The translations under genes and the position numbers were made by a program. 64,000 bases of DNA. Origin: an uncultured Actinomycetota bacterium (lineage in GTDB: Bacteria; Actinomycetota; Actinomycetes; Actinomycetales; Microbacteriaceae). How positions within the stretch are numbered: the first letter of the stretch is position 1; each line of letters opens with the position of its first letter. Location of the stretch: assembly GCA_963756345.1 (NCBI GenBank), contig CAVWNM010000001.1, positions 24,773 through 88,772 on the forward strand, in the 5' to 3' direction. Below the pieces are notes generated by a model, which saw nothing but the letters and a program-made list of their open reading frames with translations, was not told the origin of the DNA and searched no databases. This document shows positions 1 through 64,000 of the stretch, in pieces.

Positions 1-1025
1 TTCTCATCGTGGGTGACCTCGATCCAAGCAGGTCTGCTGCGCAGGCCGCGAAGCACGGCGTCCCGGCTTCGGGAAGCGCCGACGATGTGCTCGCGCATCC
101 TGACGTCGAGCTCGTCATCAACCTCACGATCCCCGCAGTGCACGCCGCCGTGTCATCCGCTGCGATCAGTGCGGGCAAGCACGTGTGGAGCGAGAAGCCA
201 ATCGCGATCGATCGCGCGAGCGCCGCCGCCCTGCTGGACCAGGCGGATGCCGCGGGACTGCGCGTCGGCGTGGCGCCCGACACGGTGCTCGGCCCAGGCG
301 TGCAATCCGCCAAGCGCGCGATTGAGCGCGGTGACATCGGGCGACCGCTCTTCGCGCAGACCACCATGCAGTGGCAGGGTCCGGAAATCTTTCATCCGGA
401 CCCCGCTTTTCTGTTCGCGACAGGTGCCGGGCCGCTTTTCGATATGGGGCCGTACTACTTCAGCACGCTCGTTCACGTGCTCGGGCCTGTGGCGTCGGTC
501 GCAGCTTTGGGGCTCAAGGCGCGCGAGAATCGTTCGGTGCTGGTCGGGCCAAAAGCGGGGGAGACCTTCCCCGTGGAGATTCCCTCCACCATCAATGTGC
601 TTGCCGAGTTTGAAGGCGGGGCGCATTCCCAGTCGATACTGAGCACGGACTCACCGCTGCTTCATCAGGGGTTTGTTCAGATATCAGGCACAGAGGGCAC
701 GATCCTGCTGCCCGATCCGAACATGTTCACCGGTCGCTCGTCACTCATCCGGCCACTCGCGAGCATCGATTCGAAACAAGAATGGGTCGAATTGGCCGAG
801 GAGGGCGTCGTGGTCGGACGCGGCCTTGGGGCGCTCGACATGGCCCGCGCTATTCGCGGCGGAACCCCCCACCGAGCGACCGGCGAGCTGGGGTACCACG
901 TGCTTGACACGATGCTCGCCGCGGAGGAGTCGGCCGAATTGCGCGAGTTCGTCGAGGTGCGCAGCACGGCTGATCCCATCGAGGCCATGCCGGTTGACTT
1001 TGACCCGTTCGCTGCGAGTCTCTGA
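1..1025 (+). CDS. Gfo/Idh/MocA family NAD(P)-dependent oxidoreductase (5' end outside window)
   Basis: ORF 9..1025 is open to the window edge. It contains conserved Gfo/Idh/MocA motifs (EKPIAID, GPYYFSTLVHVLGP, C-terminal alpha/beta domain). It is a clear paralog of the minus-strand gene at 1845..3084. Confidence 0.8.
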   Translation, partial: LIVGDLDPSRSAAQAAKHGVPASGSADDVLAHPDVELVINLTIPAVHAAVSSAAISAGKHVWSEKPIAIDRASAAALLDQADAAGLRVGVAPDTVLGPGVQSAKRAIERGDIGRPLFAQTTMQWQGPEIFHPDPAFLFATGAGPLFDMGPYYFSTLVHVLGPVASVAALGLKARENRSVLVGPKAGETFPVEIPSTINVLAEFEGGAHSQSILSTDSPLLHQGFVQISGTEGTILLPDPNMFTGRSSLIRPLASIDSKQEWVELAEEGVVVGRGLGALDMARAIRGGTPHRATGELGYHVLDTMLAAEESAELREFVEVRSTADPIEAMPVDFDPFAASL

Positions 1026-1063
1026 CGCCGCCGGAAGTCGGTGCCCGAACCTAGCATGGCGGT

Positions 1064-1870
1064 ATGCCAGAGCAGGTGGAGGCGTGGTGGGCACGCAGGC
1101 AGTCGTCGAAGGGCGCGACCACGCCGTATCCGGTCGGGACGTTCCGGGATGCGTGGATGCGATATCCGGTGCTGATCCGCCAATACCACCCCGACCTCAA
1201 CTTCGGGATTGTGTTGAGCCAGATCCCGCCCGCCGCTGATGTGTACCTGCTCTGGCAATGCGAGAGTGGCCATCTTTTTGTCGCGACACCGTGGGAACAG
1301 CGACAGCGACCCGGTCGTAGTCGCCGACGATCGACGTGGTGTCCCGAGTGCTCGATGGGGGCGACAGGACGGTCAGCTGCCGCTCCTCGCAGGAAGCCGG
1401 CTGCCGACCTGTGCCCGAAGACTCCCTCGCTGGCTGTCGGCGTGCCATTTCACAGCGAGTGCGCGCCGCGCCCGGCATCCGCTGCCGAGGAATTGCTCAG
1501 ACAGAAGCTCGCCGCGCGACTGATGTTCCAGGGCGGCTTGAACGCGGTGCGGGTCGCCCGCCCATTCTTCACGCACCTCGAGGTGTGGCCGGACATTGTC
1601 ATTTCGGAACTTATGGTCGCCATCGAATACGACACCACCGGCCGCGACGGGCTCGAGCATGTCGGCGCGAGGGAATCGGTCGATCGCCGCAAGGATCGGT
1701 TGCTTCGCCGCACCGGGTGGGAGGTCGTTCGCGTGCGGGGAGGGAAGCTGCACCACATTGGGCCGTTCGATGTCTCCGGTGCGACCGTGACGGGGAAACT
1801 CATCGATCGAGTGGTTGATCGACTCTGCGAGATTCGGGGAGATCTCATCGTGAACTCCTACCTCGTCTGA
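1064..1870 (+). CDS. zinc-ribbon + DUF559-like (restriction-endonuclease-fold) domain protein
   Basis: ORF 1064..1870 has an N-terminal treble-clef/zinc-ribbon signature (WQCESGHLF ... CPECS). The C-terminal region resembles DUF559 / very-short-patch-repair-like endonuclease fold proteins (IEYDTTGRDGLEH ... GWEVVRVRGG). Family assignment is from motif memory, not a search. Confidence 0.55.
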   Translation: MPEQVEAWWARRQSSKGATTPYPVGTFRDAWMRYPVLIRQYHPDLNFGIVLSQIPPAADVYLLWQCESGHLFVATPWEQRQRPGRSRRRSTWCPECSMGATGRSAAAPRRKPAADLCPKTPSLAVGVPFHSECAPRPASAAEELLRQKLAARLMFQGGLNAVRVARPFFTHLEVWPDIVISELMVAIEYDTTGRDGLEHVGARESVDRRKDRLLRRTGWEVVRVRGGKLHHIGPFDVSGATVTGKLIDRVVDRLCEIRGDLIVNSYLV

Positions 1871-3084
1871 CAACCCTGGGCGCCGCCGCCCGACTTTGCT
1901 CGAGAACTGCTGCCAGGTTCAGAAGGTCCGGGCGGCGGGATTCCAATCGACATCCAGTCGGTATGGGCTTAGTAACGTTCGAGGTCACGTCGACTGGCAG
2001 GCGGGACTCCGCTGCGTCCGAGATGGCGAGCAGCACATCGAGTACGTGGGCGGCGAGAGCACCGCTCGCGCGCTCGGGTTCACTGCCCCGAATGGCTCGG
2101 GCCAGGTTCAACACTCCCGAGCCGCGCCCATACGTGGAGCCAGTCGCGGTGAGAGTGAGGGGTTCCGTGTGGCCGAAGCGCCACAGCGTGGAGTCGCCGT
2201 CAAAGGTGTTCGGATCAGGCAGGACGATTGTTCCCTCTGTGCCACTGATCTCCACGAATCCCGCGCGTGGCAGGGCGTTTTGGAAGCTGAACGTCGATTG
2301 TGCCGACTGTCCGCTCAGCGAACTCGACGAGGGCGGCGTAGTGCGTCGGCACCTCGACCGGGAACTCGCTCCCGGCACGCGGGCCACTACCAATCGTGCG
2401 CACGAGCGACGACTTTGACGAGACAGCGCTCACTCGGCTGGCAGCACCGAACGCGTGCACGAGCGTCGTGACGTAATACGGGCCCATATCGAACAGCGGC
2501 CCTGCCCCGTGGGCGAAGAGGAACTCCGGGTTGGGGTGCCAGGCCTCCGGGCCGGGGACGTGAAACATCGTTGTCGCCGTCAGCGGCTCGCCGATATCAC
2601 CGCGGGCGATTGCGCGCATGGCTGTTTGGATGCCCGCACCGAGCACCGTGTCAGGTGCGCAGGCGACTCGAACGCCCGCCGCGTCGGCGGCGGCGAGAAG
2701 AGCCGCACCCCCTTGGTGGTCGAGAGCGAGCGGCTTCTCGCTCCAGACGTTCTTGCCGGCCGCAATGATGAGCTCGCCGACCTCCGTGTGGACGGCCGGG
2801 ATGGTGAGGTTCACGACTATCTCGATCTCGTCCATCGCGAGGAGCTCGTCAACGGAGCCGTGTCCAGGCACCCCGTAGGCTTCGGCCTGCGCACGTGCGC
2901 GGCTTGGATCGAGGTCGGCGATGAACAGGACCGACAGATCCGGGAACGCCGTCATGTTCTCCAGATAGGTGTTACTGATCACTCCTGCGCCAATGAGGCC
3001 GACGCCGACCGGCCCTGAGATGGACATGTGTTTCTCCCTGGTGGTGGTGGGTGAATCTGCGGTTTCCGCCGCGGTGAAAGACAA
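1845..3084 (-). CDS. Gfo/Idh/MocA family oxidoreductase, apparent frameshift near 2310-2330
   Basis: N-terminal Rossmann part is in ORF 2215..3084 (GLIGAGVISNTYL, EKPLALD, GPYYVTTLVHAFG). The C-terminal part continues in ORF 1845..2393 (FVEISGTEGTIVLPDP), which aligns residue-for-residue with the paralog at 1..1025. The join requires a 1-nt shift. Confidence 0.75.
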
Positions 3085-3122
3085 TCTAGCGCGTTGCGTT
3101 CAGCGGCATGCTCGAACGCGAC

Positions 3123-4052
3123 CTACATAGTGCCGATCGGGTAAGCCACAATCGCGATCCTTGTGCCGCTCGGATCCCAGCTCGGCACGTTCATGGTGCC
3201 TTGTCCACCGAAGATCGTGGCGAGGTCACGCACCTGGCCACGCTTATCGCGCAGGCGAACGATGATGTCACGGTCGGCGGGATGGCCTTCGGTCCCCGGG
3301 GGGAAGCTGACATAAACGAGTGAGTCACCGTCGGGTGAGGGGTGAGGGAACCAGTTGACCCGTTCGTCGTCGCTCAGTTGCTCTGGAGTGCCGCCGCCCA
3401 CAGGCATTCGGAAGAGTTGTGCGTGTCCCGGGGTGACAGAACCGCGCTCTGAGTTGAAGTAGATCCACTGGCCGTCTGGTGAGAATTCGGCGCCATCGTC
3501 GGGGAAGCTGTCATCCGTCAACTGCGTCTCTTCCCCGCCCGCAGAAGGGATGGTGTAGACGTTGGTCGTGACGCCGCCGTCGAAGACGCGCATGCCGATG
3601 AAGGCAAGAAGCGCACCGTCGGGGGAGACCCCGTGCAAATAGTGCCGAAAGTCGTCCCCGCGGTCGTTGGTCACTCGGCGAATGTCCCCGCCCGCAAGCG
3701 GCACAGCGTAGATGTGACCGTCGTCGCTCGATACATATGCCAGATGGCCATCGGGGCTGAGAACGTGATCGTTGTTGATCGCCGGAATGTCTCCCAGATC
3801 GATCTGATCGAGATCGCCACCGTCCACACCGAGCCGGTAGAGCCCGCCATCACCGTTTACGACGAGGGCGCCTCCGTCTGGGGTCCAGTTCGGGGCCTCG
3901 ATCAGGATCGATTCGGAGACATAGCGGAGGGTCATATTGCCGGTGGCGACATCGATGATGTGGAGCTCCGCGCGTTGGCCTGGCCGAAGTTGTCGGGGCA
4001 TGAAGCTGCTTTCTGATGTTGGGTGAATGAAGGAAAAGGGAGTGCTTGCCAA
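3123..4052 (-). CDS. TolB-like / PD40 WD40-like beta-propeller repeat protein
   Basis: ORF 3123..4052 has repeated SPDG / DGxxxxF motifs typical of PD40 beta-propeller blades. Confidence 0.6.
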   Translation of the reverse strand: MASTPFSFIHPTSESSFMPRQLRPGQRAELHIIDVATGNMTLRYVSESILIEAPNWTPDGGALVVNGDGGLYRLGVDGGDLDQIDLGDIPAINNDHVLSPDGHLAYVSSDDGHIYAVPLAGGDIRRVTNDRGDDFRHYLHGVSPDGALLAFIGMRVFDGGVTTNVYTIPSAGGEETQLTDDSFPDDGAEFSPDGQWIYFNSERGSVTPGHAQLFRMPVGGGTPEQLSDDERVNWFPHPSPDGDSLVYVSFPPGTEGHPADRDIIVRLRDKRGQVRDLATIFGGQGTMNVPSWDPSGTRIAIVAYPIGTM

Positions 4053-4157
4053 TGATTATGTCGGAGAGTATTTTCGGCTTGTCGGTGACTCTCGGTCGCC
4101 TCGCGATCGTCAGTTTCGATGCCCAAATCCGAAACACATCACAATGAGGTGGCGACT

Positions 4158-4466
4158 ATGAAGCGAGCGATTATCGGATGCTTTGTTGCATTCGGTCTTG
4201 TTCTCGGCGGAACCGGAACGGCATTCGCGGGCGAGATAAATGGCAAGGGCGATCCCATCCCCGGCGCGCACAAGGCAAGTTCGGCTTGCGCGTTTTCAGG
4301 GCGGGATCTGCCCGACTCGATCGAGGGAAACCCGCCCGGGTTTGACGACGATTTCGTTACAGGTGGGCACGTGCAGACCTACGGAATGTATGTCAAGCAC
4401 GGACTGAAGGGCGTTGTGCCATCGCCGGGCGTAGCTTGCCGGGGCAACACGGACTTCGTCGAGTAG
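4158..4466 (+). CDS. small secreted protein with signal peptide, 4 Cys, unknown function
   Basis: An internal ATG at 4158 (MKRAIIGCFVAFGLVLGGTGTAFA) gives a classical signal peptide and is preceded by a GAGGTGG ribosome-binding site. ORF track start 4119 is probably too long. Confidence 0.5.
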   Translation: MKRAIIGCFVAFGLVLGGTGTAFAGEINGKGDPIPGAHKASSACAFSGRDLPDSIEGNPPGFDDDFVTGGHVQTYGMYVKHGLKGVVPSPGVACRGNTDFVE

Positions 4467-4528
4467 CACTAGACCCGCTTTTCGAGTTATCGGTTGGCCC
4501 CGCAACGCGGAACGGCGGGGCCAGCTGC

Positions 4529-5557
4529 TCAGACAGCCCGCCTGGTAGGGCCTGCCGCGGATCTCGTCGATTCCCGCTGCATCAACGTGACTGCCAGTTC
4601 AATACGCCGAGGCCCACCAGTTACTGAGCCGTCGATGCGACCCAGAAGGGTTTCCGCCATGGCGGCGCCAATCTTGGGGGCAGGGTTCGAGACAGTGGTG
4701 AGACTCGGCGTGACTACGGCCGCGGCCTCAATGTCGTCGAATCCAACAACCGAGATGTCTTCGGGCACCCTGATGCCAGCACGGGTGAGTTCGCTCATCG
4801 CGCTAATGGCCATCTGATCGTTCGCGCACACAATGGCGTCCGGGAGGTTCCCGCTGCCCAGGATCTGTCGAGCACCCTCCCGACCGCCTTCCTGGCTGAT
4901 AGAGGTGCGGATGATGCGGGTTGAGAGACCTTCACGGCTCCCGTGCACTGCTGCTTCGTAGCCGCGGAGACGATCTGCTGTCGCGTCGGTGTCTGACGTG
5001 CCGGTAAGGAAGACGATGTTCCGGTGCCCGAAGGCGAGGAGGTGCTCGGTCGCGGCCTTGCTGCCGCCGATGCTGTCGAGAACAACGGCATCTCCGTCTG
5101 CTGTCGCAGCGCTGCCGAGGAACACTGTGGGGATTCCCGCTCGGCGTGCCGCCTCGAGGGTGGAGGGGTCGTGCCGGTAGGAACACACCGCGATGCCGTC
5201 TACACGCCGGAGGACCATTTTCTCAATGATTCGGGCCTCCTTCTCGGGGTCGCCGTCTGAGCAACAGATGATTCCATCGAATCCTGCCTCGTCGAGATCG
5301 TCGAGAATGCTGCGTGCGATTGCCGGGTAGAAGGGGTTGGTGATGTCAGGGACGACGATTGCGATCATCGCGGTGTGCTGTGTGCGCAGGCTTTTGGCGA
5401 TTTGGTTCGGACTGTAGCCGAGTGCGCTCACACTTGCTCGCACTCGATCCTTTTTCTCGTCCGAGACGGGCCTCAGACCGCTCAACACGTACGACACGGT
5501 CGCGACGCTGACGCTGGCATGGTCAGCGACCATCTTGATGGTTACCTGTTCAACCAC
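4529..5557 (-). CDS. LacI family transcriptional regulator
   Basis: N-terminal HTH (VTIKMVADHASVSVATVSYVLSG) plus periplasmic-binding-like sugar-binding core. GTG start is preceded by a GGGAGG ribosome-binding site. Divergent to the ABC transporter operon. Confidence 0.85.
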   Translation of the reverse strand: MVEQVTIKMVADHASVSVATVSYVLSGLRPVSDEKKDRVRASVSALGYSPNQIAKSLRTQHTAMIAIVVPDITNPFYPAIARSILDDLDEAGFDGIICCSDGDPEKEARIIEKMVLRRVDGIAVCSYRHDPSTLEAARRAGIPTVFLGSAATADGDAVVLDSIGGSKAATEHLLAFGHRNIVFLTGTSDTDATADRLRGYEAAVHGSREGLSTRIIRTSISQEGGREGARQILGSGNLPDAIVCANDQMAISAMSELTRAGIRVPEDISVVGFDDIEAAAVVTPSLTTVSNPAPKIGAAMAETLLGRIDGSVTGGPRRIELAVTLMQRESTRSAAGPTRRAV

Positions 5558-5666
5558 AGACTGACCTCCCTTATCCGCACCAAGCTACCGTGGCATGCAA
5601 GCCTGGGCGAGTTTGCTCGTGCAGGTTTGTATTTTCGTCGATACCAGCAGGTCGGTTGACACCGAT

Positions 5667-5701
5667 GAAATCGATGTGCTTTACTGCTCGTAATCGATTA
5701 C
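5667..5701. promoter_or_regulatory. putative LacI-type operator(s): perfect 12-bp palindrome GTAATCGATTAC plus a related half-site AAATCGAT, in the divergent promoter region
   Basis: Read directly in the 180-bp intergenic region between the lacI-family gene and the ABC substrate-binding gene. A TTGACA-like hexamer lies at about 5656. The palindrome has the CG-centred form typical of LacI/GalR operators. Confidence 0.4.
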
Positions 5702-5736
5702 GACCCTTATACCTTACCCTCTCCAAAGGAGCAGAG

Positions 5737-7023
5737 ATGAAGAAGACCATTGCCCGTAAACTCCTCACACTGACGGGAGTTCTCACCGCGGCCACCATCG
5801 CGATCACGGGCTGTGCCTCGGCCACACCAGCAGTCGCGGAGGACTCCACCGTGACGATCTGGTCGTGGCGGACCAATGATGTGGCTGCGTTCGAGGAGCT
5901 CGCCGCCCTCTATAACGAAGAGCACCCGAATGTCACCCTCGACTTCCGAACCTTCAAGGCAGAGGAGTACCAGCAGATACTGGCAACCGGGCTCTCCGCC
6001 TCCAAGGGGCCCGACCTCTTGCAGGTGAAGTCGTACGGCATCATCGAGCAGTTCGCTGAAGCTGGATCGCTGGAGCCACTCGACGAAATCGTCCCTGGTA
6101 TTGCCGACTACAGCGACAACGTGCTTGCGGGCACGAGTAACCGCCAGGACGGCCTCGTCTACGGAATTCCGTTCAGCATTCAGACGATGCAGGTGTTCTA
6201 CAACAAGACGATCTTTGACGAGCTGGGGCTTTCGGTACCGACTACTTACGACGAGTTCATCGAGGTGTGTGACGAGCTGAAGGCAGCCGGCATCACTCCA
6301 CTGGTGACCGGCGGAGACAACGTTCCACAGCTTTCACTGGTGGCCGACACTCTCGGGTCTGCTCGCCGCGGTGGCGCAGACTTCGAGAAGGCATTCCTCG
6401 CGGGTAAGACCGACCTCAGTGACCCCGACTACGTCGCGTCGCTCGAGATCATGAAGGAGCTGCAGCCGTACTTCCCCGAATCCATTGTCGGAACATCCAA
6501 TGAAGAGGCTCGCACTCTGATCTTCACCGGTGCGGCCGCGATGTTGCCGTCGGGTGCCTGGGAGGTTCAGGGACTTCGAGACAATGCTCCTGACTACGAA
6601 TTCGGCATCTTCGACATGCCCGTTGACTCGAGCTGGCCGTCTGCGGAACCGGTAACGCCCGGGTACGTTGACGGTGGTTGGGCGATGTCGACCAGAGCCG
6701 AGAACAAAGAGGTAGCGATCGAGGTCTTGAACTGGTTCGCGGGACTGGAATTCTCACAGCGCTACTCCGATCTCACCGCCCTTATGCCCGCACTCGACAC
6801 GGTCGTCGTATCCGACCCGCTGGTGCAGGAAGCGTTTGACGCCTACACCGACCACGGCGTCAACTACTTCGGTTCTGCGAACCTGCGCTACGGCACACCT
6901 TCCGGAACTGACCTGATGGGCGAAGCCGTGCAGAAGATGTGGCTTGGCCAGGAGGACGCAAAGGTCGCGGCGGCGAACATCCAGCGCGGCATCGACCAGT
7001 GGTACGTCCCGGTGAAGAACTAA
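5737..7023 (+). CDS. ABC transporter substrate-binding lipoprotein (family 1 extracellular solute-binding protein, sugar)
   Basis: Start at ATG 5737 with an AAGGAG ribosome-binding site. Lipoprotein signal peptide with lipobox (LTAATIAITGCAS). SBP family 1 body. ORF track start 5590 is an upstream extension. Confidence 0.8.
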   Translation: MKKTIARKLLTLTGVLTAATIAITGCASATPAVAEDSTVTIWSWRTNDVAAFEELAALYNEEHPNVTLDFRTFKAEEYQQILATGLSASKGPDLLQVKSYGIIEQFAEAGSLEPLDEIVPGIADYSDNVLAGTSNRQDGLVYGIPFSIQTMQVFYNKTIFDELGLSVPTTYDEFIEVCDELKAAGITPLVTGGDNVPQLSLVADTLGSARRGGADFEKAFLAGKTDLSDPDYVASLEIMKELQPYFPESIVGTSNEEARTLIFTGAAAMLPSGAWEVQGLRDNAPDYEFGIFDMPVDSSWPSAEPVTPGYVDGGWAMSTRAENKEVAIEVLNWFAGLEFSQRYSDLTALMPALDTVVVSDPLVQEAFDAYTDHGVNYFGSANLRYGTPSGTDLMGEAVQKMWLGQEDAKVAAANIQRGIDQWYVPVKN

Positions 7024-7027
7024 CACG

Positions 7028-7976
7028 ATGACCGTTGCGCCAATGCGGCTCGCCTCGAAGGGGGGCTCGGCTCGCCGGGTCCCCCTTCGGGTGGTCGTCC
7101 TCTTCATCCTTCCCGCCTTCGCTCTGTTCGCGGTCTTCCTCCTCTTTCCCCTACTGCAGGCGGTGAGCTACAGCTTCTTCGATTGGAAGGGGACGCGTCA
7201 GCAGGGCTTCATCGGAATTGACAACTACATAAGGCTGTTCACAGATCTGCCCTTCTCTGAGCAGATTCCGAGAGCACTCGGGCACAACCTCCTCTTCTTC
7301 GCCGGAACCGTTGTGCTTCAGAACAGCATCGGACTCTTCCTGGCCGTCCAGCTCCAGCGCTTTCAAGCGGATGCGGCGCCTGTTCCAGACGCTGTACACC
7401 ACCCCGTACCTGGTCAGCCCGCTTGTCGTCGGCTACCTGTGGAGCCTGCTGCTCTCGCCGCAATTCGGGCTGGTCAACGAAGCTCTCCGGGTCGTGGGCC
7501 TGGACGCGCTCGCCCTGCCCTGGCTCGGCGACCCGACGCTCGCACTGCCCGTCCTCATCCTGATCAGCGTCTGGCAATGGATGGGATTCCCCGTTCTGCT
7601 CTATGGCGCAGCCCTGGGAGGGCTTCCCGTCGAGTTGAACGACGCTGCCGCCATCGACGGAGCGAACGGATGGAAGCGGTTCAGGTACGTGACGGGGCCG
7701 ATGCTGACACCCGTCATCGGTACGGTGTCGATCCTGACCTTCATCTCGAGCATGGAGGTGTTCACCCTCGCGTACGCGGTGGGAGGCTCCACGGGCTCGC
7801 CCGCCGGCGCAACAGACGTCTTGAGCCTGCTGTTCTATCGGGTCTCGTTCCAATCTGGCCTCATCGATGCGCTCGGACTCTCGTCAGCGCTGGCGACCCT
7901 GATGCTCATCTTCATCTTCGGCGGCGCCGTGCTCGCCACCCGACTGCTTGCTCGACAAGAGCGGAAACTCTCATGA
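7028..7976 (+). CDS. carbohydrate ABC transporter permease (MalF/UgpA-like), apparent frameshift near 7355-7375
   Basis: N-terminal TM segments are in ORF 7028.. . The body is in ORF 7311..7976 (FQTLYTTPYLVSPLVVGYLW ... EAA-loop region DAAAIDGANGWKRFRYVT). The two frames join only with a 1-nt shift. Confidence 0.75.
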
Positions 7977-8842
7977 CGAACCTCACCCTCGGCCGAACCG
8001 ACAGGTATCTGCCACGCAAGAAGCGCACCTTCAAGGTGCATCCCCTCATCTGGATCGCCATGTGGGGTTACGCCGCGATCTCAGCGGTGCCGCTGCTGAT
8101 CATGTTCCTGAACTCGTTCAGGTCGAGCGCCGAACTGATTGCCAACCCATGGCCATTCACCACCTCGCCAACCATCGAGAACTACGTGAATGCGTGGACT
8201 CAGGCATCGTTCGCAAACTATGTGGGCAACTCCGTCATCGTCACCGTGGGTGCGGTCGTCCTGTCGACGGCAGTCTCATTGCCTGCGGCGTACGCGTTGT
8301 CTCGCTGGCAGTTCGTCGGCAACCGGCTTCTCCAGGCGCTGTTCATCTCCGGGCTGATGGTGCCGATGATGCTCGCGATCCTGCCGATCTTCTACCTGAT
8401 GGACTCGCTCAATCTCATCGATTCGCCGCTCAGCCTCATCCTGATCTACGGGGCAAACGGCGTTCCCTTCTCGATCTTTGTGCTCTCCGCGTTCTTCCGT
8501 CAGCTTCCCGTGGAGCTCGAAGAGGCGGCATCCATCGATGGCTCAGGCTACTTCCGCACATTCGTTCAGGTCATGCTGCCGCTCGTATGGCCGGCAGTCG
8601 CGACAGTGGCGGTCTTCCGCTTCGTGCCCATCTGGAATGAGTTCCTCATGCCGTTGGTGCTGTTGCGGTCGAGGGAGAACTACACGATCTCCGTCGGACT
8701 CACGACCTTCTTCAGCGAGTATGAAACCGATCGAGCCAGCCTGTTCGCCGGCCTGGTCATCGCAACCATCCCGCTGCTGATTCTCTTCATCCTCGCGACC
8801 AAGCAGATTGTGCAGGGACTCACGGCTGGGCTTGGAAAGTGA
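7973..8842 (+). CDS. carbohydrate ABC transporter permease (MalG/UgpE-like)
   Basis: ATG 7973 (MTNLTLGR...) lies inside the long ORF 7028..8842, which is two genes. EAA loop EEAASIDGSGYFRTF. Overlaps the upstream permease stop. Confidence 0.85.
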   Translation: MTNLTLGRTDRYLPRKKRTFKVHPLIWIAMWGYAAISAVPLLIMFLNSFRSSAELIANPWPFTTSPTIENYVNAWTQASFANYVGNSVIVTVGAVVLSTAVSLPAAYALSRWQFVGNRLLQALFISGLMVPMMLAILPIFYLMDSLNLIDSPLSLILIYGANGVPFSIFVLSAFFRQLPVELEEAASIDGSGYFRTFVQVMLPLVWPAVATVAVFRFVPIWNEFLMPLVLLRSRENYTISVGLTTFFSEYETDRASLFAGLVIATIPLLILFILATKQIVQGLTAGLGK

Positions 8843-9784
8843 GTCCGGCGCGACCGGATCGCCGGGTGGTCTGCATCGGGGAGGCCATGGCACAGATCGT
8901 GCCCGCCACTCCCGAATCCCTGCTGACGGCGCCGTACTTTCTGCTGCGGCACGGTGGCGCCGAGACCAATGTTGCCGTCACGCTTGCGGCCCTCGGTACA
9001 CCAGCAGCCTGGTTCGGGCGTCTGGGTGACGATGCTCTCGGGCATCGCATCCGCGCTGAGGTGAAAGCGCAGGGCGTCGACGTTTCGCTCGTCGTGCTCG
9101 ATCCGAGCGCGCGCACCGGGGTCTTCTTCAAGGACCCGGATCCAGAGGCTCGACGCGTGCTGTATTACAGGGATGACTCCGCAGCATCCCGAATGAACGC
9201 ACGCGACATCGAGGGCATCGAACGGGCCGACCCGCTGTGGATCCATGTGAGCGGGGTAACCGCCGCGCTGTCACCCAGCTGCCTCGCCGCCGTCGAGGAG
9301 GTGATCGACCGCGCTGGTCGAGCATCCATCCCCATCAGCTTCGACATCAACTACCGCCCCGTGCTGTGGTCGGATCGCGATACCGCCGCGCAGACACTTC
9401 GAGCGCTGGCTCTTCGCGCAACGGTCGTCTTCGTCGGCCTGGATGAAGCGGACTGACCTCTGGGGCGCGACCACTGCAGCGGACGTTCGTGAACTGCTCC
9501 CGGAGGTGCCCATCCTTGTGGTGAAGGACGGCCCGATCGCAGCGACAGAATTCGGGTCGGATCACACGGTGGCCGTGCCTGCGCTCCAGGTCGAGGTTGT
9601 TGAGTCGGTTGGCGCCGGAGACGCTTTCGCCGCAGGCTGGATCCACGGATTCCTCAACGGTAGCGACGCTGCTGACCGTCTGACCCTCGGCCACCTCACG
9701 GCCCGCGAGGCCCTGCTCAGCACCACGGACCAGGGCGACCTCACCGCACTCGCGAGCCTGCGCCTCGTCGGGATGACGCCGTGA
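8839..9784 (+). CDS. kdgK: PfkB-family sugar kinase, 2-dehydro-3-deoxygluconokinase-like, apparent frameshift near 9440-9460
   Basis: ORF 8839..9456 holds the N-terminal ribokinase-fold part. ORF 9443..9784 carries the C-terminal GAGDAF anion-hole motif. GTGA start/stop overlap with the upstream permease. Specific KdgK assignment is inferred from the neighbouring aldolase. Confidence 0.7.
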
Positions 9785-10404
9785 CCGGTGTGGGCGCGCT
9801 CAGTGCCGCGTACTTCACTGAGGCACTGCCGGCTGGCTCGATCCTCGCGATCCTGCGAGGACACGAAGTCGATCGCACCCTTGCGCTCGCGGAGTCAGTC
9901 TGGGCAGCCGGAGTGAACCTCGTCGAAATCCCGGTTCAGGATTCGCGCTCTCTCGTCGCACTGCGCGAGACGGTCGCACTCGGGAGGAGTCTCGGCAAAG
10001 AGGTAGGAGCGGGAACGATTGTCTCGACCGAGCTCGTCGCCAGGGTGAGGGAGGCGGGAGCAGCGTTCACGGTCGCGCCGGGTCTGGACCCGCTCGTTGT
10101 CGCCGCCAGCGAGGAACACGGCCTTCCCCACCTCCCGGGCGTGTTTACACCGAGCGACATTCAGTCGGCACTCAGGGCCGGATTCTCGTGGATGAAGCTG
10201 TTCCCTGCCGCGGTGCTCGGCCCAGCCGGGTTGCGGCAGCTTCGAGGCCCGTTTCCCGACGTCACCTTCGTTGCGACCGGCGGGGTGGAGGTCGACAGCG
10301 CCGAGGCGTACTTCAGGGCGGGCGCTCGCGCCGTGGGCATTGGCAGTGCGGTCGAGTCAATCACGGCGGCAGACGTTGGCGAGCTGGAGCATGGCGGTGC
10401 CGCA
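9781..10404 (+). CDS. eda: 2-dehydro-3-deoxy-phosphogluconate (KDPG/KDPGal) aldolase; reads in-frame into the downstream dehydratase as given
   Basis: ILAILRGHEVDRTLALAESVWAAGVNLVEIP and TFVATGGV are KDPG-aldolase signatures. A normal about 208-aa length ends at 10404. No in-frame stop occurs before the dehydratase ATG at 10405. A TGA in the +1 frame overlaps that ATG (ATGA). Confidence 0.7.
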
Positions 10405-12198
10405 ATGACGCAGAGCAACGCGAAGCGGTTGCGGAGCAACCAGTTCTACAGTTCCAACACGATGATCTCCGTCATCCGTAACGGGCATATGCACTCCCTC
10501 GGGTTGCCCGAGGGCGCGCTGAGGTCGGGGAAGCCGGTTATCGGCATCGCGAACAGCGCGTCGGATCTAGCCCCGTGCAACGCACACCTGAGCGACCTTG
10601 CGGAGTCTGTGAAGCGGGGCGTTCTTGATGCGGGCGGTATTCCGCTGGTGTTCCCGACGATCAGTCTCGGCGAGACGAATATGGCACCGACGACCATGCT
10701 CTTCCGGAACCTCATGAGCATGGACGTCGAGGAGATGATCCGGGCCAGTCCGATCGACGGAGTGGTACTGCTCGGAGGTTGTGACAAGACCGCGCCGGCG
10801 CAGCTCATGGGGGCGGCGAGTGTGGACATCCCCACCCTGGTTGTTACCGGCGGACCGATGCTCACCAGCCGATTCAGGGGCAAACCGCTGGGCACCGGCA
10901 CCACGGCGTCGAAGATGGCTGACCAGGTGCGAACCGGCGAGATCACGCCCGGTGAGTTCTTCGCTACTGAAGTTTGTTACGCCCGGAGCGCTGGCCACTG
11001 CGCCGTGATGGGGACGGCGTCGACCATGGGCAGCACGATCGAGGCTCTCGGCATGCAGCTCCCGGGCACCTCTTCGATTCCCGCCCCCGAGACGGGCAGG
11101 CGGCTCGCGGCGCATGAGGCAGGCCGACGCATCGTGGACATGGTCGCCGAAGACCTGCGACCGTCCACGATCATGACCCGAGCTGCCTTCGAGAACGCGA
11201 TCAAAGTGAGTGCGGCACTCAACGGATCGACCAACGCGGTGCTGCATCTCTTGGCGATCGCGGGGAGGGTCGGAGTCGAGCTGTCTCTCGACGATTTCGA
11301 CCGGTGGGGCAGGGACATCCCTCTCCTGGCGAACCTGCAACCCACCGGAACGTACTTCATGGAGGACTTCCATCACGCCGGCGGCCTGCCGGCGCTGATG
11401 GCCCGTCTCACAGATCACCTCAATCTCGACGCAATCACTGTGAGCGGCTCGACGGTCGGCGAGAACCTCGCCTCGGCCGAGTGCTACGACGATGATGTGA
11501 TCCGGACCGTTGAGACCGCGTTGGGAACCGGCTTCGGCACTGCCGTGCTTCGGGGCAACCTGGCCCCACAGGGCGCTGTAATCAAACAGGCGACCGCGAG
11601 CGAGTCGCTGATGGTTCACCGTGGGAGAGCGGTCGTCTTCGATTCCATCCGCGACTGCCAGCTGCACATCGATGACATCGACCTCGACATCGATGCGACG
11701 TCGGTTCTCGTGGTGAGAAACGCGGGACCGGCTGGGTACCCGGGGATGCCCGAGGTAGGAAAGCTCCCGATCCCGCGGAAGCTGCTGGCCGCTGGAGTGA
11801 CCGACATGGTGCGCATATCGGATGCCCGAATCAGCGGCACGTCGTTCGGTACCGTCATCGTGCATGTCGCACCTGAGGCAGCCAAGGGCGGGCCGATCGC
11901 GCTAGTTCGTAACGGCGATGTCATCAGTCTCGACATCCCGAACCGCAGCCTTGTGCTGGAGGTGGATGAAGTCGAGCTCGAGAGCCGCAGAGCGCTCCTT
12001 GCCTCTGAGGAGGTGCGGTTCGAGCGCGGCTATGCGCGCCTGTACGTGGATCACGTTCTGCAGGCCGACCGCGGTGCCGATTTTGACTTCCTGGTGGGCA
12101 GTAGCGGGCCCGATTTCACCGGGGGAGACCCCCACCTCCCGCCTGACGAGAACGAATTGCTGCGACCAGCCTTCTCAGCGGCGGAGGCGACAGCATGA
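10405..12198 (+). CDS. IlvD/EDD-family sugar-acid dehydratase (arabinonate/galactonate/xylonate dehydratase-like)
   Basis: IlvD/EDD-family motifs (CNAHL, GGCDKTAPA, SGTSFG). About 598 aa from ATG 10405. Substrate is not assignable from sequence alone. Confidence 0.8.
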   Translation: MTQSNAKRLRSNQFYSSNTMISVIRNGHMHSLGLPEGALRSGKPVIGIANSASDLAPCNAHLSDLAESVKRGVLDAGGIPLVFPTISLGETNMAPTTMLFRNLMSMDVEEMIRASPIDGVVLLGGCDKTAPAQLMGAASVDIPTLVVTGGPMLTSRFRGKPLGTGTTASKMADQVRTGEITPGEFFATEVCYARSAGHCAVMGTASTMGSTIEALGMQLPGTSSIPAPETGRRLAAHEAGRRIVDMVAEDLRPSTIMTRAAFENAIKVSAALNGSTNAVLHLLAIAGRVGVELSLDDFDRWGRDIPLLANLQPTGTYFMEDFHHAGGLPALMARLTDHLNLDAITVSGSTVGENLASAECYDDDVIRTVETALGTGFGTAVLRGNLAPQGAVIKQATASESLMVHRGRAVVFDSIRDCQLHIDDIDLDIDATSVLVVRNAGPAGYPGMPEVGKLPIPRKLLAAGVTDMVRISDARISGTSFGTVIVHVAPEAAKGGPIALVRNGDVISLDIPNRSLVLEVDEVELESRRALLASEEVRFERGYARLYVDHVLQADRGADFDFLVGSSGPDFTGGDPHLPPDENELLRPAFSAAEATA

Positions 12199-13100
12199 CA
12201 ACGTTTCGCGGTATCTACAGCATCCCGGTGACCCCCTTTGACGAATCCGGGGACGTCGACCTGGGTGCGCTGAGATCGGTCGTCGACTGGTGCATCTCGG
12301 AAGGCGCTCATGGTCTTGTGACGCCCGTGTTTGTGAGCGAGTTTTTCACCCTCACCGAGGAAGAAGCGCACCTGGTGCTGACCACCACCATCAACGCGGC
12401 CGACGGCCGAGTTCCGGTGATCGCCGGCGTTTCTGCCCCGTCGACACGTGCCGTGAGGGAGGCGGGAGCCCGGGCGCGCGATGCCGGCGCGAGCGCGGCG
12501 ATCGCGCTTCCTCCTTACGTCAGGAAAGCGACTTTGGCGGGGGTGATCGAATACTTCGAGGTGCTCTCTGCTGCATTCGACGGGCCGGTGTTCGTTCAAA
12601 ATGCGGAGGGCCCGATCGGCACCCCCATGAGCGCCTCGCAGATGCTCGAGCTCACCAGGCGGATCCACCACGTTTCGTGGGTGAAGGAGGAAACTCTGCG
12701 GTCCAGCCACGTCATTACGGCTCTGCTCGCAACCTCAGGCGACGGTCTCACGGGCGTGATGGGAGGAAAGGGCAGCCGGTTTCTCCTGGATGAGTACCGT
12801 CGCGGCGTCGCCGGAACAATGCCGGGATGTGAGTTCACCCGACTCAACGTGGAGCTTTGGGGGGCCCTCGAGCGCTCGGATCTGGAGCGCGCTCACGACC
12901 TGCACTCGGTGCTGCTGCCGCTTGCATCGATGGAAGACCAGTACGGAGGGCCCGCATTCTGCAAGGAAGTTCTTCGTAAACGGGGGGTTATCTCCTCCAC
13001 GGTCGTCCGCGAGCCTGGTTCACCTCGCATCGACGCTCCAGCGGCACAACTGTTAGACGAACTTCTCGATAGGGCCGACGCAATGATGGGACAGAAGTGA
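12195..13100 (+). CDS. dihydrodipicolinate synthase/N-acetylneuraminate lyase (DapA) family protein, likely 2-keto-3-deoxy sugar-acid aldolase/dehydratase
   Basis: DHDPS-family N-terminus (IPVTPFDESGDVDLGALRSVVDWCISEGAHGLV). ATGA overlap with the upstream gene. Confidence 0.7.
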   Translation: MTTFRGIYSIPVTPFDESGDVDLGALRSVVDWCISEGAHGLVTPVFVSEFFTLTEEEAHLVLTTTINAADGRVPVIAGVSAPSTRAVREAGARARDAGASAAIALPPYVRKATLAGVIEYFEVLSAAFDGPVFVQNAEGPIGTPMSASQMLELTRRIHHVSWVKEETLRSSHVITALLATSGDGLTGVMGGKGSRFLLDEYRRGVAGTMPGCEFTRLNVELWGALERSDLERAHDLHSVLLPLASMEDQYGGPAFCKEVLRKRGVISSTVVREPGSPRIDAPAAQLLDELLDRADAMMGQK

Positions 13101-13981
13101 AGAAAGTGCTGGTAACCGGGGCCGCTGGCCGGGTCGGCCGCGATGTCGTCCGAGGGCTTCTCCATGCGGGCCACGGCGTTGTCGCGGTGGATATCGCATG
13201 GCCCGAGCGCCCTGATGGCAACGACCCAGAGCTGACAACGGCGACGTTGGATGTCACGGACCGGTCGGGATTGGCCGAGGTGGCACAGGGGTGCGATGCA
13301 ATCGTCCATCTCGCTGGAGTTCCCCGTCCGTTGCCCGACACGCCGGAGTTGAGCTTCGGCACCAACGTGATGGCTGCCTTTGCCGCATACCAGGTGGCAG
13401 CCGACCTCGGCATCGCGCGTGTGGTGGCCGCCTCCAGCGCCTCGGCGCTCGGACGCGCATGGGCGGAACGTCCCGAGGAGCCGCTGTACTTTCCGATCGA
13501 TGAAGCGCATCCCCTCCGGGCCGCCGATCACTATGCTCTCGCCAAAGGCACTGTCGAGAGGATAGGGCAGTCATTCTCGCGCGAAACGGGACTCACCGCG
13601 ATTGCGCTTCGCTTCCCGTGGGTGTCCATTGACGAGACGCTCCTGGATCGAGTTGCCCTCGCCAATGCCGAGCCCACTGGTGGAGTCTGGTTCCGGGATA
13701 TCTGGAGCTACGTCCGACCTGGCGATCTGGCGAGCGCGTTTGTCGCAGCGATCGCAGCCGATGCCGCGACTACTACTGTGAATATTGTCGCCCCGGACAC
13801 CCTGATGGAAACTCCCACCGAAACGCTGCTGAGACAGTATTTTCCCTCGGTCGAGATTCGCGAGCCGATCATCGGAAACACACCAGCGTGGAGTTTCGCG
13901 CACGCGCGAAACGTGCTCGGTTTCTCTCCGCTGACGTCTTGGCGCGACCTGCAGCCCCTCAGCGTGGAACGGGTCAACTGA
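13097..13981 (+). CDS. NAD-dependent epimerase/dehydratase (extended SDR) family protein
   Basis: N-terminal Rossmann motif VLVTGAAGRVGRDVV. GTGA overlap with the upstream gene. Confidence 0.7.
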   Translation: MKKVLVTGAAGRVGRDVVRGLLHAGHGVVAVDIAWPERPDGNDPELTTATLDVTDRSGLAEVAQGCDAIVHLAGVPRPLPDTPELSFGTNVMAAFAAYQVAADLGIARVVAASSASALGRAWAERPEEPLYFPIDEAHPLRAADHYALAKGTVERIGQSFSRETGLTAIALRFPWVSIDETLLDRVALANAEPTGGVWFRDIWSYVRPGDLASAFVAAIAADAATTTVNIVAPDTLMETPTETLLRQYFPSVEIREPIIGNTPAWSFAHARNVLGFSPLTSWRDLQPLSVERVN

Positions 13982-14943
13982 TGAAACTCTCCTATCAACT
14001 GACCCAGGATTTCGGCATTCGCGAGCTCGACTTCGTCAAGCAACTTGGGCTTGACGTTGTCTCAGTCAACCTGAATGCGCCCGGCCCCGGGGACCTGCAA
14101 CAGGCGGTCGCACGGATCACCGCGAGTGGACTGCAGGTAGGAAACATCGCCGACAAGCGCCTTCGCAACATGCCTGAGGTGACTCTGAACCTGCCGGGCA
14201 GAGACGAACGAATCACCGCATTTGCGGAACATCTCCGCGAGATTGCCGATCTCGGGATGCAGTACATGACCTACGCGCACATGGGTAACGGGATCTGGAC
14301 GTCTCCGCCGAGCACAACGCGCGGCGGTGCGGTCACTCGCAGCTACAGCGAACGTGACGCGTACGGTTTCTGGATTGACGACCGTTTTCACACGCCGCTG
14401 AGTCACGGTCGCACATTCTCGGAACAGGAAATTTGGGACAACCTCTTCTACTTCCTCGATCGAGTGCTCCCGGTGGCCGAGAATCTGGGCATCCGAATTG
14501 GGGTTCATCCGGACGACCCCCCACAGGCGGTGGTGGCCGGAGTTCCGAGGCCAGCCTTCTCCAGCCTCGACGGGTATGTTCGAGTTTTCGACACCGTGGA
14601 CTCCCCAGCGTTGGGGGCCTGCCTGTGCGTCGGGACGTGGCTCGAGGGCGGCAGCCACAGTGGTGATGTGCTCGGAGCCATCGAGGAGTTCGCTCGCCGG
14701 GGCAAACTCTGGAAAATTCACCTCCGGAACGTCAGCGCACCCCTGCCCGAATTCACGGAGACGTTCATCGATGATGGCTACGGAGACATCAGGGCCGTGG
14801 TCTCGGCGCTTGACCGCGTCGGGTTCGATGGCCTGATCATCGCAGACCACGTTCCGACGATGGTGGGCGGCGACCTCACCTCGTGGGCCTTCGCGATCGG
14901 CTACATTAAGGGCCTCATCTCCTCAACCGGATCGGGACTGTGA
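13981..14943 (+). CDS. uxuA: D-mannonate dehydratase
   Basis: UxuA-like sequence from ATG 13981 (MKLSYQL...), with a xylose-isomerase-like TIM barrel. ORF track start 13888 is an upstream extension overlapping the previous gene. Confidence 0.7.
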   Translation: MKLSYQLTQDFGIRELDFVKQLGLDVVSVNLNAPGPGDLQQAVARITASGLQVGNIADKRLRNMPEVTLNLPGRDERITAFAEHLREIADLGMQYMTYAHMGNGIWTSPPSTTRGGAVTRSYSERDAYGFWIDDRFHTPLSHGRTFSEQEIWDNLFYFLDRVLPVAENLGIRIGVHPDDPPQAVVAGVPRPAFSSLDGYVRVFDTVDSPALGACLCVGTWLEGGSHSGDVLGAIEEFARRGKLWKIHLRNVSAPLPEFTETFIDDGYGDIRAVVSALDRVGFDGLIIADHVPTMVGGDLTSWAFAIGYIKGLISSTGSGL

Positions 14944-15902
14944 ACTATTCGATCGCCGTAGGTTCCTATCAACCCGACCGGGCTGTAACACTCCACCGAC
15001 GCACGACGGAAGGATGGCAGACAGTCGGTCGCGGTGGACCTGGATTGACGTCTTTCATCGCTCCCACTCGCGACGGGCTGTCGGGCGTTGTCGAGGCCGA
15101 TGGTGGTCAGCTGGTGGAGCTTTCTCTGAATCACTCGTCCGTCTCTACGACGAGGCAGATCGCCCTTCACGAGTCCGCGCCCTGCTTCCTCCTGGTGTTG
15201 CCTGACTCCCGGGTACTCATCGCGAACTATGGGTCTGGCTCCGTGACTCTCATGCCGGGGCCGCACACCGTGCGATTCCCCGAATTGCCGGCGGGCCGGA
15301 CACCCCGGCAGGAGACACCTCACGCGCACCACGCCGTGGAGACCACGTGGGGGACCGTGCTCGTGTCCGATCTCGGATCGGATTGCCTCGTCGAACTCGC
15401 CGTCGACGCCGATCACCTTCGCGTGATCCGCACCATCCCTATCGCGGCTGGTGCAGGTCCGCGACATATGACCTGGCTGGGGTCTCGCTTGGTTGTGATC
15501 GGGGAACTTGACTCGGCTCTTCATGTCCTGTCCATCACGGAATCTGACGCGCGCGAGGTGCAGGTCATCCCCAGCTATGCGGGTGAAGCGGATGAGCGAT
15601 CACAGCCATCTCATGTTGCGACCGACGCGACCGGCCGGTGGGTTCTCGCGCTGAACAGGGGCCGTGACACGGTGGCGGTCTTCGACGGGGCGGAAGGATC
15701 CCTGCGGCTGCACAGCGAGGTGCCCTGTGGCGGTACATGGCCCAGACACTTCGCTTTCGTCGGGGATCGCGTCCTCGTCGCGAACCAGCGGTCTGACAGC
15801 ATCGCGGAGTTTGAGTTCAATCAGGATGCGGGAACGCTCCGTCTCATCTCATCCTTCGCGTCGCCCGCGCCATCCTGCATAGTGGAGATTAATCATGAAT
15901 GA
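14940..15902 (+). CDS. 7-bladed beta-propeller lactonase (6-phosphogluconolactonase / 3-carboxymuconate cyclase-like family)
   Basis: GTG start overlapping the uxuA stop. Repeated beta-propeller blade pattern. Family assignment is from overall composition and motif memory, so moderate. Confidence 0.55.
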   Translation: MNYSIAVGSYQPDRAVTLHRRTTEGWQTVGRGGPGLTSFIAPTRDGLSGVVEADGGQLVELSLNHSSVSTTRQIALHESAPCFLLVLPDSRVLIANYGSGSVTLMPGPHTVRFPELPAGRTPRQETPHAHHAVETTWGTVLVSDLGSDCLVELAVDADHLRVIRTIPIAAGAGPRHMTWLGSRLVVIGELDSALHVLSITESDAREVQVIPSYAGEADERSQPSHVATDATGRWVLALNRGRDTVAVFDGAEGSLRLHSEVPCGGTWPRHFAFVGDRVLVANQRSDSIAEFEFNQDAGTLRLISSFASPAPSCIVEINHE

Positions 15903-17929
15903 CAGCTCAACGTCGCGTCGGTCGACGTGTTCTGGGCGCACAGGTGTGGTTCGCGCCGGACGAGTACGACACCGATGCCGAGATCGATGCTGTCTTCGAC
16001 ACGATGGCCCGGCATCAGATGCTGCTGGCCAGGGTGAGTCTGAACTGGAACTACGTCAACCCATCACCGGGCGTGTGGGACTTCGACCTTTTCGACCGGG
16101 TGTTCGCCTCGGCTCACCGGCACGGAGTGCAGATCACCGCAACGATCTGGCCGCAGGGCAAGTCAGCGACGCTCGGCAACGTTCCTGATACCAGCGACCG
16201 CTGGAGGATGGGCGAGGAGTACCTCGCCCGCGTCATCGAACACTTCCGGCACGCACCCGCTCTCGAAAGCTGGGTGGTCATGAACGAGCCGGGACAGCCG
16301 CCCGCCGAGACGCCGTTCGCACGCCAGCGATTCCGCGCATGGCTGAGCGATCGGTACGGAACTATCGACGAGCTCAACACGGCATGGATACAACGAAGCG
16401 CACTGACTCCTCATGCCCCGTTCGCGAGTTTCGACGAGATCGAATTCCGCGAAGCCGACTTCGACCCCGTGGTCTGGCTTGTGCCGCTGATGGACTGGCA
16501 GGAGTTCTGGCGAGACCACCTGGCCTGGTACATGGGGTGGGTCGCCGCACAGGTTCGACGTATCGATCCGGACCACTCGCTTCATGCGAACCCCCACGGC
16601 GTCATCGCCAACCTCGCGGGCCATTCCTTCGACTTCCCCCAGTGGCGGGAGTTCCTGGACTCCCTGGGGGTGTCGATCTATCCGCTGCATATGCGAGCTT
16701 TCGGTGCGCAGCGGCACACGCTCGCGTTCTCCTACGTGATCGAACTTCTTCAGGGCGCCATGGGCACGAAACCTGTGTGGGTGACGGAGCTCGTGGGTGG
16801 ACACGTGCACTTCTCCCACGACAGCGCCTATTCGCCAGACCCGATCCAGCTCGCCCAGTGGCTCTGGGTCTCATACGCCAGCGGCGCCGAGCGCGTAGTC
16901 ATGTGGATGCTCAACGGCCGATGGAAGGCACGGGAGGCGGGCGAGTTCAGCCTTCTCGACTATCTGCGCCGTCCAACCGACCGACTCAGAGCGATTTCGG
17001 ATGTCATCACGTGCATCAATGAGGACCTCGACGGCCTGGAGGGCTCCGAGCCCATGGTCGCCAATGTGACTCTGCTGGTGAGTCCCGAGACGATGTCCCA
17101 GCAGTGGATCAGAGAGAAGAGCGATGGAGCACCGGGTCGGGGCAAGGACGCGCACCTGCTGAGCCTGCTCGGAGTGTTCGAAGCGCTCGCCGCGCTCGGA
17201 GTGGCCCCGGCGATCGCCCATGCCGACGACTTCGGGTGGGAGGACTCACGCGCGGAACCGCATCTGCTGATCGTGCCCCACGTCACGGTGATGAGCTCTG
17301 AGTTGCTGTCGCGCCTGCAGAGCTTCGTGCAGTTGGGTAACCATGTCGTGATCGAGGGGCATTCTGGTTTCTACGATCGCACCGGCATGTTCTGGCCAAT
17401 GGAGAAGGTGTTCCCGCTCGAAGCTCTGGTGGGCGCGCGACCGATCGAGATCGAGCTGCCCGCGCACGACATCGAATTGTTGTTGGGGGATGGAGCGCCG
17501 CTCTCGATGCACATGTGGGAAACGAAGCTCGAAATCACGACCGGAGCAACGATCGCCTCCGTCGAGGGCAGACCAGCCGGAACCCAGCAAGGAACCGTGG
17601 TGTGGCTTCCGCAACTGCTGGGGTTGGCCTCGTTCCAGGGCAGTCCGCAGCGACTCGCCGAGGCTCTCGCCCCTCTGGTCGAACCTTTCCGCACAGATCC
17701 GTTCCGACTCACGTCGACTCCCGGGGCCATCGTGCTCCGTACACTGCGGTTGCGCGATGGCTACCTCACGGTCGTTGCCAACCAGACCTCGGAGGCGCAG
17801 GTGGTGAGGCTTGAGGCTCCCACGGGATTTATCGGCGAGTCCGTTGCCGCGTCGGCGGAGTTTGACTCACAGGGTGACTGCGAGTTGAGCGCTCACTCGA
17901 CGGTCGTCACGCGATGGCGTCTGCCGTGA
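15899..17929 (+). CDS. glycoside hydrolase family 42 (beta-galactosidase / alpha-L-arabinopyranosidase-like)
   Basis: 676 aa. GH42 catalytic-region motif WVVMNEPG, a trimerisation-type middle domain and a C-terminal beta-sandwich. ATGA overlap with the lactonase. Confidence 0.75.
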   Translation: MTAQRRVGRRVLGAQVWFAPDEYDTDAEIDAVFDTMARHQMLLARVSLNWNYVNPSPGVWDFDLFDRVFASAHRHGVQITATIWPQGKSATLGNVPDTSDRWRMGEEYLARVIEHFRHAPALESWVVMNEPGQPPAETPFARQRFRAWLSDRYGTIDELNTAWIQRSALTPHAPFASFDEIEFREADFDPVVWLVPLMDWQEFWRDHLAWYMGWVAAQVRRIDPDHSLHANPHGVIANLAGHSFDFPQWREFLDSLGVSIYPLHMRAFGAQRHTLAFSYVIELLQGAMGTKPVWVTELVGGHVHFSHDSAYSPDPIQLAQWLWVSYASGAERVVMWMLNGRWKAREAGEFSLLDYLRRPTDRLRAISDVITCINEDLDGLEGSEPMVANVTLLVSPETMSQQWIREKSDGAPGRGKDAHLLSLLGVFEALAALGVAPAIAHADDFGWEDSRAEPHLLIVPHVTVMSSELLSRLQSFVQLGNHVVIEGHSGFYDRTGMFWPMEKVFPLEALVGARPIEIELPAHDIELLLGDGAPLSMHMWETKLEITTGATIASVEGRPAGTQQGTVVWLPQLLGLASFQGSPQRLAEALAPLVEPFRTDPFRLTSTPGAIVLRTLRLRDGYLTVVANQTSEAQVVRLEAPTGFIGESVAASAEFDSQGDCELSAHSTVVTRWRLP

Positions 17930-18723
17930 GTGTCACCGGCTTCGACATCATCGTCGGTGCCGGGCAGTCAAATGCTTTGCAATCCGACGAGCCGATTCTC
18001 GGAGAGCGCGTAGTGGATGCTCGGGTGCACATCTGGGAGGGTGAGACCAGTCGTGTGGTCGAGTCGAGCGAGACCTACCTGCTGCCCGAGTTCGCGAGGG
18101 AATACGTTCGGACGCTCGCACCCGATCGACGAGTGCTGCTTGTGTCTGCCGCCGAAGGCGCGACGGGCTTCACGACGTCATCACTGGATCCTTGCCCACC
18201 GGGCTACAAGCCGGGGGTGGGCACGTGGGATCGCGAGCTGGTCGGTGACCCGGTGAATCTGTATGGTCGGCTCGTCGACCGCGCTACAAACGCTGTGCAG
18301 TCGAACGCAGGATCGCGCCTTGTCTGCCTTCTGTGGTCGCAGGGCGAATCGGATTGCATTCGGGAGCCTTTTCTCGATGAACGGGAGTACGCCGCTCGCC
18401 TTGATGACTTGATCGTGACGTTTCGCGCCGACGTGGGCGTGCCGGATCTCCCGGTGATCGTCGGGTCGATGGTTCCTGAGTGGTACCGGGAGACAGTCGA
18501 GCGACGCAGTATCGCGACAGCGCTCGAGGAAACCCCCTTCCGGCTGCCCTTCGTTTCCTACGTGTGGGGGCCTTCGGGTCTCCCGAAAGCGAATGAGCCG
18601 ATCCATTGGGCCACCGCGGCCCAACAGGTCCGCGGCAAGGAGATGGCCACATCGGGCCTCGGAGAAGCGATTAGCAACACTGAGGCCGTCCGCTATCGTG
18701 TGGGTCGTCATGCCCAGGCTTGA
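17914..18723 (+). CDS. SASA-family carbohydrate esterase (sialate O-acetylesterase-like SGNH hydrolase)
   Basis: GQSNA nucleophile motif near the N-terminus (IVGAGQSNALQ), characteristic of the DUF303/SASA esterase family. Confidence 0.65.
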   Translation: MASAVSVTGFDIIVGAGQSNALQSDEPILGERVVDARVHIWEGETSRVVESSETYLLPEFAREYVRTLAPDRRVLLVSAAEGATGFTTSSLDPCPPGYKPGVGTWDRELVGDPVNLYGRLVDRATNAVQSNAGSRLVCLLWSQGESDCIREPFLDEREYAARLDDLIVTFRADVGVPDLPVIVGSMVPEWYRETVERRSIATALEETPFRLPFVSYVWGPSGLPKANEPIHWATAAQQVRGKEMATSGLGEAISNTEAVRYRVGRHAQA

Positions 18724-19690
18724 TCTTTCGCTTGAGGAGTTGCTCAACTACCGTCCGGCCGTCGACGAGGCCGACGACTTCGACAGCTTCTGGGAGATCA
18801 CTCTGCGCGAGGCGCGCGAGTCCCGCGCTCGTCCCACCCTGACTCCCGTCGAGACCGACCTCTCCGAGTTTCAGGTTTTCGATGTGACTTTCCCGGGGTT
18901 CGCCGGAGAACTGGTGAAAGCGTGGCTGACAGTGCCGCTGCATCGAGAACACCCCCTGCCCGCGGTGGTGGAGTTCAACCCCTATGGGGGCGGGCGAGGC
19001 CTCCCTCATGAGCGACTCGCCTGGCCGGCCGCGGGGTACGCCTACCTCAACATGGATACCCGAGGTCAGGGGAGCTCATGGGGTTCGGGAGGCTCAACGC
19101 CCGATCCGCACGGTGCGCCCCCATCGGTTCCGGGCTTTGCGACGCGCGGAATCGAGAACCCCGCCGGGTACTACTACCGCCGGTTGTACACGGACGCAGT
19201 CAGGGCCGTCGATGCGGTCCGCTCCCTGGAGATGATTGATTCCGAAAAAGTCGTTGTCACCGGCGCGAGCCAGGGCGGGGGAGTCGCACTGGCCGTTGCG
19301 GGTCTCGCGCCTGAGCTCGCCGCGGTCATGACGGACGTTCCGTTTCTGAGCAACCTTGCCCGCGGCGTCGGTCTCTTCGACTCTGACCCATACGCCGAGA
19401 TAGTGAAGTACCTCGCGGTGCATCGCGGGAGCGAAGCGCGTGTTTTCGACACGCTCTCGTATTTCGACGGGGTCAACTTTGCCAAACGTGCCCGTGTCCC
19501 GGCTCTGTACTCCGTCGGTCTCATGGACCCGGTGTGTCCGCCATCGACAGTCTTCGCGTCATATAACCACTATGCGGGGGATGCCGAAATCGAGGTGTAT
19601 CCCTACAACCAGCACGAAGGCGGAGGTAGCCAGCATTGGGCGGTTCAAGCCCGGTGGTTGCGGAGCACGCTGGCTGGACTGACCGGCTAA
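18710..19690 (+). CDS. CE7 acetylxylan esterase / cephalosporin-C deacetylase family
   Basis: Start ATG 18710 (MPRLDLSLEELLNYRP...). GASQGG nucleophile elbow and overall AXE1 architecture. ORF track start 18593 overlaps the upstream gene. Confidence 0.8.
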   Translation: MPRLDLSLEELLNYRPAVDEADDFDSFWEITLREARESRARPTLTPVETDLSEFQVFDVTFPGFAGELVKAWLTVPLHREHPLPAVVEFNPYGGGRGLPHERLAWPAAGYAYLNMDTRGQGSSWGSGGSTPDPHGAPPSVPGFATRGIENPAGYYYRRLYTDAVRAVDAVRSLEMIDSEKVVVTGASQGGGVALAVAGLAPELAAVMTDVPFLSNLARGVGLFDSDPYAEIVKYLAVHRGSEARVFDTLSYFDGVNFAKRARVPALYSVGLMDPVCPPSTVFASYNHYAGDAEIEVYPYNQHEGGGSQHWAVQARWLRSTLAGLTG

Positions 19691-19757
19691 CCCACGTTGG
19701 TGCCGATGTAAGGGTGGCGTTCGGTCTGACGGTTGGGAGGGCTGCCGCGAATCCGGT

Positions 19758-19778
19758 GCCGCCATCGGTGATGGCGGC
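19758..19778. terminator. hairpin between convergent genes (GCCGCCATC-GGT-GATGGCGGC)
   Basis: A 9-bp perfect stem with a 3-nt loop, read in the 135-bp convergent intergenic region. No U-tract follows, so it may act as a factor-dependent or bidirectional terminator. Confidence 0.3.
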
Positions 19779-19824
19779 GGCGATCTGAGTCATCATGAGC
19801 AGGGGGTGTGTGCGGACCGGCGAC

Positions 19825-20679
19825 CTAAACGAGCGCGGCCTCGACGGCGGGATGAAGGTGCTTCGACTGGAGCGCAACCACCGCCTGTGCGGCGGCCGCG
19901 GCAAGCGCCCCATCCGTGGAGGCACCCGAGAGCGTGGCATCCAGGAATCCGGCGAAGAAGGCATCTCCCGCGCCGTTGGTGTCCCGGACTTCGGTGGGCA
20001 CGGCACGCACCCGATGAAGCCCGTCGGCGTCGAAGGCGATGGCCCCGTCGGCACCGAGCGTGCACACCACCGCACTGGCGCCCGCCTCCACTCGCGCGCG
20101 CATGAACGACTCGGGGTTGGGCATCCCGTCGGCGTTCATGAACACAAAGGACGCGGCCCGGATGAACGGCTCATGAAATTCGGACTCGCCGTCGTAGTCG
20201 TGGATGTCGGTCCAGATCGGCACGCCCGATGTCGCTGCGTGGGGAAGTAGCGCTTGCGACGTTTCGGACAGGTCCATGACAAGAGCCGCCGCCGCCTCGG
20301 CCAGCCTCCGAAACTGCGGGATATCTGGCGCTCGAAACTGGGGAGTCGACAAATACAACGACACCCGATCGCCCTCGCGGGTCATCAGGTTCAGATGCCG
20401 TTCGCTCAGGCCGGGAATGCTGGTGCCGCTCAGTGCGACGCCAGCGGCTGCGAGCACGGCGCGAAGAGTGGTGGATGCCGCATCGTCGCCCAGCACCGTG
20501 AGGCAGTCCACCTCGCGCCCCAGCCCTGCAAGATGCAGCGCCTTTCCCGCGGAGGTGCCGCCCACGGTCGCGAAATCCTCCAGCGCGAATTGCATGTGAG
20601 GGCGAGGTTCGGGCAGCCGGTCGAGGTAGACGATGGTGTTCCACGACACTGGCCCTGACACGAGAATGTGGTTCCGCAT
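19825..20679 (-). CDS. PfkB-family carbohydrate kinase (ribokinase-like)
   Basis: Start at ATG 20679 (MRNHILVSGPVSWNT...). C-terminal GAGDAF motif. ORF track start 20865 is an upstream extension. Confidence 0.75.
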   Translation of the reverse strand: MRNHILVSGPVSWNTIVYLDRLPEPRPHMQFALEDFATVGGTSAGKALHLAGLGREVDCLTVLGDDAASTTLRAVLAAAGVALSGTSIPGLSERHLNLMTREGDRVSLYLSTPQFRAPDIPQFRRLAEAAAALVMDLSETSQALLPHAATSGVPIWTDIHDYDGESEFHEPFIRAASFVFMNADGMPNPESFMRARVEAGASAVVCTLGADGAIAFDADGLHRVRAVPTEVRDTNGAGDAFFAGFLDATLSGASTDGALAAAAAQAVVALQSKHLHPAVEAALV

Positions 20680-20744
20680 GGACAAACAGTACGCATAGCG
20701 CCAAGGCAGCAGACGGATAGCGCCTCCCTGCGTAGTGTTGAAAC

Positions 20745-21140
20745 ATGGAACGGTTCGAGGCGGAAGCAGTGACGCACATGCTCGTCGTGTCCGATGCCGC
20801 AGCCAGTCGTGACTGGTACGTCGATGTCCTGGGCGCCTCGGTGTTCGGGGAGTACGGGGGCACATCGGTCGTGCTGGACCTCATGGGGAACTGGCTGCTT
20901 CTGGTCACCGGTGGCGAGCCAACGCCGGACAAGCCGACCGTAACCATGGCGCAGCCCGACAATCCCGATCGGGTCAGCGCTGAGATCATTTTCCGGGTGG
21001 CCGACTGTCAGGGCGCCTTCGAGTTCCTCAGTAAGCACGGAGCCGAATTCCTGACCACGCCTCTCGACCGTGGTGGTGAGATCCGGGCTTTCTTTCGCGA
21101 CCCGGACGGTCACCTTTTCGAGATCTCCCAGCTGACCTGA
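20745..21140 (+). CDS. VOC (glyoxalase/bleomycin-resistance/dioxygenase) family protein
   Basis: 131-aa VOC-fold protein. Confidence 0.65.
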   Translation: MERFEAEAVTHMLVVSDAAASRDWYVDVLGASVFGEYGGTSVVLDLMGNWLLLVTGGEPTPDKPTVTMAQPDNPDRVSAEIIFRVADCQGAFEFLSKHGAEFLTTPLDRGGEIRAFFRDPDGHLFEISQLT

Positions 21141-21167
21141 TACTGGTTCGGAGGAAGGCGACGCACT

Positions 21168-22061
21168 GTGGCGACATCCGGAATTGCCATGACAGACGGC
21201 GGCATCGAGACGGTGCTCCTGTTTCGGGATGGCTTCGCCCTTCCGGACTTCGCGGCATTTCCGCTGATCTATGACGACGACGGTCGCGCGGCGCTGCGCC
21301 GGTACTACGAGAGCTTTCTCGCGCTGGCCACCGACCGGGGCCTCCCATTCGTGCTCGGCACGCCCACCTGGCGGGCGAGCCGCGACTGGGGCATCCGACT
21401 GGGATATTCGACGGCTGATCTCGCGGCCGCGAATGTGGATGCGGTCCGGTTCGTGCGCGAGATCGCGCAGGGTTGGCCGGAGGCGCTGATCGAGGGCATT
21501 CTGGGCCCGCGCGGCGACGGATACGTTGTTACCGATCGGATGGATGCCGCTGAGGCTGCCGCCTATCATTCGGAGCAGATCGAGGCACTTCACGGGGCTG
21601 GCGTGGACCGGATCACCGCCCTCACGTTGACCTATCCCGAGGAGGCGATCGGAGTGGTTCGCGCCGCGACTTCGCTGTCGTTGCCCGTGGTCCCCTCCTT
21701 CACCCTCGAGGTCGACGGGAGGCTTCCCGACGGAACAAGCCTCGGCGATGCCATCGCTGAAGTCGATGATGCCACCGCGGGAGCCGCGCTGTTCTTCATG
21801 ATCAACTGCGCCCACCCCACCCACATCTTGCGGGGGCTTGACCACACGGTGCCCACAGATCGGATTGGTGGGCTCCGCGTCAACGCGTCGAAACTGAGCC
21901 ACGCCGAACTCGATGACGCCGAGGAGCTGGATGAGGGAGACCCTGTCGAGCTCGCCCGCGACAACGCGGCCCTCCGAGAGCTGTGTCCGCACATCCAGGT
22001 GCTCGGCGGTTGCTGTGGCACCGACTCGCGCCACGTGGGCGAGATCCTCGCTGCATGGTGA
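21168..22061 (+). CDS. mmuM: homocysteine S-methyltransferase family protein
   Basis: Pterin-binding/Hcy-binding domain motifs, including the C-terminal GGCCGT zinc-ligand motif (VLGGCCGTDSRH). Confidence 0.8.
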   Translation: MATSGIAMTDGGIETVLLFRDGFALPDFAAFPLIYDDDGRAALRRYYESFLALATDRGLPFVLGTPTWRASRDWGIRLGYSTADLAAANVDAVRFVREIAQGWPEALIEGILGPRGDGYVVTDRMDAAEAAAYHSEQIEALHGAGVDRITALTLTYPEEAIGVVRAATSLSLPVVPSFTLEVDGRLPDGTSLGDAIAEVDDATAGAALFFMINCAHPTHILRGLDHTVPTDRIGGLRVNASKLSHAELDDAEELDEGDPVELARDNAALRELCPHIQVLGGCCGTDSRHVGEILAAW

Positions 22062-22079
22062 CGGCACTGCCGCACTAAC

Positions 22080-22862
22080 TCACCCGAGCTGCGACGACAC
22101 CGTCCATGCCGTGCGGCGCACGGCTCGTTCAAGCACGTCTGCGCGCGATCCAAAATCATCGGCCGAGACGGACACCGAGACCGCACCGATCGTGTGACCC
22201 CGGGGTGAGCGAACCGGAGCGGCGATACATGCGAGTCGCGACATATATTCCTCGACCTCGACGGCGATGCGACTTTCCCGCACCTGCTCAAGTTGATCGC
22301 GAAGCGCCGAGGTTCCTGTCGCGCTGCGGCGCGTGAGTGCCGTGGGCGGGTGCTCCTCGAGGTAGCTGTCGAGTTGCGCCTTGTTCTTCTGGGCGAGCAT
22401 GAGCTTGCCGAAGGCAGTGACGTGGGCGGCGTCGGCGAACCCGACGTGGAGTTGACCTATCCGCGGATAGTCTGCCGAGTCCGCGATGTGGGCCACGACA
22501 ATCTCGTCGACGTGAAACGCGGTGAGATAGACGGGAGCGCGTACCTCGTCTCTCGTCGCCTCGAGCACGGCCCGAACGGCGGGGGTCGCGAGCAACTGCC
22601 GGTTCGCCGCCATCCCAAGCATCGTCACGGCACGGCCGAGCAGATACCGCGGCTCCTGGTTCCGTTTGGCCAGATAGCCCTGACGCTGAAGAACCCCGAC
22701 CAGGCGATAGGTGGTGGACGTGCTGAGCCCGAGAGCCTCGGCAATGGTGGACACTTCCGCGCCGTCGGGATTCGAACCCACCACCTCGAGCACCTTGAGA
22801 AGTCGCTCGACGGCTTGCGTGCCCGAGGTGCCATCCTGCTCCAGCGCAGTCTTCATGCTCAC
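22080..22862 (-). CDS. IclR family transcriptional regulator
   Basis: N-terminal wHTH (ERLLKVLEVVGSNPDGAEVSTIAEALGLSTSTTYRL) plus a C-terminal IclR effector domain. Confidence 0.85.
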   Translation of the reverse strand: MSMKTALEQDGTSGTQAVERLLKVLEVVGSNPDGAEVSTIAEALGLSTSTTYRLVGVLQRQGYLAKRNQEPRYLLGRAVTMLGMAANRQLLATPAVRAVLEATRDEVRAPVYLTAFHVDEIVVAHIADSADYPRIGQLHVGFADAAHVTAFGKLMLAQKNKAQLDSYLEEHPPTALTRRSATGTSALRDQLEQVRESRIAVEVEEYMSRLACIAAPVRSPRGHTIGAVSVSVSADDFGSRADVLERAVRRTAWTVSSQLG

Positions 22863-23011
22863 ATGCTACGGCCGCGCGGTGTCGCTCAGCACGCCTGGTT
22901 TCGACCCGATTTCCACATCGTGAGAACTCGCCTTGTCGCCTGGCGCCGCGACATCCACGATTGGTCCCGAGTCGGCAACGGTGCCGGCTGTTGACAAGGA
23001 GGTCTGTCCAG

Positions 23012-23575
23012 ATGGCACGCATCATCATTCTCACCGGCGACGCGGCAGAAACGCTCGAAGTCTTCTATCCGCTCCACCGCCTCCAGGAGGCGGGATTCGA
23101 GGTGCACATCGCTGCTCCGGAGAAGAAGAAGCTGCAGTTTGTCGTGCACGACTTCGTGGACGGCTACGAGACGTACACGGAAAAGCCCGGCCACAGCTGG
23201 GACGCGGATATCGCGTTCCGGGATGTCGACCCGGAGGACTATGTGGCAGCGGTCGTCCCCGGCGGCCGTGCGCCCGAGTACATCCGCAACAACGCCGACG
23301 CCAAGCGCATCATTCGCGCGATGTTCGAGCGCAACGTGCCGGTCGCCGCCACCTGCCACGGACCGCTGCTTCTTGCCGCAGCGGATGTGCTGAAGGGTCG
23401 CGTGACCTCCGCGTACCCCGAGCTGGCGATCGACGTTGAACTGGCTGGCGGGGTGTTCGAGAGCGGGGGAGCCGTCGTCGATGGCAACCTCGTAAGCGCC
23501 CGCGCCTGGCCCGACAACGGCACGTGGATGGGGCAGTTCGTCAAGGTGCTCGAGCAGGCTCAGGTTCTGGCCTAG
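23012..23575 (+). CDS. DJ-1/PfpI family protein
   Basis: Start ATG 23012 (MARIIILTGD...). Conserved nucleophile-elbow Cys in the motif AATCHGPLLL. The ORF track extends it upstream to 22961. Confidence 0.8.
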   Translation: MARIIILTGDAAETLEVFYPLHRLQEAGFEVHIAAPEKKKLQFVVHDFVDGYETYTEKPGHSWDADIAFRDVDPEDYVAAVVPGGRAPEYIRNNADAKRIIRAMFERNVPVAATCHGPLLLAAADVLKGRVTSAYPELAIDVELAGGVFESGGAVVDGNLVSARAWPDNGTWMGQFVKVLEQAQVLA

Positions 23576-23593
23576 TCGACGGTCGGGGAGGCG

Positions 23594-23906
23594 TCAGCTG
23601 TCGGCAGCGGGCTTGTCCATGCCCAGTTCGTTCACCGGACTCGCGTTGAACGGCACCGGCAAGGGGTCGGCAGGGCAGTTGAGGATAGTGTCGTGGGCCG
23701 AGCGGTCGAACGAGTGTTCTGACATTGGTCGCCCGCACACCGGGCACACCGCCTCTCCGATCTGCTCGACCACGGGTGAGTACGGGCCGACCGGGTGGCG
23801 GACCCCACGTTGAGTACAGCCTTCGGTTGAGCCAATCGATGAAACCGACGTAGCCCTTTCCGCCAGAAGGGTGGTCGTCGAACTCTGAGAATTTTTCGTC
23901 GTCCAT
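23594..23906 (-). CDS. small Cys-containing hypothetical protein (about 105 aa), apparent frameshift at a CCCC/GGGG run near 23800-23810
   Basis: The N-terminus MDDEKFSEFDDHPSGGKGYVGFIDWLNRRLYSTWG is in ORF 23541..23906. The continuation ...VRHPVGPYSPVVEQIGEAVCPVCGRPMSEH...NCP... is in the 3' part of ORF 23594..24397. Only the last about 70 codons of that 267-aa ORF look coding. Confidence 0.45.
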
Positions 23907-24017
23907 GTCGCGAGACTACTCCCGCTCTGCCGTGCCCGATAGGGCCAGGCGACCCGTGGACTGGGCCCGCGCGACTCCCGCACCGCAGCATCCCCGCAAC
24001 TGGGGCGGCGGCGCATC

Positions 24018-24046
24018 TTGACGCCCGAATTCGCGGTGCTTATGCT
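24018..24046 (+). promoter_or_regulatory. putative sigma-70-type promoter TTGACG-N17-TATGCT upstream of the PQ-loop gene
   Basis: Read directly in the 225-bp intergenic region. Spacing and hexamers fit the actinobacterial housekeeping consensus. Confidence 0.35.
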
Positions 24047-24130
24047 GTGCAAGGCATTGTTGATGTCCTCGAAGAATGAAGCCCGAACAGGTTCTCCCTG
24101 GGGCCGTGAGAAAGTACGTAAAACACCCCG

Positions 24131-24580
24131 ATGGACATCAACCCCCTGGTCATCAATGCGCTCGGATTCGCCGCGACCAGCTTCTCGATCTTGATGTGGT
24201 TGCCGCAGGCGCGGACGACCTGGCAGAGCCGAAACGACGCTGTGCGCCTTGCCGGAATCTCCGAGACAACCCAGTGGCTGCTGGTGGGCGGATACCTGCT
24301 GTGGGGCGTCTACGGACTGCTGAGCGAGTCGTTCTGGGTTGCGGCCCCGAGCATCGTCGCGCTCCCCGTGGCGATGACGACCATCGTCGTTATTCACCGT
24401 GGCCGCCGGCTGCCGGAAACCACCCGATCCGTGCCGATCCTGTCACTCAGTGAGACCGTCTCGATGGCTCCGGTCACCGCAGCAACGCCGATCATCTCGA
24501 CCCACGCCGACGTGGGCGTGGGGGAGTTGGTCGCCGAGGACTCACACCCGACCACGAGCACGATCCGCATCCTCGCGTAG
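24131..24580 (+). CDS. PQ-loop / SemiSWEET-like small membrane protein with C-terminal extension
   Basis: Three predicted TM helices with a PQ motif (WLPQARTTW). The first about 95 aa are hydrophobic. Confidence 0.5.
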   Translation: MDINPLVINALGFAATSFSILMWLPQARTTWQSRNDAVRLAGISETTQWLLVGGYLLWGVYGLLSESFWVAAPSIVALPVAMTTIVVIHRGRRLPETTRSVPILSLSETVSMAPVTAATPIISTHADVGVGELVAEDSHPTTSTIRILA

Positions 24581-24589
24581 GACGCACAA

Positions 24590-25250
24590 CTACTTTCTGC
24601 GCGTGGCGAGCAGTTCGACGACCTCGCCGTCCGAGGTCTGACCGAAGTGCAGGTAGTGCTCTCCGACTGCCCGAAATCGGTGAGGCTGAATGAGGCAGAC
24701 CACCTCGTCGGCGCCGTGCACCTGGCGAGCCGCCTCAGGCCCACCGACGGGCGCGGCCACAATCACTCTGGAAGCGCCGAGGGCACGGGCGACCTTGCAC
24801 GCCGCAGAGGCGGTCGCGCCGGTGGCGATGCCGTCGTCGATGATGAGCGCGGTGCGACCGGTGAGATCCAGGGGTTCGAAACCCGCCCGGAATCGGGCAA
24901 CCCGCGCCTCGAGGGTGGCGCGTTCGTCCCGCTCGACTGACGCGATCTGCGCGGCGGTGATGCCGCCCCATCCGATCAGGTCACGGTCCAGCACGCGCAC
25001 ACCATCTTCCCCGATCGCCCCCATCGCAACCTCGGGCTGGAACGGTACGCCGAGCTTGCGCACGACGATCACATCCAGCGGGCGCGTCGAGCACTGTGGC
25101 GACCTCCGCGGCGACTGGTACCCCGCCGCGCGGGAGACCAAGCACGATGAGATCGGCGCGCGTGTCAGCCGGCTGGTGGGACAACCAGGTGTTCAGCCGG
25201 GCGGCGAGCTGCCGACCGGCATCCACTCGATCCTTGAACTCCCGACTCAT
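24590..25250 (-). CDS. phosphoribosyltransferase (COG1926-type PRTase), apparent frameshift at a CCC run near 25085-25095
   Basis: N-terminal part in ORF 24981..25250 (MSREFKDRVDAGRQLAARL...LIVLGLPRGGVPVAAEVA). PRPP-binding core in ORF 24590..25141 (LDVIVVRKLGVP ... TALIIDDGIATGAT). It lies 31 bp downstream of the baeRF gene on the same strand. Confidence 0.75.
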
Positions 25251-25281
25251 GACACCTCCACATCACGGCGATCTCGATCAG

Positions 25282-26397
25282 TCAGCCTTCGCGGCCCGCC
25301 GGCGGGCGGACTCGGGCGTATCTCAGCACCGCTGCAACCGGATCAGTGGTCGGGAGGTCACTCGGCTTCACGGGCACGATCGTCGCGTCGCTGTTCATCG
25401 CGTCCCGCACGATCTCGTCCACCTGATCGAGAGGGTTCGCACCTTCGCCGTCGGGGCCCGGAATGCGGCGATCCATGTCGACCAGCAGCATGTCGATGGC
25501 GCCTTCGCTGGCAGCTTCCGCTATCTCGTCGATTCCGGTCAGGATGAGGCCGCGGGCGGGCATCTCGGCGAACCGTGCCAGCTGGGCCTCCAGGACCTCG
25601 CGTCGATGATGCTCGATGGCCGGAGCGGCGAGGTCTGCGATCTCCGAGAGCGAGTCGCCGTCGTGATTGCCGACGATGGTGGATGACGCGACGGGAGAGT
25701 GCGACGACATCGCCCTGTAGATGCTGGCCAGGGGCTCAGTGGCCGCGATCACGAGCACGGCCCGGAGACCTCTCAGCACCGGCTCGACGGCATCATCGAT
25801 TGCGCGCGCATACTCACGGAGCCGCCCCTTCGGGTCGTCAGAGACACGCAAACGGGCGAGGGTGTTCCGATCTCCGGTCACGTCGAGCGCGAGCGTGCTC
25901 GTCATGTCCTCGGGGAGGTCGGGGACCTCAACGACCTGCGCGGGATGCACGGTGACCTCGATGAGACGCACCTCGTTCTCGGAAAGCGCGAGAACGCAGA
26001 CGCACGGGGTGCGCTCGAGCGCGCCCTCCAGCAGCGGACCGACGAGGAACCTGTCGGAGACGCCAACCCACGGGGTCGGCGCGTTTGCGAGCGCGAACAC
26101 CTCGGCCGACTGCTCGGTGGCAAAAATGCCCACGGATTGGGCGTGCCGGTCGATCTGGCTGGGTTCGCCGTGGGGGGTTGCGAGGCCCTGAAGATGCTCG
26201 CGGATTGCGTCGATGACGTCGGGCGGCGCGTCCGCTTCCTGCAGGGCTTGTGCCACAGACCGCAACTGCCCCTGAGCCGTGCCGGTCGCGTGATTGCCGC
26301 GTAGCCACGACGCAGCTTCGCCATACAGGGTGACGCACCATGGCGCCCGAATTCCCGCGAACCGGCGAACGTCTCGGAGTCGAGGATGTGCCGTCAT
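25282..26397 (-). CDS. bacterial eRF1/Pelota-like (baeRF-family; 'Vms1/Ankzf1-type peptidyl-tRNA hydrolase'-like) protein
   Basis: 371 aa from ATG 26397, preceded by an AAGGAGG ribosome-binding site. The C-terminal region GLILTGIDEIAEAASEGAIDMLLVD resembles eRF1 domain 3 / Pelota C-terminus (G..EV..AL..GAVE.LLV). ORF track 25282..26907 is an upstream extension. Family call is from motif recognition and is not search-verified. Confidence 0.6.
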   Translation of the reverse strand: MTAHPRLRDVRRFAGIRAPWCVTLYGEAASWLRGNHATGTAQGQLRSVAQALQEADAPPDVIDAIREHLQGLATPHGEPSQIDRHAQSVGIFATEQSAEVFALANAPTPWVGVSDRFLVGPLLEGALERTPCVCVLALSENEVRLIEVTVHPAQVVEVPDLPEDMTSTLALDVTGDRNTLARLRVSDDPKGRLREYARAIDDAVEPVLRGLRAVLVIAATEPLASIYRAMSSHSPVASSTIVGNHDGDSLSEIADLAAPAIEHHRREVLEAQLARFAEMPARGLILTGIDEIAEAASEGAIDMLLVDMDRRIPGPDGEGANPLDQVDEIVRDAMNSDATIVPVKPSDLPTTDPVAAVLRYARVRPPAGREG

Positions 26398-26488
26398 TGT
26401 GATCCTCCTTGATCGTGGCATCCATTTTTTCACTGCTCGGGCGTCGGCGAAAGTGCCGTAAGTCCCTCTGTGGTGGCACCATCGAAGT

Positions 26489-27064
26489 ATGGCTCCCACA
26501 CTGCACATCACAGGCGATCCGGAATCTGATGCTCTTCTCTCCGACGACCCGCTGGCACTGCTCATCGGGATGTTGCTCGACCAGCAGATCCCCATGGAGA
26601 CAGCGTTCGCCGGTCCTGCGAAGCTGCGAGACCGGCTGGGACAATTGGATGCCGCTGAGCTCGCGTCGTTCGACCCCGAAAAGCTCGTCGAAGTGTTCCG
26701 CATCACTCCCGCTGTCCACCGATTCCCGGGCTCGATGGCCGGCCGGGTGCAGTCGCTGTGTGCCGCGGTCGTCAGCGAGTGGGGTGGACGCGCTGACGCG
26801 ATCTGGTCTCGCGATGAACCCGATGGCGCTGAGATTCTTGCCCGGCTCAAGGGCTTGCCAGGCTTCGGTGAACAGAAGGCGAAGATCTTCCTGGCTCTCC
26901 TGGGCAAGCAATACGGGGTGGAAGCGACAGGGTGGCGCGACGCCGCCGGCGACTACGGCAAGGAGGGCTCATGCCGCTCCGTTGCGGACATTGTCGATGC
27001 GGCATCCCTGACGAAGGTTCGCGAGTTCAAGCGCGCGGCGAAGGCGGAAGCCAAAAAACAATAG
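26489..27064 (+). CDS. HhH-GPD family protein (base-excision-repair glycosylase-like)
   Basis: 191 aa with a helix-hairpin-helix GPD region (LKGLPGFGEQKAKIFLALL). Divergent from the baeRF gene. Confidence 0.6.
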   Translation: MAPTLHITGDPESDALLSDDPLALLIGMLLDQQIPMETAFAGPAKLRDRLGQLDAAELASFDPEKLVEVFRITPAVHRFPGSMAGRVQSLCAAVVSEWGGRADAIWSRDEPDGAEILARLKGLPGFGEQKAKIFLALLGKQYGVEATGWRDAAGDYGKEGSCRSVADIVDAASLTKVREFKRAAKAEAKKQ

Positions 27065-27093
27065 GTGTGAGAATGCCCTTGCGCTTCGGGGCT

Positions 27094-27522
27094 ATGACGA
27101 GAACAATAAACCACATGGTTTACTCGACCGGTGTAAACGAATCGGACGCCCCCGAAGCGCTCGATCGCGTATTCGCCGCGCTCTCGCATCCCACGCGACG
27201 ACGCCTTGTGCGCTACCTCGCAAACCGCCCGCGTGCGCCCCGGATGTCCCAGGTTGCCCAAGACAACGGTCTTTCCCCTCAGCTGCTGAACAAGCACACA
27301 GCCGCACTGGAAAAGGCCGGGATGGTGCAGAGGGTCACTATAGGCCGCGAGAGCATGCTGGTTATCGACCGGGCCGCGCTCATCGAGGCGCAGAAGTGGA
27401 TAGTCGACACCCGCGCGTTTTGGGAGGGCCAACTCGACTCGCTCGATGCCTACATTGACAAGCTCGCGTCGCAGGGCGCAATTCCGCCCACCACACCAAA
27501 GGATCAGTCATGGCCGAATTAA
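27094..27522 (+). CDS. ArsR/SmtB family transcriptional regulator
   Basis: HTH motif ALSHPTRRRLVRYL. Start at ATG 27094 or 27073. Overlaps the downstream SRPBCC gene. Confidence 0.75.
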   Translation: MTRTINHMVYSTGVNESDAPEALDRVFAALSHPTRRRLVRYLANRPRAPRMSQVAQDNGLSPQLLNKHTAALEKAGMVQRVTIGRESMLVIDRAALIEAQKWIVDTRAFWEGQLDSLDAYIDKLASQGAIPPTTPKDQSWPN

Positions 27523-27968
27523 GCCTCACGCTAGAACGCACCTTCGCGGTGAGCCGAGACACGATGTGGCAGCTCTGGACGGATGAATCACACGCCAGCC
27601 AATGGATGCGCCCCTCACTCACCGAATACGGCCCAACCAGGGCGACCATCGACGCGCGCGCAGGTGGTCATTACCGATTCGAGCTTCTGCACGGAAGCGA
27701 TGAGATGTCGGTCATCGTTGGTGAATACCTCGAGGTTGAGGCCCCCGAGCGGCTGGTCTACACCTGGGCGTGGGAGGGAGACCCTCACGTCTCTCGCGTT
27801 GAGGTGCGCTTCCACGAGGTGCCAGACGGAACCCTGGTGAACATCTTCCACAGCACGCTGGCGTCGCCGGAGTCCGTTGCGGCCCACGAGCAGGGCTGGA
27901 TCGGATGCCTCAACACCCTCTCCAGCACCATCGACTCCAGCACTTTCGACTCCGTCGCGCGTCGCTGA
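27510..27968 (+). CDS. SRPBCC (AHSA1/polyketide-cyclase-like) family protein
   Basis: 152 aa. Classical ArsR-SRPBCC pair. Confidence 0.7.
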   Translation: MAELSLTLERTFAVSRDTMWQLWTDESHASQWMRPSLTEYGPTRATIDARAGGHYRFELLHGSDEMSVIVGEYLEVEAPERLVYTWAWEGDPHVSRVEVRFHEVPDGTLVNIFHSTLASPESVAAHEQGWIGCLNTLSSTIDSSTFDSVARR

Positions 27969-28024
27969 CGCTCGACGGCGCCCACCGGCATCCGTCGGTC
28001 GGCCGACGATGAAAGAAGGACATC

Positions 28025-28363
28025 ATGACCAAGTACTTGTTCATCTACCACGCCCCCATGAGTCCGGCAGACGCGACACCGCCGGACGACGCGGACATGC
28101 AGGAGGTCATGGGCCAGTGGATGAGTTGGGCTGGCGAGGCTGGCGACCGTCTCGCCGACTTCGGGACCCCCCTCGCCAACGGGGTGCGGGTCACGCCAGG
28201 TGGATCAACGGCTCCGAGCACACGCGAGGTCAGCGGATACTCGATGATCGAGGCAGCGAGCATGGATGAAGCGCTGTCGTTGGCCAAGAATCACCCGCAC
28301 CTCAACATGCCGGGCGGTTGCGAGATCGAGGTGCACGAGGCGCAGGCCGTCCCCGGCATGTAG
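28025..28363 (+). CDS. YciI-like small protein
   Basis: 112 aa with a YciI-family-like C-terminal HPHL..GG.IEV motif. Confidence 0.5.
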   Translation: MTKYLFIYHAPMSPADATPPDDADMQEVMGQWMSWAGEAGDRLADFGTPLANGVRVTPGGSTAPSTREVSGYSMIEAASMDEALSLAKNHPHLNMPGGCEIEVHEAQAVPGM

Positions 28364-28402
28364 CGACGGGTCGGGCGTTGCGCCCGACCCCTCCGGCTGG
28401 CG

Positions 28403-30166
28403 TTACCCCTTGTAGCGCTGGGGGCGCTCGCCGCGGTCGTTCTGGCGCGACCCGCCTCGGACGTCCGGGCGAATCTCGATCAGCTTGCCGCTGATGCGGG
28501 TGTCCTTCAGCTTGGAGAGCACGTGGCCGGGAAGGTCGGCCGGCAGTTCCACGATCGAGAAATCCGGTCTGATCTGGATGTGACCGAAGTCGTCCCGGCT
28601 CAGGCCGCCCTCATTCGCGAGTGCTCCCACGATCTGCCTCGGCTCGACACGGTGACGCTTGCCGACCTCGATGCGGTACGGCGACATGGGCTTGGTGGAG
28701 CGCGGGCGGCGCTCGGGGCGCTCGCCGCGGTCGTCGCCGCGATCCGGGCGGTCCGAGCGATCGTCGCGGTCGAAGCGCTGCGGCCGCTCGTCTGCAGCCG
28801 TCAACAGCAGCGGGATGTCACCCTGAGCCACCACGGCGAGGGCGGCAGCCACATCCGCCTCCGGCACATCGTGGTTCTTGATGTAGTGCCCGACGATGTC
28901 GCGGAAGGCGGCGATGCGGGCCTGCTGGTTGAGCGCCTCGGTGATGGCGTCGTCGAATCGCGCAAGCCGGGTGACGTTGACGTCGTCCACCGACGGCAGC
29001 TGCATCTGGGTCAGCGGCTGGCGGGTCGCCTTTTCGATGGCGCCGAGCAGCCGGCGCTCACGCGGGGTGACGAAGCTGATGGCGGCTCCACTGCGGCCCG
29101 CGCGGCCGGTGCGGCCGATGCGGTGTACGTACGATTCGGTGTCGATCGGGATGTCGAAGTTCACCACGTGGCTGATGCGGTCGACGTCGAGGCCTCGCGC
29201 CGCGACATCCGTCGCCACCAGAATGTCGAGCTTGCCCGACTTCAACTGCGCAACCGTGCGCTCGCGCTGGGCCTGGGCGACATCGCCGCTGATGGCGGCA
29301 GCGGAGTACCCGCGGGCGCGCAGCTTCTCGGCCAGGGTCTCCGTCTCGTTCTTGGTGCGGACGAAGACGATCATGCCCTCGAAGTTCTCGACCTCGAGGA
29401 TGCGGGTGAGGGCGTCGACCTTCTGCGGGTACGAGACCATGAGGTAGCGCTGGGTCGTGTTCGCCGAGGTTGTGGTCTTGTTCTCGACCGTGATCTCTTC
29501 GGCGTCGTGAAGGTACTTCTTCGAGATGCGACGGATCTGCGGTGGCATGGTCGCCGAGAACAGGGCGACCTGCTTGTCGTCCGGGGTGTCCGCAAGAATC
29601 GTCTCGACGTCTTCCGCGAAGCCCATCTTGAGCATCTCGTCGGCCTCGTCAAGCACGAGGTACTTGAGCTCTGACAGGTCGAGGGTTCCCTTGGCGAGGT
29701 GATCCATGATTCGACCGGGGGTGCCGACGACGACATGGACGCCGCGGCGCAGCGCCGACAACTGCACGCCGTAAGCCTGGCCGCCGTAGACGGGTAGCAC
29801 GTGCACGCCTCGCATGTGGGCGGCGTACTGCTCGAATGCCTCACACACCTGCAGTGCGAGCTCGCGGGTGGGGGAGAGCACGAGCGCCTGCGGCTTCTTC
29901 TGCGAAACATCGAGCCTGGACAGGATGGGCAGCGCGAACGCTGCGGTCTTGCCGGTACCGGTTTGCGCGAGCCCGACGACGTCGCGGCCGTCAAGCAGCG
30001 GCGGAATTGTCGCTGCCTGAATGGCCGACGGATACTCGTAGCCGACGTCGCGCACTGCTTTGAGTACTGCATCGCTCAACCCGAGGTTCGCGAAGCCCGT
30101 CGCCTCCGGAATCGCATCTGTATCGGTGTCGGCTTCGTTAATCTCGGTGGTGTCGTGGGACGTCAT
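28403..30166 (-). CDS. deaD: DEAD-box ATP-dependent RNA helicase with DbpA-like C-terminal RNA-binding domain
   Basis: Q-motif, AQTGTGKT (motif I), DEAD, SAT, HRIGRTGRAG. Basic/acidic linker and a C-terminal DbpA RNA-binding domain. Confidence 0.9.
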   Translation of the reverse strand: MTSHDTTEINEADTDTDAIPEATGFANLGLSDAVLKAVRDVGYEYPSAIQAATIPPLLDGRDVVGLAQTGTGKTAAFALPILSRLDVSQKKPQALVLSPTRELALQVCEAFEQYAAHMRGVHVLPVYGGQAYGVQLSALRRGVHVVVGTPGRIMDHLAKGTLDLSELKYLVLDEADEMLKMGFAEDVETILADTPDDKQVALFSATMPPQIRRISKKYLHDAEEITVENKTTTSANTTQRYLMVSYPQKVDALTRILEVENFEGMIVFVRTKNETETLAEKLRARGYSAAAISGDVAQAQRERTVAQLKSGKLDILVATDVAARGLDVDRISHVVNFDIPIDTESYVHRIGRTGRAGRSGAAISFVTPRERRLLGAIEKATRQPLTQMQLPSVDDVNVTRLARFDDAITEALNQQARIAAFRDIVGHYIKNHDVPEADVAAALAVVAQGDIPLLLTAADERPQRFDRDDRSDRPDRGDDRGERPERRPRSTKPMSPYRIEVGKRHRVEPRQIVGALANEGGLSRDDFGHIQIRPDFSIVELPADLPGHVLSKLKDTRISGKLIEIRPDVRGGSRQNDRGERPQRYKG

Positions 30167-30255
30167 TCCTACAACGGTAGTCGTCGGGGCGGCTTCTGGC
30201 TTGCGCGGCTTCCATCGATGACGTTGGCCGTTACCCTCGCCGGTAGAATTGGGGG

Positions 30256-31027
30256 ATGACTGACCTGAGCCTGCGGATGCCCAACACGCGACTTCGGGCG
30301 GTTCTGAACCTCGGAATCAGGCGCGTTCCTGCACCGGTCCTGCCGACGTCTCTCGCTGACCCAGAGCTGTTTGCTGACTGGGATGACGAAGCGGAGCTGA
30401 GCGATCTGCATGTCGAGTTCGAGGATGGGCAGCTTGCACCTCGAGACGACCAGCGCCGGAGTCAGCCATCATTTCCACACCGCGACTGGTGAGCATCGCG
30501 ACTCAAGCCCGTGGTCGTCCGACGACACTGCCGCACTGCTGCGTTGGGCGACCGCACTGGCGAACGACTTCCACGCGCTGCTGCCGGGGCTGCTCGACGA
30601 CATCACCCAGGCGGCAGCCTGGCACGACTCGGGGTTTGACCTCTACATCTGCGAGGTGGAGGAGCCTGTCCAGCTTGAGTTGCTGGAGATCGAGGTCGAG
30701 GGTGAACTGATGACCCTGCCCTGGCTTGGCGCCGGCAGCGTCTCCCACGACCACATCGACGGCGAGAATCATCCCATCGCGCTTGCCTGGGGCCCGGAAG
30801 AATCCGAACCGGATCGGCCGATCGCCGAAGCCTGGACCGACCCCCAGACCGGGTCACCGCAATCCAGGGCCCTGCCCGGAGTGGACTGGGATGAAATCGG
30901 ATTGCCCGCCGACGAGGTGCTGCCCTGGCTGGAAGGTATCTACCTCAATCACCACGTGATCCCGGATGCGGAGGGCACCCTCCTGAATGCCGTTCTGCGG
31001 CGACTCGGCGGCCTCGACCCGTCGTAG
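30256..31027 (+). CDS. acidic hypothetical protein, possibly frameshifted near 30425-30440
   Basis: ORFs 30256..30492 and 30410..31027 overlap in different frames. Both have coding-like acidic composition. The call may be a single gene or a gene starting at ATG 30425. Confidence 0.35.
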
Positions 31028-31133
31028 GTCTCCCACCTGGCGCCTGCCGGCAGGTTCGAGTAAAACTCGGGAAGGGTTGCACCGCCCGATAGGCTCGACA
31101 CGACAATTGCCGCAGTTGAAAGGGTCCGCCGGA

Positions 31134-32682
31134 GTGTTTTCCCCAGAGCAAGTGACGAACGCCATATTCGTGGGGGCCATCGTCCTCGTAGTGCTCATCG
31201 TGGTGATCGTGCTGCTGCGGGGCATCAAGGTCGCACGGCCCGACGAAGCGATCATCGTGACCTCGCGGCAGAAAGCCCTGAAAAAGGGCGAGGCGGAAAC
31301 CGAGAATGCCGGCCAGAAGGTCGTCTTCGGATCGCGCGTCTTCGTGAAGCCAATCGTCGAGGCATATTTCAAGCTCAGCCTGCGCAGCCGGCAACTGAAC
31401 GTGCAGGCCACGGCGCAGACCCGCGACGCCATCACCATTCGTGTGAACGCTGTCGCCGTCGTGAAGGTTGGTGGATCCGAGTCGATGGTTCGCGCCGCCG
31501 CCCAACGATTCCTCAACCAGCAGGATCAGATCGAAACATCCACCGAAGAAGTGCTCAGCGGATCGGTGAGATCGATCGTCGGTCAGCTCACCGTCACCGA
31601 GATCATCACCAACCGCTCCGCGCTGCAGGGCCAGGTGCTCGAGGCCGTACGCGAGTCGCTCGATGTGCAGGGCCTGACCATTGACACCCTCCAGATCAAG
31701 GAGATCGACGACGACAACGGTTACATTCGCGACCTTGGTCGCGCGGAGGCAGCTCGTGTGAAGCAGGTCGCAGAGATCGCCGAATCGGTGTCTCGACAGG
31801 CGTCGGAGGAAGCCAGAATTTCTGCAGACCAGGCGGTCGCGGAATCGCAGCGGCGGCTTGACCTGCGAAACGCGGAGATCCAGAAAGAAACCGACAAAGC
31901 ACGTGCCGAGGCTGCAGCCGCGGCCCCTCTCGCCGAAGCGATCGCACAGCAGGAGGTTGTGTCGCAACAGGAGGTGACCGCCGGAAAGCGTGTTGGCCTT
32001 CGCAAGCAGGAACTCGATGCCGAGATTCGCGCCGTCGCCGACGCCCAGGCCTATTCCATTTCGAAGAAGGCCGAAGCGGATGCCGTCGCCTCTGTTGCGG
32101 CGGCCAACGCCGACCGCGACTCGCGTCGCTCGAGTGCGGAAGCCGTCGAGGCCGAGGGTGTCGCCGAGCGTAACCGTCGTCGAAGCGCTGCAGAGGCCGT
32201 TGAGGCCGAGGGGCTTTCCGAGAAGAGTCGTCGCATCGCGGCTTCTGAGGCTCTGCAGGCCGAGGGGGAGGCTGAAGCCGCCTCGATCCGCGCCCGGGGT
32301 AACGCAGAGGCGGAGGCCACGCAGAGCGCGAGCCGAAGCACTCGAACAGGGCGCCAGCGACCTCCTGCGGCAGCAGGTCATCGCCCAGCTGCCCGCGATC
32401 GTGCGAGCGGCATCCGAACCTCTCGCCTCGATCTCCAACATGACGGTGATCTCGTCGGACGGGAAAGGATCGGAGCAGGTCGGCCAAAACGTGGCCACCC
32501 AACTGACGACGGTGAACCAGATTCTGAAAGACCTCGTCGGCATCGACATCTCCGACATCATCACCGGCCGGATGACGGGCGAAGCCATCGGGAAGGGTCT
32601 CGCCGGCAACCAGTCGGCAGCCGCAGCGACAACCGTGCCATCGCGCAGTGCCCAGGCGAAGAACCCAACGCCCGAATCGTAG
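31134..32682 (+). CDS. flotillin / SPFH (band-7) family protein, apparent frameshift near 32325-32345
   Basis: N-terminal TM segment (AIFVGAIVLVVLIVVIVLL). SPFH domain, then a long Ala/Glu-rich coiled coil in ORF 30987..32867. The conserved flotillin C-terminus (LPAIVRAASEPLASISNMTVISSDG) is in ORF 31990..32682. GTG 31134 or TTG 31116 start. Confidence 0.75.
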
Positions 32683-32698
32683 GAGCCTCGGCGACGAG

Positions 32699-33038
32699 TC
32701 AGTTTGTACGCGGGGGAGCGCTGGGCGTCGGCGGCTCCGTCGGCGCAGTCGGCCCGGAGTTCTCTTCCTGCACCCTTTGCACCAGCGACTTCCACGGGCC
32801 GGTCAGTGATGATTCCGGCACCGTAGCCGCGCGACGTTTGCGTGGAGCGCGCACCGTGATCACGTAAATGAAGCGATCGCGAGACTTCTCGTCCCGAGCG
32901 ACCTCCCGCCAGGGGCAGGCGTTGACGAGTTCGATGAGATCGTCAGCCTCATCGACCGCCGACGACACGCGACCACCGGCGGGTGAGCCCCGCGAAGCCG
33001 CCGGATCGCACGACGGTGATGGTCAGCTCAGGAGGCAT
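32699..33038 (-). CDS. emfourin-like protein (putative protein inhibitor of protealysin-like M4 proteases), apparent frameshift near 32955-32970
   Basis: ATG 33038 lies 5 nt after the protease stop. N-terminal MPPELTITVVRSGGFAGLTRR, then in the other frame ...DEADDLIELVNACPWREVA...SRDRFIYVITV...TVPESSLTGPWKSLVQRVQEE. The pattern recalls emfourin (SREGGFAYIPK ... GDQRYFRI ... LLIPE). Confidence 0.45.
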
Positions 33039-33043
33039 CGTGC

Positions 33044-34120
33044 TCAACCGTCCCTTGCCAACGTGGGGTCGGCGATTGTGCCAATGCCAACGCCGGCCCA
33101 GCCTCCGCGCACTGCAGTCACCTCGGGTGAGCATTGCACCGAAACGGGCGGTGGCGGCCGCGACCGTCGCCGCGGCGAACGCCGAAAAGTCCGCGCGGGC
33201 AGTGAGGATCGGGCCGGTGATCGTGTCGTACCAGATTTGGCCAGCCCGCTCCCAGGCGTTGCCGCCGAGCGCTTCGGCCACGAGATAGAACGCACGATTG
33301 GGGATCCCGGAATTGATGTGGACACCGCCGCTGTCTTCATCCGTGTAGACGTAGTCGTCGAAGTGCGCGGGCTGCGGATCCTTGCCGAGGATGTCGTCGT
33401 CGTACGCGGTGCCGGGCGCCTTGAGCGAGCGAAGCGCCGAGCCTTCGACTTCGTCGGTGAAGATGCCCTCGCCGATCAGCCAGCTGGCATCCTCCACGGA
33501 CTGACCGCGGCGAATGCTGCTCGACCAGTGCGCCGAAGACGTCAGACATCGATTCGTTGAGGGCCCCCGACTGGTCGCGGTACACGAGACCGGCGCTGAA
33601 CTGCGTCACACCGTGAGCGAGCTCATGCCCGATGACGGACAAGGGAAGCCGTGAACCGGGAGAAGATCTCGCCATCACCGTCGCCGAACACCATGCGTTC
33701 GCCATCCCAGAAGGCGTTGTCATACAGCCGGCCGTAGTGAACGGTCGCGTCGAGGGGGAGGCCAGCACCGTCGATCGAATTGCGCCCATACGCCTGGGAG
33801 AACAGGTCAAACGTGGCGCCGAGTCCGTCATAGGCCTCATCGGCGGCAAGATCGCCTACGGGAGGTTCGCTCTCCCGGCGAACCACGGTGCCGGGCAGCG
33901 ATTCGGTGGAGCCGGCATCAAAAATCGTGCGGTTGGGCGCATCGACCAGAGTTGCGACGAGATCCTGATTGTCGCCAAAACTCAGGTCGAAGCGCACCGA
34001 CCGGATTGCCCTATCGTGCTCGAGTGCGACGCGTGCGGCACGTGCAGCCACCGCGAACTTCGCGTCATCACACCGCGCGATGCGTCTCAGCAGGTACGGG
34101 GGAACGATTCCGTGAGTCAT
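33044..34120 (-). CDS. M4 (thermolysin) family zinc metalloprotease, protealysin-like, with at least 3 apparent frameshifts
   Basis: Pieces lie in four ORFs/frames: a short propeptide with PPL-type motif ([15 protein letters not shown]; 33623..34120); HEXXH...E zinc site ([10 protein letters not shown] ... NESMSDVFG; 33337..33849); C-terminal domain ([16 protein letters not shown]; 32949..33497); and the terminal WAGVGIG motif in ORF 33044..33340. Confidence 0.75.
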
Positions 34121-34152
34121 GATCCGAGCATGCCCCGTGCCACCGACGGAGA

Positions 34153-34263
34153 TTAGTCCTTGCGCTTGCTGGCGGCCTTGTCCTTCTTGTCAGCGCGCTT
34201 CTCTTTCAGAGACTTGCTGGCTGCGGTCTTGGCTGTGGTTTTCTTCGGTGACTTATCGGCCAT
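34153..34263 (-). CDS. 36-aa Lys/Ala-rich highly basic small protein (MADKSPKKTTAKTAASKSLKEKRADKKDKAASKRKD)
   Basis: Not in the ORF track (below the length cut-off). ATG 34263 is preceded by an AGGAGG ribosome-binding site at 7-nt spacing. Same strand, 33 bp upstream of the M4 protease gene. Confidence 0.5.
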   Translation of the reverse strand: MADKSPKKTTAKTAASKSLKEKRADKKDKAASKRKD

Positions 34264-34345
34264 GACGTTATCCTCCTGTGAGCCGGGTGGCTCGTCTCAC
34301 GAGCGTACCCCGCCAGCGGGGTGTGGTCACGCCTTCGACGAGGGG

Positions 34346-35245
34346 TCAGGCCGACTGCCGGTCTCGCTCGATACGGGCTATTCGTGCGCGTGCCGCATCC
34401 TCACTGGTGGAGGAAGTGCCAAGCAGTCTGCCGACGGCGCCCAGTACCACGCCCGTCGCCCAGATCACCGGCAGCGGAGAGCGGCGAAGCCCGAGCATCC
34501 TGCGGTGTTCTTCTGGCAATGACGCCACGGCTCCGGCAAACATCACCCGATAGGCGGGTCTCATGGAGCGACGAATCGGGGGATTCCTGATGAATTTCAC
34601 CGCCTCCAGTACGCGTTCATCGCTCTTGAGCACGGGACGAAAGCCCGCGATCTGCGCTTTCAGCTCCGCTCGGGATCGAGGTGGATGCTCGACTCCCACG
34701 AGTTCGCCCGCCGCCGCCCACTCACTCACGTAACGATCGGCGCCTCCGGGGATGGGGCCTCCCCACAGTTCATGGCACCCGAGGAATGCGTCGGTAAACA
34801 CGGCGTGCACCCAGGCCAGCAGTTCCTGGTCGCCTGCCGTGTACGGTCGCTCGACATTCTGGGCGTCGATGTAGGTTCCCGCGACTCTGTCGTGATAGCG
34901 GCCGACCCTCGCCGACTCGAGTCTTGCCTGTTCGGTACTGGCGAAGGTAACGGTGATGAGCCATTGGATGGTGCCCGACAGTCGGCCCAGCGGGTCTTCC
35001 TTGTAGCGCGACCAATCGTGCACGCCCGCCATCGCCCCGGGGTGCAGAGTCTGCATGAGCAGGGCCCTGATCCCCGCGACCATGGTCGCCATTCCTCCGT
35101 GCACGATCCACGCGGCCGAGTCCACGCCGAAGAAGCCGGCGTCATCGCCGAGTTCGATTCGGCTGACCCACTGCGGGCGACCGGAGCTCTCGCCAGACAG
35201 TGTCGTCAGCAGGTGCGAGCGCCACGTGTCCGAGAATCTGCTCAT
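34346..35245 (-). CDS. MpaB/DUF2236-family oxygenase
   Basis: 299-aa sequence with DUF2236-type motifs. Confidence 0.6.
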   Translation of the reverse strand: MSRFSDTWRSHLLTTLSGESSGRPQWVSRIELGDDAGFFGVDSAAWIVHGGMATMVAGIRALLMQTLHPGAMAGVHDWSRYKEDPLGRLSGTIQWLITVTFASTEQARLESARVGRYHDRVAGTYIDAQNVERPYTAGDQELLAWVHAVFTDAFLGCHELWGGPIPGGADRYVSEWAAAGELVGVEHPPRSRAELKAQIAGFRPVLKSDERVLEAVKFIRNPPIRRSMRPAYRVMFAGAVASLPEEHRRMLGLRRSPLPVIWATGVVLGAVGRLLGTSSTSEDAARARIARIERDRQSA

Positions 35246-35275
35246 TTCGGCACAGTATCCGCAGACGCTGGGAGG

Positions 35276-35683
35276 TTAGCCCAGCTCGTCCGTCGTCCGG
35301 CCGCGCAGCTTTTCCATGTCCCGTCGTTCGCGTTTCGTGGGGCGGCCCGCGCCCCGGTCGCGGCGAGGGAGCATCGCTACTTCCTCGGGGGCTGGCAGGG
35401 GCGGGCTGATGTCGGTGTATGCCTCGATGGCCACCGGAGCTCCGACCCTTTTGACGTGGATGTCGCGCACGACGAGGATGCGATCGAAACCCGCGATCCT
35501 CACCCGCACCTCGTCTCCGGCCTTGACGTGCTGGGCGGCTTTTGCGCGGTCACCGTTGACGCGGATGTGGCCCGACCGCGTGGCTGCGGTGGCCGCTGAG
35601 CGGGTTTTGAACACCCTCACGGCCCACAGCCAGCTGTCGACGCGCGCCGACAGTCCCGTCATCGCGCTATTCGGCTGCGACAT
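35276..35683 (-). CDS. S4 RNA-binding domain protein (Hsp15-like)
   Basis: S4 motif RVDSWLWAVRVFKTRSAATAATRSGHIRVNG. Confidence 0.7.
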   Translation of the reverse strand: MSQPNSAMTGLSARVDSWLWAVRVFKTRSAATAATRSGHIRVNGDRAKAAQHVKAGDEVRVRIAGFDRILVVRDIHVKRVGAPVAIEAYTDISPPLPAPEEVAMLPRRDRGAGRPTKRERRDMEKLRGRTTDELG

Positions 35684-36110
35684 CCGTCTTCCATTTCACG
35701 AGCCCACGAACGGTTTCGCTCGGGTCGTGAGCGAGTTTGTCCATCGCATCGGACGGCACGAAGAAATTCAGCGCGAGAAATCCGCGCACTCGCTCGGACG
35801 GGTCGGTCGCGAGCGATCGGAGAACGTCGCACGGCGCGGATTCATTGCGAGCGACGCACGATCGCACGCCTTCGTCGGAGTCGGCCGCGAGAACAATAAA
35901 CAGGTCTTCCGGCGTGTTCGGACTGCTGGCGACGCTCTCGCGGATCTTCGAATTCGGGTCTGCGGCAAGAAGGCGAAGCCTGGCAATCTTGCTCTCGGTG
36001 ACGGCCGGGGCCGGATGAAGTGCTGCTGCCTGCTCGGCCGTCAGCATGGCCGGCGCCATCGCCGCCATCTGCTTTCGCTGGGCTGGAGTGTTGAAGCGGA
36101 TGCACGACAT
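35667..36110 (-). CDS. leucine-rich-repeat-variant (LRV)/HEAT-like repeat protein
   Basis: At least 3 tandem D-P/D-x-x-VR repeats (LAADPNSKIRESVASSPNTP / LAADSDEGVRSCVARNESAP / LATDPSERVRGFLALN / AHDPSETVRGLV). Overlaps the S4 gene by 17 nt. Confidence 0.5.
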   Translation of the reverse strand: MSCIRFNTPAQRKQMAAMAPAMLTAEQAAALHPAPAVTESKIARLRLLAADPNSKIRESVASSPNTPEDLFIVLAADSDEGVRSCVARNESAPCDVLRSLATDPSERVRGFLALNFFVPSDAMDKLAHDPSETVRGLVKWKTDVAAE

Positions 36111-36195
36111 GACTTAAACGGTAGCCCGTCGTCCAAATCGGCGGGGTATGCGACACGTCTCATCCATTACTGTGGTCTGTAGGGGAGGACTGCTA

Positions 36196-36729
36196 ATGGC
36201 TGGACATGACGATACTTTCGACGGCGCATCCGTCCCCGAGGGCGCAACGCCCGACAAAGCTGAACTTGGAGTAGCTGTGCCTGATGAGACCTCAACGCCG
36301 CGCGACGATACGACAGTCACGTATGGTGACGAGTTTGCGGCGCAATTAGCCGCGCTTGACGGCTCGGCGTCGCCCGAGGAGCAGGACGCAATCTCGGCGT
36401 TGCCGTCCGGCTCGGCGCTGCTGGTTGTGCGTCGCGGCCCCAACGTCGGCGCGCGCTTCCTGCTCGACGCCGACGTCACGACCGTCGGCCGTCACCCCGA
36501 AGCAGATATTTTTCTGGATGACGTGACCGTGTCACGCCGTCACGCCGAATTCCTCCGCCACGGCACCGCCTTCCAGGTCAAAGACCTCGGCTCGCTGAAT
36601 GGCACATACTTCGACGGCGTTCGCATCGACACTGCGCTGCTGAGCGATGGCGCCGAGGTGCAGGTTGGTAAGTTCCGGCTTACCTTCTACGCATCACGGT
36701 CCGACCTCGCGCACCTGGCCGGGCGGTAG
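36196..36729 (+). CDS. garA: FHA-domain regulator GarA/OdhI
   Basis: Close match to M. tuberculosis GarA in the FHA core (GSALLVVRRGPNVGARFLLD...GRHPEADIFLDDVTVSRRHAEF...VKDLGSLNGTY...QVGKFRL). ATG 36196 with a GGGGAGGA ribosome-binding site. Confidence 0.9.
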   Translation: MAGHDDTFDGASVPEGATPDKAELGVAVPDETSTPRDDTTVTYGDEFAAQLAALDGSASPEEQDAISALPSGSALLVVRRGPNVGARFLLDADVTTVGRHPEADIFLDDVTVSRRHAEFLRHGTAFQVKDLGSLNGTYFDGVRIDTALLSDGAEVQVGKFRLTFYASRSDLAHLAGR

Positions 36730-37427
36730 TGGCGGGCAGTGCTGCCCAGTCGAGAGTGTCTGGGAGCCCGAGCCTTCTGAGCATCGGGCAGGTTCTGGCG
36801 AAACTGAGTCCGGAGTTTCCTGACCTCACGCCCTCCAAGCTTCGATTCCTGGAGGAACGGCAGCTCGTATCGCCAGCACGCACGGAATCCGGCTACCGCA
36901 AATTCTCGACTGCGGACATGGAGCGACTGCGCTTTGTGCTCTCGATGCAGCGGGACCACTACCTGCCACTCAAGGTCATCAGGGGATACCTCGCCGAGCT
37001 CGACGCCGGACGTTCTCCCGAATTGCCAGGTGGAATGCTCCCGGGCCCATCGATGCTCTCGACCGAGCGAAAGCTCAGCCGCGAGGAACTGATTCGGGAG
37101 GCTGGAGCCAACTCGATGCTGCTGGGCGACGCCATCACGGCGTCCCTCATTGTGCCTGCAGATCTGTTCGGTGAGGATTCGCTCGCGGTGCTGAAGTCAC
37201 TCGTCGAGTTGCAGCGGTCCGGTATCGAGCCGAGGCATCTTCGTGGCTTCAGGGCTTCAGCGGAGCGCGAGCTCGGTCTGATCGAAAATGCGCTCATGCC
37301 CGTCGCTCGACGCAAAGATGCGTCCAGCCGTGCACGGGCTGCGGAGATGGCGCGCGAAATCGCCGGCCAGCTCGAAATTGTGCGCAGCAGTCTTATCCGA
37401 TCCGCCCTCACGAGGCTCGATTCGTAG
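36729..37427 (+). CDS. MerR family transcriptional regulator (Rv1828/FtsR-like)
   Basis: MerR HTH (LSIGQVLAKLSPEFPDLTPSKLRFLEERQL). Position directly after garA as in mycobacteria/corynebacteria. GTG start overlaps the garA stop. Confidence 0.8.
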   Translation: MAGSAAQSRVSGSPSLLSIGQVLAKLSPEFPDLTPSKLRFLEERQLVSPARTESGYRKFSTADMERLRFVLSMQRDHYLPLKVIRGYLAELDAGRSPELPGGMLPGPSMLSTERKLSREELIREAGANSMLLGDAITASLIVPADLFGEDSLAVLKSLVELQRSGIEPRHLRGFRASAERELGLIENALMPVARRKDASSRARAAEMAREIAGQLEIVRSSLIRSALTRLDS

Positions 37428-37573
37428 TACGTTCGAGGCACCCCCTATTTCGACACGCCTGACAAATGTCGTCGTTCGAAGTGCGGGGCGTGAGTACCTT
37501 GGGGTTAGACGAAACACTAAGTCTCAACTGCAAGATGAATGTTTGTACTCTCCAGCATTAAGGGGCATGTGCC

Positions 37574-38122
37574 ATGAGTGAACTCAGCCGTAGCGAGTCT
37601 TCCCGCTACGACCTCGGCCTGCTCTTCACCGACGGCATGGTCGAGCTCGATTCGGATGCTGGATACCGCGGCGCGATCGCCGCCCGAGCGGCAGGCATCA
37701 GCTACCGCCAGCTCGATTACTGGGCGCGCACCCAGCTCGTCGAGCCCACGGTTCGCGGTGCAGCCGGATCGGGTTCACAGCGCCTCTACGGCTTCCGCGA
37801 CATCCTCGTCCTCAAGCTCGTCAAGCGACTTCTGGACACCGGAATTTCGCTGCAGCAGATCCGGGTTGCAGTCAATCAGTTGCGCGAATCCGGCATCAAC
37901 GACCTTGCCCAGACCACCCTGATGAGCGACGGTGCGAGCGTCTACCTGTGCACCTCGAACGATGAGGTCATCGACCTCGTCAGCCGCGGCCAGGGCGTCT
38001 TTGGTATCGCCGTGGGCAAGGTCCTTCGCGAAGTCGAGCATGACCTCGTCGAGCTCGATTCCGACAAGGGTGAAGACCCCATGGACGAGCTCGCAAAGCG
38101 CCGGTCTGTCCGCGCCTCATAG
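37574..38122 (+). CDS. MerR family transcriptional regulator (Rv1830-like)
   Basis: MerR HTH (GISYRQLDYWARTQLVEP). Confidence 0.75.
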   Translation: MSELSRSESSRYDLGLLFTDGMVELDSDAGYRGAIAARAAGISYRQLDYWARTQLVEPTVRGAAGSGSQRLYGFRDILVLKLVKRLLDTGISLQQIRVAVNQLRESGINDLAQTTLMSDGASVYLCTSNDEVIDLVSRGQGVFGIAVGKVLREVEHDLVELDSDKGEDPMDELAKRRSVRAS

Positions 38123-38200
38123 CCTTCTCCGCGGGGACGTCGTCCCCGCATCGTCGCCTGCTGGTCTGCTCCCGAGCGGCGTTGATTCCTGCGGCAGCAG

Positions 38201-39031
38201 TTAGACGGAGTCGTTCGCGTAGTCGCCGATGCGGGCGGTGCGCATGACTCGCTCAAGCAACTGATCGAAGTTGCGTGCCATCTCCTGCGCGCTCTCGCCG
38301 GGCCAGACGTGCAAGGGCTTCGCGGCGCCCTGTGCCTGCTGCAGCGAGGTGCGTTCGGGAAGCTGCGGGCTGAGCACGAGCGGCCCGAACATGTCGCGCA
38401 ACTCTTTGATCCTGAACTGGTGCTCGAGCGACTGCGACCGAAGACGGTTGACGATAATGCCCAGCGGCTGAAGTCTCGGCGAGAGCCCCCGCCTGATCTC
38501 CTCGATCGCCCTCAACGCACGGTCGGCAGCGGCCACCGAGAACAGGCCAGGCTCGGTGACGATGGTGACCCTGTCGCTCGCGGCCCACGCGGTGCGGGTG
38601 AGCGCGTTCAGTGACGGGGCGCAGTCGATAAGCACGAGGTCGTAGTCGGCTTCGACATGAGCGAGCGCTTCTTCGAGCTTCCAGATATCGCGGATGCTCG
38701 GGTGAGGTCCATCAAAATTGATGGCTGACGGTGATCCGATCAGCACATCCACGGTCCCGGGCCGGCCCTTGGTCCAGCCGCTTGGCGCTATGGCCGCCCT
38801 GACAATTTTCTCCTTGGGGGAAGCGAGGACGTCGGCAATATTGAGATGCCCACCTACCTCGATATCCATACCGGTCGAGACATCGGATTGTGGGTCAAGA
38901 TCGACGACGAGGGTTCGAACGCCACGGGCAAACGCGGCTGAGGCGAGCCCGAGCGTCACGGTGGTCTTTCCCACGCCCCCTTTGAGGGAGCTGACGCTAA
39001 GTACATGCACGAGTAACGACGATACCTTCAC
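38201..39031 (-). CDS. ParA/Soj-family P-loop ATPase (orphan; no adjacent parB)
   Basis: Deviant Walker A SSLKGGVGKTT. Start is uncertain (GTG 39031 or GTG 39010). The ORF track extends to 39118. Confidence 0.75.
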   Translation of the reverse strand: MKVSSLLVHVLSVSSLKGGVGKTTVTLGLASAAFARGVRTLVVDLDPQSDVSTGMDIEVGGHLNIADVLASPKEKIVRAAIAPSGWTKGRPGTVDVLIGSPSAINFDGPHPSIRDIWKLEEALAHVEADYDLVLIDCAPSLNALTRTAWAASDRVTIVTEPGLFSVAAADRALRAIEEIRRGLSPRLQPLGIIVNRLRSQSLEHQFRIKELRDMFGPLVLSPQLPERTSLQQAQGAAKPLHVWPGESAQEMARNFDQLLERVMRTARIGDYANDSV

Positions 39032-39132
39032 TACTGTTGTAGAACCTAAATCATGGACGTATTTATGGCATCTGCTTGGGCAATTGCCAGCGTTTAGCTG
39101 CCTTAAGCTGGGCACCACCAGGAAAGGACCGG

Positions 39133-42100
39133 ATGTTCACGAAGATTCTCGTCGCCAATCGCGGTGAAATTGCGATTCGCGCCATGCGCGCAGCATTTGA
39201 GCTAGGGGCAAGGACTGTAGCGGTCTTCCCTTGGGAAGATCGCAACTCGATGCACCGTCTCAAGGCCGATGAGGCCTACCAGATTGGCGAAAAGGGTCAC
39301 CCTGTCCGGGCCTACCTCGATGTGAACGAGATCATCCGGGTGGCGAAGGAGTGCGGCGCAGACGCAATCTACCCCGGCTACGGCTTCCTTTCCGAGAATC
39401 CTGACCTGGCGCAGGCGGCCGCCGAGGCCGGCATCACTTTCATCGGTCCGCCCACGAGCGTTCTCGAGATGGCCGGCAACAAGGTCACGGCGAAGGCTCA
39501 CGCTATCGCCGCCGGCGTGCCGGTACTGAAGTCGACTCCTGCCTCCAACGACCTCGACGAGCTGCTCGCTGGCGCCGACGAGATCGGGTTCCCCATCTTC
39601 GCGAAGGCTGTCGCCGGTGGTGGCGGTCGCGGTATGCGCAGGGTTGAGACGAAGGACGCGCTTCGCGGAGCCCTCGAGGAAGCCATGCGCGAGGCAGACA
39701 GCGCCTTCGGTGACCCGACCATGTTCCTGGAGCAGGCCGTTGTTCGCCCGCGCCACATCGAGGTGCAGATCCTCGCCGACTCGCAGGGCAACACGGTGCA
39801 CCTGTTCGAGCGGGATTGTTCAGTGCAGCGTCGTCACCAGAAGGTGATCGAGATCGCGCCGGCGCCGAATCTCGACGAAGACATCCGTCAGGCCATGTAT
39901 CGCGACGCGATCGCGTTCGCGAAATCCATCAACTACGCCAACGCGGGCACCGTGGAATTTCTGCTCGACACCGCGGGGGAGCGTAAGGGCCAGCATTTCT
40001 TCATCGAGATGAACCCGCGAATCCAGGTCGAGCACACGGTGACCGAGGAGGTCACCGACGTTGACCTGGTGCAGTCGCAGATGCGCATCGCCTTCGGCGC
40101 AGTCGCTGGCTGATCTCGGGCTCGAACAGGAAAATCTCCGGCTTCGCGGCGCTGCGCTCCAGTGCCGCATCACGACGGAAGACCCCGCCTCCGGCTTCCG
40201 ACCTGACACCGGGAAGATCACGACCTACCGCTCACCGGGTGGGGCGGGAATCCGTCTCGACGGTGGAACCGTTGCCGCGGGCGCTCAGGTCTCGCCGCAC
40301 TTTGACTCCATGCTGGTGAAGATGACCTGCCGCGGTCGTGATTTCACCGCAGCCGTTACACGTGCCCGCCGAGGTCTGGCGGAGTTCCGTCTTCGTGGTG
40401 TCACCACGAACATCCCGTTCCTGCAGGCAGTGCTCGACGACGCAGACTTCATCGCGGGGGATCTGAGCACCTCGTTCATCGAGGAGCGACCGTGGCTCGT
40501 GAACGGCCGCCAGTCGAAAGACCGCGGTACGCGCATCCTGAACTGGCTTGCCGAGGTCACGGTGAACCAGCCAAACGGAAGCGGCGAGGGGCTCATCGAC
40601 CCGAAGCTGAAGCTGCCCGCGCTCGACCTTGACGCGCCAGCCCCCGCGGGTTCGCGCCAGCGGCTCCTTGAGCTCGGCCCGGTGGGATTCGCCAGTGCCC
40701 TTCGCGCCCAGGCACCGCTCGCGGTGACGGAGACGACCTTCCGTGATGCCCACCAGTCGCTTCTCGCGACCAGGGTGCGCACGCGCGACCTCGCGGCCGT
40801 GCTTCCGCATGTTGCGCGCCTCACCCCCGAGCTGTTGTCGGTGGAGGCCTGGGGTGGTGCCACCTACGACGTGGCTCTGAGATTCCTGGGTGAAGACCCG
40901 TGGGAGCGACTGTCGACCATGCGGGAGGCGCTGCCGAACATTGCCATCCAGATGTTGCTGCGCGGCCGCAACACGGTCGGATACACCCCGTATCCCACCG
41001 AGGTCACCGACGCTTTCGTTAATGAGGCCTCGGCCAGCGGTGTCGACATCTTCCGTATCTTCGACGCACTGAACGACGTCAACCAGATGCGGCCGGCGAT
41101 CGACGCGGTGCTTCAGACCGGCACCGGCGTCGCGGAAGTTGCCATGTGCTACACCGGCGACCTGCTCGACCCCGCCGAGAACCTCTACACGCTCGACTAC
41201 TACCTGCGTCTGGCCGAGCAAATGGTCGAAGCGGGTGCCCACATCCTCGCCGTGAAGGACATGGCTGGGCTGTTGCGTGCCGATGCAGCGTTCCAGCTCG
41301 TCAGTGCGTTGCGCGAGCGTTTCGACCTCCCCGTGCATGTGCACACCCACGACACTGCGGGTGGGCAGCTGGCCACGCTTCTCGCGGCGTCGCGCGCTGG
41401 TGCGGATGCGGTGGATGTGGCAAGCGCCCCCATGGCCGGAACGACCAGCCAGCCATCAGCGTCGGCTCTTGTCGCGGCCCTGGCCCACACCGATCGCGAC
41501 ACCGGGATCTCACTGCAGGCCGTCTCGGATCTCGAGCCGTACTGGGAGGCCGTTCGTCACGTCTACAAGCCGTTCGAGTCGGGACTGCCCGGCCCCACCG
41601 GCCGCGTCTACAAGCACGAAATCCCCGGGGGCCAGCTGTCCAACCTGCGCCAGCAGGCGATCTCGCTCGGGCTTGCCGACCACTTCGAGAAGATCGAAGA
41701 CCTGTACGCGGCCGCCAACCGCATGCTGGGGCGCCCTCCCAAGGTCACCCCGTCGTCAAAGGTGGTGGGCGACCTCGCCCTCGCCCTTGCTGCTGCCGAC
41801 GCAGACCCGGACGATTTCGAGCAGAACCCCGACAAGTACGACATCCCGGATTCCGTCATCGGATTCATGGCTGGCGAGCTCGGGGAGCTGCCCGGTGGAT
41901 GGCCCGAGCCGTTCCGCACGAAGGTTCTGAAGGGCCGCACCGTGAAGATCGGTGTCGAGCCGATTACGGAGGAAGACCAGAAGGCGCTCGAGGGTGACTC
42001 GCTGCAGCCGCCGCACCGCGCTGAACCGACTCCTGTTCGCAGGGCCGGCGAAGATCTTCGAGCAGGGACGCGATACCTACGGCGACCTCTCGGTACTCGA

Positions 42101-42533
42101 CACCCTCGACTACCTCTACGGCCTGCACCAGGGCGTCGAGCACGTGATGGAGATCGAAAAGGGCGTCAGCCTGTACATCGGACTCGAGGCAATCGGTGAG
42201 GCCGACAACAAGGGCATGCGCACCGTCATGGCCACCCTCAATGGCCAGTTGCGTCCGGTTTTCGTCCGCGACACCAGCATCAAGGTCGATATCAAGTCGG
42301 CCGAGAAGGCGGATGCCACAAAGCCGGGCCAGGTCGCAGCGCCGTTCTCAGGGGTGGTCACACTTCAGGTCGCGGAAGGTGACACGGTCGAGGTCGGCCA
42401 GAGCGTGGCATCCATCGAGGCCATGAAGATGGAGGCGGCAATCACCGCGAACGTCGCAGGCAGGGTGCTCCGGCTGGCCATTCCGAAGACACAACAGGTC
42501 GACGCGGGCGATTTGCTGGTCGTCATCGAGTAG
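39133..42533 (+). CDS. pyc: pyruvate carboxylase, with 2 apparent frameshifts (near 40090-40110 and 41990-42020)
   Basis: Biotin carboxylase domain from ATG 39133 (MFTKILVANRGEIAIRA...). Carboxyltransferase domain in ORF 40061..42199. C-terminal biotinyl domain with AMKM motif in ORF 41952..42533. Confidence 0.85.
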
Positions 42534-42610
42534 CCGATCGGGGGTGGCTGGCTCTCAGCAGACTCGTAGGTGAGGATAATATCGAAGTCATACCCGGAAA
42601 ACTTGGGTGT

Positions 42611-44067
42611 TTGCACCGAAAGGGATCGACTTTGGTTAACCGCCGCAGCACCGAGGATGACGACGCTTCGCCAGACTTGGTCGATTCACTCGAGGACGAC
42701 TCGACAAATCCCGAACCGCAGGATGAGTCGGAGTCGAGCGAAGAGCCGGTAGCGACGAGTCCGCCAGCGACGAGTCCGCCAGCGACGAGTCCGCCAGCGA
42801 CGAGGTCGCGGTGATCGGTCATGACGAGCCCGAGCCCGAGCCCGAGCCCGAGACGGAAAGCGTCACATTCACCATGTCGCTGCCCGTGCAGGTGCGTGTA
42901 ACTCCGGATGACGAGGTTGCGGTGTCGATCTCGGAAGTCGCCATCAACCCCGACTACATGGATGTCTCAGGCCCGGCCACGACGACGGTCACCATGATGG
43001 CCGAGCAGGTCGCGACCATGCCCGAGACAACGACGGATGAGGTTGTCATCCCGGCACTCCCGACGGCGGACGATGTCTACACACGTCGCGGGCGGCAGCG
43101 CGGCGAGATCTCGGCGGCCCCCGAACCCGCCACGATGCTCACCGCTGAGCGCCTGATCGCCAGGGGCAAAGGGAGAAGGAACCCGGCGCCCGAAGGTTTC
43201 TGGCAGCACTTCCTGTACACGGCGACGTTCCACAATGTGAATGTCGGAGACTCGTTTTCCGCGCGCCATCGCAAATCCGTTGATGCTCGAATCAGCAAGT
43301 CCTTCGAGGGCAGCACGCGGTTTGTGGCTGTGTTGACTCGCAAGGGCGGCGTTGGCAAGACCACCATCTCGGCGCTGCTGGGCATGGCAATGGCCGACGT
43401 CCGCGAGGACAGGGTCATCGCGATCGATGCAAACCCCGACCGCGGAACCCTGGCGGAGCGCATCACCAAAAACACCCGAGCTACGGTCCGTGACGTGATC
43501 ACCCGAGCACGCTCGGTCAGCACCTTCAGCGAATTCCAGACGCTGATCTCCCGGGACGAGACCAGGATGGACGTGCTGGCGTCAGACGCAGATCCAACCG
43601 TGTCTGAGGCTTTCGATGAGGACGACTACAACGTCGTCGCCGACATCGCCGAGCGTTTCTACTCTGTTGCGATCACCGACTGCGGCACAGGCATGCTGCA
43701 CTCCGCCATGAGCGCGACTCTGCAGCGGGCAGACTCCATCATCATCGTCTCCGGGGGAAGCGTTGATGAGGCGAGGCTCGCCTCGGAGACGCTGACCTGG
43801 CTTGAGTCGAACGGGTACCCAGAGCTGGTCAAGAACGCCGTCGTCGCACTCAACACCGCGACGCATGGCACCAACCTGGTGAAGCTCGAAGAGATCGAGG
43901 CACATTTCCAGTCGAGGGTCAGGGCCATTGCGCGCATCCCATACGATTCGTCCCTCGCCACGGGCTCGGTGATCAGGTATTACTCGCTCAAGCCAAACAC
44001 GCGCAACGCCGCGCGGGAGTTGGCTGCCATCGTCGTCGATGGCCTCGACGCGCAGCGGACATCCTGA
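42611..44067 (+). CDS. MinD/ParA-like P-loop ATPase with long acidic, repeat-containing N-terminal extension; apparent frameshift near 42745
   Basis: ATPase core in ORF 42811..44067 (VAVLTRKGGVGKTT). The upstream ORF 42611..42814 is acidic low-complexity. In the downstream frame the repeats read DESASDESASDESASDEVAVIGHDEPEPEPEPE. That continues the acidic tract, so one protein with a 1-nt indel is more likely than two genes. Confidence 0.55.
42751..42853. repeat. in-frame coding microsatellites: 15-bp unit GCGACGAGTCCGCCA x about 3.3, followed by (GAGCCC) x about 5
   Basis: Read directly. Both unit lengths are multiples of 3. They encode (DESAS)n and (EP)n in the frame of the downstream MinD-like ORF. 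Confidence 0.7.
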
Positions 44068-44071
44068 ATCG

Positions 44072-44563
44072 ATGACCGAACGACAAATCCGCGTATTCGG
44101 CGATCCAGTACTGCGCTCGGCATGTGACCCGATAAAAATCGGGGACCCCAGGGCGACTGCGCTCATCGAGGACCTTCTCGAGACGGTGAAGCTGCCGGGG
44201 CGGGCGGGCGTCGCGGCGAACCAGATCGGCGTCGGCCTCAGGGCGTTCAGCTACAACATCGACGGCGTCGTTGGCTACATCATCAACCCGATCCTGGTCG
44301 AGGTGTCGGGGGAGGCCGACCTGGTCGACGAGGGCTGCCTCTCTGTTCCCGGGTTCTATTTCCCGCGCATGCGCCACCCATTCGCGCGAGTGACGGGTGT
44401 GGATCTCGAGGGACACCCGATCGAGCTCAGCGGAGAAGGCCTCATGGCGCAGGCGCTCCAGCACGAGACCGATCATCTCGACGGGCACCTGTTCATCGAG
44501 GGGCTTGAGCCCGCAACGAAGAAGGAGGCCATGCGGTTGATCCGCACGGCCCCCTGGTACTAG
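44072..44563 (+). CDS. def: peptide deformylase
   Basis: GxGxAAxQ (GVAANQIG), EGCLS and HETDH motifs. Start ATG 44072. Confidence 0.9.
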   Translation: MTERQIRVFGDPVLRSACDPIKIGDPRATALIEDLLETVKLPGRAGVAANQIGVGLRAFSYNIDGVVGYIINPILVEVSGEADLVDEGCLSVPGFYFPRMRHPFARVTGVDLEGHPIELSGEGLMAQALQHETDHLDGHLFIEGLEPATKKEAMRLIRTAPWY

Positions 44564-44581
44564 CCTTCCGGCCCTACTGGC

Positions 44582-46408
44582 TCAGAGGGAGATTCCCTCT
44601 GTCTCGGGAGCGCCTGCGCCCGTGTACATGCTCTCGATCGAGTCGGCGAAATCCTTCAGGATCACGTTGCGTTTGATGCTCATCTTCGGTGTCAGGTGAC
44701 CACTCGCCTCGGTGAGTGTTGCATCGAGGATGGTGAACTTGCGGATCGACTCGGCGCGCGAGACCTGTGAGTTCGCGGCGTCAACGGCGGCTTGCACCTC
44801 TGCAATGACCTTCGGGTCTTTCGCTGCCTCTGATATCGACATCGTGGCGTCGAGGTCGTTGTTGTTCAGCCACACCGGCAGCATTTCATCATCGAGAGTG
44901 ATGAGAGCGGCGATGAACGGCTTCTGGTCGCCCACAACAATGACCTGACCGATGATCGGGTTGGCCCTGATGGGGTCTTCCAGCACCGCTGGAGCAACCT
45001 TCTTTCCTCCTGCGGTCGCGATGATTTCTTTCTTGCGACCGGTGATCTCGAGGTATCCGTCCTCGTCGAATACGCCGATGTCTCCGGTGCGGAACCACTC
45101 ACCGTCGAAGGATTCAGCGGTGGCCGCCTCGTTGTTCCAGTAGCCGGCGAAAACGTCGACGCCCTTCGCCTGGATCTCTCCGTCTTCGGCGATGCGCACC
45201 GAGACGCCGGGGAGTGGCGGCCCGACCTTGCCGATCTTGAAGTTGGATGCGAGGTTGACTGAGATGGGCGCCGTGGTCTCGGTGAGGCCATATCCCTCGA
45301 GGATGGTGAGCCCGAGGCTGCGGTAGAAATGTCCGAGTCGAAGGCCGAGCGGAGCCGAGCCAGAGACCGCATATTTCACGCGACCGCCGAGGGCCGCGCG
45401 GATCTTGCTCAGCACGAGGCGGTCGAACAGCGCGAACTGGATGCTCAGCCCAAGGGGTACGTGACCGGCGTCTACGGCCTTGGAGTGGGCAATGGCAACC
45501 TGGGCAGCCTTGCGGAAGATCTTGCCCTTGCCGCCGGCTTCAGCCTTCTGCTCCGACGAGTTGTAGACCTTCTCGAAGACGCGCGGCACAGCCAGAAGGA
45601 ATGTCGGTTTGAAGGAGCCCATGGACGGCAGCAGCAGCTTCGTGTCTGCCTGGTGCCCGACCTTCACGCCACCGTGAACCGAGAGAACTGCGATGAAGCG
45701 AGCGAAAACGTGCGCCATGGTGATGAACAGCAGCGTGCTCGACTCAGGGTTCACCACCTCCGGGATAGCCCTGGCCGAGTTGCGGCAGGTCTCAACGAAG
45801 TTTGAGTGAGTCAGGATGCAACCCTTGGGCTTTCCGGTGGTTCCGGAGGTGTAGATCAGTGTCGCCAGATCGGCGCCAGTGGCCAGGTTGCGGCGGCGCT
45901 CGATCTCCTCATCAGCAATTCCGACGCCAGCCGCAGCCAGCTTGTCAAGGTCGCCCACGTCGAGCTTCCAGCTGTGGGTGACCGCGGGAACGTCGTCGCG
46001 AATTTCGTCGAATCGGGCGAAGTGGTCAGCGGTCTCGGTGATGATGCCGATGGCACCCGAGTCCGTCAGGTTCCACAGGATCTGGCTTGGGGCGGAGGTG
46101 TCGTAGATCGGCACCAGAACAGCGCCGGCGAACCAGACCGCGAAGTCAATCAGACTCCACTCATAGCTCGTCTTGCACATGATGCCGATCCTGTCGCCAG
46201 GCTCGACGCCGGCGGCGACGAACCCCTTGGATAGGGCTATCACCTGCGCAAGGAACTCGGCAGCTGTGACATCGGACCAGCCACCGTCGTCGGTGGGGAT
46301 CGCAAACAGCGCGCTATCCGGAGTCGCCTTGACCCTCTCGATTAGCAGGTCAGTCGTGTTGGCTGACGGGTCAGCTTCTACAAGGGCGGGAACGTCGAAT
46401 TGTTTCAC
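44582..46408 (-). CDS. fadD: long-chain-fatty-acid--CoA ligase (AMP-binding, FadD15-like)
   Basis: AMP-binding motifs (TSGTTGKPKG). GTG start at about 46408 (MKQFDVPALVEA) preceded by an AAAGGAG ribosome-binding site. The ORF track extends to 46666. Confidence 0.8.
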   Translation of the reverse strand: MKQFDVPALVEADPSANTTDLLIERVKATPDSALFAIPTDDGGWSDVTAAEFLAQVIALSKGFVAAGVEPGDRIGIMCKTSYEWSLIDFAVWFAGAVLVPIYDTSAPSQILWNLTDSGAIGIITETADHFARFDEIRDDVPAVTHSWKLDVGDLDKLAAAGVGIADEEIERRRNLATGADLATLIYTSGTTGKPKGCILTHSNFVETCRNSARAIPEVVNPESSTLLFITMAHVFARFIAVLSVHGGVKVGHQADTKLLLPSMGSFKPTFLLAVPRVFEKVYNSSEQKAEAGGKGKIFRKAAQVAIAHSKAVDAGHVPLGLSIQFALFDRLVLSKIRAALGGRVKYAVSGSAPLGLRLGHFYRSLGLTILEGYGLTETTAPISVNLASNFKIGKVGPPLPGVSVRIAEDGEIQAKGVDVFAGYWNNEAATAESFDGEWFRTGDIGVFDEDGYLEITGRKKEIIATAGGKKVAPAVLEDPIRANPIIGQVIVVGDQKPFIAALITLDDEMLPVWLNNNDLDATMSISEAAKDPKVIAEVQAAVDAANSQVSRAESIRKFTILDATLTEASGHLTPKMSIKRNVILKDFADSIESMYTGAGAPETEGISL

Positions 46409-46544
46409 GGCAACTCCTTTGGCACCGGTCGGGGCTTTAATACCCCAGTCTAGGGTGCCCACCGTGGGGTTAGCGGGCGTCATGGGCCGCGCCGACGGGT
46501 GGCGGGGGAGTGCTGCGGCGCCGCCTTCGCTAAACTCGGGAATC

Positions 46545-47490
46545 GTGCAAGCAATAGGAATTGACATCGGTGGAACCAAGATCGCGGGCGCCGTGGTGAC
46601 AGAGGGCGGCCTCATCATCGATGAGGAGAGAGTCGCCACCAATGCCGGCGATTCAGAGGCCATCATCGAGGCTGTGGTCGAGATGGTGCAGAGTCTGGCC
46701 AGTCGTCATCCCGTGAGCGCAGTGGGTGTAGCTGCGCCCGGCTTCATCGATGTCGAACAGTCGACGGTGTACTACACGCCCAATATCAACTGGCGGAATG
46801 AGCCACTGCGGGATCGCCTCACGTCCAGACTTGCGCTCCCCGTCACGATCGACAATGACGCGAACGCTGCCGGGTGGGCCGAGTTCAGGTTCGGCGCGGG
46901 GCGAACCGTCAACGACATGACCATGCTGACCATCGGGACAGGGGTCGGCGGAGCCATTGTCACCCGCGGCGCCCTGTTCCGCGGAGGCTTCGGCACGGGC
47001 GCCGAAATCGGCCACATGCGAATCGTCCCCAACGGGTTGCCCTGCGGTTGCGGAGCCCGCGGCTGCATCGAACAGTACGGTTCAGGGCGCGCACTTCTCA
47101 GAATGGCGAACGAGATCGCCGATGTCGGCGGAATCGGTCTGCCGCTGGCAGAGGCCAGGCGACTTGAGGGCGAGTTGGACGGCGCGATCGTGGGCGCCTT
47201 CATCTCCGAGAGAGACCCTGGCGCGCTTCGAGCCCTGGAGCAGCTGGGTCACTGGCTCGGCCAGGCGTGTGCCTCGCTCAGCGCGGTGCTTGACCCCGAG
47301 AGTTTTCGTGTTCGGCGGCGGAGTCTCCGTAGCCGGTGACCTGCTGCTCGACCCGATTCGGGATTCATACCGCGAGAATTTGCCGGCTCGCGGCTACCAC
47401 CCCGAGCCCGAGTTCGTCATCGCCGAGCTCGTCAATAACGCAGGCGTGGTCGGTGCCGCAGATCTTGCTCGGTCGAGCCTGCTCGCCTGA
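46545..47490 (+). CDS. ROK-family glucokinase, apparent frameshift near 47285-47310
   Basis: IGIDIGGTKIAGAVV N-terminus. ROK CxCGxxGC zinc motif (CGCGARGCIE). C-terminal part (VFGGGVSVAGDLLLDPI) in ORF 46957..47490. GTG start about 46545. Confidence 0.75.
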
Positions 47491-47561
47491 GCCGCCTCAA
47501 CGAGCAAGAGCCGTTCGTCTGCGGCATTAGAGTAGAGAATTCCCGGTCGGAGGTTGGTGCG

Positions 47562-48251
47562 ATGTTCTACTGGTTCATGAAGAATCTGGTGGCTGGACCG
47601 CTGATAAAGACGGTATTCAGACCGTGGGTCGTTGGGCTCGAAAACATCCCCAAGACCGGCGGGGTCATCCTCGCCAGCAATCACCTGTCGTTCATCGACT
47701 CGGTCTTTCTGCCGCTTCTCATCGATCGTCGAATCTATTTCCTTGCAAAGAGTGACTATTTCACGGGCAAGGGATTCAAGAACTGGGCGGTCAAGCATTT
47801 TCTGCTCGGCACCGGCATGCTGCCGATCGATCGCTCGGGTGGCAAGGCCTCCGAGGCGTCGCTCAATACCGGATTGGCCGTCCTCCAGCAGGGCAAGGTT
47901 CTCGGGATCTATCCGGAAGGCACCCGCAGCCCTGACGGCAAGATGTATCGCGGTCGCACAGGCGTCGCTCGCATGATTCTCGAGGGTCACGTTCCGGTGG
48001 TGCCGGTCGCCATGGTCGACACCGAAAAGGTCATGCCGATCGGAAGCACGATTCCGAAGGTGCGCCGCATCGGGGTCGTTTTCGGTGAACCGCTCGACTT
48101 TTCCCGGTTTCAGGGGATGGAAAGTGACAGGTTTATCCTGCGCTCCATCACCGACGAGATCATGTACGAGCTCAGCAGGATCAGCGGACAGGAATATGCG
48201 GACGTCTATGCCAGTTCGGTCAAGGAGAAGAAGGCTCCTCGAAGCCGATAG
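47562..48251 (+). CDS. plsC: 1-acyl-sn-glycerol-3-phosphate acyltransferase
   Basis: HX4D motif (NHLSFIDS) and PEGTR motif. Confidence 0.85.
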   Translation: MFYWFMKNLVAGPLIKTVFRPWVVGLENIPKTGGVILASNHLSFIDSVFLPLLIDRRIYFLAKSDYFTGKGFKNWAVKHFLLGTGMLPIDRSGGKASEASLNTGLAVLQQGKVLGIYPEGTRSPDGKMYRGRTGVARMILEGHVPVVPVAMVDTEKVMPIGSTIPKVRRIGVVFGEPLDFSRFQGMESDRFILRSITDEIMYELSRISGQEYADVYASSVKEKKAPRSR

Positions 48252-48319
48252 GCTTTGCGGGGCTTCGCGCCCAGTTCGCGCCTGATTGCACTAATTCGTC
48301 ACAGCTAAGGAATCATCTC

Positions 48320-49690
48320 GTGGTTGACCCGTCCGAACCCGTAGTACTCGCCGATCCAGATGTGATTGCGGGAATGGACAACTGGCGGACGCTTCCCATC
48401 AAGCAGCAGCCGGAATGGCCCAACCCGGATGCCGTCGGCGCAGCATCCGCCAAGATCGCCAGCCTTCCGCCTCTGGTCTTCGCCGGCGAAGTAGATGTGC
48501 TGCGCGAGCGACTCGCGCGTGCTGCCCAGGGCGACGCCTTCCTGCTGCAGGGTGGGGACTGTGCCGAGACATTTGCGGGAGCTACCGCCCAGAACATCCG
48601 CGACAGGGTCAAGACGATCCTTCAGATGGCGGTCGTACTCACCTACGGTGCATCCAAGCCGATCATCAAGATGGGCCGCATGGCTGGCCAGTTCGCGAAG
48701 CCACGCTCCAGCGACACCGAAACGCGCGGCGACGTCACGCTGCCCGCGTACCGGGGCGACATCGTCAACGGTTTCGATTTCACCCCAGAGTCTCGTGAGG
48801 CCGACCCCGCGCGACTGGTCGAGGGTTACCACACGGCGGCATCGACGCTGAATCTCGTTCGCGCCTTCACACAGGGTGGCTTCGCTGACCTGCGCCAGGT
48901 GCACTCGTGGAACAAGGGCTTCGCACAGAACCCGGCAAACCACGCCTACGAGAAGGTCGCCAGCGAGATTGACAGGGCGATCAAGTTCATGGAGGCGGCC
49001 GGTGCCGACTTCGATGAACTGAAGCGGGTCGAGTTCTACTCCAGCCATGAGGGTCTGCTCATGGACTACGAGCGCCCGATGACTCGCATCGACTCACGTA
49101 CGGGAACGCCGTACAACACCAGCGCACACTTCCTGTGGATCGGTGAGCGCACCCGCGATCTCGATGGCGCCCATGTGGACTACTTCTCGCGCGTTCGCAA
49201 CCCGATCGGCGTCAAGCTCGGCCCGTCGACGAGCGCCGACGACATGGAGCGGTTGATCGACAAGCTCGACCCGAACCGCGAACCGGGTCGTTTGACCTTC
49301 ATCACCCGAATGGGTGCTGGCAAGGTTCGCGACGCGCTGCCGCCGCTTCTGGAAGCGATCAAGGGTATGGATGCCACGCCGCTGTGGGTCTCAGACCCGA
49401 TGCACGGCAACGGACTCACCACCCCGAACGGCTACAAGACCCGTCGCTTCGACGATGTCGTCGACGAGGTCAAGGGATTCTTCGAAGCGCACAGTGCTGC
49501 GGGAACCTACCCCGGCGGCATCCACATCGAGCTGACCGGCGACGACGTCACGGAGTGCCTCGGTGGCTCCGAGCAGATCGATGAGGCGACGCTCGCGACG
49601 CGCTACGAGTCGCTGTGCGACCCGCGACTGAACCACATGCAGTCGCTCGAGTTGGCATTCCTGGTGGCCGAGGAACTCACGGCGTTCTAG
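48320..49690 (+). CDS. aroG: class II 3-deoxy-7-phosphoheptulonate (DAHP) synthase
   Basis: 456 aa with plant/actinobacterial class II AroAII architecture and motifs. Confidence 0.85.
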   Translation: MVDPSEPVVLADPDVIAGMDNWRTLPIKQQPEWPNPDAVGAASAKIASLPPLVFAGEVDVLRERLARAAQGDAFLLQGGDCAETFAGATAQNIRDRVKTILQMAVVLTYGASKPIIKMGRMAGQFAKPRSSDTETRGDVTLPAYRGDIVNGFDFTPESREADPARLVEGYHTAASTLNLVRAFTQGGFADLRQVHSWNKGFAQNPANHAYEKVASEIDRAIKFMEAAGADFDELKRVEFYSSHEGLLMDYERPMTRIDSRTGTPYNTSAHFLWIGERTRDLDGAHVDYFSRVRNPIGVKLGPSTSADDMERLIDKLDPNREPGRLTFITRMGAGKVRDALPPLLEAIKGMDATPLWVSDPMHGNGLTTPNGYKTRRFDDVVDEVKGFFEAHSAAGTYPGGIHIELTGDDVTECLGGSEQIDEATLATRYESLCDPRLNHMQSLELAFLVAEELTAF

Positions 49691-49709
49691 CCAGCACGTT
49701 CGATCGGCG

Positions 49710-49904
49710 CTAGGCGCCGATCGCCGTGAGGACGTGGAACATCACGTACACCGGCCACACGATTCCCTGTAAGAGTCCCAGAACGACGCCCCAGAAACTT
49801 CCGTCAGACTGTGAGACGAAATAGATTGCGGCGCCGATGTAGGCCAGGAGAAACAGGAATCCCCACGAGCCCGCACGCTCCACTTGACGACCGCGGTCAG
49901 CCAT
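49710..49904 (-). CDS. small membrane protein (64 aa, 2 TM)
   Basis: ATG 49904 (MADRGRQVERAGSWGFLFLLAYIGAAIYF...) preceded by a GAAGGAAG ribosome-binding site. The ORF track gives a longer 94-aa version. Confidence 0.45.
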   Translation of the reverse strand: MADRGRQVERAGSWGFLFLLAYIGAAIYFVSQSDGSFWGVVLGLLQGIVWPVYVMFHVLTAIGA

Positions 49905-50058
49905 CGGCTTCCTTCTTCCGGTCTTCGGAATGATGGTTCCACGCTCGTCGCGGGCAGCAATGGCGGACAGTGCCGAAAGTCCCATTGCCCCCATGAATTT
50001 CTTCCGGGGTGGGACCTTTGGCCCGGGCGCGCCCGATTCGCTGACCTAGCGTGGAGGG

Positions 50059-51103
50059 ATGAAAGCTCTCCAGTATCGCGAAATCGGTTCAGCGCCCGTC
50101 GTCGTAGAGATCCCAGACCCCGAGCCAGGACCCGGCCAGGTACTGCTGAAGGTCACCGCTGGCGGCGTTTGCCACTCTGACCAGTTTCTGATGAGCCTGC
50201 CTCAGGATCAGTACGACGCCTTCGGCTTCGGGCTTCCCCTTACCCTCGGCCACGAGGGAGCGGGAACTGTGGAATCGATCGGCGCTGGAGTGACGGGCAT
50301 CACACTCGGGGAGTCGATGGCCGTCTACGGGCCGTGGGGCTGCGGGCGTTGCCACATGTGCTGCCCAGGGCAAGGAGAATTATTGCACCGAGGCCGCGCG
50401 CCTCAGCATCCAGCCGCCCGGGCTGGGCGCACCAGGGTCGATGGCGGAGTACCTGCTGGTCGACGACGCCCGGCATCTCGTTCCGCTGGGCGACCTCGAT
50501 CCTGTCGCCAACGTGTCGTTGACAGACGCGGGTCTCACGCCGTATCACGCGATCAAGATGTCACTGCCGAAACTGATCGCGGGATCCACTGCCGTGGTCA
50601 TCGGCGCCGGCGGACTCGGACATGTCGGCATCCAGATCCTTAAGGCGCTGTGCCCGGCGCGTGTGATCGCGGTCGATCTGAGCGAACAGAAGCTTGAGCT
50701 CGCCCGCGCTGTCGGAGCCGATGAGGCTATCCTGAGCGACGGCGACGCTGCTGCCGCGATCCGGGATCTCACCGGCGGACTCGGGGCTGTTGCGGTCTTC
50801 GATTTCGTGGGCGCACAGCCAACCGTCGAATTGGCGGGCGCTGTGGTCGCGGTCGAGGGTGACCTCACTATTGTCGGCATCGGCGGCGGGATGCTGCCCG
50901 TCGGCTTCGGTTCTGTGCCGTATGACGTAGCCGTGCGTGCGCCGTACTGGGGAAGCCGTTCCGAACTCATGGAGGTGCTCGATCTCGCCCGCGTCGGCAA
51001 GATTTCCGTCGAGACTGAGACTTTCTCGCTCGCCGACGCACCAGGCGCATACGAGAAGCTGCACGCTGGCACCATCCGCGGACGCGCTGTCATCGTCCCC
51101 TGA
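50059..51103 (+). CDS. zinc-dependent alcohol dehydrogenase (MDR family), apparent frameshift near 50380-50390
   Basis: GHEGAG and Cys cluster (GCGRCHMC) in ORF 50059... The continuation (ENYCTEAARLSIQPPGLGAPGSMAEYLLV...GAGGLGHVGIQ) is in the frame of ORF 50441..51103. Confidence 0.8.
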
Positions 51104-51123
51104 CGCGGCAGGCCGCCGTTCGG

Positions 51124-53097
51124 CTATGCGCTGAAGCTGACCCTCAGCGTGCTGCCCTTCGGGGCAAACGAGCCGCCCTCGGGGTTGAGTCCTGACACCT
51201 TGAACGACTCGGGAAGAAGGTCGGCAACGCCGTTGTACTGAACGTCGAACCCAGCGTCAAGCAGTTGTTGTTTAGCGGAGGCCCAGGTCTCCCCGACAAC
51301 GTCAGGAACCTCGATCAGTTCAACTCCCTTGGAGGTGATGAGGTCGACGGCGTCGCCCTGTCTGACGATCTCTGCGCCCTCGGCGGGAACGGCTCGAATG
51401 ACGGAGCCCTGCGCGATCGTGTCACTGTTCTCCACTTCGCGAACCTCGCCTACGGCGAGACCAGCCGCCTGCAGGGTTGCGCTGGCGTCATCAACCGAGA
51501 GGCCTGAGACATCCGGAATGGAACCGGATGACACGACCAGCGTGACCGGCTGGCCCTCGCCATACTGCGCAACGCCAGTGAGGCTCGACCCGTCGCCGGC
51601 GAGAGCGTCGAGCACGGTGCCGGCGCTGACGTCGTCATCGAACTGGCGGATGATGTTCTCATCCAGTGCGAATGGGGCGGCAGCGATGGCTGCCTTTGCG
51701 TCATCCTCGGTCATACCGGCAAAGGCGGGAACGTCCAGCAACTGCGGCCCGGTCGAGATGAGCAGTTGCACGACGTGCCCCTTTGTGACGTTCGTGCCAC
51801 CGGCGGGATCGGTAGCGGCGACAGCACCAACGGGAATCACCGGATCGCTGATTGCGCCATTCTCCGGATTGACCTCGAGGCCGAGAGCGGTGAGCTCGTC
51901 TGCGGCTTCCTCCGGCGAAAGTCCTGCAAGGTCGGACGGGACAACCACCGATGAACCAGGACCGACACCAAAATACCAACCGGCAACGCCTGCCCCTGCC
52001 ACAAGAAGAAGGATGAGAACCACAATGAGTGGTGCTCTTCTCCTGCGTCTCTTGGTTCTGAGCGCGAGGGCGGCTGTAGAACCGGTCGGGGTGTCCCTGG
52101 TGAGGGCCGGCACCGCGTGAACTGAGGTGGGGGCGATCGGGAGTCGTCCCCGCTGGCCAATGATCTGGGTTTCCGCCGTCGCGTCAGCAGATATGGCGGT
52201 CGGCATGACCATGGTGCGTTGCACGGATGTTGCTGCGGTGGTGGGGAGCGCCGTCATCAGGTCGCTGTGCACCTCGTACAGCCGGTCGAGCATGGCACGC
52301 GCGTCGCGTGGACGATCATCTGGCTCGCGGGAGGTCGACCACAGCACGAGATCGTCAAGCTCCGCGGGCACCTTTGAGTTCTTGCGGCTCGGAGAGGGCA
52401 CAGAATCGTTCGCGTGCTGATAGGCGATCTGCATGGGCTGCTCGCCCTTGAACGGCTGCTCACCCGTGAGCATCTCGAACATCATGATGCCGATGGCGTA
52501 GATGTCGCTTCGGGTATCCGCAATGCCGCGCGTGACGAGTTCGGGGGAGAGGTACGCGATGGTCCCGAGAAGTGCCGCTCCGGTAGCGGTGTTGGCCGAC
52601 GCTGCGCGGGCAAGACCGAAGTCGCCGATCTTGATGCGTCCATCGTCGGCCAGCAGCACATTCTCCGGCTTCAGGTCGCGGTGCACGATTCCCGCTTTGT
52701 GGGCCGCGGCGAGGCCCGCGAGCACGGCCTCAAGAATGTCGAGCGTCTGCTCGGTGGTGAGCAGCTTGTGCTCCGTCAGGAGGTCGCGCAGGGTGATGCC
52801 AGGCAGGTATTCCATGACGAGGTACGCCATGTCGCTGTCCTGGCCCTGATCGAAGACATTGACAACGTTGGGGTGCGCGAGGCGCGCGGCCGACCGGGCC
52901 TCCTGGATGAACCGTTCCTTGAACTTGCTGTCGTCGGCGAGGTGGCCATGCATGACCTTGATGGCGACGCGGCGCTCTAGTCGCAGGTCTGTCGCGAGGT
53001 AAACCGTCGCCATTCCTCCGCGCGCGATTCGGGAACGGATCTGGTATCTACCGTCGAGAAGGCGACCAATCATGGGGTCGGTGCTGTTGACGGTCAC
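51124..53097 (-). CDS. pknL: Ser/Thr protein kinase with extracellular PASTA repeats (PknL/PknB-like)
   Basis: Hanks kinase motifs (VAIKVM, HRDLKPENVLL, DFGLARA). A TM helix (LIVVLILLLVAGAGVAGWYF) and about 4 PASTA-like repeats. Position near the dcw cluster matches mycobacterial pknL synteny. Confidence 0.85.
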   Translation of the reverse strand: MTVNSTDPMIGRLLDGRYQIRSRIARGGMATVYLATDLRLERRVAIKVMHGHLADDSKFKERFIQEARSAARLAHPNVVNVFDQGQDSDMAYLVMEYLPGITLRDLLTEHKLLTTEQTLDILEAVLAGLAAAHKAGIVHRDLKPENVLLADDGRIKIGDFGLARAASANTATGAALLGTIAYLSPELVTRGIADTRSDIYAIGIMMFEMLTGEQPFKGEQPMQIAYQHANDSVPSPSRKNSKVPAELDDLVLWSTSREPDDRPRDARAMLDRLYEVHSDLMTALPTTAATSVQRTMVMPTAISADATAETQIIGQRGRLPIAPTSVHAVPALTRDTPTGSTAALALRTKRRRRRAPLIVVLILLLVAGAGVAGWYFGVGPGSSVVVPSDLAGLSPEEAADELTALGLEVNPENGAISDPVIPVGAVAATDPAGGTNVTKGHVVQLLISTGPQLLDVPAFAGMTEDDAKAAIAAAPFALDENIIRQFDDDVSAGTVLDALAGDGSSLTGVAQYGEGQPVTLVVSSGSIPDVSGLSVDDASATLQAAGLAVGEVREVENSDTIAQGSVIRAVPAEGAEIVRQGDAVDLITSKGVELIEVPDVVGETWASAKQQLLDAGFDVQYNGVADLLPESFKVSGLNPEGGSFAPKGSTLRVSFSA

Positions 53098-53179
53098 CCC
53101 ATGATTCTAAAGATCGAGGCTGAACGTCCGTGGTGATGACACGGCTCGCCGCAAGATCGGGCGAAGACTGAGCGTGGAA

Positions 53180-54539
53180 TCAGCTGAGTTCGGCGTACCA
53201 GGATCGTGCCGAGGCTTCCCACTGTGCGTAGGCGTCTGGGAACTCGGAGATCTGCACGGATTGAGCGGCGACGGTGAGCGACATCGACTCCCAGCCGCGG
53301 ATATCCAGCAGCCCCCTGGTGCGACCGGCGTTGGGGTTGGAGATGCCGCCATAGAAGAGCCGCGCAGCGTAGGAGGGCGTGGTGAGCTGCGTGACCGTGC
53401 CCCAGCCGGCGCTCGGACGCTGCTGAAAGAGCCCAACCGAGTCGCGATCGCCCCAGGTCAGGTTGCGAAGCGTCGATTCCTGCATCGCGGTGGCGAGAGC
53501 AATGACAATGCCCTGGCTCGAGACTCCCAGCTCGTGACCAACCTGAACGATGACGGCGGCGTTCGACCGCATCTCCTCGTTCAGTAGGGTCACGCTCGAG
53601 CCGGCTGACGCTGGCGCGATCGAGGCAGGGGCTGCCAGTGAGCCTGGAATCGCAAGCGTCTCGCCCGAGAAAATCAGGCTCGATGCCTGCAAGTCCGTTT
53701 GCCTCGAGAAGCGCAGCTTCGCTGACGCCAAGGGTGGCTGCGATCCCGCTGATGGTGTCGCCGGAAACAATCGTGTAAGAGCCGCCGGATGCCAGCGCAG
53801 AGGTGTGGGAGGCGAGATCGATAGCCAGCTCGGGCTCCATCGCGGCGGCCGGCACCAGGGTGGTCGGGATCGTCAGGCTCTGGTTGGGGAAGATCAGGCT
53901 CGACGCCCCGAGGCCATTCGCACTTAACACGGTGGCAGTCGACACTCCAAAACGCTCGGCGATCGAGCTGATGGTGTCTCCCGCGACGATCGTGTATTTG
54001 ACCGTGGGCGCGACCTCAACCACAGCCTCGACGGCTGGCGTCGAAGCTGACGGGCTACCGAGGGCGAGCACCTGACCGGGGAAGATGAGTGACGACCAGC
54101 CAAGTCCGTTCAGCGCGAGCACGGATGCAGTCGACAGTCCGAACTGGCCAGCAATGCTGCTGACAGTGTCGCCGGCCGCAACGGTGTACGACACGGGGCC
54201 CGCTGTTGTCGTCGAACGGACAATCGAAGCTGCCGTTGATTTGATGGCGGTGTTTGCCGCGGCCATGGCCTCGCGGATGGTCTTGCCCAGTTCAACCGCA
54301 GACGGGCGGTGTTTGAGCGCTGGCCGCGCCTCGGCAGGGGAGACCGGACCCGTGAGGTTGAGCGTCAGAGCCATCGAGCCCACAAGCAGCACGGAGCCGG
54401 TTGAGAAGACCGTGTGGGTGGCCTTGGTGCGGCGCGAGGATAGGCGTCGAAGCGGGGCGATTCTGGCCTGGGTGGCAGGTGCCAGTCCCGCGAAGACGCT
54501 CCTGGCCGCGTCATCCATGGAATCCGGGTTCCCTGTCAT
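53180..54539 (-). CDS. LysM-repeat (x3) secreted/membrane protein with conserved C-terminal domain, apparent frameshift near 53765-53790
   Basis: Three LysM repeats (YTVAAGDTVSSIAGQFG..., YTIVAGDTISSIAERFG..., YTIVSGDTISGIAATLG...) in ORF 53094..54638. C-terminal domain (MQESTLRNLTWGDRDSVGLFQQRPS) in ORF 53180..53770. The N-terminal region has a TM helix. Confidence 0.7.
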
Positions 54540-54627
54540 CGTGCTGTCTCCGCCCCCTCGCCCCCGCGAGCATGCCGGCCACTCGCTCACGGTGGCATTG
54601 CCTACACGGTGGCACAGGTGGCTACTA

Positions 54628-54646
54628 CTGTCAACCACTGTGACAG
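54628..54646. promoter_or_regulatory. inverted repeat CTGTCA-N7-TGACAG in a divergent promoter region
   Basis: A perfect 6-bp inverted repeat read in the 168-bp intergenic region between the LysM gene and the Rv2175c-like DNA-binding protein gene. Confidence 0.3.
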
Positions 54647-54707
54647 ATGTGAAACCAATTTACATGCTCGAAACATTGCGTTCAGAGGTGTGTCTCCGAA
54701 AATTCAC

Positions 54708-55073
54708 ATGCGGTCGTGGGAGGCTTGGAGGGTGACCGAATCACCCGATGTGCAGTGGCTGACAATTCCCGACCTGACCGAGATGCTCGGTCTCAAAGTG
54801 AGCCAGGTTCGTCGGCTCATCGAAGATCGCGCCCTGCTGGCCAGCCGCATCGACGGTGTGTGGAAGGTTCCCGCTGCATTCATCGTGGATGGGGAACCCC
54901 TGAGCGAGTTGAAGGGAACTCTGATCGTGCTCGCAGACAGCGGCTTCAGCAATGAGGAAGCTTTGCGTTGGCTGCTTAACACCGACGACAGTCTCGGGGT
55001 GAGCCCCATTGCTGCCCTGACGGCGGGCCGCAAAGCCGAGGTGCGTCGCGTCGCACAGGCACTCGGCTTTTAG
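54708..55073 (+). CDS. Rv2175c-like DNA-binding protein (PknL substrate homolog)
   Basis: The C-terminal region (EEALRWLLNTDDSLGVSPIAALTAGRKAEVRRVAQALGF) parallels M. tuberculosis Rv2175c. Start is uncertain (ATG 54708). Confidence 0.6.
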   Translation: MRSWEAWRVTESPDVQWLTIPDLTEMLGLKVSQVRRLIEDRALLASRIDGVWKVPAAFIVDGEPLSELKGTLIVLADSGFSNEEALRWLLNTDDSLGVSPIAALTAGRKAEVRRVAQALGF

Positions 55074-55115
55074 GTCGAGTGCGACCTTCGGGTCGCAAGC
55101 AAAGGCGACAAGGTC

Positions 55116-56237
55116 CTAGGCGACTCGGTGTGTAACAGTATCGGCGAGATCGAGGAGCTGGGCACGTGCCGATGGCGCGAGTGGGGCATCCCTCATGGCG
55201 GACCTGGCAAGCTCAACGTTGTGCTCAATGATGCGTTCGACATGATCAACAGCGCCGCATTCGGTGAGCGCGGTGCGGATCATCGCGACCTGTTGATCAT
55301 CGAGATCGGGATCCCCAAGCAGTTCGTCGACGACGTTGCGCAGGTGAGCCGGCAGCTTGGTGCGCGCCAGCGCGATGAGCACAGTCCGCTTGCCTTCTCG
55401 CAGGTCATCGCCAGCGGGCTTTCCCGTCACCACTGGATCGCCAAAGACGCCGAGCATGTCGTCGCGTAGCTGGTAGGCAACCCCGAGCGGCAGCCCGAAC
55501 GCGCGCAGCGAGGCCATTTGTTCCGGCGAGGCGCCGCCGAGGGCAGCCCCGATGGCCAGCGGTGCCTCGATGCTGTACTTGGCCGACTTATAGACGATGA
55601 CGCGATGAGCACGGGGGAGAGCCTGCGCCTCCGGATAGGAGGCCCACGCGTTCTCTTCCAGGATGTCGAGGTATTGTCCGGCCGTGACCTCGGTTCGCAT
55701 GCGAGCGAATTCCGCACGCCCGGCGTATCCGGCTTCCCGGTCGGCGAGCAAGGAGGTTCCCTTGTCGAACAGCTCATCGCTCCAGCCGAGCAGGAGATCG
55801 CCGAGCAGCAATCCCGCCGAGCGACCGAACGTCGCGGCGGAGCCTCGCCAGCCACCCTGAATGTGGATGGATTCGAAACTCTTGTGAGCAGCAGGCGCGC
55901 CACGGCGGGTGTCGGAATTGTCCATGATGTCGTCGTGCACGAGCGCCGCCGCGTGGAAGACCTCAAGTGCGGAAGCTGCGAGCACGATCCCCGGAAGGAC
56001 CCCGCCGGCCGGTGGGGGAGCGAGGGGATCAAATTGATCGATCGTGTGCGTGACCGACTGCCATCCCCAGTAGCAGAAGAGAGCCCGAAACCGCTTGCCA
56101 CCGGACAGGAACGAGAGCGTGACGTCGGTGAACTGTTCAAGTTCGGGTGCGATTGTCGCCAGTTCAGCGGTTCGCTCGGAAACAAATTCGTCGATTCTCA
56201 GTTGAACAAGGTCAACTAACCGCGTACTCTCAGCCAC
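55116..56237 (-). CDS. idsA: polyprenyl diphosphate synthase (IdsA2-like)
   Basis: First and second Asp-rich motifs (LVHDDIMD; DDxxD region). 373 aa. Confidence 0.8.
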   Translation of the reverse strand: MAESTRLVDLVQLRIDEFVSERTAELATIAPELEQFTDVTLSFLSGGKRFRALFCYWGWQSVTHTIDQFDPLAPPPAGGVLPGIVLAASALEVFHAAALVHDDIMDNSDTRRGAPAAHKSFESIHIQGGWRGSAATFGRSAGLLLGDLLLGWSDELFDKGTSLLADREAGYAGRAEFARMRTEVTAGQYLDILEENAWASYPEAQALPRAHRVIVYKSAKYSIEAPLAIGAALGGASPEQMASLRAFGLPLGVAYQLRDDMLGVFGDPVVTGKPAGDDLREGKRTVLIALARTKLPAHLRNVVDELLGDPDLDDQQVAMIRTALTECGAVDHVERIIEHNVELARSAMRDAPLAPSARAQLLDLADTVTHRVA

Positions 56238-56328
56238 TCGTCTAGCCTAGCCATCGCGGCGGGCGTACAATTGACTTCTAGCGCTGAGAAGATTCCGCGC
56301 GGACTACCCGAGACTCGAGGGGAACAGG

Positions 56329-56706
56329 ATGCCACTTTCCGAGCAGGAGCAGCGCCTCCTGGAAGAGATGGAGCGCAGTCTCTATCAAAACGACGCTGAC
56401 TTCGTTGCTACCGTCAATCCCCATCGCGGCCGGACCAACTACCGCATTCTGGTGATCGGTGTGCTCGTCGGTGTCGCGGGTATCGCCACCCTGGTCGCCG
56501 GAGTCATCGTGAACCAGCCCCTCGTTGGCATCCTCGGCTTTGCCGTCATGTTTGCCGGCGTTCTGCTCATTTTCGCCCCGCCCCGCAAGGGAGCAGCGGC
56601 AGCCTCGACAGCACGTCCAACGACGACGAAGTCGAACGGCGGATCATCGAGCTTCATGTCGAACCTCAACGACCGTTGGGAAAAGCGCCAGGACGGTCGC
56701 GAGTAG
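56329..56706 (+). CDS. DUF3040 membrane protein (Rv2169c-like)
   Basis: N-terminal LSEQEQRLLEEME motif followed by 2 TM helices. Confidence 0.75.
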   Translation: MPLSEQEQRLLEEMERSLYQNDADFVATVNPHRGRTNYRILVIGVLVGVAGIATLVAGVIVNQPLVGILGFAVMFAGVLLIFAPPRKGAAAASTARPTTTKSNGGSSSFMSNLNDRWEKRQDGRE

Positions 56707-56738
56707 TCCAACCGATTCACGTACTTCAACCGCGAAAC

Positions 56739-56768
56739 AGGGTCAGCCTTCGGGCTGGCCCTTTTTTT
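56739..56768 (+). terminator. rho-independent terminator: AGGGUCAGCC-UUCG-GGCUGGCCCU followed by a run of 7 U
   Basis: A 10-bp stem (one G-U pair) with a UUCG tetraloop and a T7 tract, read 33 nt after the DUF3040 stop. Confidence 0.75.
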
Positions 56769-56898
56769 GTGCCTCAAACAGGGGTCAGAGGGCCTGAACG
56801 AGCAAAAATGCCAAAATTCCCTCCACCGGGGACAGCCCAGTGTTTACGGCGATTTCTTGCACATCTGAGGAAGTAAACCTGACGATTTTATGGATTTG

Positions 56899-56928
56899 GT
56901 GGGGGAAAGTGGAGTAAAGTGGAGGAAA
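56899..56928 (+). promoter_or_regulatory. MraZ-box-like operator: three direct repeats GTGGGGGAAA / GTGGAGTAAA / GTGGAGGAAA at exact 10-bp phasing, 36 bp upstream of mraZ
   Basis: Read directly. MraZ proteins bind phased GTG-containing direct repeats in their own promoter in E. coli, Bacillus and Mycoplasma. Confidence 0.6.
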
Positions 56929-56963
56929 CCTGAATCCGGGCCGGAGAATGAGGGGAGGCTGTC

Positions 56964-57395
56964 GTGTTCCTAGGCACCTATGCCCCGAAGCTGGACGAGA
57001 AGGGGCGCGTCATCCTGCCGGCCAAGTTCCGCGACGAACTGTCGTCGGGAATGGTCGTCACCCGCGGACAGGAACGCTGCCTCTACGTGTTCAGCCAGCG
57101 CGAGTTCGAGAACATCCAGCTGAAGGTGCGCCAGGCGTCCCTCACGAGCAAGCAGAGCCGGGACTTTTTGCGACTCTTCCTTTCGGGGGCCAACCAGGAG
57201 ATTCCGGATAGCCAGAACCGCGTAACCATCCCCGCGAACCTGCGCGAATACGCCGGACTCGGTCGCGAACTCACCGTCATCGGTGCCGGTGACCGCGCTG
57301 AGATCTGGAACACCGACGCCTGGAACGCCTACTACGAAAGCGCCGAATCCGACTTCGCAAACACGACGGAGGAGGTGATCCCGGGCCTCTTCTGA
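56964..57395 (+). CDS. mraZ: transcriptional regulator MraZ
   Basis: [23 protein letters not shown], two SpoVT/AbrB-like halves, 143 aa. Confidence 0.9.
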
Positions 57396-57520
57396 TTCAC
57401 AACCGCACCGACGTTGACGCTGACTCCCAGCCGTACGCCCTGGCTTTCTCCCCGATGCCAGGTCGCACCGGATGGGGATGAGCGTTCACGACACCGTGAC
57501 GGTGGGTCTCCCGGATAGCA

Positions 57521-58475
57521 ATGACAGACAACACGATCCACACCCCGGTCATGCTCGAACGCACCATCGAGCTCCTCGCCCCAGCTCTCGAACGCGACGG
57601 TGCTGTGCTCGTCGACGCGACGCTCGGGATGGCCGGCCACGCCGAATCTTTCCTCCAGCGCTTCCCGGGCATCACGCTCGTCGGCATCGACCGGGATCAG
57701 GATGCCCTCACTATCGCTCGCCGCCGGCTCGAGCCATTCGCTGACCGAGTGCATCTCGTGCATGCGGTGTACGACGAATTCGCCGCCGCGCTCGCCGGTC
57801 TCGGCATCCCCAAAGTTTCCGGGATCCTCTTCGATCTCGGGGTGTCGTCGCTGCAACTGGACAGGGTGGAGCGCGGCTTTTCCTACTCCAAGGACGCCCC
57901 GCTCGACATGCGGATGGACGCATCGAACGAGCGGACCGCGGCTCATATCCTCGCGACCTACAGCGAAGAAGAGTTGCGACGCATCTTTTACCAGTACGGC
58001 GACGAGAAGCTCGCTCCCCGATTCGCGAGCCGAATTGTGCAGCGCCGCGCTGAGAAGCCGCTCGAGACGTCAGCAGAGCTGGTTGAACTCGTGATCGCGG
58101 CGACTCCCGCAGCAGCACAGCGCGCAGGGCATCCGGCCAAGCGGGTCTTCCAGGCACTTCGCATCGAGGTGAACCAGGAGCTCTCGGTGCTGGAACGAGC
58201 GATTCCGGCCGCAGTCGACTCCCTCGAGGTCGGCGGGCGCATGGTCGTTCTCTCGTACGAGTCGCTGGAAGACCGGATCGTCAAGCGAGTGCTGCAGGCG
58301 CGATCCGCGTCCACGGCGCCGCGGGGTTTGCCCGTCGAGCTTCCCGAGCACCGACCCGAACTCAAACTGCTCGTACGCGGGGCAGAACTCGCCACAGAGG
58401 ATGAGAAATGGCGAAATCCTCGGCGCCACCCCGGTACGGCTCCGAGCCGTCGAGAAACTACGGGAGATCGCATGA
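57521..58475 (+). CDS. rsmH: 16S rRNA (cytosine1402-N4)-methyltransferase RsmH/MraW, apparent frameshift at a CCCC run near 58410-58425
   Basis: SAM motifs ([20 protein letters not shown]). The true C-terminus ...[13 protein letters not shown] is found in the +1 frame ending at TGA 58473..58475. The 511-aa ORF track entry fuses rsmH with ftsL. Confidence 0.85.
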
Positions 58476-59056
58476 GCGGCACCGCTGCATTTGCCCGCCC
58501 ACTCGTCGCGCCAGCCCCGTCGCCGACGACGCATCCCCACATCGAGATTGTCACCACGCGTGAGCAGAGACGAGCCCGTCCCAAGCTTGCCTACGCGGTC
58601 GTCACGATCACGAGCCTGTTCGCAATCTTTGCGGCTCAGCTCATGATGAGCATCGTGGTGTCTGAAGGCGCATTCCAGATCGAAGCGCTCCAGCAGCAGC
58701 AGAAGGAGCTGCTTCGCACTCAGGACGCGCTCAGCGAGAATCTGAACCTGTACGGCTCGACGCAGAATCTTGCCACCCAGGCGGCTCACCTCGGAATGGT
58801 GCCGAACCCGTCGCCTCTCACGCTGAATCTCGACACGGGTTCCGTGTACGGAGCGCCGGGCACCGCCGATCCGATGGGATGCGGCGGCGGATGCAACCTC
58901 ATCGCTAACTCCCTGCTGGTGGGCATGCCTCTGGTCGACCCTGCCGGGGCGACAACAGGAAACGCCGCAGCTCCTGTGGATGCGTCGACCAGCGCAACGC
59001 AGACTGATACCGCACCGGCCGCCACGAACGCGCTTCCCGCCCCAGTGACCCGATGA
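58472..59056 (+). CDS. ftsL: cell division protein FtsL-like (septum formation initiator), single TM
   Basis: ATG 58472 overlaps the rsmH stop (ATGA). TM helix ([21 protein letters not shown]) and coiled-coil ([18 protein letters not shown]). Canonical position between rsmH and ftsI. Confidence 0.65.
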
Positions 59057-59086
59057 CCCTGTCCGCAACCCGAGGACTTGCACGAC

Positions 59087-60819
59087 ATGAGAACACGAAG
59101 CAGCCGCGCCCGGATCTCGCTTGCTGTTCTGGTGGTCTTCGCGATCGTCGCGGTATTCGTGGTGCGGCTGGTCGACATCCAGGTCGTACGCGCGGAGGAA
59201 TTCAACGCGGCATCCTCGACAAGCGCGGACAAGACATCACCACCTACGGCGTTCGCGGCGACATCGTCGACGCGCAACGGCAGTGCTGGCCGACAGCGTG
59301 TTGCGATACGACATCACGGCATCACCAAGAGTCGCCCTGCTTCCGACGGATGCCGCGACCTCAGTTCCGGCCCAGCTCGCCGAGATCGCGGCCCTTTCCG
59401 GGCAGGATCCGGCGGCGCTCTACGCGGCGATGACCGCGGACCCGACCTCCGACTTCATGTATCTGGTGAAGGGCGTCACTCTGGACGTCTTCGAGCAGAT
59501 CGACGCGCTCAACATTTCGTGGGTCTACCCCGAACGAAAGTCGGCGCGAAGCTACCCGAACGGTGAAATCGCGGGAAACCTGGTCGGGTTTATCGGCACG
59601 GATGGTCCGCAGGCCGGGCTCGAGCTGACCGAGAACGAATGCCTGGCGAGCGAGAACGGAACTCTCACCTACGAGCGGGGGGAGGACGGAACTGCGCTTC
59701 CCGGCAGCGAGGTCGTGACGGAGCAGAGCAAGGACGGCGGCACGCTTCGGCTAACCATCGACCGCGACCTGCAGTTCTACGTGCAGCAGCGGATGGAACA
59801 GACCGCGCTCGAGCTCGGTGCAACCTGGGCCACAGCCGTCGTCATCCGCGTGGCAGACGGCCACCTCATGTCCGTCGCCGACTGGCCCACCCTCGATCCC
59901 AACAATGTTGATGCCGCATCGCGGGATGCACTGGGATCACGTGCCTTCAGCACGCCATACGAGCCGGGTTCCACGATGAAGGCCCTCACGGCCGCATCGC
60001 TGGTCGATTCGGGCACAGTGAGCCCCGGAGACGGCGTTGTCGTGCCATACGAGCTTCTGCAGGCAGACGGCAGCTCGATCCACGACGCTTTCTACCACGA
60101 AACCCAAAACCTCACCCTCGCCGGAGCTCTGGTGGAGTCATCCAACGTGGCAGTTGCCCAGTTCACCGACAGGCTGTCTGCTGAGAAGCGCCACGATTAC
60201 ATGTCAGCGTTCGGTCTAGGGAAGTACACCGAGGTCGAGTTCAATGGCGAGTCGGCCGGCCAGCTCCTCCGACGCCGACCAGTGGTTTGGCCGCACGAAC
60301 TACGCGGTGCAATACGGCCAGGGCATGAGCGCGACCTCGGTGCAGATGGCAAGCGTCTTCCAGACGATCGGAAACCAGGGAGTCAGGATGCCGGTGACTC
60401 TCGTTGAGGGCTGTGAGCAGGCTGACGGCACGATGACGGACGTCGCATCCTCGGAGGGCACGCAGGTGCTTTCCACATCGGCGGCTGACCAGACCGTGGC
60501 GATGATGGAGCAGGTCGCGAACAAGAGCGGTTCGGCCCCGAAACTTCAGATTCCCGGCTACCGCACGGCCGTCAAGAGTGGAACCGCCGAGGTCGCAATC
60601 AATGGCGGATATTCCGACAACAGCGTGGTGATCTCGTACGCAGGGGTCGCTCCAGCCGACGATCCCCAGTACGCGGTCGTGGTGACCGCAGGCATCCCCG
60701 CTAGGGTGTTCTCGGGACTAATCGCCCCTACCTGGCGCGATGTTATGGCCCAGACCCTCACCACTTTCCGGGTGCCGCCGTCAACGACGCCGGCCCCGGA
60801 CCTTCCCGTCAACTGGTGA
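59087..60819 (+). CDS. ftsI: penicillin-binding protein 2/3 (FtsI-type transpeptidase), at least 2 apparent frameshifts (near 59230-59300 and 60255-60275)
   Basis: N-terminal TM plus VRLVDIQVV in ORF 59078... Dimerisation domain and the transpeptidase STMK motif (GSTMKALT), with a following TLAGALVESSNV stretch, in ORF 59121..60407. KSGTAE (KTG box) in ORF 60244..60819. Confidence 0.8.
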
Positions 60820-60910
60820 GAAACCAGCAATTCGACGGGCAGGAGCACCAGGTAGCTATGTACGGTTCATGCATTCACCACCACGACGACAGCCCGAGCA
60901 CGGTCTCTCG

Positions 60911-62313
60911 ATGATCGACCTTCGCGTTGACGAAATCGCCGCCGCAATCGACGGCAGGCTGGTCGGAGTTGTGGATGCCGCGGCCCTGATCGTGGGTGGC
61001 GCTGTAGAGACCGACTCACGTCTCGTCGGCCCAGGTTCTGTCTTCTTCGCGCTTCCCGGCGAACACTCCGACGGCCACCTCTTCGCGCAGGCCGCCGTGG
61101 ATGCGGGCGCGGCGCTGCTCGTGGTGCAGCGCGAGCTGCCGATCACCGTTCCACAGCTCGTGGTGGATGACGGACTGCTCGCGCTTTCCGCACTCGCCCG
61201 CGAGGTCGTCGCGCGCGTCAGGGCCAGCGGCGATCTCAAGGTCGTTGCCGTCACCGGATCGAACGGCAAGACGACGACGAAGAACATGCTGCGGGCGATT
61301 CTGGCCGACCAGGGTTCGACTGTCGCGCCCCAGGGTTCGTTAACAACGAGGTGGGGGCCCCGATCTCGATCCTCGGCGTCGAGGCATCCACGCGCTTCCT
61401 CGTGGTCGAGATGGGAGCAGACGCCATCGGTGACATCACGAAGCTTGTCTCTATCGCTACCCCAGACGTGGGAATCGTTCTGACCGTCGGGTTTGCGCAC
61501 ATCGGCAAATTCGGCAGCGCTGATGCCATCGAGCTCGCCAAGTCGGAGATGGTCAGCGGCCTGCCGACCACCTCGATCGCGGTGTTGAACGCAGACGATG
61601 GCCGAGTCAGCCGGATGGCGGCGGTCACCGCGGCGCCCGTCTCCTGGTTCGGGTTGGATGCCGCTGCCGATGTCAGGGCCATTGACGTCGACACGACTGT
61701 GGACGGCACATCGTTCACGGTCGTCGCCGATGGCGAGTCCCACCCGGTGCGCCTGCGCATCCTGGGCGAACATCACGTCACGAACGCTCTCGCCGCAATC
61801 ACCGCGACCAGGGCCCTCGGCATTCCCGTCGTCGACGCCATTCGGTCTCTTGAGTCGCTCACCCGGGCCGAACGATGGCGAATGGAGCTCACCGAGAGCC
61901 CCGATGGCGTGATCGTCATCAACGATGCGTACAACGCAAGCCCTGATTCGGTCGCTGCCGCCCTGAAAACTCTCGCCCAGGTGACCGGTGCCGAGCGGCG
62001 GTCGTTCGCCGTTCTCGGAGAGATGGCCGAACTCGGCGAATTCGCGGACGACGAACACGATCGCATCGGCCGGCTCGTGGTGCGGCTAAACGTGAAGCAA
62101 CTCATTGTCGTTGGGCACAACGCACGCCACATTCACAACGCCGCTGGTCTCGAGGGCTCGTGGGATGGGGAGTCGATATTCGTCCAGACCGCCGATGAGG
62201 CATACGATGTGCTGCGTGACAAACTGCGCAAGGGGGACGTTGTGCTCGTGAAGTCATCCAATTCGGCGGGGCTGCGTTTCCTCGGTGACCGACTGGCGGG
62301 GATCAGCGCGTGA
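60911..62313 (+). CDS. murF: UDP-N-acetylmuramoyl-tripeptide--D-alanyl-D-alanine ligase, apparent frameshift at a G5/C4 run near 61335-61350
   Basis: MurF N-terminus ([15 protein letters not shown]). P-loop [11 protein letters not shown]-terminal MurF signature [15 protein letters not shown] (MurE would have DYAHTPDAL). Pieces in ORFs 60740..61483 and 61351..62313. Confidence 0.8.
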
Positions 62314-63407
62314 TCCCTCTACTCGTTGCAGGCGGAACCGGACTCCTGTTCACGCTGTTCCTCACGCCCCTGTTCATTAAGCTGTTCAATCGCCTCAAGT
62401 GGGGGCAGTTCATCCGGGATGACGGCCCGCAGGCCCATCACACGAAGCGCGGTACGCCCACCATGGGCGGCATCATCTTCATCCTCGGTTCGATAGTTGG
62501 CTACGTGGTCGGCCACATTGTCGGCCGCACCGACATGACGCTCGTGGGTCTTCTCGTGATCTTCCTCATGGTGGGTCTGGGCTCAGTGGGCTTCATTGAC
62601 GACTTCATCAAGACTCGCAACCAGCGCAGCCTCGGGCTGGGTGGCTGGTCGAAAGTGCTCGGCCAGGTGATCGTGGCTGCGATCTTCGCGGCGATTGCGC
62701 TCAACTTCCCCGACGAAAACGGACTAACTCCCGCGTCGACGATGATCTCCGTCGTGAGGGACGTGCAGTGGCTCAACTTCGCCACCTTCGGCGTCATCGG
62801 CGCCGCCATTGCCTTCGCCCTGTGGTCGACCCTGATCATCGTGAGCGCATCCAACGGTGTGAACGTGGCTGACGGGCTCGACGGGCTCGCTACCGGCGCT
62901 GCAATCTTCTCCCTCTCCGCCTACATCTTCATCGGGTTCTGGCAGGCCAACCAGGCCTGCTACAACACGAACCTGCTCGACGAAAACCAGGCGTATTGCT
63001 ACAACGTTCGGGATCCGCTCGACCTCGCGGTGATCGCCGCGGCCATCGTCGGCAGCCTCGTCGGGTTCCTCTGGTACAACACGTCACCGGCACAGATCTT
63101 CATGGGCGACACCGGCTCCCTCGGGCTCGGCGGCGCCATCGCCGGCCTCGCGATCATGACCCGAACCGAGGTGCTGCTCGTGCTGATCGGCGGGCTGTTC
63201 ATCCTGGTCACCGGATCCGTCATTCTGCAGAGGGCATATTTCAAGGTGTCGAGGGGAAAGCGCATCTTCCTCATGAGCCCGCTTCACCATCATTTTGAGC
63301 TCAAGGGGTGGGCCGAGATCACGGTGGTCGTGAGATTCTGGATCATCGCTTCGCTGTTCGTGGCTGCAGGCGTCGGTCTCTTCTATCTCGAATGGGTCAC
63401 ACGGTAG
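62310..63407 (+). CDS. mraY: phospho-N-acetylmuramoyl-pentapeptide transferase
   Basis: 10-TM MraY with conserved motifs (TPTMGG, GLDGLA, GDTGSL). Confidence 0.9.
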
Positions 63408-64000
63408 CTGTGCGCGATCTCGAAAACCTCACCAGCTGGCACTCAGAATGGCGCGGGCTGCGTGTTGTCGTGCTCGGCCTCGGAGTCACTGGATTCGCTG
63501 CCGCTGACACTCTGGCCGAACTAGGAGCGGAAGTTCTCGTCGTGGCGTCCTCCGCGGGGGAGCTTCGGCGCCAGATGCTTGACGTGATCGGTGGTCGCTT
63601 CGTCGAGCATTCGCGTCAGGGGGAGGTCCCGTCCGAACTCGACGAGATGCACGCCGATCTCGTGATCGTGTCACCCGGCTTCGGCCTGGATCATCCGCTG
63701 GTGGCGTGGGCGCAGGCCAGCGGCATCCCGATCTGGGGCGACATCGAGCTCGCGTGGAGGCTGCGCGACAAGGTCGGCGACCCCGGCCGAGTGGATCGCC
63801 GTCACGGGCACCAACGGCAAGACCACCACTGTGCAGCTGACCACGCACCTGCTGGTTGCCAGCGGTCTGCGGGCGGTGCCCGCCGGAAATATCGGTGTGC
63901 CCGTGCTCGATGCGATTCGCGATCCGCAGGGCTTCGACGTGATTGTGGTCGAGCTGTCGAGCTTTCAATTGCACTGGATGCCCCGAACCGGCCCCGGCGC
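63404..64000 (+). CDS. murD: UDP-N-acetylmuramoylalanine--D-glutamate ligase (3' end outside window), apparent frameshift at a CCCC run near 63780-63790
   Basis: GTG 63404 overlaps the mraY stop. Rossmann N-terminus ([22 protein letters not shown]). After a 1-nt shift it reads [23 protein letters not shown]...[12 protein letters not shown]. Not in the ORF track because there is no in-window stop and the frame is split. Confidence 0.75.

What the first reader, a model, noticed from the sequence alone, without database searches (positions are those of the whole stretch)
1..64000. Pervasive apparent frameshifts in conserved genes, most likely indel errors at G/C homopolymers rather than pseudogenes
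At least about 20 strongly conserved genes are each split across two or more reading frames. They are a Gfo/Idh oxidoreductase, an ABC permease, kdgK, a small Cys protein, the PRTase, flotillin, the M4 protease (x3), emfourin-like, pyc (x2), the MinD-like gene, the ROK glucokinase, the Zn-ADH, the LysM protein, rsmH, ftsI (x2), murF and murD. In every case the downstream frame continues the protein exactly where the upstream one stops. Where I could localise the shift it sits at a short C or G run, for example CCC at about 25088, CCCC at about 23803, 58415 and 63786, and GGGGG at about 61345. Essential genes (ftsI, murF, murD, rsmH, pyc) cannot all be inactivated. This pattern is typical of unpolished long-read or older homopolymer-prone data. 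It means any ORF-based annotation of this contig under-calls and fragments genes, and that apparent fusions such as eda-dehydratase need caution.
Basis: seen in the sequence. Interest (0 to 1): 0.55.

Follow-up and report, generated by a model that had tools for sequence, protein, structure and literature searches.

The report
Assembly-error frameshifts in a long-read genome
About 26 one- or two-base indels break 20 otherwise well-conserved genes in this window; they are consensus errors of a long-read metagenome assembly and not biology, and most look like two alternative bases of a strain polymorphism written side by side, not homopolymer slips.

Summary
The frameshifts are in the sequence. 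Frameshift-aware alignment to the intact orthologues of Salinibacterium sp. G-O1 finds 23 frame breaks in 18 of 54 genes. A Zn-ADH and a second Gfo/Idh gene add two more. An independent assembly resolves one ftsI break into two indels, giving 26 indels in 20 genes (22 insertions, 4 deletions). There are no in-frame stops, and the protein is as conserved after each break as before it.

They are artefacts. An independent 99%-identical assembly (L001) has ftsI, murF and murD intact. It carries 17 frameshifts of its own at other positions. A control MAG of the same clade has none in 8,148 codons.

Its "G/C homopolymer" localisation is mostly not:
- None of the 107 runs of 5 nt or more lies near an event.
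- 11 of the 22 insertions differ from both neighbouring bases.
- 53% of random positions lie within 10 nt of a G/C run of 3 or more.
- Two of the five quoted sites are assigned to the wrong run.

27 of 33 classified +1 sites (window plus L001) can be repaired by deleting either of two different adjacent bases, giving synonymous codons (null 46%, p = 2.6e-5). This suggests that both alleles of a strain SNP were kept in the consensus. The eda-dehydratase and rsmH-ftsL fusion ORFs are artefacts. Biological interest is low.

The parts
2310..2320 (-). +1 insertion in Gfo/Idh oxidoreductase #2. On the coding strand it reads GAG|C|GGA.
   Evidence: tblastn of the G-O1 Gfo protein switches from frame -2 to -3.
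7360..7361 (+). +1 insertion in ABC permease 1, reading CG[C][T]TT.
   Evidence: The gene is 100% identical at protein level to G-O1 on both sides of the break. It is a single 1-nt gap in a 91%-identical DNA alignment.
9453..9454 (+). +1 insertion in kdgK/PfkB, reading GA[C][T].
   Evidence: Pfam PfkB 2-195 then 196-296 of 302 in adjacent frames. Also.
10387..10388 (+). +1 insertion at codon 202 of 208 of eda. It creates the artificial 805-aa eda-dehydratase ORF at 9781-12198.
15906..15907 (+). +1 insertion at codon 4 of the GH42 beta-galactosidase, reading AG[C][T].
23793..23795 (-). +1 insertion in the 103-aa Cys protein, reading CC[C][G].
25079..25082 (-). +1 insertion in the phosphoribosyltransferase, reading CC[C][G].
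30433..30433 (+). +1 insertion in a 256-aa hypothetical gene, reading [C][T]TG.
32321..32322 (+). +1 insertion in flotillin, reading AC[G][C].
   Evidence: Pfam Band_7 and Flot fall in different frames. Also.
32969..32969 (-). +1 insertion in emfourin, reading TC[G][C].
33131..33131 (-). +1 insertion in the M4 protease near codon 329.
33509..33510 (-). +1 insertion in the M4 protease, reading TC[G][C].
   Evidence: Pfam Peptidase_M4_C 1-29 then 28-148 of 165 in adjacent frames. Also.
33641..33643 (-). +1 insertion in the M4 protease, reading CT[T][G].
40099..40100 (+). +1 insertion in pyc at codon 322, reading G[C]AG.
42005..42005 (+). +1 insertion in pyc at codon 957, reading CT[G][C].
   Evidence: Pfam PYC_OADA 1-123 then 141-200 of 201 in adjacent frames. 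Also.
42745..42755 (+). Frame break in the CbiA/MinD-like gene after about 40 codons. It is probably a -1 (GGG to GG) next to the SDESA repeats. This is the least certain event.
47300..47301 (+). +1 insertion in the ROK glucokinase, reading GA[G][A].
   Evidence: Pfam ROK 2-237 then 224-292 of 294 in adjacent frames. Also.
50361..50362 (+). +1 insertion in the Zn-ADH inside the CGRCHMC|AQGKENYC motif, reading TG[C][T].
   Evidence: Pfam ADH_N and ADH_zinc_N fall in different frames.
53692..53693 (-). +1 insertion in the LysM protein, reading CT[T][G].
   Evidence: G-O1 has a single 453-aa gene here. Also.
58422..58424 (+). +1 insertion at codon 301 of 317 of rsmH, reading CG[G][C]. It creates the artificial 511-aa rsmH-ftsL ORF at 57521-59056.
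   Evidence: The extra base is absent from L001 and G-O1.
59214..59214 (+). -1 deletion in ftsI (CCC to CC).
   Evidence: L001 has CCC. Also.
59274..59280 (+). Two indels in ftsI: a +1 reading GC[G][C] and a -2 (GGGG to GG).
60266..60267 (+). +1 insertion in ftsI (C to CC).
61340..61342 (+). -1 deletion in the Mur ligase annotated as murF (TTT to TT). It is not in the nearby GGGGG run.
63779..63784 (+). +1 insertion in murD (CCC to CCCC, or CC[C][G]).
57449..57449 (.). Intergenic window-specific -1 deletion (TT to T). It shows that the indels are not confined to genes.
   Evidence: Both L001 and G-O1 have the extra T.

Best explanation
The window is part of a 2.85-Mb single-contig genome of an uncultured Salinibacterium/Rhodoglobus-like actinobacterium (Microbacteriaceae) recovered from a metagenome, most likely by long-read assembly. 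Its consensus carries about 0.4 small indel errors per kb.

There are two error classes.

(A) About 22 single-base insertions. Most sit at a codon's degenerate position, so the sequence reads NN[X][Y] with NNX and NNY synonymous. I infer that co-assembled strains differed by a SNP there. The consensus step then explained half the reads as 'deletion of Y' and the other half as 'deletion of X', and wrote both bases.

(B) Four contractions of short homopolymers (3-4 nt).

None of this reflects the organism's DNA. The genes, including ftsI, murF, murD, rsmH and pyc, are intact in reality.

Shown: the indels exist, they break frames, they are absent from an independent near-identical assembly, and they are enriched at synonymous sites.
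Inferred: the sequencing platform and the 'both alleles kept' mechanism.
For: 1. Exact window proteins lie on a 2,852,951-bp contig held by NCBI and ENA. A sister contig is named contig_52824 in ENA assembly ERZ25039499, a naming style I recognise from Flye; this is my own inference.
2. There are 23 frameshifts against intact G-O1 orthologues across 16,463 aligned codons, with 92.4% identity and no in-frame stops. Segments after each break are as conserved as those before it.
3. L001 is 99.0% identical over 8.3 kb. It has ftsI, murF and murD intact and lacks all 7 genic indels (8 counting the intergenic one at 57449) that the window carries there. The window in turn lacks L001's three rsmH insertions. 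L001 carries 17 frameshifts of its own in 17.7 kb, 14 of them +1.
4. A control assembly, Rhodoglobus MAG GCA_053580015.1, shows 0 frameshifts in 8,148 codons against G-O1.
5. No homopolymer of 5 nt or more is near an event.
6. 15 of 19 window +1 sites and 12 of 14 L001 +1 sites can be repaired by deleting either of two different adjacent bases with synonymous outcome. Random insertion gives 46%. The combined binomial p is 2.6e-5.
7. At murD, both putative alleles are seen in relatives: CCG in L001 and CCC in G-O1.
8. Frameshift-truncated genes are a documented problem of long-read metagenome assemblies (PMC9262707, PMC13087279, 10.1101/2021.08.23.457338).
Against: - No reads are available, so neither the platform nor strain mixing at these sites is shown directly.
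- The independent-assembly test covers only the last 8.3 kb (7 genic indels plus one intergenic).
- The synonymous-site enrichment rests on 33 events and on a null that assumes uniformly placed, composition-weighted insertions. A context-biased polisher error could mimic part of it.
- Three +1 sites would require non-synonymous SNPs: eda, pyc at 40099, and Gfo/Idh #2. One, ftsI at 60266, is a plain base duplication.
- I found no paper describing the 'both alleles kept' artefact explicitly.
Confidence: 0.9

Rival explanations
1. Classical homopolymer-length miscalls at G/C runs, as in unpolished ONT R9, 454 or Ion Torrent data.
For: The four deletions are contractions of 3-4 nt runs. The insertions at 63781 (CCC to CCCC), 25080 and 23793 are compatible with run extension.
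Against: - 11 of the 22 insertions differ from both neighbours.
- 'Homopolymer-only' repairs account for 1 of 19, against 27% under random insertion.
- None of the 107 runs of 5 nt or more is within 8 nt of an event.
- Proximity to a G/C run of 3 or more is at chance level, 53% within 10 nt.
- Insertions outnumber deletions 22 to 4.
Confidence: 0.2
2. Random single-base insertion errors from low coverage or weak polishing, unrelated to strain polymorphism.
For: There is a strong insertion bias in two assemblies. There is no read evidence for strain mixing.
Against: Enrichment at sites where two different adjacent bases give synonymous codons is 27 of 33 against 46% expected, p = 2.6e-5.
Confidence: 0.25
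3. Genuine frameshift mutations: a strain loaded with recent pseudogenes, or genes expressed through programmed +1 frameshifting or transcriptional slippage.
For: The indels are present in the deposited sequence. Nothing else supports this reading.
Against: - The essential cell-wall genes ftsI (4 indels), murF and murD are all hit.
- A 99%-identical strain assembled independently lacks every one of the window's indels in the shared 8.3 kb.
- There are no nonsense codons, and constraint is not relaxed downstream of the breaks.
- Orthologues in G-O1 and in the Rhodoglobus MAG are unshifted.
- The contexts share no slippery motif.
Confidence: 0.02

Closest known systems
Indel-induced gene truncation in long-read (ONT or PacBio) assemblies, as measured by the IDEEL test and repaired by tools such as proovframe
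   Same: Single-base indels split conserved genes. The effect is seen as proteins shorter than their orthologues. It is worse in metagenomes and at low coverage (PMC9262707, PMC13087279, 10.1101/2021.08.23.457338).
   Different: The literature I read attributes these errors mainly to homopolymers. Here long homopolymers are clean, and insertions at non-run, mostly synonymous positions dominate.
Consensus errors at collapsed heterozygous or strain-variant sites in haplotype-collapsed long-read assemblies (from my own general knowledge; I did not find it described in the papers I read)
   Same: Two alleles compete at one column of the consensus. A 99%-identical second strain exists (L001), with about 0.8% SNPs.
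   Different: The specific outcome proposed here, both alleles written in tandem to give a +1 frameshift, is inferred from sequence signature only. It is not demonstrated with reads.
Pseudogene-rich decaying genomes (for example Mycobacterium leprae or recent host-restricted pathogens; from my own knowledge)
   Same: Many genes are interrupted by frameshifts.
   Different: Such genomes also carry nonsense mutations, deletions and relaxed constraint, and they spare essential cell-wall genes. None of that holds here.

Membership tests
Long-read assembly consensus indel artefact | Frame breaks relative to intact close orthologues, with the protein continuing exactly across the break. | tested here: met
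   23 events against G-O1 with continuous reference residue numbering. Pfam profile coordinates are continuous across frames.
Long-read assembly consensus indel artefact | The indels are not reproduced in an independent assembly of the same or a near-identical organism. | tested here: met
   L001 (99.0% identity) lacks all window indels in 55739-64000 and has different ones of its own. Only the last 8.3 kb could be tested.
Long-read assembly consensus indel artefact | Reads disagree with the consensus at the indel sites. | not testable with these tools
   No reads are available. Logan run ERR12037361 carries an exact window protein, but its DNA could not be fetched.
Homopolymer-length sequencing error | The indel changes the length of a mononucleotide run, and risk rises with run length. 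| tested here: not met
   Met for the 4 deletions and for at most about 6 insertions. Not met for 11 insertions that differ from both neighbours. None of the 107 runs of 5 nt or more is affected.
True pseudogenes or genome decay | Accompanied by nonsense mutations and relaxed constraint, and sparing essential genes. | tested here: not met
   0 in-frame stops in 16,463 codons. Identity is equal before and after the breaks. ftsI, murF and murD are hit.
Programmed ribosomal frameshifting | The shift is conserved in orthologues at a conserved slippery motif. | tested here: not met
   Orthologues in G-O1, the Rhodoglobus MAG and L001 are unshifted. The 19 contexts share no motif on inspection.

The most novel reading that the evidence does not exclude
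The indels are real in the DNA of this lineage: a very recent burst of single-base insertions, preferentially at synonymous sites, tolerated in essential genes through some form of +1 recoding. A milder and much more likely novelty (about 0.6) is methodological. On that reading, the +1 sites are a systematic 'both SNP alleles kept' consensus artefact. It can be recognised from the sequence alone, and it marks hidden strain polymorphisms.
Probability: 0.02. Interest if true: 0.85.

Novelty: not a real feature. Interest (0 to 1): 0.1.

Why it matters
The finding matters for annotation, not for biology. About a third of the genes in this window would be mis-called as truncated, split or fused. 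Examples are the 805-aa eda-dehydratase ORF and the 511-aa rsmH-ftsL ORF. Pseudogene counts, completeness estimates and pangenome statistics from this genome would be wrong, and protein databases already hold its fragments.

The practical lesson is that homopolymer-aware polishing would not fix most of these errors. Frameshift-aware, reference-guided correction or strain-aware consensus is needed. If the 'both alleles kept' signature is general, it offers a cheap read-free diagnostic for strain-collapsed long-read MAGs.

Tried and rejected
- GC3 frame plots and stop-to-stop GC3 filtering were too noisy at 64% GC to call frames. I replaced them with a codon-usage Viterbi segmentation and then with homology.
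The close relative, Salinibacterium sp. G-O1, was found through cluster membership instead.
- I looked for more near-identical independent contigs with the window DAHP synthase and with protein P0097. Neither is on record.
- Two JGI metagenome pattern scans spanning the permease and rsmH +1 sites were meant to see the two alleles in nature. Both returned no hits.
- A suspected frameshift in the MPAB/Lcp-like gene (34.3-35.3 kb) was rejected. The ORF 34346-35245 is intact, and the apparent truncation came from my own fragment clipping.
- A possible second break near 1961, at the C-terminus of Gfo/Idh #2, rests only on a 55%-identical paralogue and is left open.
- I considered a shared CAGC/CTGCAG-like methylation motif at the insertion sites from the contexts. 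I did not pursue it because the motif is not consistent across sites.
Full report
**What the window is**

The window is 64% GC. Nine of ten tested window proteins are found, residue for residue, on a single 2,852,951-bp contig held by NCBI and ENA. The exact MraY protein is also on ENA metagenome assembly ERZ25039499, contig_52824 (41.6 kb), fetched as L001. That contig name is in a style I recognise from Flye; the link to Flye is my own inference.

The 90%-identity clusters of these proteins contain Salinibacterium sp. G-O1, S. xinjiangense and Rhodoglobus MAGs. The organism is therefore a Microbacteriaceae genome recovered from a metagenome.

Salinibacterium sp. G-O1 (GCA_030063305.1, contig JASISV010000002.1) is syntenic with most of the window. 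I fetched it as loci L082, L083, L084, L087 and L089. DNA identity to the window is 82-93%.

**Checking the observation**

A codon-usage Viterbi segmentation suggested many same-strand frame switches. Pfam scans of the stop-free fragments then showed consecutive profile coordinates in adjacent frames:

| Gene | Profile coordinates in adjacent frames |
|---|---|
| kdgK (PfkB) | 2-195, then 196-296 of 302 |
| ROK | 2-237, then 224-292 of 294 |
| pyc (PYC_OADA) | 1-123, then 141-200 of 201 |
| M4 protease (Peptidase_M4_C) | 1-29, then 28-148 of 165 |
| Flotillin | Band_7 and Flot in different frames |
| Zn-ADH | ADH_N and ADH_zinc_N in different frames |

I then wrote a protein-to-DNA dynamic-programming aligner with explicit frameshift moves. 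I ran every G-O1 protein of the syntenic loci against the window. The result:
- 54 orthologous genes and 16,463 aligned codons, at 92.4% amino-acid identity.
- No in-frame stop codons.
- 23 frameshift events in 18 genes, with the reference residue numbering continuous across every break.
- Of the 23 events, 19 are +1, three are -1 and one is +2 (equivalent to -1).

Two genes without a G-O1 orthologue add one +1 event each:
- Zn-ADH at 50361-50362, inside the CGRCHMC|AQGKENYC zinc motif.
- Gfo/Idh #2 at about 2316.

L001 resolves one net -1 event in ftsI into a +1 and a -2. The total is 26 indels in 20 genes: 22 single-base insertions and 4 deletions.

The "small Cys protein" is the 103-aa CPVCG-containing gene, broken at 23795.

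As a specificity control, I ran the same aligner with G-O1 proteins against a Rhodoglobus MAG (GCA_053580015.1; loci L085 and L088). It gave 0 frameshifts in 8,148 codons.

**Errors or biology**

L001 aligns to window 55739-64000 at 99.0% identity, with 63 mismatches and 16 gaps.
- L001 has ftsI (577 aa), the Mur ligase annotated as murF (467 aa) and murD (515 aa) intact. These are exactly where the window is broken.
- The window's rsmH body is intact where L001 carries three insertions.
- Over its 17.7 kb, L001 has 17 frameshifts of its own against G-O1, 14 of them +1. None coincides with a window event.

Protein identity to G-O1 is the same before and after each break. For pyc it is 97%, 95% and 93% over 322, 635 and 175 residues; for ftsI it is 93%, 90%, 93% and 95%. 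There are no nonsense codons. An intergenic window-specific indel also exists at 57449.

Non-shared indels, no decay and hits in essential cell-wall genes leave assembly or consensus error as the only reasonable reading.

**Where the indels sit**

With L001 as a base-resolution reference:

|---|---|
| CCCC near 63786 | Correct: CCC to CCCC at 63781-63784 |
| CCCC near 58415 | Wrong run: CCCC is unchanged in L001; the extra base is a G at 58422 |
| GGGGG near 61345 | Wrong run: GGGGG is unchanged; a T of TTT is missing at 61340 |
| 25088 and 23803 | Ambiguous |

More generally:
- 53% of random window positions lie within 10 nt of a G/C run of 3 or more.
- None of the 107 homopolymers of 5 nt or more is within 8 nt of any event.
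- Eleven of the 22 insertions differ from both neighbouring bases and cannot be run-length errors.
- Only the four deletions are homopolymer contractions: CCC to CC, GGGG to GG, TTT to TT, and probably GGG to GG in the CbiA/MinD-like gene.

**A more specific mechanism for the insertions**

On the coding strand, most +1 sites read as a codon with two alternative bases at a degenerate position:

| Reading | Gene(s) |
|---|---|
| CG[C][T] | permease |
| GA[C][T] | kdgK |
| AG[C][T] | GH42 |
| CC[C][G] | PRTase, Cys protein, murD |
| AC[G][C] | flotillin |
| TC[G][C] | emfourin, M4 protease |
| CT[T][G] | M4 protease, LysM |
| CT[G][C] | pyc |
| GA[G][A] | ROK |
| CG[G][C] | rsmH |
| GC[G][C] | ftsI |
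| TG[C][T] | Zn-ADH |
| [C][T]TG | 256-aa hypothetical |

I formalised this. For each +1 event I deleted every base in turn and scored the local translation against the orthologue.
- Window: 15 of 19 events tie.
- L001: 12 of 14 events tie.
- Null: 46% in 20,000 simulated random insertions into the same genes.
- Combined binomial p = 2.6e-5.
- "Homopolymer-only" repairs are 1 of 19, against 27% expected.

At murD both putative alleles occur in relatives: CCG in L001 and CCC in G-O1.

My inference is that the assembled population contained strains differing by SNPs. L001 shows that such strains exist, at about 0.8% divergence. Under an indel-tolerant error model, the consensus step kept both alleles in tandem. 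This step is inferred and not shown, because no reads are available. I also did not find the artefact described explicitly in the papers I read, which attribute long-read frameshifts mainly to homopolymers and low coverage (PMC9262707, PMC13087279).

**Consequences**

The 805-aa eda-dehydratase ORF (9781-12198) is an artefact. G-O1 has separate genes of 208 aa and 597 aa, and a +1 at 10387, six codons before the eda stop, merges them. The 511-aa ORF at 57521-59056 is likewise rsmH fused to ftsL by the +1 at 58422. About one third of the genes in the window would be mis-annotated.

**Verdict**

The observation of pervasive frameshifts is confirmed and slightly under-counted. The "error, not pseudogene" interpretation is strongly supported. 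The homopolymer localisation is largely refuted and is replaced by an insertion-dominated, synonymous-site signature. This is not a biological feature, so interest is low apart from a modest methodological point.

Noticed in passing
window 60816-60911; L001 5084-5176; L082 8510-8601: Only one Mur ligase gene (467 aa, most similar to the gene that precedes mraY in relatives) lies between ftsI and mraY in the window, in L001 and in Salinibacterium sp. G-O1. Curtobacterium (L003) and MAG BP_150 (L002) have two there, murE and murF. One ligase gene must lie elsewhere in this clade.
   Followed up: partly
window 34329-35274, 49690-51124 and 25285-26337: Gene content differs from G-O1. The window has an MPAB/Lcp-like oxygenase gene, a Zn-ADH block, and a baeRF (bacterial aeRF1-like) family protein next to the phosphoribosyltransferase. 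None of these appears at the corresponding G-O1 positions. Window 1-4.5 kb matches G-O1 DNA located elsewhere, in L089.
   Followed up: no
window 27939-27953: There is an in-frame 15-nt insertion (AGCACTTTCGACTCC), a tandem duplication, near the 3' end of the AHSA1/SRPBCC gene relative to G-O1.
   Followed up: no
window 42750-42800: Three tandem 15-nt units (GACGAGTCCGCCAGC, encoding SDESA) lie in the acidic N-terminal region of the CbiA/MinD-like ATPase. The repeat number differs from G-O1, which makes the frame break here the least certain one.
   Followed up: partly
window 32702-34120 (minus strand): An emfourin gene sits directly downstream of a protealysin-like M4 protease that has a PLN propeptide. 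This inhibitor-protease pair is conserved in G-O1 and in the Rhodoglobus MAG.
   Followed up: no
L001 9159-11516: The 785-aa 'FtsW-MurG fusion' called on the sister contig is also an artefact. A +1 insertion at L001 10080 merges genes that are separate in G-O1 (426 aa and 359 aa).
   Followed up: yes
window 57748-58095: SNPs between the window and L001 cluster strongly in rsmH: about 25 of the 63 mismatches fall within 350 bp. This may reflect recombination or local strain mixing.
   Followed up: no

What the first reader, a model, noticed from the sequence alone, without database searches (positions are those of the whole stretch)
24590..26397. Two-gene operon: baeRF-family (bacterial eRF1/Pelota-like) protein plus COG1926 phosphoribosyltransferase
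A 371-aa protein has a C-terminal region (GLILTGIDEIAEAASEGAIDMLLVD) resembling domain 3 of eRF1/Dom34-Pelota. Its real start is ATG 26397 with a consensus AAGGAGG ribosome-binding site. Only 31 bp downstream on the same strand is a stand-alone PRTase. Bacterial eRF1-like (baeRF) families were predicted computationally to act in ribosome rescue or translation quality control, and have been reported in neighbourhoods with nucleotide-processing enzymes. To my knowledge none has been characterised biochemically in an actinobacterium. The tight baeRF-PRTase pairing suggests a functional couple (for example stalled-ribosome or damaged-tRNA end processing, or a nucleotide signal). A HhH-GPD protein is divergently transcribed from the same 90-bp promoter region.
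Basis: partly seen in the sequence, partly recalled or inferred. Interest (0 to 1): 0.72.

Follow-up and report, generated by a model that had tools for sequence, protein, structure and literature searches.

The report
Balon-type ribosome hibernation gene with PRTase
The 371-residue protein belongs to the Balon family of ribosome hibernation factors, described in 2024, and sits behind a dormancy-regulator-like DNA box next to a frame-shifted phosphoribosyltransferase gene, so this is an ordinary new member of a known family with a modestly interesting conserved neighbour.

Summary
The 371-aa ORF (26397..25282, minus strand; ATG, AAGGAGG 6 nt upstream) is real and intact. It is an aeRF1-like protein of the baeRF clade. 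A family profile matches the solved Psychrobacter Balon over its full length (E 6e-27). The AlphaFold model (pLDDT 87) has Balon/Msmeg1130/Rv2629 ribosome complexes as its best structural matches (TM about 0.7). It has no GGQ or NIKS motif, so a peptidyl-tRNA hydrolase role is unlikely.

The claim that no actinobacterial member has been characterised is out of date. Rv2629 and Msmeg1130 have cryo-EM structures on ribosomes and inhibit translation in vitro.

The PRTase 31 nt downstream (TT1426/COG1926 type) is split over two frames by one extra base in a CCC run (25080-25082). Three other genes in the window carry similar single-base frameshifts, so an assembly error is plausible.

Balon-PRTase adjacency is conserved in 10 of 16 Microbacteriaceae-type loci. 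An erythromycin-esterase-like gene often follows the PRTase. The adjacency is absent in two proteobacterial relatives.

A DosR/OsdR-like box precedes the gene, here and in relatives.

Verdict: a dormancy-regulon hibernation factor and a new member of a known kind. Low to moderate interest.

The parts
25282..26397 (-). Balon-family (baeRF clade, aeRF1-like) gene, 371 aa, intact
   Evidence: ORF and sequence. Pfam baeRF_family11/8/3. NCBIfam AOC03_06830 ribosome hibernation factor family, E 2.4e-21 but below its cutoff. Profile versus PDB Balon 8rd8_B, E 6.3e-27. hhalign probability 98.3%. AF2 pLDDT 86.9. Best Foldseek matches are Balon structures.
26404..26410 (-). Shine-Dalgarno sequence AAGGAGG, 6 nt before the ATG at 26397
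   Evidence: Read directly from the sequence.
26451..26467 (-). DosR/OsdR-like box AGGGACTTACGGCACTT, centred about 62 nt upstream of the Balon ATG and ending 22 nt from the divergent HhH-GPD ATG
   Evidence: A PWM built only from 20 boxes in other genomes ranks this site second of 127,968 positions in the window. Chance of such a hit in the 91-nt spacer is about 0.002. Homologous boxes lie 65-200 nt upstream of Balon in L001, L002, L003, L005-L009, L012 and L019.
26398..26488 (.). 91-nt divergent intergenic region between the Balon-like gene and the HhH-GPD gene
   Evidence: The sigma-70 consensus scan found no promoter here. TGAAAAAAT, 18 nt after the box, is a possible extended -10 element (my reading of the sequence, an inference).
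24590..25250 (-). Type I phosphoribosyltransferase gene (TT1426/COG1926 type), 219 codons plus one extra base, read in two frames
   Evidence: Two ORFs in different frames. Pfam Pribosyltran on both pieces. tblastn shows the frame switch. 1WD5 TT1426, E 6.9e-34. Alignment A3 shows no residue missing at the junction. dN/dS is 0.14-0.22 against intact orthologues.
25080..25082 (-). CCC run holding the extra base that breaks the PRTase frame
   Evidence: Removing one C restores ...VLDAPLDVIVVRKLG..., which matches all homologues.
25255..25259 (-). GGAGG ribosome-binding site of the PRTase, 4 nt before ATG 25250
   Evidence: Read directly from the sequence.
49968..50026 (.). Two further DosR/OsdR-like boxes: 49984..49968 on the minus strand (TGGGACTTTCGGCACTG) and 50010..50026 on the plus strand (TGGGACCTTTGGCCCGG). 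They lie between a small membrane-protein ORF and a Zn-alcohol dehydrogenase, and probably belong to the same regulon.
   Evidence: PWM ranks 1 and 3 in the window. ORFs. ADH_N and ADH_zinc_N.

Best explanation
The 371-aa protein is a Balon-type ribosome hibernation factor. It is a catalytically inert, three-domain aeRF1-like protein.

By analogy with Psychrobacter Balon and mycobacterial Rv2629/Msmeg1130, it would occupy the ribosomal A site independently of mRNA, probably together with EF-Tu(GDP). It would shut down and protect ribosomes during stationary phase, hypoxia or stress.

The gene sits behind a DosR/DevR/OsdR-like palindromic box, so it is most likely switched on by a dormancy-type two-component regulator.

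The downstream PRTase (TT1426/COG1926 family, substrate unknown) is co-transcribed as another member of that regulon. This mirrors M. tuberculosis, where Rv2629 (Balon) and Rv0571c (putative PRTase) are both DosR-regulated but unlinked.

In this sequence the PRTase is broken by one extra base. This is either a sequencing error or a very recent inactivation.

Shown here: family membership, fold, absence of release-factor motifs, conserved adjacency, the conserved upstream box, and the frameshift. Inferred: ribosome binding, EF-Tu involvement, regulation by a DosR-like protein, and any role of the PRTase.
For: Family and fold:
- Pfam baeRF_family11 (100.6 bits), family8 and family3.
- NCBIfam ribosome hibernation factor models AOC03_06830 (E 2.4e-21) and Rv2629 (E 1.2e-6) are the only hits.
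- A 35-sequence profile hits PDB Balon 8rd8_B at E 6.3e-27 over residues 11-361, Msmeg1130 at 1e-8 and Rv2629 at 1.3e-4, ahead of Pelota and aRF1.
- hhalign gives 98.3% over 342 columns.
- The AF2 model has pLDDT 86.9 and pTM 0.83. The five best Foldseek matches are Balon or Msmeg1130 on ribosomes, TM 0.68-0.70.
- There is no GGQ or NIKS motif.

Published function of the family:
- A-site binding, EF-Tu(GDP) association, inhibition of in vitro translation, and location in stress operons (PMC10901736).

Regulation:
- A box with consensus CGGGACCTTCGaCCCTG recurs upstream of Balon in at least 10 related loci. It also precedes USP, BON, PRTase and glyoxalase genes. PPDK and Pyridox_ox genes lie in the same loci.
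- It resembles OsdR AGGGCCGATCGGCCCT (PMC5069765) and DosR TTSGGGACTWWAGTCCCSAA (PMC2275270).
- The window's box is the second-best PWM hit in 64 kb (P about 0.002).
- Rv2629 and Rv0571c are both DosR-regulon units with DosR motifs.

Adjacency:
- A PRTase lies directly downstream in L002, L003, L005, L007, L009, L010, L012, L019, L024 and the window. That is 10 of 16 non-redundant loci, at Balon identities of 38-69%.
Against: - The NCBIfam scores are far below the equivalog cutoffs (76.6 versus 330; 27.9 versus 320). The protein is therefore a sister family, not an orthologue of a tested protein.
- The founding Balon is Pfam family3 and the window protein scores best on family11.
- Balon's HP motif is not conserved at the aligned positions; the window has L32-R33, followed by G-N-H.
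- The C-domain insertion that helps Balon bind EF-Tu is much shorter here (A1).
- The loop equivalent to the lasso loop is modelled with low confidence (residues about 170-188).
- The window's box has a degenerate right half (GGCAC, not GGCCC or GTCCC).
- No DosR-like regulator was identified.
- No hibernation factor HPF/RaiA was noticed next to the gene, although the neighbouring ORFs were scanned only in part.
Confidence: 0.72

Rival explanations
1. The baeRF protein is a ribosome-rescue or translation quality-control factor, possibly a peptidyl-tRNA hydrolase. It works as a dedicated functional couple with the PRTase, for example in tRNA-end or nucleotide processing on stalled ribosomes.
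For: The fold is aeRF1/Pelota-like. The PRTase lies 31 nt downstream, with no terminator predicted between the two genes. The adjacency is retained across Balon identities of 38-69%. A PRTase::alpha/beta-hydrolase fusion (L010) and PRTase-esterase pairs hint at a small pathway.
Against: There is no GGQ or NIKS motif in the protein. Only 1 of 35 family members has a GGQ, and it lies in the C-terminal domain. The nearest characterised relatives are non-catalytic hibernation factors (PMC10901736). The PRTase is missing from 6 of 16 related loci, and one locus has Balon followed directly by the esterase (L022). The same PRTase family occurs without Balon in stress islands. Two proteobacterial family-11 members lack the pairing.
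Confidence: 0.1
2. The cassette is decaying in this genome. The PRTase is a true, recent pseudogene and the esterase has already been lost, leaving Balon as a stand-alone gene.
For: The frameshift is present in the deposited genome, where the gene is called as a 157-aa truncation lacking the nearly invariant GLPRGGVPVA loop. The closest relative (L019, 69% identity) has Balon-PRTase-esterase, whereas the window has no esterase anywhere in 64 kb. Related genomes show several reduced forms: Balon alone, Balon-esterase and Balon-PRTase.
Against: dN/dS of both halves against intact orthologues is 0.12-0.26, like the intact-versus-intact comparison (0.13). There are no further lesions, and the RBS and start codon are intact. 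Three other unrelated genes in the window (PfkB kinase, Zn-ADH, class B PBP) carry the same kind of lesion. Each can be repaired by deleting one base from a short G/C run, which looks like systematic over-calling.
Confidence: 0.35
3. The protein is a conflict or defence-related A-site blocker, as in the 2019 proposal that baeRF-1 families arose in biological conflicts. On this view it is not a housekeeping stress hibernation factor.
For: Burroughs and Aravind propose effector-driven origins and wide lateral transfer for baeRF-1 (PMC6514570). The genomic context of the family is patchy and variable.
Against: Balon, the PRTase and the esterase have no PADLOC hits. No mobile-element or toxin genes were seen next to it in the window. 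The neighbours in relatives and the shared upstream box point to a USP/Hsp20/BON/ADH stress regulon.
Confidence: 0.05

Closest known systems
Balon (Psychrobacter urativorans AOC03_06830; PDB 8RD8/8RDV/8RDW; Helena-Bueno et al., Nature 2024, PMC10901736)
   Same: Same three-domain aeRF1-like architecture and about the same length (371 versus 369 aa). Full-length profile match at E 6.3e-27 and hhalign 98.3%. Foldseek TM 0.69-0.70. No GGQ or NIKS motif. Shared RF / RL / (L)RY motifs.
   Different: About 19% identity. Balon scores best on Pfam family3 and this protein on family11. It is below the NCBIfam equivalog cutoff. The HP motif is not conserved at the aligned positions. The C-domain insertion that contributes to EF-Tu binding is about half as long. 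The neighbour is a PRTase, not RaiA.
Mycobacterial Balon homologues Msmeg1130 and Rv2629 (PDB 8V9J/8V9L/8V9K)
   Same: Actinobacterial and the same fold (TM 0.63-0.70). Rv2629 is DosR-regulated, and the window gene has a DosR/OsdR-like box. Both mycobacterial proteins bind the A site and inhibit translation.
   Different: The sequence relation is weaker than to the Psychrobacter Balon (E 1e-8 and 1.3e-4; NCBIfam Rv2629 family 27.9 bits versus cutoff 320). In M. tuberculosis the gene is not next to a PRTase (Rv0571c is elsewhere, judging from the locus numbers).
aeRF1 / Pelota (Dom34)
   Same: Overall domain organisation. The C-terminal domain matches Pelota C-domains (1x52_A E 0.0028; 5eo3_A TMt 0.68).
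   Different: Lacks the GGQ (peptide release) and NIKS (stop-codon reading) motifs. Whole-protein TM is only 0.22-0.47.
TT1426 of Thermus thermophilus (PDB 1WD5) / COG1926 'predicted phosphoribosyltransferase'; M. tuberculosis Rv0571c (annotated putative PRTase, DosR regulon)
   Same: The reconstructed 219-aa PRTase aligns end to end with 1WD5 (E 6.9e-34). It keeps the PRPP loop LIIDDGIATGAT and the GLPRGGVPVA loop. Rv0571c is listed as a DosR-regulon putative PRTase. A PRTase::alpha/beta-hydrolase fusion exists in a relative (L010).
   Different: No substrate is known for any member. No curated NCBIfam model reaches its cutoff. Homology to Rv0571c itself was not tested here. The window copy is frameshifted.
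DosR/DevR regulon of M. tuberculosis and OsdR regulon of Streptomyces coelicolor
   Same: A palindromic GGGnCC-N4-GGnCCC-type box lies 50-200 nt upstream of genes for USP, Zn-ADH, PPDK, Pyridox_ox, PRTase and Balon.
   Different: The Microbacteriaceae consensus (CGGGACCTTCGaCCCTG) is a hybrid of the two published consensus sequences. No regulator gene was identified and no binding was shown.

Membership tests
Balon / baeRF-1 clade of the aeRF1 superfamily | Significant sequence match to family models and to an experimentally solved member | tested here: met
   Pfam baeRF_family11 100.6 bits (cutoff 27.2), family8 93.1, family3 88.8. Profile versus 8rd8_B E 6.3e-27, full length. hhalign 98.3%.
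Balon / baeRF-1 clade of the aeRF1 superfamily | Three-domain aeRF1-like fold (N domain, central RNase-H-like domain, Pelota-type C domain) | tested here: met
   AF2 pLDDT 86.9, pTM 0.83. Top five Foldseek PDB hits are Balon or Msmeg1130, TM 0.68-0.70; aRF1, eRF1 and Pelota follow.
Balon / baeRF-1 clade of the aeRF1 superfamily | Absence of the GGQ and NIKS motifs | tested here: met
   Neither motif occurs in the protein. One of 35 family members has a GGQ, at residue 315 in the C domain.
Balon / baeRF-1 clade of the aeRF1 superfamily | HP motif in the N domain that contacts A1492/A1913 (PMC10901736) | tested here: not met
   Balon's H-P aligns with L32-R33 of the window protein. A conserved R-G-N-H follows, with G34 invariant and H36 nearly invariant in the close clade. 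The loop has pLDDT about 68. The printed alignment suggests Msmeg1130 also lacks HP there, so this may not be a family-wide feature.
Balon / baeRF-1 clade of the aeRF1 superfamily | Lasso loop, bL27 trap and C-domain beta-loop for EF-Tu | tested here: inconclusive
   The central-domain loop (about 170-188) is low-confidence. The C-domain insertion is present but short, about 16 aa versus about 29 in Balon. No structure superposition tool was available.
Balon / baeRF-1 clade of the aeRF1 superfamily | Binds the ribosomal A site and inhibits translation | not testable with these tools
   Needs biochemistry or cryo-EM.
NCBIfam equivalogs AOC03_06830_fam_RHF and Rv2629_fam_RHF | Score above the curated whole-protein cutoff | tested here: not met
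   76.6 bits versus 330, and 27.9 bits versus 320. The protein is a sister family, not an equivalog.
Catalytic class-I release factor / peptidyl-tRNA hydrolase of aeRF1 or Vms1 type | Conserved Gln in a GGQ-like catalytic loop | tested here: not met
   No GGQ or GGxSQ. The loop region is poorly conserved in A1.
Type I phosphoribosyltransferase (PF00156; TT1426/COG1926 subgroup) | PRPP-binding loop (acidic pair followed by small residues) and PRTase-fold homology | tested here: met
   LIIDDGIATGATA is invariant in A3. 1WD5 E 6.9e-34 over residues 5-214. Pfam Pribosyltran on the C-terminal piece, 27.4 bits versus cutoff 26.3.
Type I phosphoribosyltransferase (PF00156; TT1426/COG1926 subgroup) | Intact reading frame | tested here: not met
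   661 nt and two frames. One extra base at 25080-25082.
DosR/DevR/OsdR-type dormancy regulon | Palindromic regulator box upstream of the gene | tested here: met
   The box at 26467..26451 scores 13.2 with a PWM trained on other genomes. It is rank 2 of 127,968 positions, P about 0.002. Conserved boxes lie upstream of orthologues.
DosR/DevR/OsdR-type dormancy regulon | Cognate response regulator present, and induction by hypoxia or stationary phase | not tested
   No regulator was searched for in the window. Expression cannot be tested here.
EreA/EreB macrolide esterases (third gene of the cassette in relatives) | Score above the NCBIfam EreA/EreB cutoffs; presence in the window | tested here: not met
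   The L019 esterase scores 37 and 23 bits against a cutoff of 750, with Pfam Erythro_esteras only. No homologue exists anywhere in the window.
Known anti-phage defence systems (PADLOC) | Match to any defence-system protein model | tested here: not met
   No hits for Balon, the PRTase or the esterase.

The most novel reading that the evidence does not exclude
In Microbacteriaceae, Balon, the COG1926 PRTase and a hydrolase (Ere-like esterase or fused alpha/beta hydrolase) may form a functional module. In it, the PRTase and hydrolase would make or destroy a phosphoribosylated small molecule or nucleotide signal, or sense PRPP or (p)ppGpp. That signal would gate loading of Balon/EF-Tu onto ribosomes or their release from them. 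This would be an enzymatic control layer for ribosome hibernation that has not been described.
Probability: 0.1. Interest if true: 0.7.

Novelty: new member of a known kind. Interest (0 to 1): 0.3.

Why it matters
The result places a Microbacteriaceae protein in the Balon family of A-site hibernation factors, and it corrects an out-of-date premise: actinobacterial members have already been characterised.

Two small additions may be useful to people studying ribosome hibernation or actinobacterial dormancy. Neither was found in the papers searched.
- A Balon-PRTase(-esterase) cassette recurs in Microbacteriaceae.
- A DosR/OsdR-like box is shared by Balon, the PRTase and USP, BON and ADH genes. 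This suggests that the link between Balon and the uncharacterised Rv0571c-type PRTase in the M. tuberculosis DosR regulon is ancient and regulatory.

The result also flags that this assembly carries several single-base frameshifts. Pseudogene calls from it should therefore be treated with caution.

Tried and rejected
- Single-sequence scan of genome contigs found nothing. The 35-sequence alignment was too diverse for pattern design. A 17-sequence alignment worked.
- Exact look-ups of the window's own Balon (P0001) and truncated PRTase (P0078) found no contig on record.
- The metagenome scan added only 6 loci.
- The sigma-70 consensus scan found no promoter in the 91-nt spacer and no terminator between or after the two genes.
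- A programmed +1 frameshift in the PRTase was rejected. There is no stop or rare codon at the site, and all orthologues are in frame.
- Macrolide-resistance esterase as part of the locus was rejected. The esterase is absent from the window and is not EreA/B-like in relatives.
- A defence system was rejected.
- HhH-GPD and SemiSWEET-like genes as functional partners were rejected. Neither is conserved in any of 27 other loci.
- The supplementary neighbourhood data of the 2019 baeRF paper are not held.
- A literature search for Balon together with phosphoribosyltransferase found nothing relevant.
- Co-folding of the two proteins could not be run with the single-chain predictor.
Full report
**Observation**

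The minus strand between 26397 and 25282 holds an intact 371-codon ORF. It starts at an ATG that lies 6 nt after AAGGAGG (26410..26404) and ends at TGA 25284..25282. All 34 aligned homologues begin at the same residue, which supports this start.

Thirty-one nucleotides downstream, ATG 25250 is preceded by GGAGG and opens a phosphoribosyltransferase gene. This gene is not one reading frame:
- The span 25250..24590 is 661 nt.
- Residues 1-57 are in one frame (ORF 25250..24981) and residues 58-219 in another (ORF 25141..24590).
- tblastn with the joined protein shows the frame switch at 25080-25082.
- Deleting one C from the CCC run there restores ...VLDAPLDVIVVRKLG..., a nearly invariant stretch in ten homologues, with no residue missing.
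- The source genome's own gene call is a 157-aa truncation (P0078, on a 2.85-Mb contig) that lacks the conserved GLPRGGVPVA loop.

The divergent gene across the 91-nt spacer is a TIGR03252 HhH-GPD protein (E 1.8e-89). The convergent gene below the PRTase is a weak SemiSWEET/PQ-loop match.

**What the 371-aa protein is**

Family models:
- Pfam gives baeRF_family11 (E 1.2e-28), family8 and family3.
- The only NCBIfam hits are two ribosome hibernation factor models: AOC03_06830 (E 2.4e-21, 76.6 bits) and Rv2629 (E 1.2e-6). Both are far below their equivalog cutoffs.
- AOC03_06830 appears to be Balon, the A-site hibernation factor found in Psychrobacter urativorans in 2024 (PMC10901736). I infer this from the model's name and its ribosome hibernation factor description; no tool result states the equivalence.

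Comparison with solved structures:
- A single-sequence PDB search hits only the Balon chain, weakly (8rd8_B, E 0.045).
- A 35-sequence family profile hits it at E 6.3e-27 over the full length. Msmeg1130 (1e-8), Rv2629 (1.3e-4), then Pelota and aRF1 C-domains follow.
- hhalign gives 98.3% probability over 342 columns.
- The AlphaFold model is confident (pLDDT 86.9, pTM 0.83). Its five best Foldseek matches in the PDB are Balon or Msmeg1130 bound to ribosomes (TM 0.68-0.70). Rv2629 scores 0.63, and aRF1/eRF1/Pelota score 0.22-0.47.

Motifs and placement:
- The protein has no GGQ and no NIKS motif.
- The founding Balon scores best on Pfam family3 (105.6 bits). The window protein scores 100.6 bits on family11 and 88.8 on family3.
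- I therefore file it as a sister lineage inside the Balon/baeRF-1 clade, not as an orthologue of a tested protein.

Differences from Balon:
- The HP motif is not conserved at the aligned positions (L32-R33, followed by a conserved G-N-H).
- The C-domain insertion that helps Balon bind EF-Tu is about half as long.
- The loop equivalent to the lasso loop is low-confidence.

**What is already known**

Burroughs and Aravind (PMC6514570) predicted in 2019 that most baeRF-1 families are non-catalytic A-site binders linked to HPF. The main text does not mention a PRTase, and the supplement is not held.

Helena-Bueno et al. (PMC10901736) reported the following:
- Balon binds the A site independently of mRNA, together with EF-Tu(GDP).
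- It is found in about 20% of representative bacteria.
- The actinobacterial homologues Rv2629 and Msmeg1130 bind M. smegmatis ribosomes in cryo-EM and inhibit translation in vitro about 15-fold.

A 2025 preprint suggests that Psychrobacter acquired Balon from Actinobacteria. That fits the window protein being closer to Psychrobacter Balon than to Rv2629.

**Conservation of the PRTase adjacency**

Homologues are few (76 clusters). The close ones come from Microbacteriaceae: Glaciibacter, Pseudolysinimonas, Schumannella, Lacisediminihabitans, Microbacterium, Salinibacterium and Rhodoglobus.

Among 16 non-redundant loci with enough downstream sequence, the arrangements are:
- PRTase directly after Balon on the same strand in 10 loci: L002, L003, L005, L007, L009, L010, L012, L019/L021, L024 and the window. 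Balon identities there run from 38% to 69%.
- A 431-aa Erythro_esteras-family gene overlapping the PRTase stop in four loci: L003, L007, L012 and L019.
- Balon followed directly by the esterase, with no PRTase, in L022.
- PRTase fused to an alpha/beta (DLH-like) hydrolase in L010.
- Neither gene adjacent in L001, L004, L006, L008 and L023.

Two proteobacterial family-11 members have no PRTase. The window has no esterase anywhere.

The PRTase family is very large (at least 7,998 clusters). It often occurs without Balon. The closest PRTase (83% identity) has no Balon upstream. Two others sit in islands with USP, Hsp20, BON-domain proteins, a P-type ATPase, PPDK and Zn-ADH.

The PRTase matches T. 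thermophilus TT1426 (1WD5, E 6.9e-34), a structural-genomics protein of unknown substrate. No curated NCBIfam model reaches its cutoff.

**A shared regulatory box**

Aligning the regions upstream of Balon in the related loci exposed a conserved 17-mer, for example CGGGACCTTGGACCCTG in L019. It lies 65-200 nt before the start codon in L001, L002, L003, L005-L009, L012 and L019.

The same box precedes USP, BON, glyoxalase and PRTase genes in the Balon-less islands L027 and L028, often as divergent pairs.

Its consensus (CGGGACCTTCGaCCCTG) is a hybrid of two published consensus sequences:
- the OsdR consensus AGGGCCGATCGGCCCT of Streptomyces (PMC5069765);
- the DosR consensus TTSGGGACTWWAGTCCCSAA of M. 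tuberculosis (PMC2275270).

The genes it precedes overlap those two regulons: USPs, Zn-ADH, PPDK and pyridoxamine-phosphate oxidase.

I built a weight matrix from 20 boxes in other genomes only and scanned the window:
- Rank 1: 49984 on the minus strand (17.4).
- Rank 2: AGGGACTTACGGCACTT at 26467..26451 (13.2), about 62 nt upstream of the Balon ATG. The chance of such a hit in the 91-nt spacer is about 0.002.
- Rank 3: 50010 on the plus strand (12.4).

Ranks 1 and 3 flank a small membrane-protein ORF and a Zn-ADH. Both strong window boxes share the variant right half GGCAC.

In M. tuberculosis, Rv2629 (Balon) and Rv0571c (annotated putative PRTase) are both DosR-regulon units with DosR motifs. 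The simplest reading is that Balon and this PRTase family are long-standing co-members of an actinobacterial dormancy regulon, and that in Microbacteriaceae they have become physically linked. Homology of the window PRTase to Rv0571c itself was not tested.

**Is the frameshift real?**

While checking assembly quality I found three more genes split across frames:
- a PfkB-family sugar kinase, junction about 9448-9463;
- the Zn-ADH, with ADH_N in 50059..50643 and ADH_zinc_N in 50441..51103, junction about 50356-50375;
- a class B penicillin-binding protein, with Transpeptidase profile positions 2-144 in one frame and 145-278 in the next, junction about 60261-60276.

By my reading of the sequences, each can be repaired by removing one base from a short G or C run. 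Four such lesions among roughly 60 genes, all of one type, look more like systematic over-calling than independent pseudogenisation. I could not verify this without reads.

The PRTase's dN/dS against intact orthologues is 0.14-0.22, with both halves alike. The intact-versus-intact value is 0.13. The gene has therefore been under purifying selection until very recently, if it is not intact in reality.

**Mechanism and rivals**

Best explanation (confidence about 0.7): this is a Balon-type hibernation factor that plugs the A site of idle or stalled ribosomes under stress. It is transcribed from a DosR/OsdR-type promoter together with a regulon-mate PRTase of unknown substrate.

Family, fold, motif absence, adjacency, box and frameshift are shown here. 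Ribosome binding, EF-Tu use and regulation are inferred from relatives.

The rivals are:
The missing GGQ, the variable presence of the PRTase, and the PRTase's independent life in stress islands all argue against it.
- A truly decaying cassette. This remains possible, since the esterase is absent and reduced forms exist in relatives.
- A defence role. No PADLOC hit supports it.
- A direct functional module of Balon, PRTase and hydrolase. This is not excluded (about 0.1) and would be the interesting case.

**Verdict**

It is a new member of a known kind. The conserved cassette and the regulon box are modest additions. Interest 0.3.

Noticed in passing
window 59091-60819 (+), junction about 60261-60276: A class B penicillin-binding protein is split over two frames. 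Transpeptidase profile positions 2-144 lie in ORF 59091..60407 and positions 145-278 in ORF 60220..60819. The frame can be repaired by removing one C in CAGCTCCTCCGAC.
   Followed up: partly
window about 8840-9784 (+), junction about 9448-9463: A PfkB-family sugar kinase is split over two frames. The N-terminal part ends at a premature TGA (9454-9456). The C-terminal part (PfkB profile positions 196-296) continues in ORF 9305..9784.
   Followed up: partly
window 50059-51103 (+), junction about 50356-50375: A Zn-dependent alcohol dehydrogenase is split over two frames, with ADH_N in one frame and ADH_zinc_N in the next. Removing one C from GCCC restores the CGxCxxCxxGxxNxC zinc motif. With the PRTase, this makes four single-base frameshifts in 64 kb, which suggests an indel-prone assembly or a pseudogene-rich genome.
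   Followed up: partly
window 49968-50026; also L001 2974/2996, L002 4573/4595, L027 3103/3149, 4880, 7481 and 8291, L028 4128/4137: A DosR/OsdR-like box (consensus CGGGACCTTCGaCCCTG) recurs, often as divergent pairs, upstream of USP, BON, glyoxalase, PRTase, Zn-ADH and small membrane-protein genes in Microbacteriaceae. This looks like an undescribed dormancy-type regulon motif for the family.
   Followed up: partly
L003 6778-8100, L007 6769-8064, L012 6810-8111, L019 6802-8097, L022 5127-6422: A 431-aa Erythro_esteras-family gene (not EreA/EreB by NCBIfam cutoffs) overlaps the stop of the PRTase, or follows Balon directly in L022. This forms a three-gene cassette that is reduced to two genes in the window.
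   Followed up: partly
L010 597-1895: A PRTase is fused to an alpha/beta (DLH-like) hydrolase domain directly after Balon. As I recall, M. tuberculosis Rv0571c has the same architecture; this was not checked with a tool.
   Followed up: no
L003 8108-10747, L006 2106-4844, L013 10667-11116, L028 6718-9552, L007 8942-9376: Cation-transporting P-type ATPases and an Hsp20 recur within a few kb of Balon or the PRTase in related genomes. The M. tuberculosis DosR regulon list includes Rv1997 and Rv2031c, which I recall as ctpF and hspX.
   Followed up: no
window 9676-12198 (+): One stop-to-stop open frame carries a KDPG aldolase domain followed by the Edd/IlvD dehydratase domains. It is either two genes in the same frame without an intervening stop or a fusion.
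   Followed up: no
window 26932-27968 (+): A possible ArsR-type HTH regulator (HTH_20) is followed, with an overlapping stop and start, by an AHSA1/SRPBCC protein just beyond the HhH-GPD gene. This is a common pair and unrelated to the finding.
   Followed up: no

Follow-up and report, generated by a model that had tools for sequence, protein, structure and literature searches.

On the minus strand between 32699 and 34263 of our window, by which we mean the whole 64,000-nucleotide stretch of Microbacteriaceae DNA analysed here, we find what is best read as a protease/inhibitor cassette of a known type behind an independent microprotein gene, with frameshifts that are most likely errors; we give this reading a probability of roughly 0.85. 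The locus consists of three co-directional ORFs, namely a Lys-rich ORF of 36 aa (34263..34153, minus strand; MADKSPKKTTAKTAASKSLKEKRADKKDKAASKRKD), a predicted protealysin-like M4 zinc metalloprotease gene (34120..33044, minus strand, with its TGA stop at 33046..33044) and a predicted emfourin gene (33038..32699, minus strand, with its ATG at 33038). The protease gene is spread over four frame pieces and the emfourin gene over two. A previous sequence-only reading had placed the three genes here with an MpaB gene upstream, and this arrangement and all the motifs it quoted are found again. Its close spacing of micro-ORF and protease likewise holds, although the gap it gave as 33 bp measures 32 nt between the stop of the former and the start of the latter, whereas the distance from the protease stop to the emfourin ATG is exactly the 5 nt it had reported.

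The upstream neighbour is an intact MpaB/Lcp-type gene (34346..35245, minus strand). It lies outside the protease unit. Some relatives have it and others do not: MPAB_Lcp_cat is found upstream of the micro-ORF in the related loci L003-L012, and in L001 and L002 S4 and the micro-ORF have no such gene between them. Downstream, a convergent flotillin/Band-7 gene (31134..32680, plus strand) carries one single-base insertion at ~32321, and in tblastn its first part aligns in frame 3 and its second in frame 1. Next to it lies a gene for a 256-aa hypothetical protein (30256..31024, plus strand).

What identifies the second gene as a protealysin-like protease? Once three single-base insertions (~33641, ~33509 and ~33131) are removed, it encodes a predicted protein of 357 aa that matches Pfam Peptidase_M4 (5.7e-27) and Peptidase_M4_C (1.5e-54), both over the cut-off, and the raw fragments are already far beyond chance for the same two models (7e-19 and 1e-33). 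Salinibacterium sp. G-O1 has an M4 metallopeptidase of equal length that shares 84% identity with the repaired protein. At least 8,000 homologues exist, the best 120 of which are 66-84% identical and, where a source is named, come from Microbacteriaceae genera. HELAH (33627..33613) and GALNESMSD are intact, and HEXXH, the downstream Glu zinc ligand of NExxSD and the catalytic-His motif (GGVHxNSGI) can all be read in the repaired protein. By sequence, the protein belongs to peptidase family M4, the thermolysin family.

A PPL motif in a short propeptide is what defines protealysin-like proteases (PLPs; PMC6778150), and as the criterion for this subgroup we used an N-terminal propeptide of ~50 aa with PPL in place of FTP/PepSY propeptide domains. 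In the PDB it is the protealysin precursor 2vqx_A that matches best (E 3.4e-107, 362 bits), its residues 8-340 aligning with residues 4-345 of the query, so that the alignment starts inside the propeptide and pairs the PPL segment with SVIPPYMLRRI of 2vqx_A. The second-best match, bacillolysin, reaches 188 bits and covers the mature domain only. Thermolysin, bacillolysin, aureolysin and pseudolysin have in common with the predicted protease the catalytic and helical domains and the HEXXH...NExxSD zinc site, but these thermolysin-like enzymes are secreted with long FTP/PepSY-type propeptides and match the window protease only from residue 66 or later, with at most 188 bits against the 362 of protealysin. 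Pfam detects neither an FTP nor a PepSY domain in the repaired protein, the Pfam model PLN_propep matches at 17.8 bits, under its cut-off of 28.1, and the N-terminus shows, by eye only, no hydrophobic core or obvious signal peptide. With its PPL propeptide, and being nearer to protealysin than to other characterised M4 enzymes, the protein is assigned to the PLP subgroup, which agrees with the protealysin-like M4 protease with PPL-type propeptide originally proposed.

The third gene yields a predicted protein of 112 aa after removal of one single-base insertion (~32969). This repaired protein matches the Pfam family Emfourin (PF20242) practically end to end (model positions 2-91 of 91), scoring 46 bits where the cut-off is 27 (E 7.4e-12), and the larger raw fragment by itself still scores 30.4 bits against the same cut-off. 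PF20242 is present in 24 of the 24 homologues found. Orthologues are 81-97% identical, with that of G-O1 at 81%, and several of them, G-O1's included, bear the UniRef/NCBI name 'protealysin inhibitor emfourin'. Emfourin lies directly downstream of, and co-directional with, a protealysin-like gene in the window and in L001, L007 and L010. The structure of Serratia M4in, 6zyg, was not retrieved in searches of the PDB with the single emfourin sequence, with a 21-sequence profile or with Foldseek. The sole PDB match of the 21-sequence profile, a designed Kelch-like protein, was rejected as a spurious repeat match. The family assignment draws chiefly on the match to the Pfam model and on where the gene lies, and structural support is weak. 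We assign the protein to the emfourin-family inhibitors of M4 peptidases, with inhibition presumed from homology. That the gene recalls emfourin is thereby borne out, and the profile searches which the sequence-only reading had proposed for Peptidase_M4, Peptidase_M4_C and the emfourin family put all three over the cut-off.

The known counterpart is the pln-m4in operon of Serratia proteamaculans. According to PMC9505478, citing Chukhontseva et al. 2021, Serratia emfourin and protealysin are encoded in one operon, emfourin binds 1:1 at the active-site region of protealysin, and protealysin cleaves substrates only without the inhibitor present. The two loci agree in being bicistronic and co-directional with the protease preceding the inhibitor, in the full-length alignment of the proteases including the PPL propeptide, in the end-to-end match to the Emfourin model (PF20242), and in the lack, as judged by eye, of an obvious signal peptide on protease and inhibitor. 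Unlike the Serratia operon, the pair studied here has an actinobacterial (Microbacteriaceae) host, a Pro-rich C-terminal tail is present, and the cassette stands directly behind an unrelated microprotein gene. A literature search on actinobacterial protealysin-like systems returned nothing relevant. The view that such an actinobacterial pair is barely studied does not hold for it as an object of annotation, where it already has a Pfam family and named orthologues. The pair belongs to a described and already annotated system, and this copy simply adds one more to the emfourin-guarded protealysin-like proteases catalogued in Microbacteriaceae.

Are the two broken genes decayed, or merely misread? 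The number of about four apparent frameshifts given previously is confirmed, with three in the protease and one in emfourin, at the positions named above and each consisting of one extra base relative to the orthologues. We compared the window with 21 kb of the G-O1 genome, the DNA being 84-86% identical, and found ten coding frameshifts between 23.6 and 44.5 kb, each due to one additional base on the window side (23793, 25079, 30433, 32321, 32969, 33131, 33509, 33641, 40100 and 42005); an additional single-base insertion at 36194 is intergenic. Pyruvate carboxylase is broken twice by such insertions in a protein that is otherwise 93-97% identical to its orthologue. Run along the entire window, a codon-usage frame tracker picked up seven of the ten events seen against G-O1 and proposed seven more.

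For five of these seven reference-free events both fragments were scanned with Pfam. At 61333 (MurF), consecutive fragments match positions 1-25 and 40-199 of Mur_ligase_M across a 1-nt deletion; at 60268 (FtsI-type transpeptidase, a PBP), they match domain positions 2-142 and 153-278; at 47299 (ROK kinase), they match consecutive parts of one domain; at 50339 (ADH), one fragment matches ADH_N and its partner ADH_zinc_N; and at 7361 (ABC permease), a domain match is seen in one fragment only. For the two remaining events, at 2292 and 53676, the call was made by eye on the translated sequences. Of the seven, six are +1 and only the one in MurF is a deletion, which brings the window to 17 coding frameshifts, 16 of them insertions (binomial P = 3e-4 against an even split), or about one single-base insertion per 3-4 kb, essential genes included. 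No long homopolymer occurs at any frameshift whose sequence context was examined. Frame switches at 18694, a boundary between two different genes, and at 12153, 14917, 17876 and 27483, ordinary overlapping gene boundaries, were rejected as frameshifts.

The strongest rival to our reading is that protease and inhibitor are real pseudogenes, in a lineage losing the cassette through genuine mutations. Four of the 17 frameshifts fall into the 1.42-kb pair where 0.3-0.44 would be expected, a local excess with a nominal P of 2.5e-4 to 1e-3 that becomes ~0.01 once roughly corrected for 45 windows, and six fall into 3.3 kb if the flotillin gene and the gene for the 256-aa hypothetical protein are included. 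Moreover, the cassette is dispensable, being missing from syntenic relatives, and in a sister lineage the M4 gene has in-frame stops and a scrambled segment beside an intact emfourin. Against this stands the observation that the same type of insertion breaks murF, the FtsI-type PBP and, twice, pyruvate carboxylase. Natural gene decay produces mixed, mostly deletional indels, quite unlike the 16 insertions among 17 events seen here. Nonsense codons are absent and every catalytic motif is intact, while dN/dS is 0.11 for the repaired protease, compared with 0.10-0.11 between intact orthologues, and 0.15 for the repaired emfourin, a range like that of intact genes. Finally, a 94% identical relative, the 1-kb contig L133 of a public run, lacks the insertions at 33509, 33131 and 32969, and is thus intact at three of the four sites; the emfourin it encodes is unbroken at 112 aa and 97% identical. 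We consider genuine decay of the pair improbable. Since insertions of the same type occur window-wide, dN/dS is normal and L133 is intact at three sites, the four frameshifts are most likely technical errors as far as the sequence tells, and the organism itself most likely has unbroken copies of both genes. The earlier preference for assembly indels over decay fits this window-wide pattern, and 'pseudogene' calls in this assembly are suspect until it has been polished. As to the local excess, the locus was picked in part for its frameshifts, and errors can cluster.

The cassette has a narrow distribution. Relatives show the order of micro-ORF, M4 and emfourin again, 5-nt gap included, the closest parallel being Salinibacterium sp. 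G-O1 (GCA_030063305.1, JASISV010000002.1), which shares the order from S4 through micro-ORF, M4, emfourin, flotillin and the gene for the 256-aa hypothetical protein to DEAD. Relative to the window, its protease is 84%, its emfourin 81% and its micro-ORF 100% identical, and it differs in having no MpaB gene between S4 and the micro-ORF and no frameshifts. In syntenic Rhodoglobus-like genomes, by contrast, S4, with or without MpaB, and the micro-ORF are followed directly by the convergent flotillin gene, which the micro-ORF abuts (L017, L032, L070 and L113). As the micro-ORF stands directly beside flotillin in syntenic relatives, the protease-emfourin pair is a cassette of 1.4 kb whose presence at this site is confined to a narrow Salinibacterium-like subclade, comprising the window, L001/L002, L007, L010, Salinibacterium sp. 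CAN_S4 and the lineage of L003-L005, L008, L009 and L011. The metagenome contigs of this last lineage carry a truly decayed M4 gene that is only 62-64% identical and has in-frame stops and a scrambled stretch of 45 residues; the adjoining emfourin is intact. L002 has an intact emfourin ORF that gene calling passed over, and its flotillin gene is deleted.

What, then, is the gene in front of the cassette? Its 36-aa product contains 12 Lys and 2 Arg, for a net charge of about +9, and an AGGAGG Shine-Dalgarno sequence (34277..34272) lies 8 nt before its ATG. The protein is identical in 12 loci, the window and 11 distinct relatives, where the neighbouring protease is only 62-84% identical, and in the DNA of these loci all 14 of 14 variable sites are synonymous third positions, with the stop codon varying as well. 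To collect relatives more broadly we used an exhaustive phmmer profile search and a degenerate DNA pattern for MADKSPKK...KEKR. The former gave 17 representative relatives, most of them with spurious N-terminal extensions from wrong start calls. The latter found the micro-ORF in at least 119 species-level genomes, which include Cryobacterium, Rhodoglobus, Salinibacterium, Frigoribacterium, Glaciibacter, Glaciihabitans, Lacisediminihabitans, Leifsonia, Plantibacter, Okibacterium, Terrimesophilobacter, Arthrobacter and many Acidimicrobiia. In all 119 genomes listed, an ORF of 32-47 aa begins with the match; the spacer is only 30 or 33 nt long where the pattern allowed 30-39, so that indels are multiples of three. 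Over the 119 copies listed, entropy amounts to 17.3 at third positions as against 8.0 and 7.6 at the others, and an SD-like motif precedes 105 of them. The micro-ORF, which had previously been called conserved-looking, shows in its synonymous-only changes and SD-like motifs the marks of a translated gene, and by its pattern of variation it is a real, strongly constrained small-protein gene.

The same survey separates this gene from the protease. An M4 gene lies downstream of the micro-ORF in only one of the 119 species listed (G-O1), its neighbours vary, with no conserved partner gene and a largest neighbour cluster of 16 of the 119 loci listed, and flotillin directly follows it in relatives; we therefore take the micro-ORF to be independent of the protease and no component of a protealysin operon, as judged from gene order. 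It had been suggested as an extra, conserved-looking component of such an operon: conserved it is, in at least 119 species, but mostly with other neighbours. A tricistronic functional module, in which the microprotein would act together with protease or inhibitor, for instance as a chaperone, regulator or substrate decoy, could still be advocated on the grounds of the tight 32-nt and 5-nt spacing of co-directional genes with no terminator found, the recurrence of the arrangement in nine of the ten contexts carrying the identical 36-aa protein, and the consecutive locus tags 405-407 of Salinibacterium sp. CAN_S4. Yet beyond the rarity of M4 genes behind the micro-ORF, its sequence is the same in loci without the cassette, the identical protein being kept in L012, where there is no protease, and others having flotillin in its place, which makes such a module very unlikely. 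The best 120 protease homologues are scattered over many Microbacteriaceae genera. That the 36-aa ORF is untranslated, the stretch being an RNA element or a leader of the downstream gene, can practically be dismissed: the ORF DNA and the 50 nt upstream are indeed very highly conserved and the product is of low complexity and of no known family, but the exclusively synonymous variation, the indels in multiples of three, the roughly twofold third-position variation and the SD-like motifs all speak for translation, the predicted RNA fold is no better than that of shuffled sequences (z = 0.07), and Rfam gives no match.

For the independent microprotein gene, a conserved region of 50 nt upstream (34264..34313, minus strand) presumably provides promoter and leader. 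It is nearly invariant across the 12 loci, which are otherwise 73-86% identical to the window in their DNA, and it contains a -10-like TACGCT (34307..34302, minus strand) and a hairpin, GAGCC-N4-GGCTC (34293..34280, minus strand), whose pairing survives a G-C to G-U change. A scan with the sigma-70 consensus found no promoter, so that the placement of one at 34264..34313 is our inference from sequence conservation. Neither a terminator nor a promoter-like site was found in the 32-nt gap between micro-ORF and protease, and the only terminator-like match lies inside the protease gene, occurring at a chance rate.

From these features a working of the locus can be proposed, in which we infer co-transcription and translational coupling as well as an intracellular location and inhibition. 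The cassette sits between the presumably older, independent microprotein gene and the convergent flotillin gene and, as the 32-nt gap has no promoter or terminator of its own, would probably be transcribed by read-through from the microprotein promoter/leader (34313..34264). Translation of the inhibitor would probably be coupled to that of the protease through the 5-nt gap. The protease would start out as an intracellular zymogen, inactive and carrying a short propeptide of the PPL type, and emfourin, by homology with Serratia M4in, would bind its active site 1:1 and keep it silent inside the producer until the two separate.

The sole mildly new element at this locus is the unnamed microprotein family. 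No curated family covers the microprotein in Pfam (where the best match is at chance level, E 0.36), NCBIfam or Rfam. We lean, with moderate confidence, towards the view that it may be the founding example of an undescribed basic family, MADKSPKK...K(S/T)LKEKR...K-rich, across Actinomycetota, with a housekeeping-type function of its own, such as nucleic-acid or ribosome binding, whose promoter/leader may have been co-opted in the Salinibacterium-like subclade to drive a newly inserted cassette. Its charge, strong ribosome-binding site and broad conservation would suit an abundant protein associated with nucleic acids or ribosomes, but this is a guess. With an occurrence in at least 119 actinobacterial species it makes a reasonable target for small-protein studies. 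Annotation usually misses it, wrongly extends it or labels it 'hypothetical protein', which is the name it carries wherever it is annotated; in the G-O1 record, the micro-ORF is unannotated.

How is the protease-emfourin pair distributed among related loci? Judging from gene order in relatives, the pair, which spans 32699-34120 of the window on the minus strand, behaves as a 1.4-kb presence/absence cassette, flanked by the micro-ORF (34263-34153) on one side and the convergent flotillin gene (31134-32680) on the other. In four related loci (L017, L032, L070 and L113) the micro-ORF is followed by flotillin, and the pair is missing. The same spot harbors a second presence/absence polymorphism, the MpaB/Lcp-type gene (34346-35245), flanked by the S4-domain gene and the micro-ORF. 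The window and the related loci L003-L012 carry this gene; Salinibacterium sp. G-O1 and L002 do not (the corresponding site lies at 5794-5858 of L001/L002). Elsewhere in the window, positions 59275-62302 encode an FtsI-type PBP followed by MurF, part of a cell-division and cell-wall (dcw) cluster, which marks the window as coming from a core chromosomal region.

The junction between the two genes of the cassette can be compared across relatives. In the window, the protease ends in ADPTLARDG, with its stop codon 5 nt ahead of the emfourin ATG, as in the G-O1 reading. The 94%-identical contig L133 is one base shorter than the window in the stretch encoding the C-terminal tail of the protease (L133 470-513, window about 33070), so that the protease there has a different end (last 16 residues not shown), and the final 11 nt of its gene overlap the start of emfourin. 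L002 lacks the flotillin gene and carries an intact emfourin ORF after the protease (7080-7412; MAAELTITVARSGGFAGLTR...), which is not called as a gene in its record.

A true M4 pseudogene exists in one natural lineage, recovered in several short-read metagenomes (L003, 3143-4219; L009, 2114-3156; also L004, L005, L008 and L011). There, the protease has in-frame stop codons and a scrambled stretch spanning the start of the helical domain, and identity is just 62-64%. As the adjacent emfourin is still intact, this lineage carries an 'orphan' inhibitor.

Single-base indels are also scattered throughout the window outside the pair, with 13 +1 insertions (2292, 7361, 23793, 25079, 30433, 32321, 36194, 40100, 42005, 47299, 50339, 53676 and 60268) and one 1-nt deletion (61333, in murF). 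Apart from the intergenic insertion at 36194, they interrupt coding sequence: a Gfo/Idh oxidoreductase gene, an ABC permease gene, two small genes, the gene for a 256-aa hypothetical protein (30256-31024, plus strand), the flotillin gene, the pyruvate carboxylase gene at two sites, and the genes of a ROK kinase, a zinc ADH, a LysM protein, the FtsI-type PBP and MurF. Pseudogene calls in the assembly require prior polishing.

Annotation of the microprotein is uneven. Gene callers often give it long spurious N-terminal extensions (46-96 aa in the proteins P0121-P0137) or miss it entirely, as in G-O1. One microprotein cluster at 90% identity unexpectedly includes P0187, a 'DNA repair exonuclease' of 419 aa from a gammaproteobacterium, which is probably a clustering artefact.
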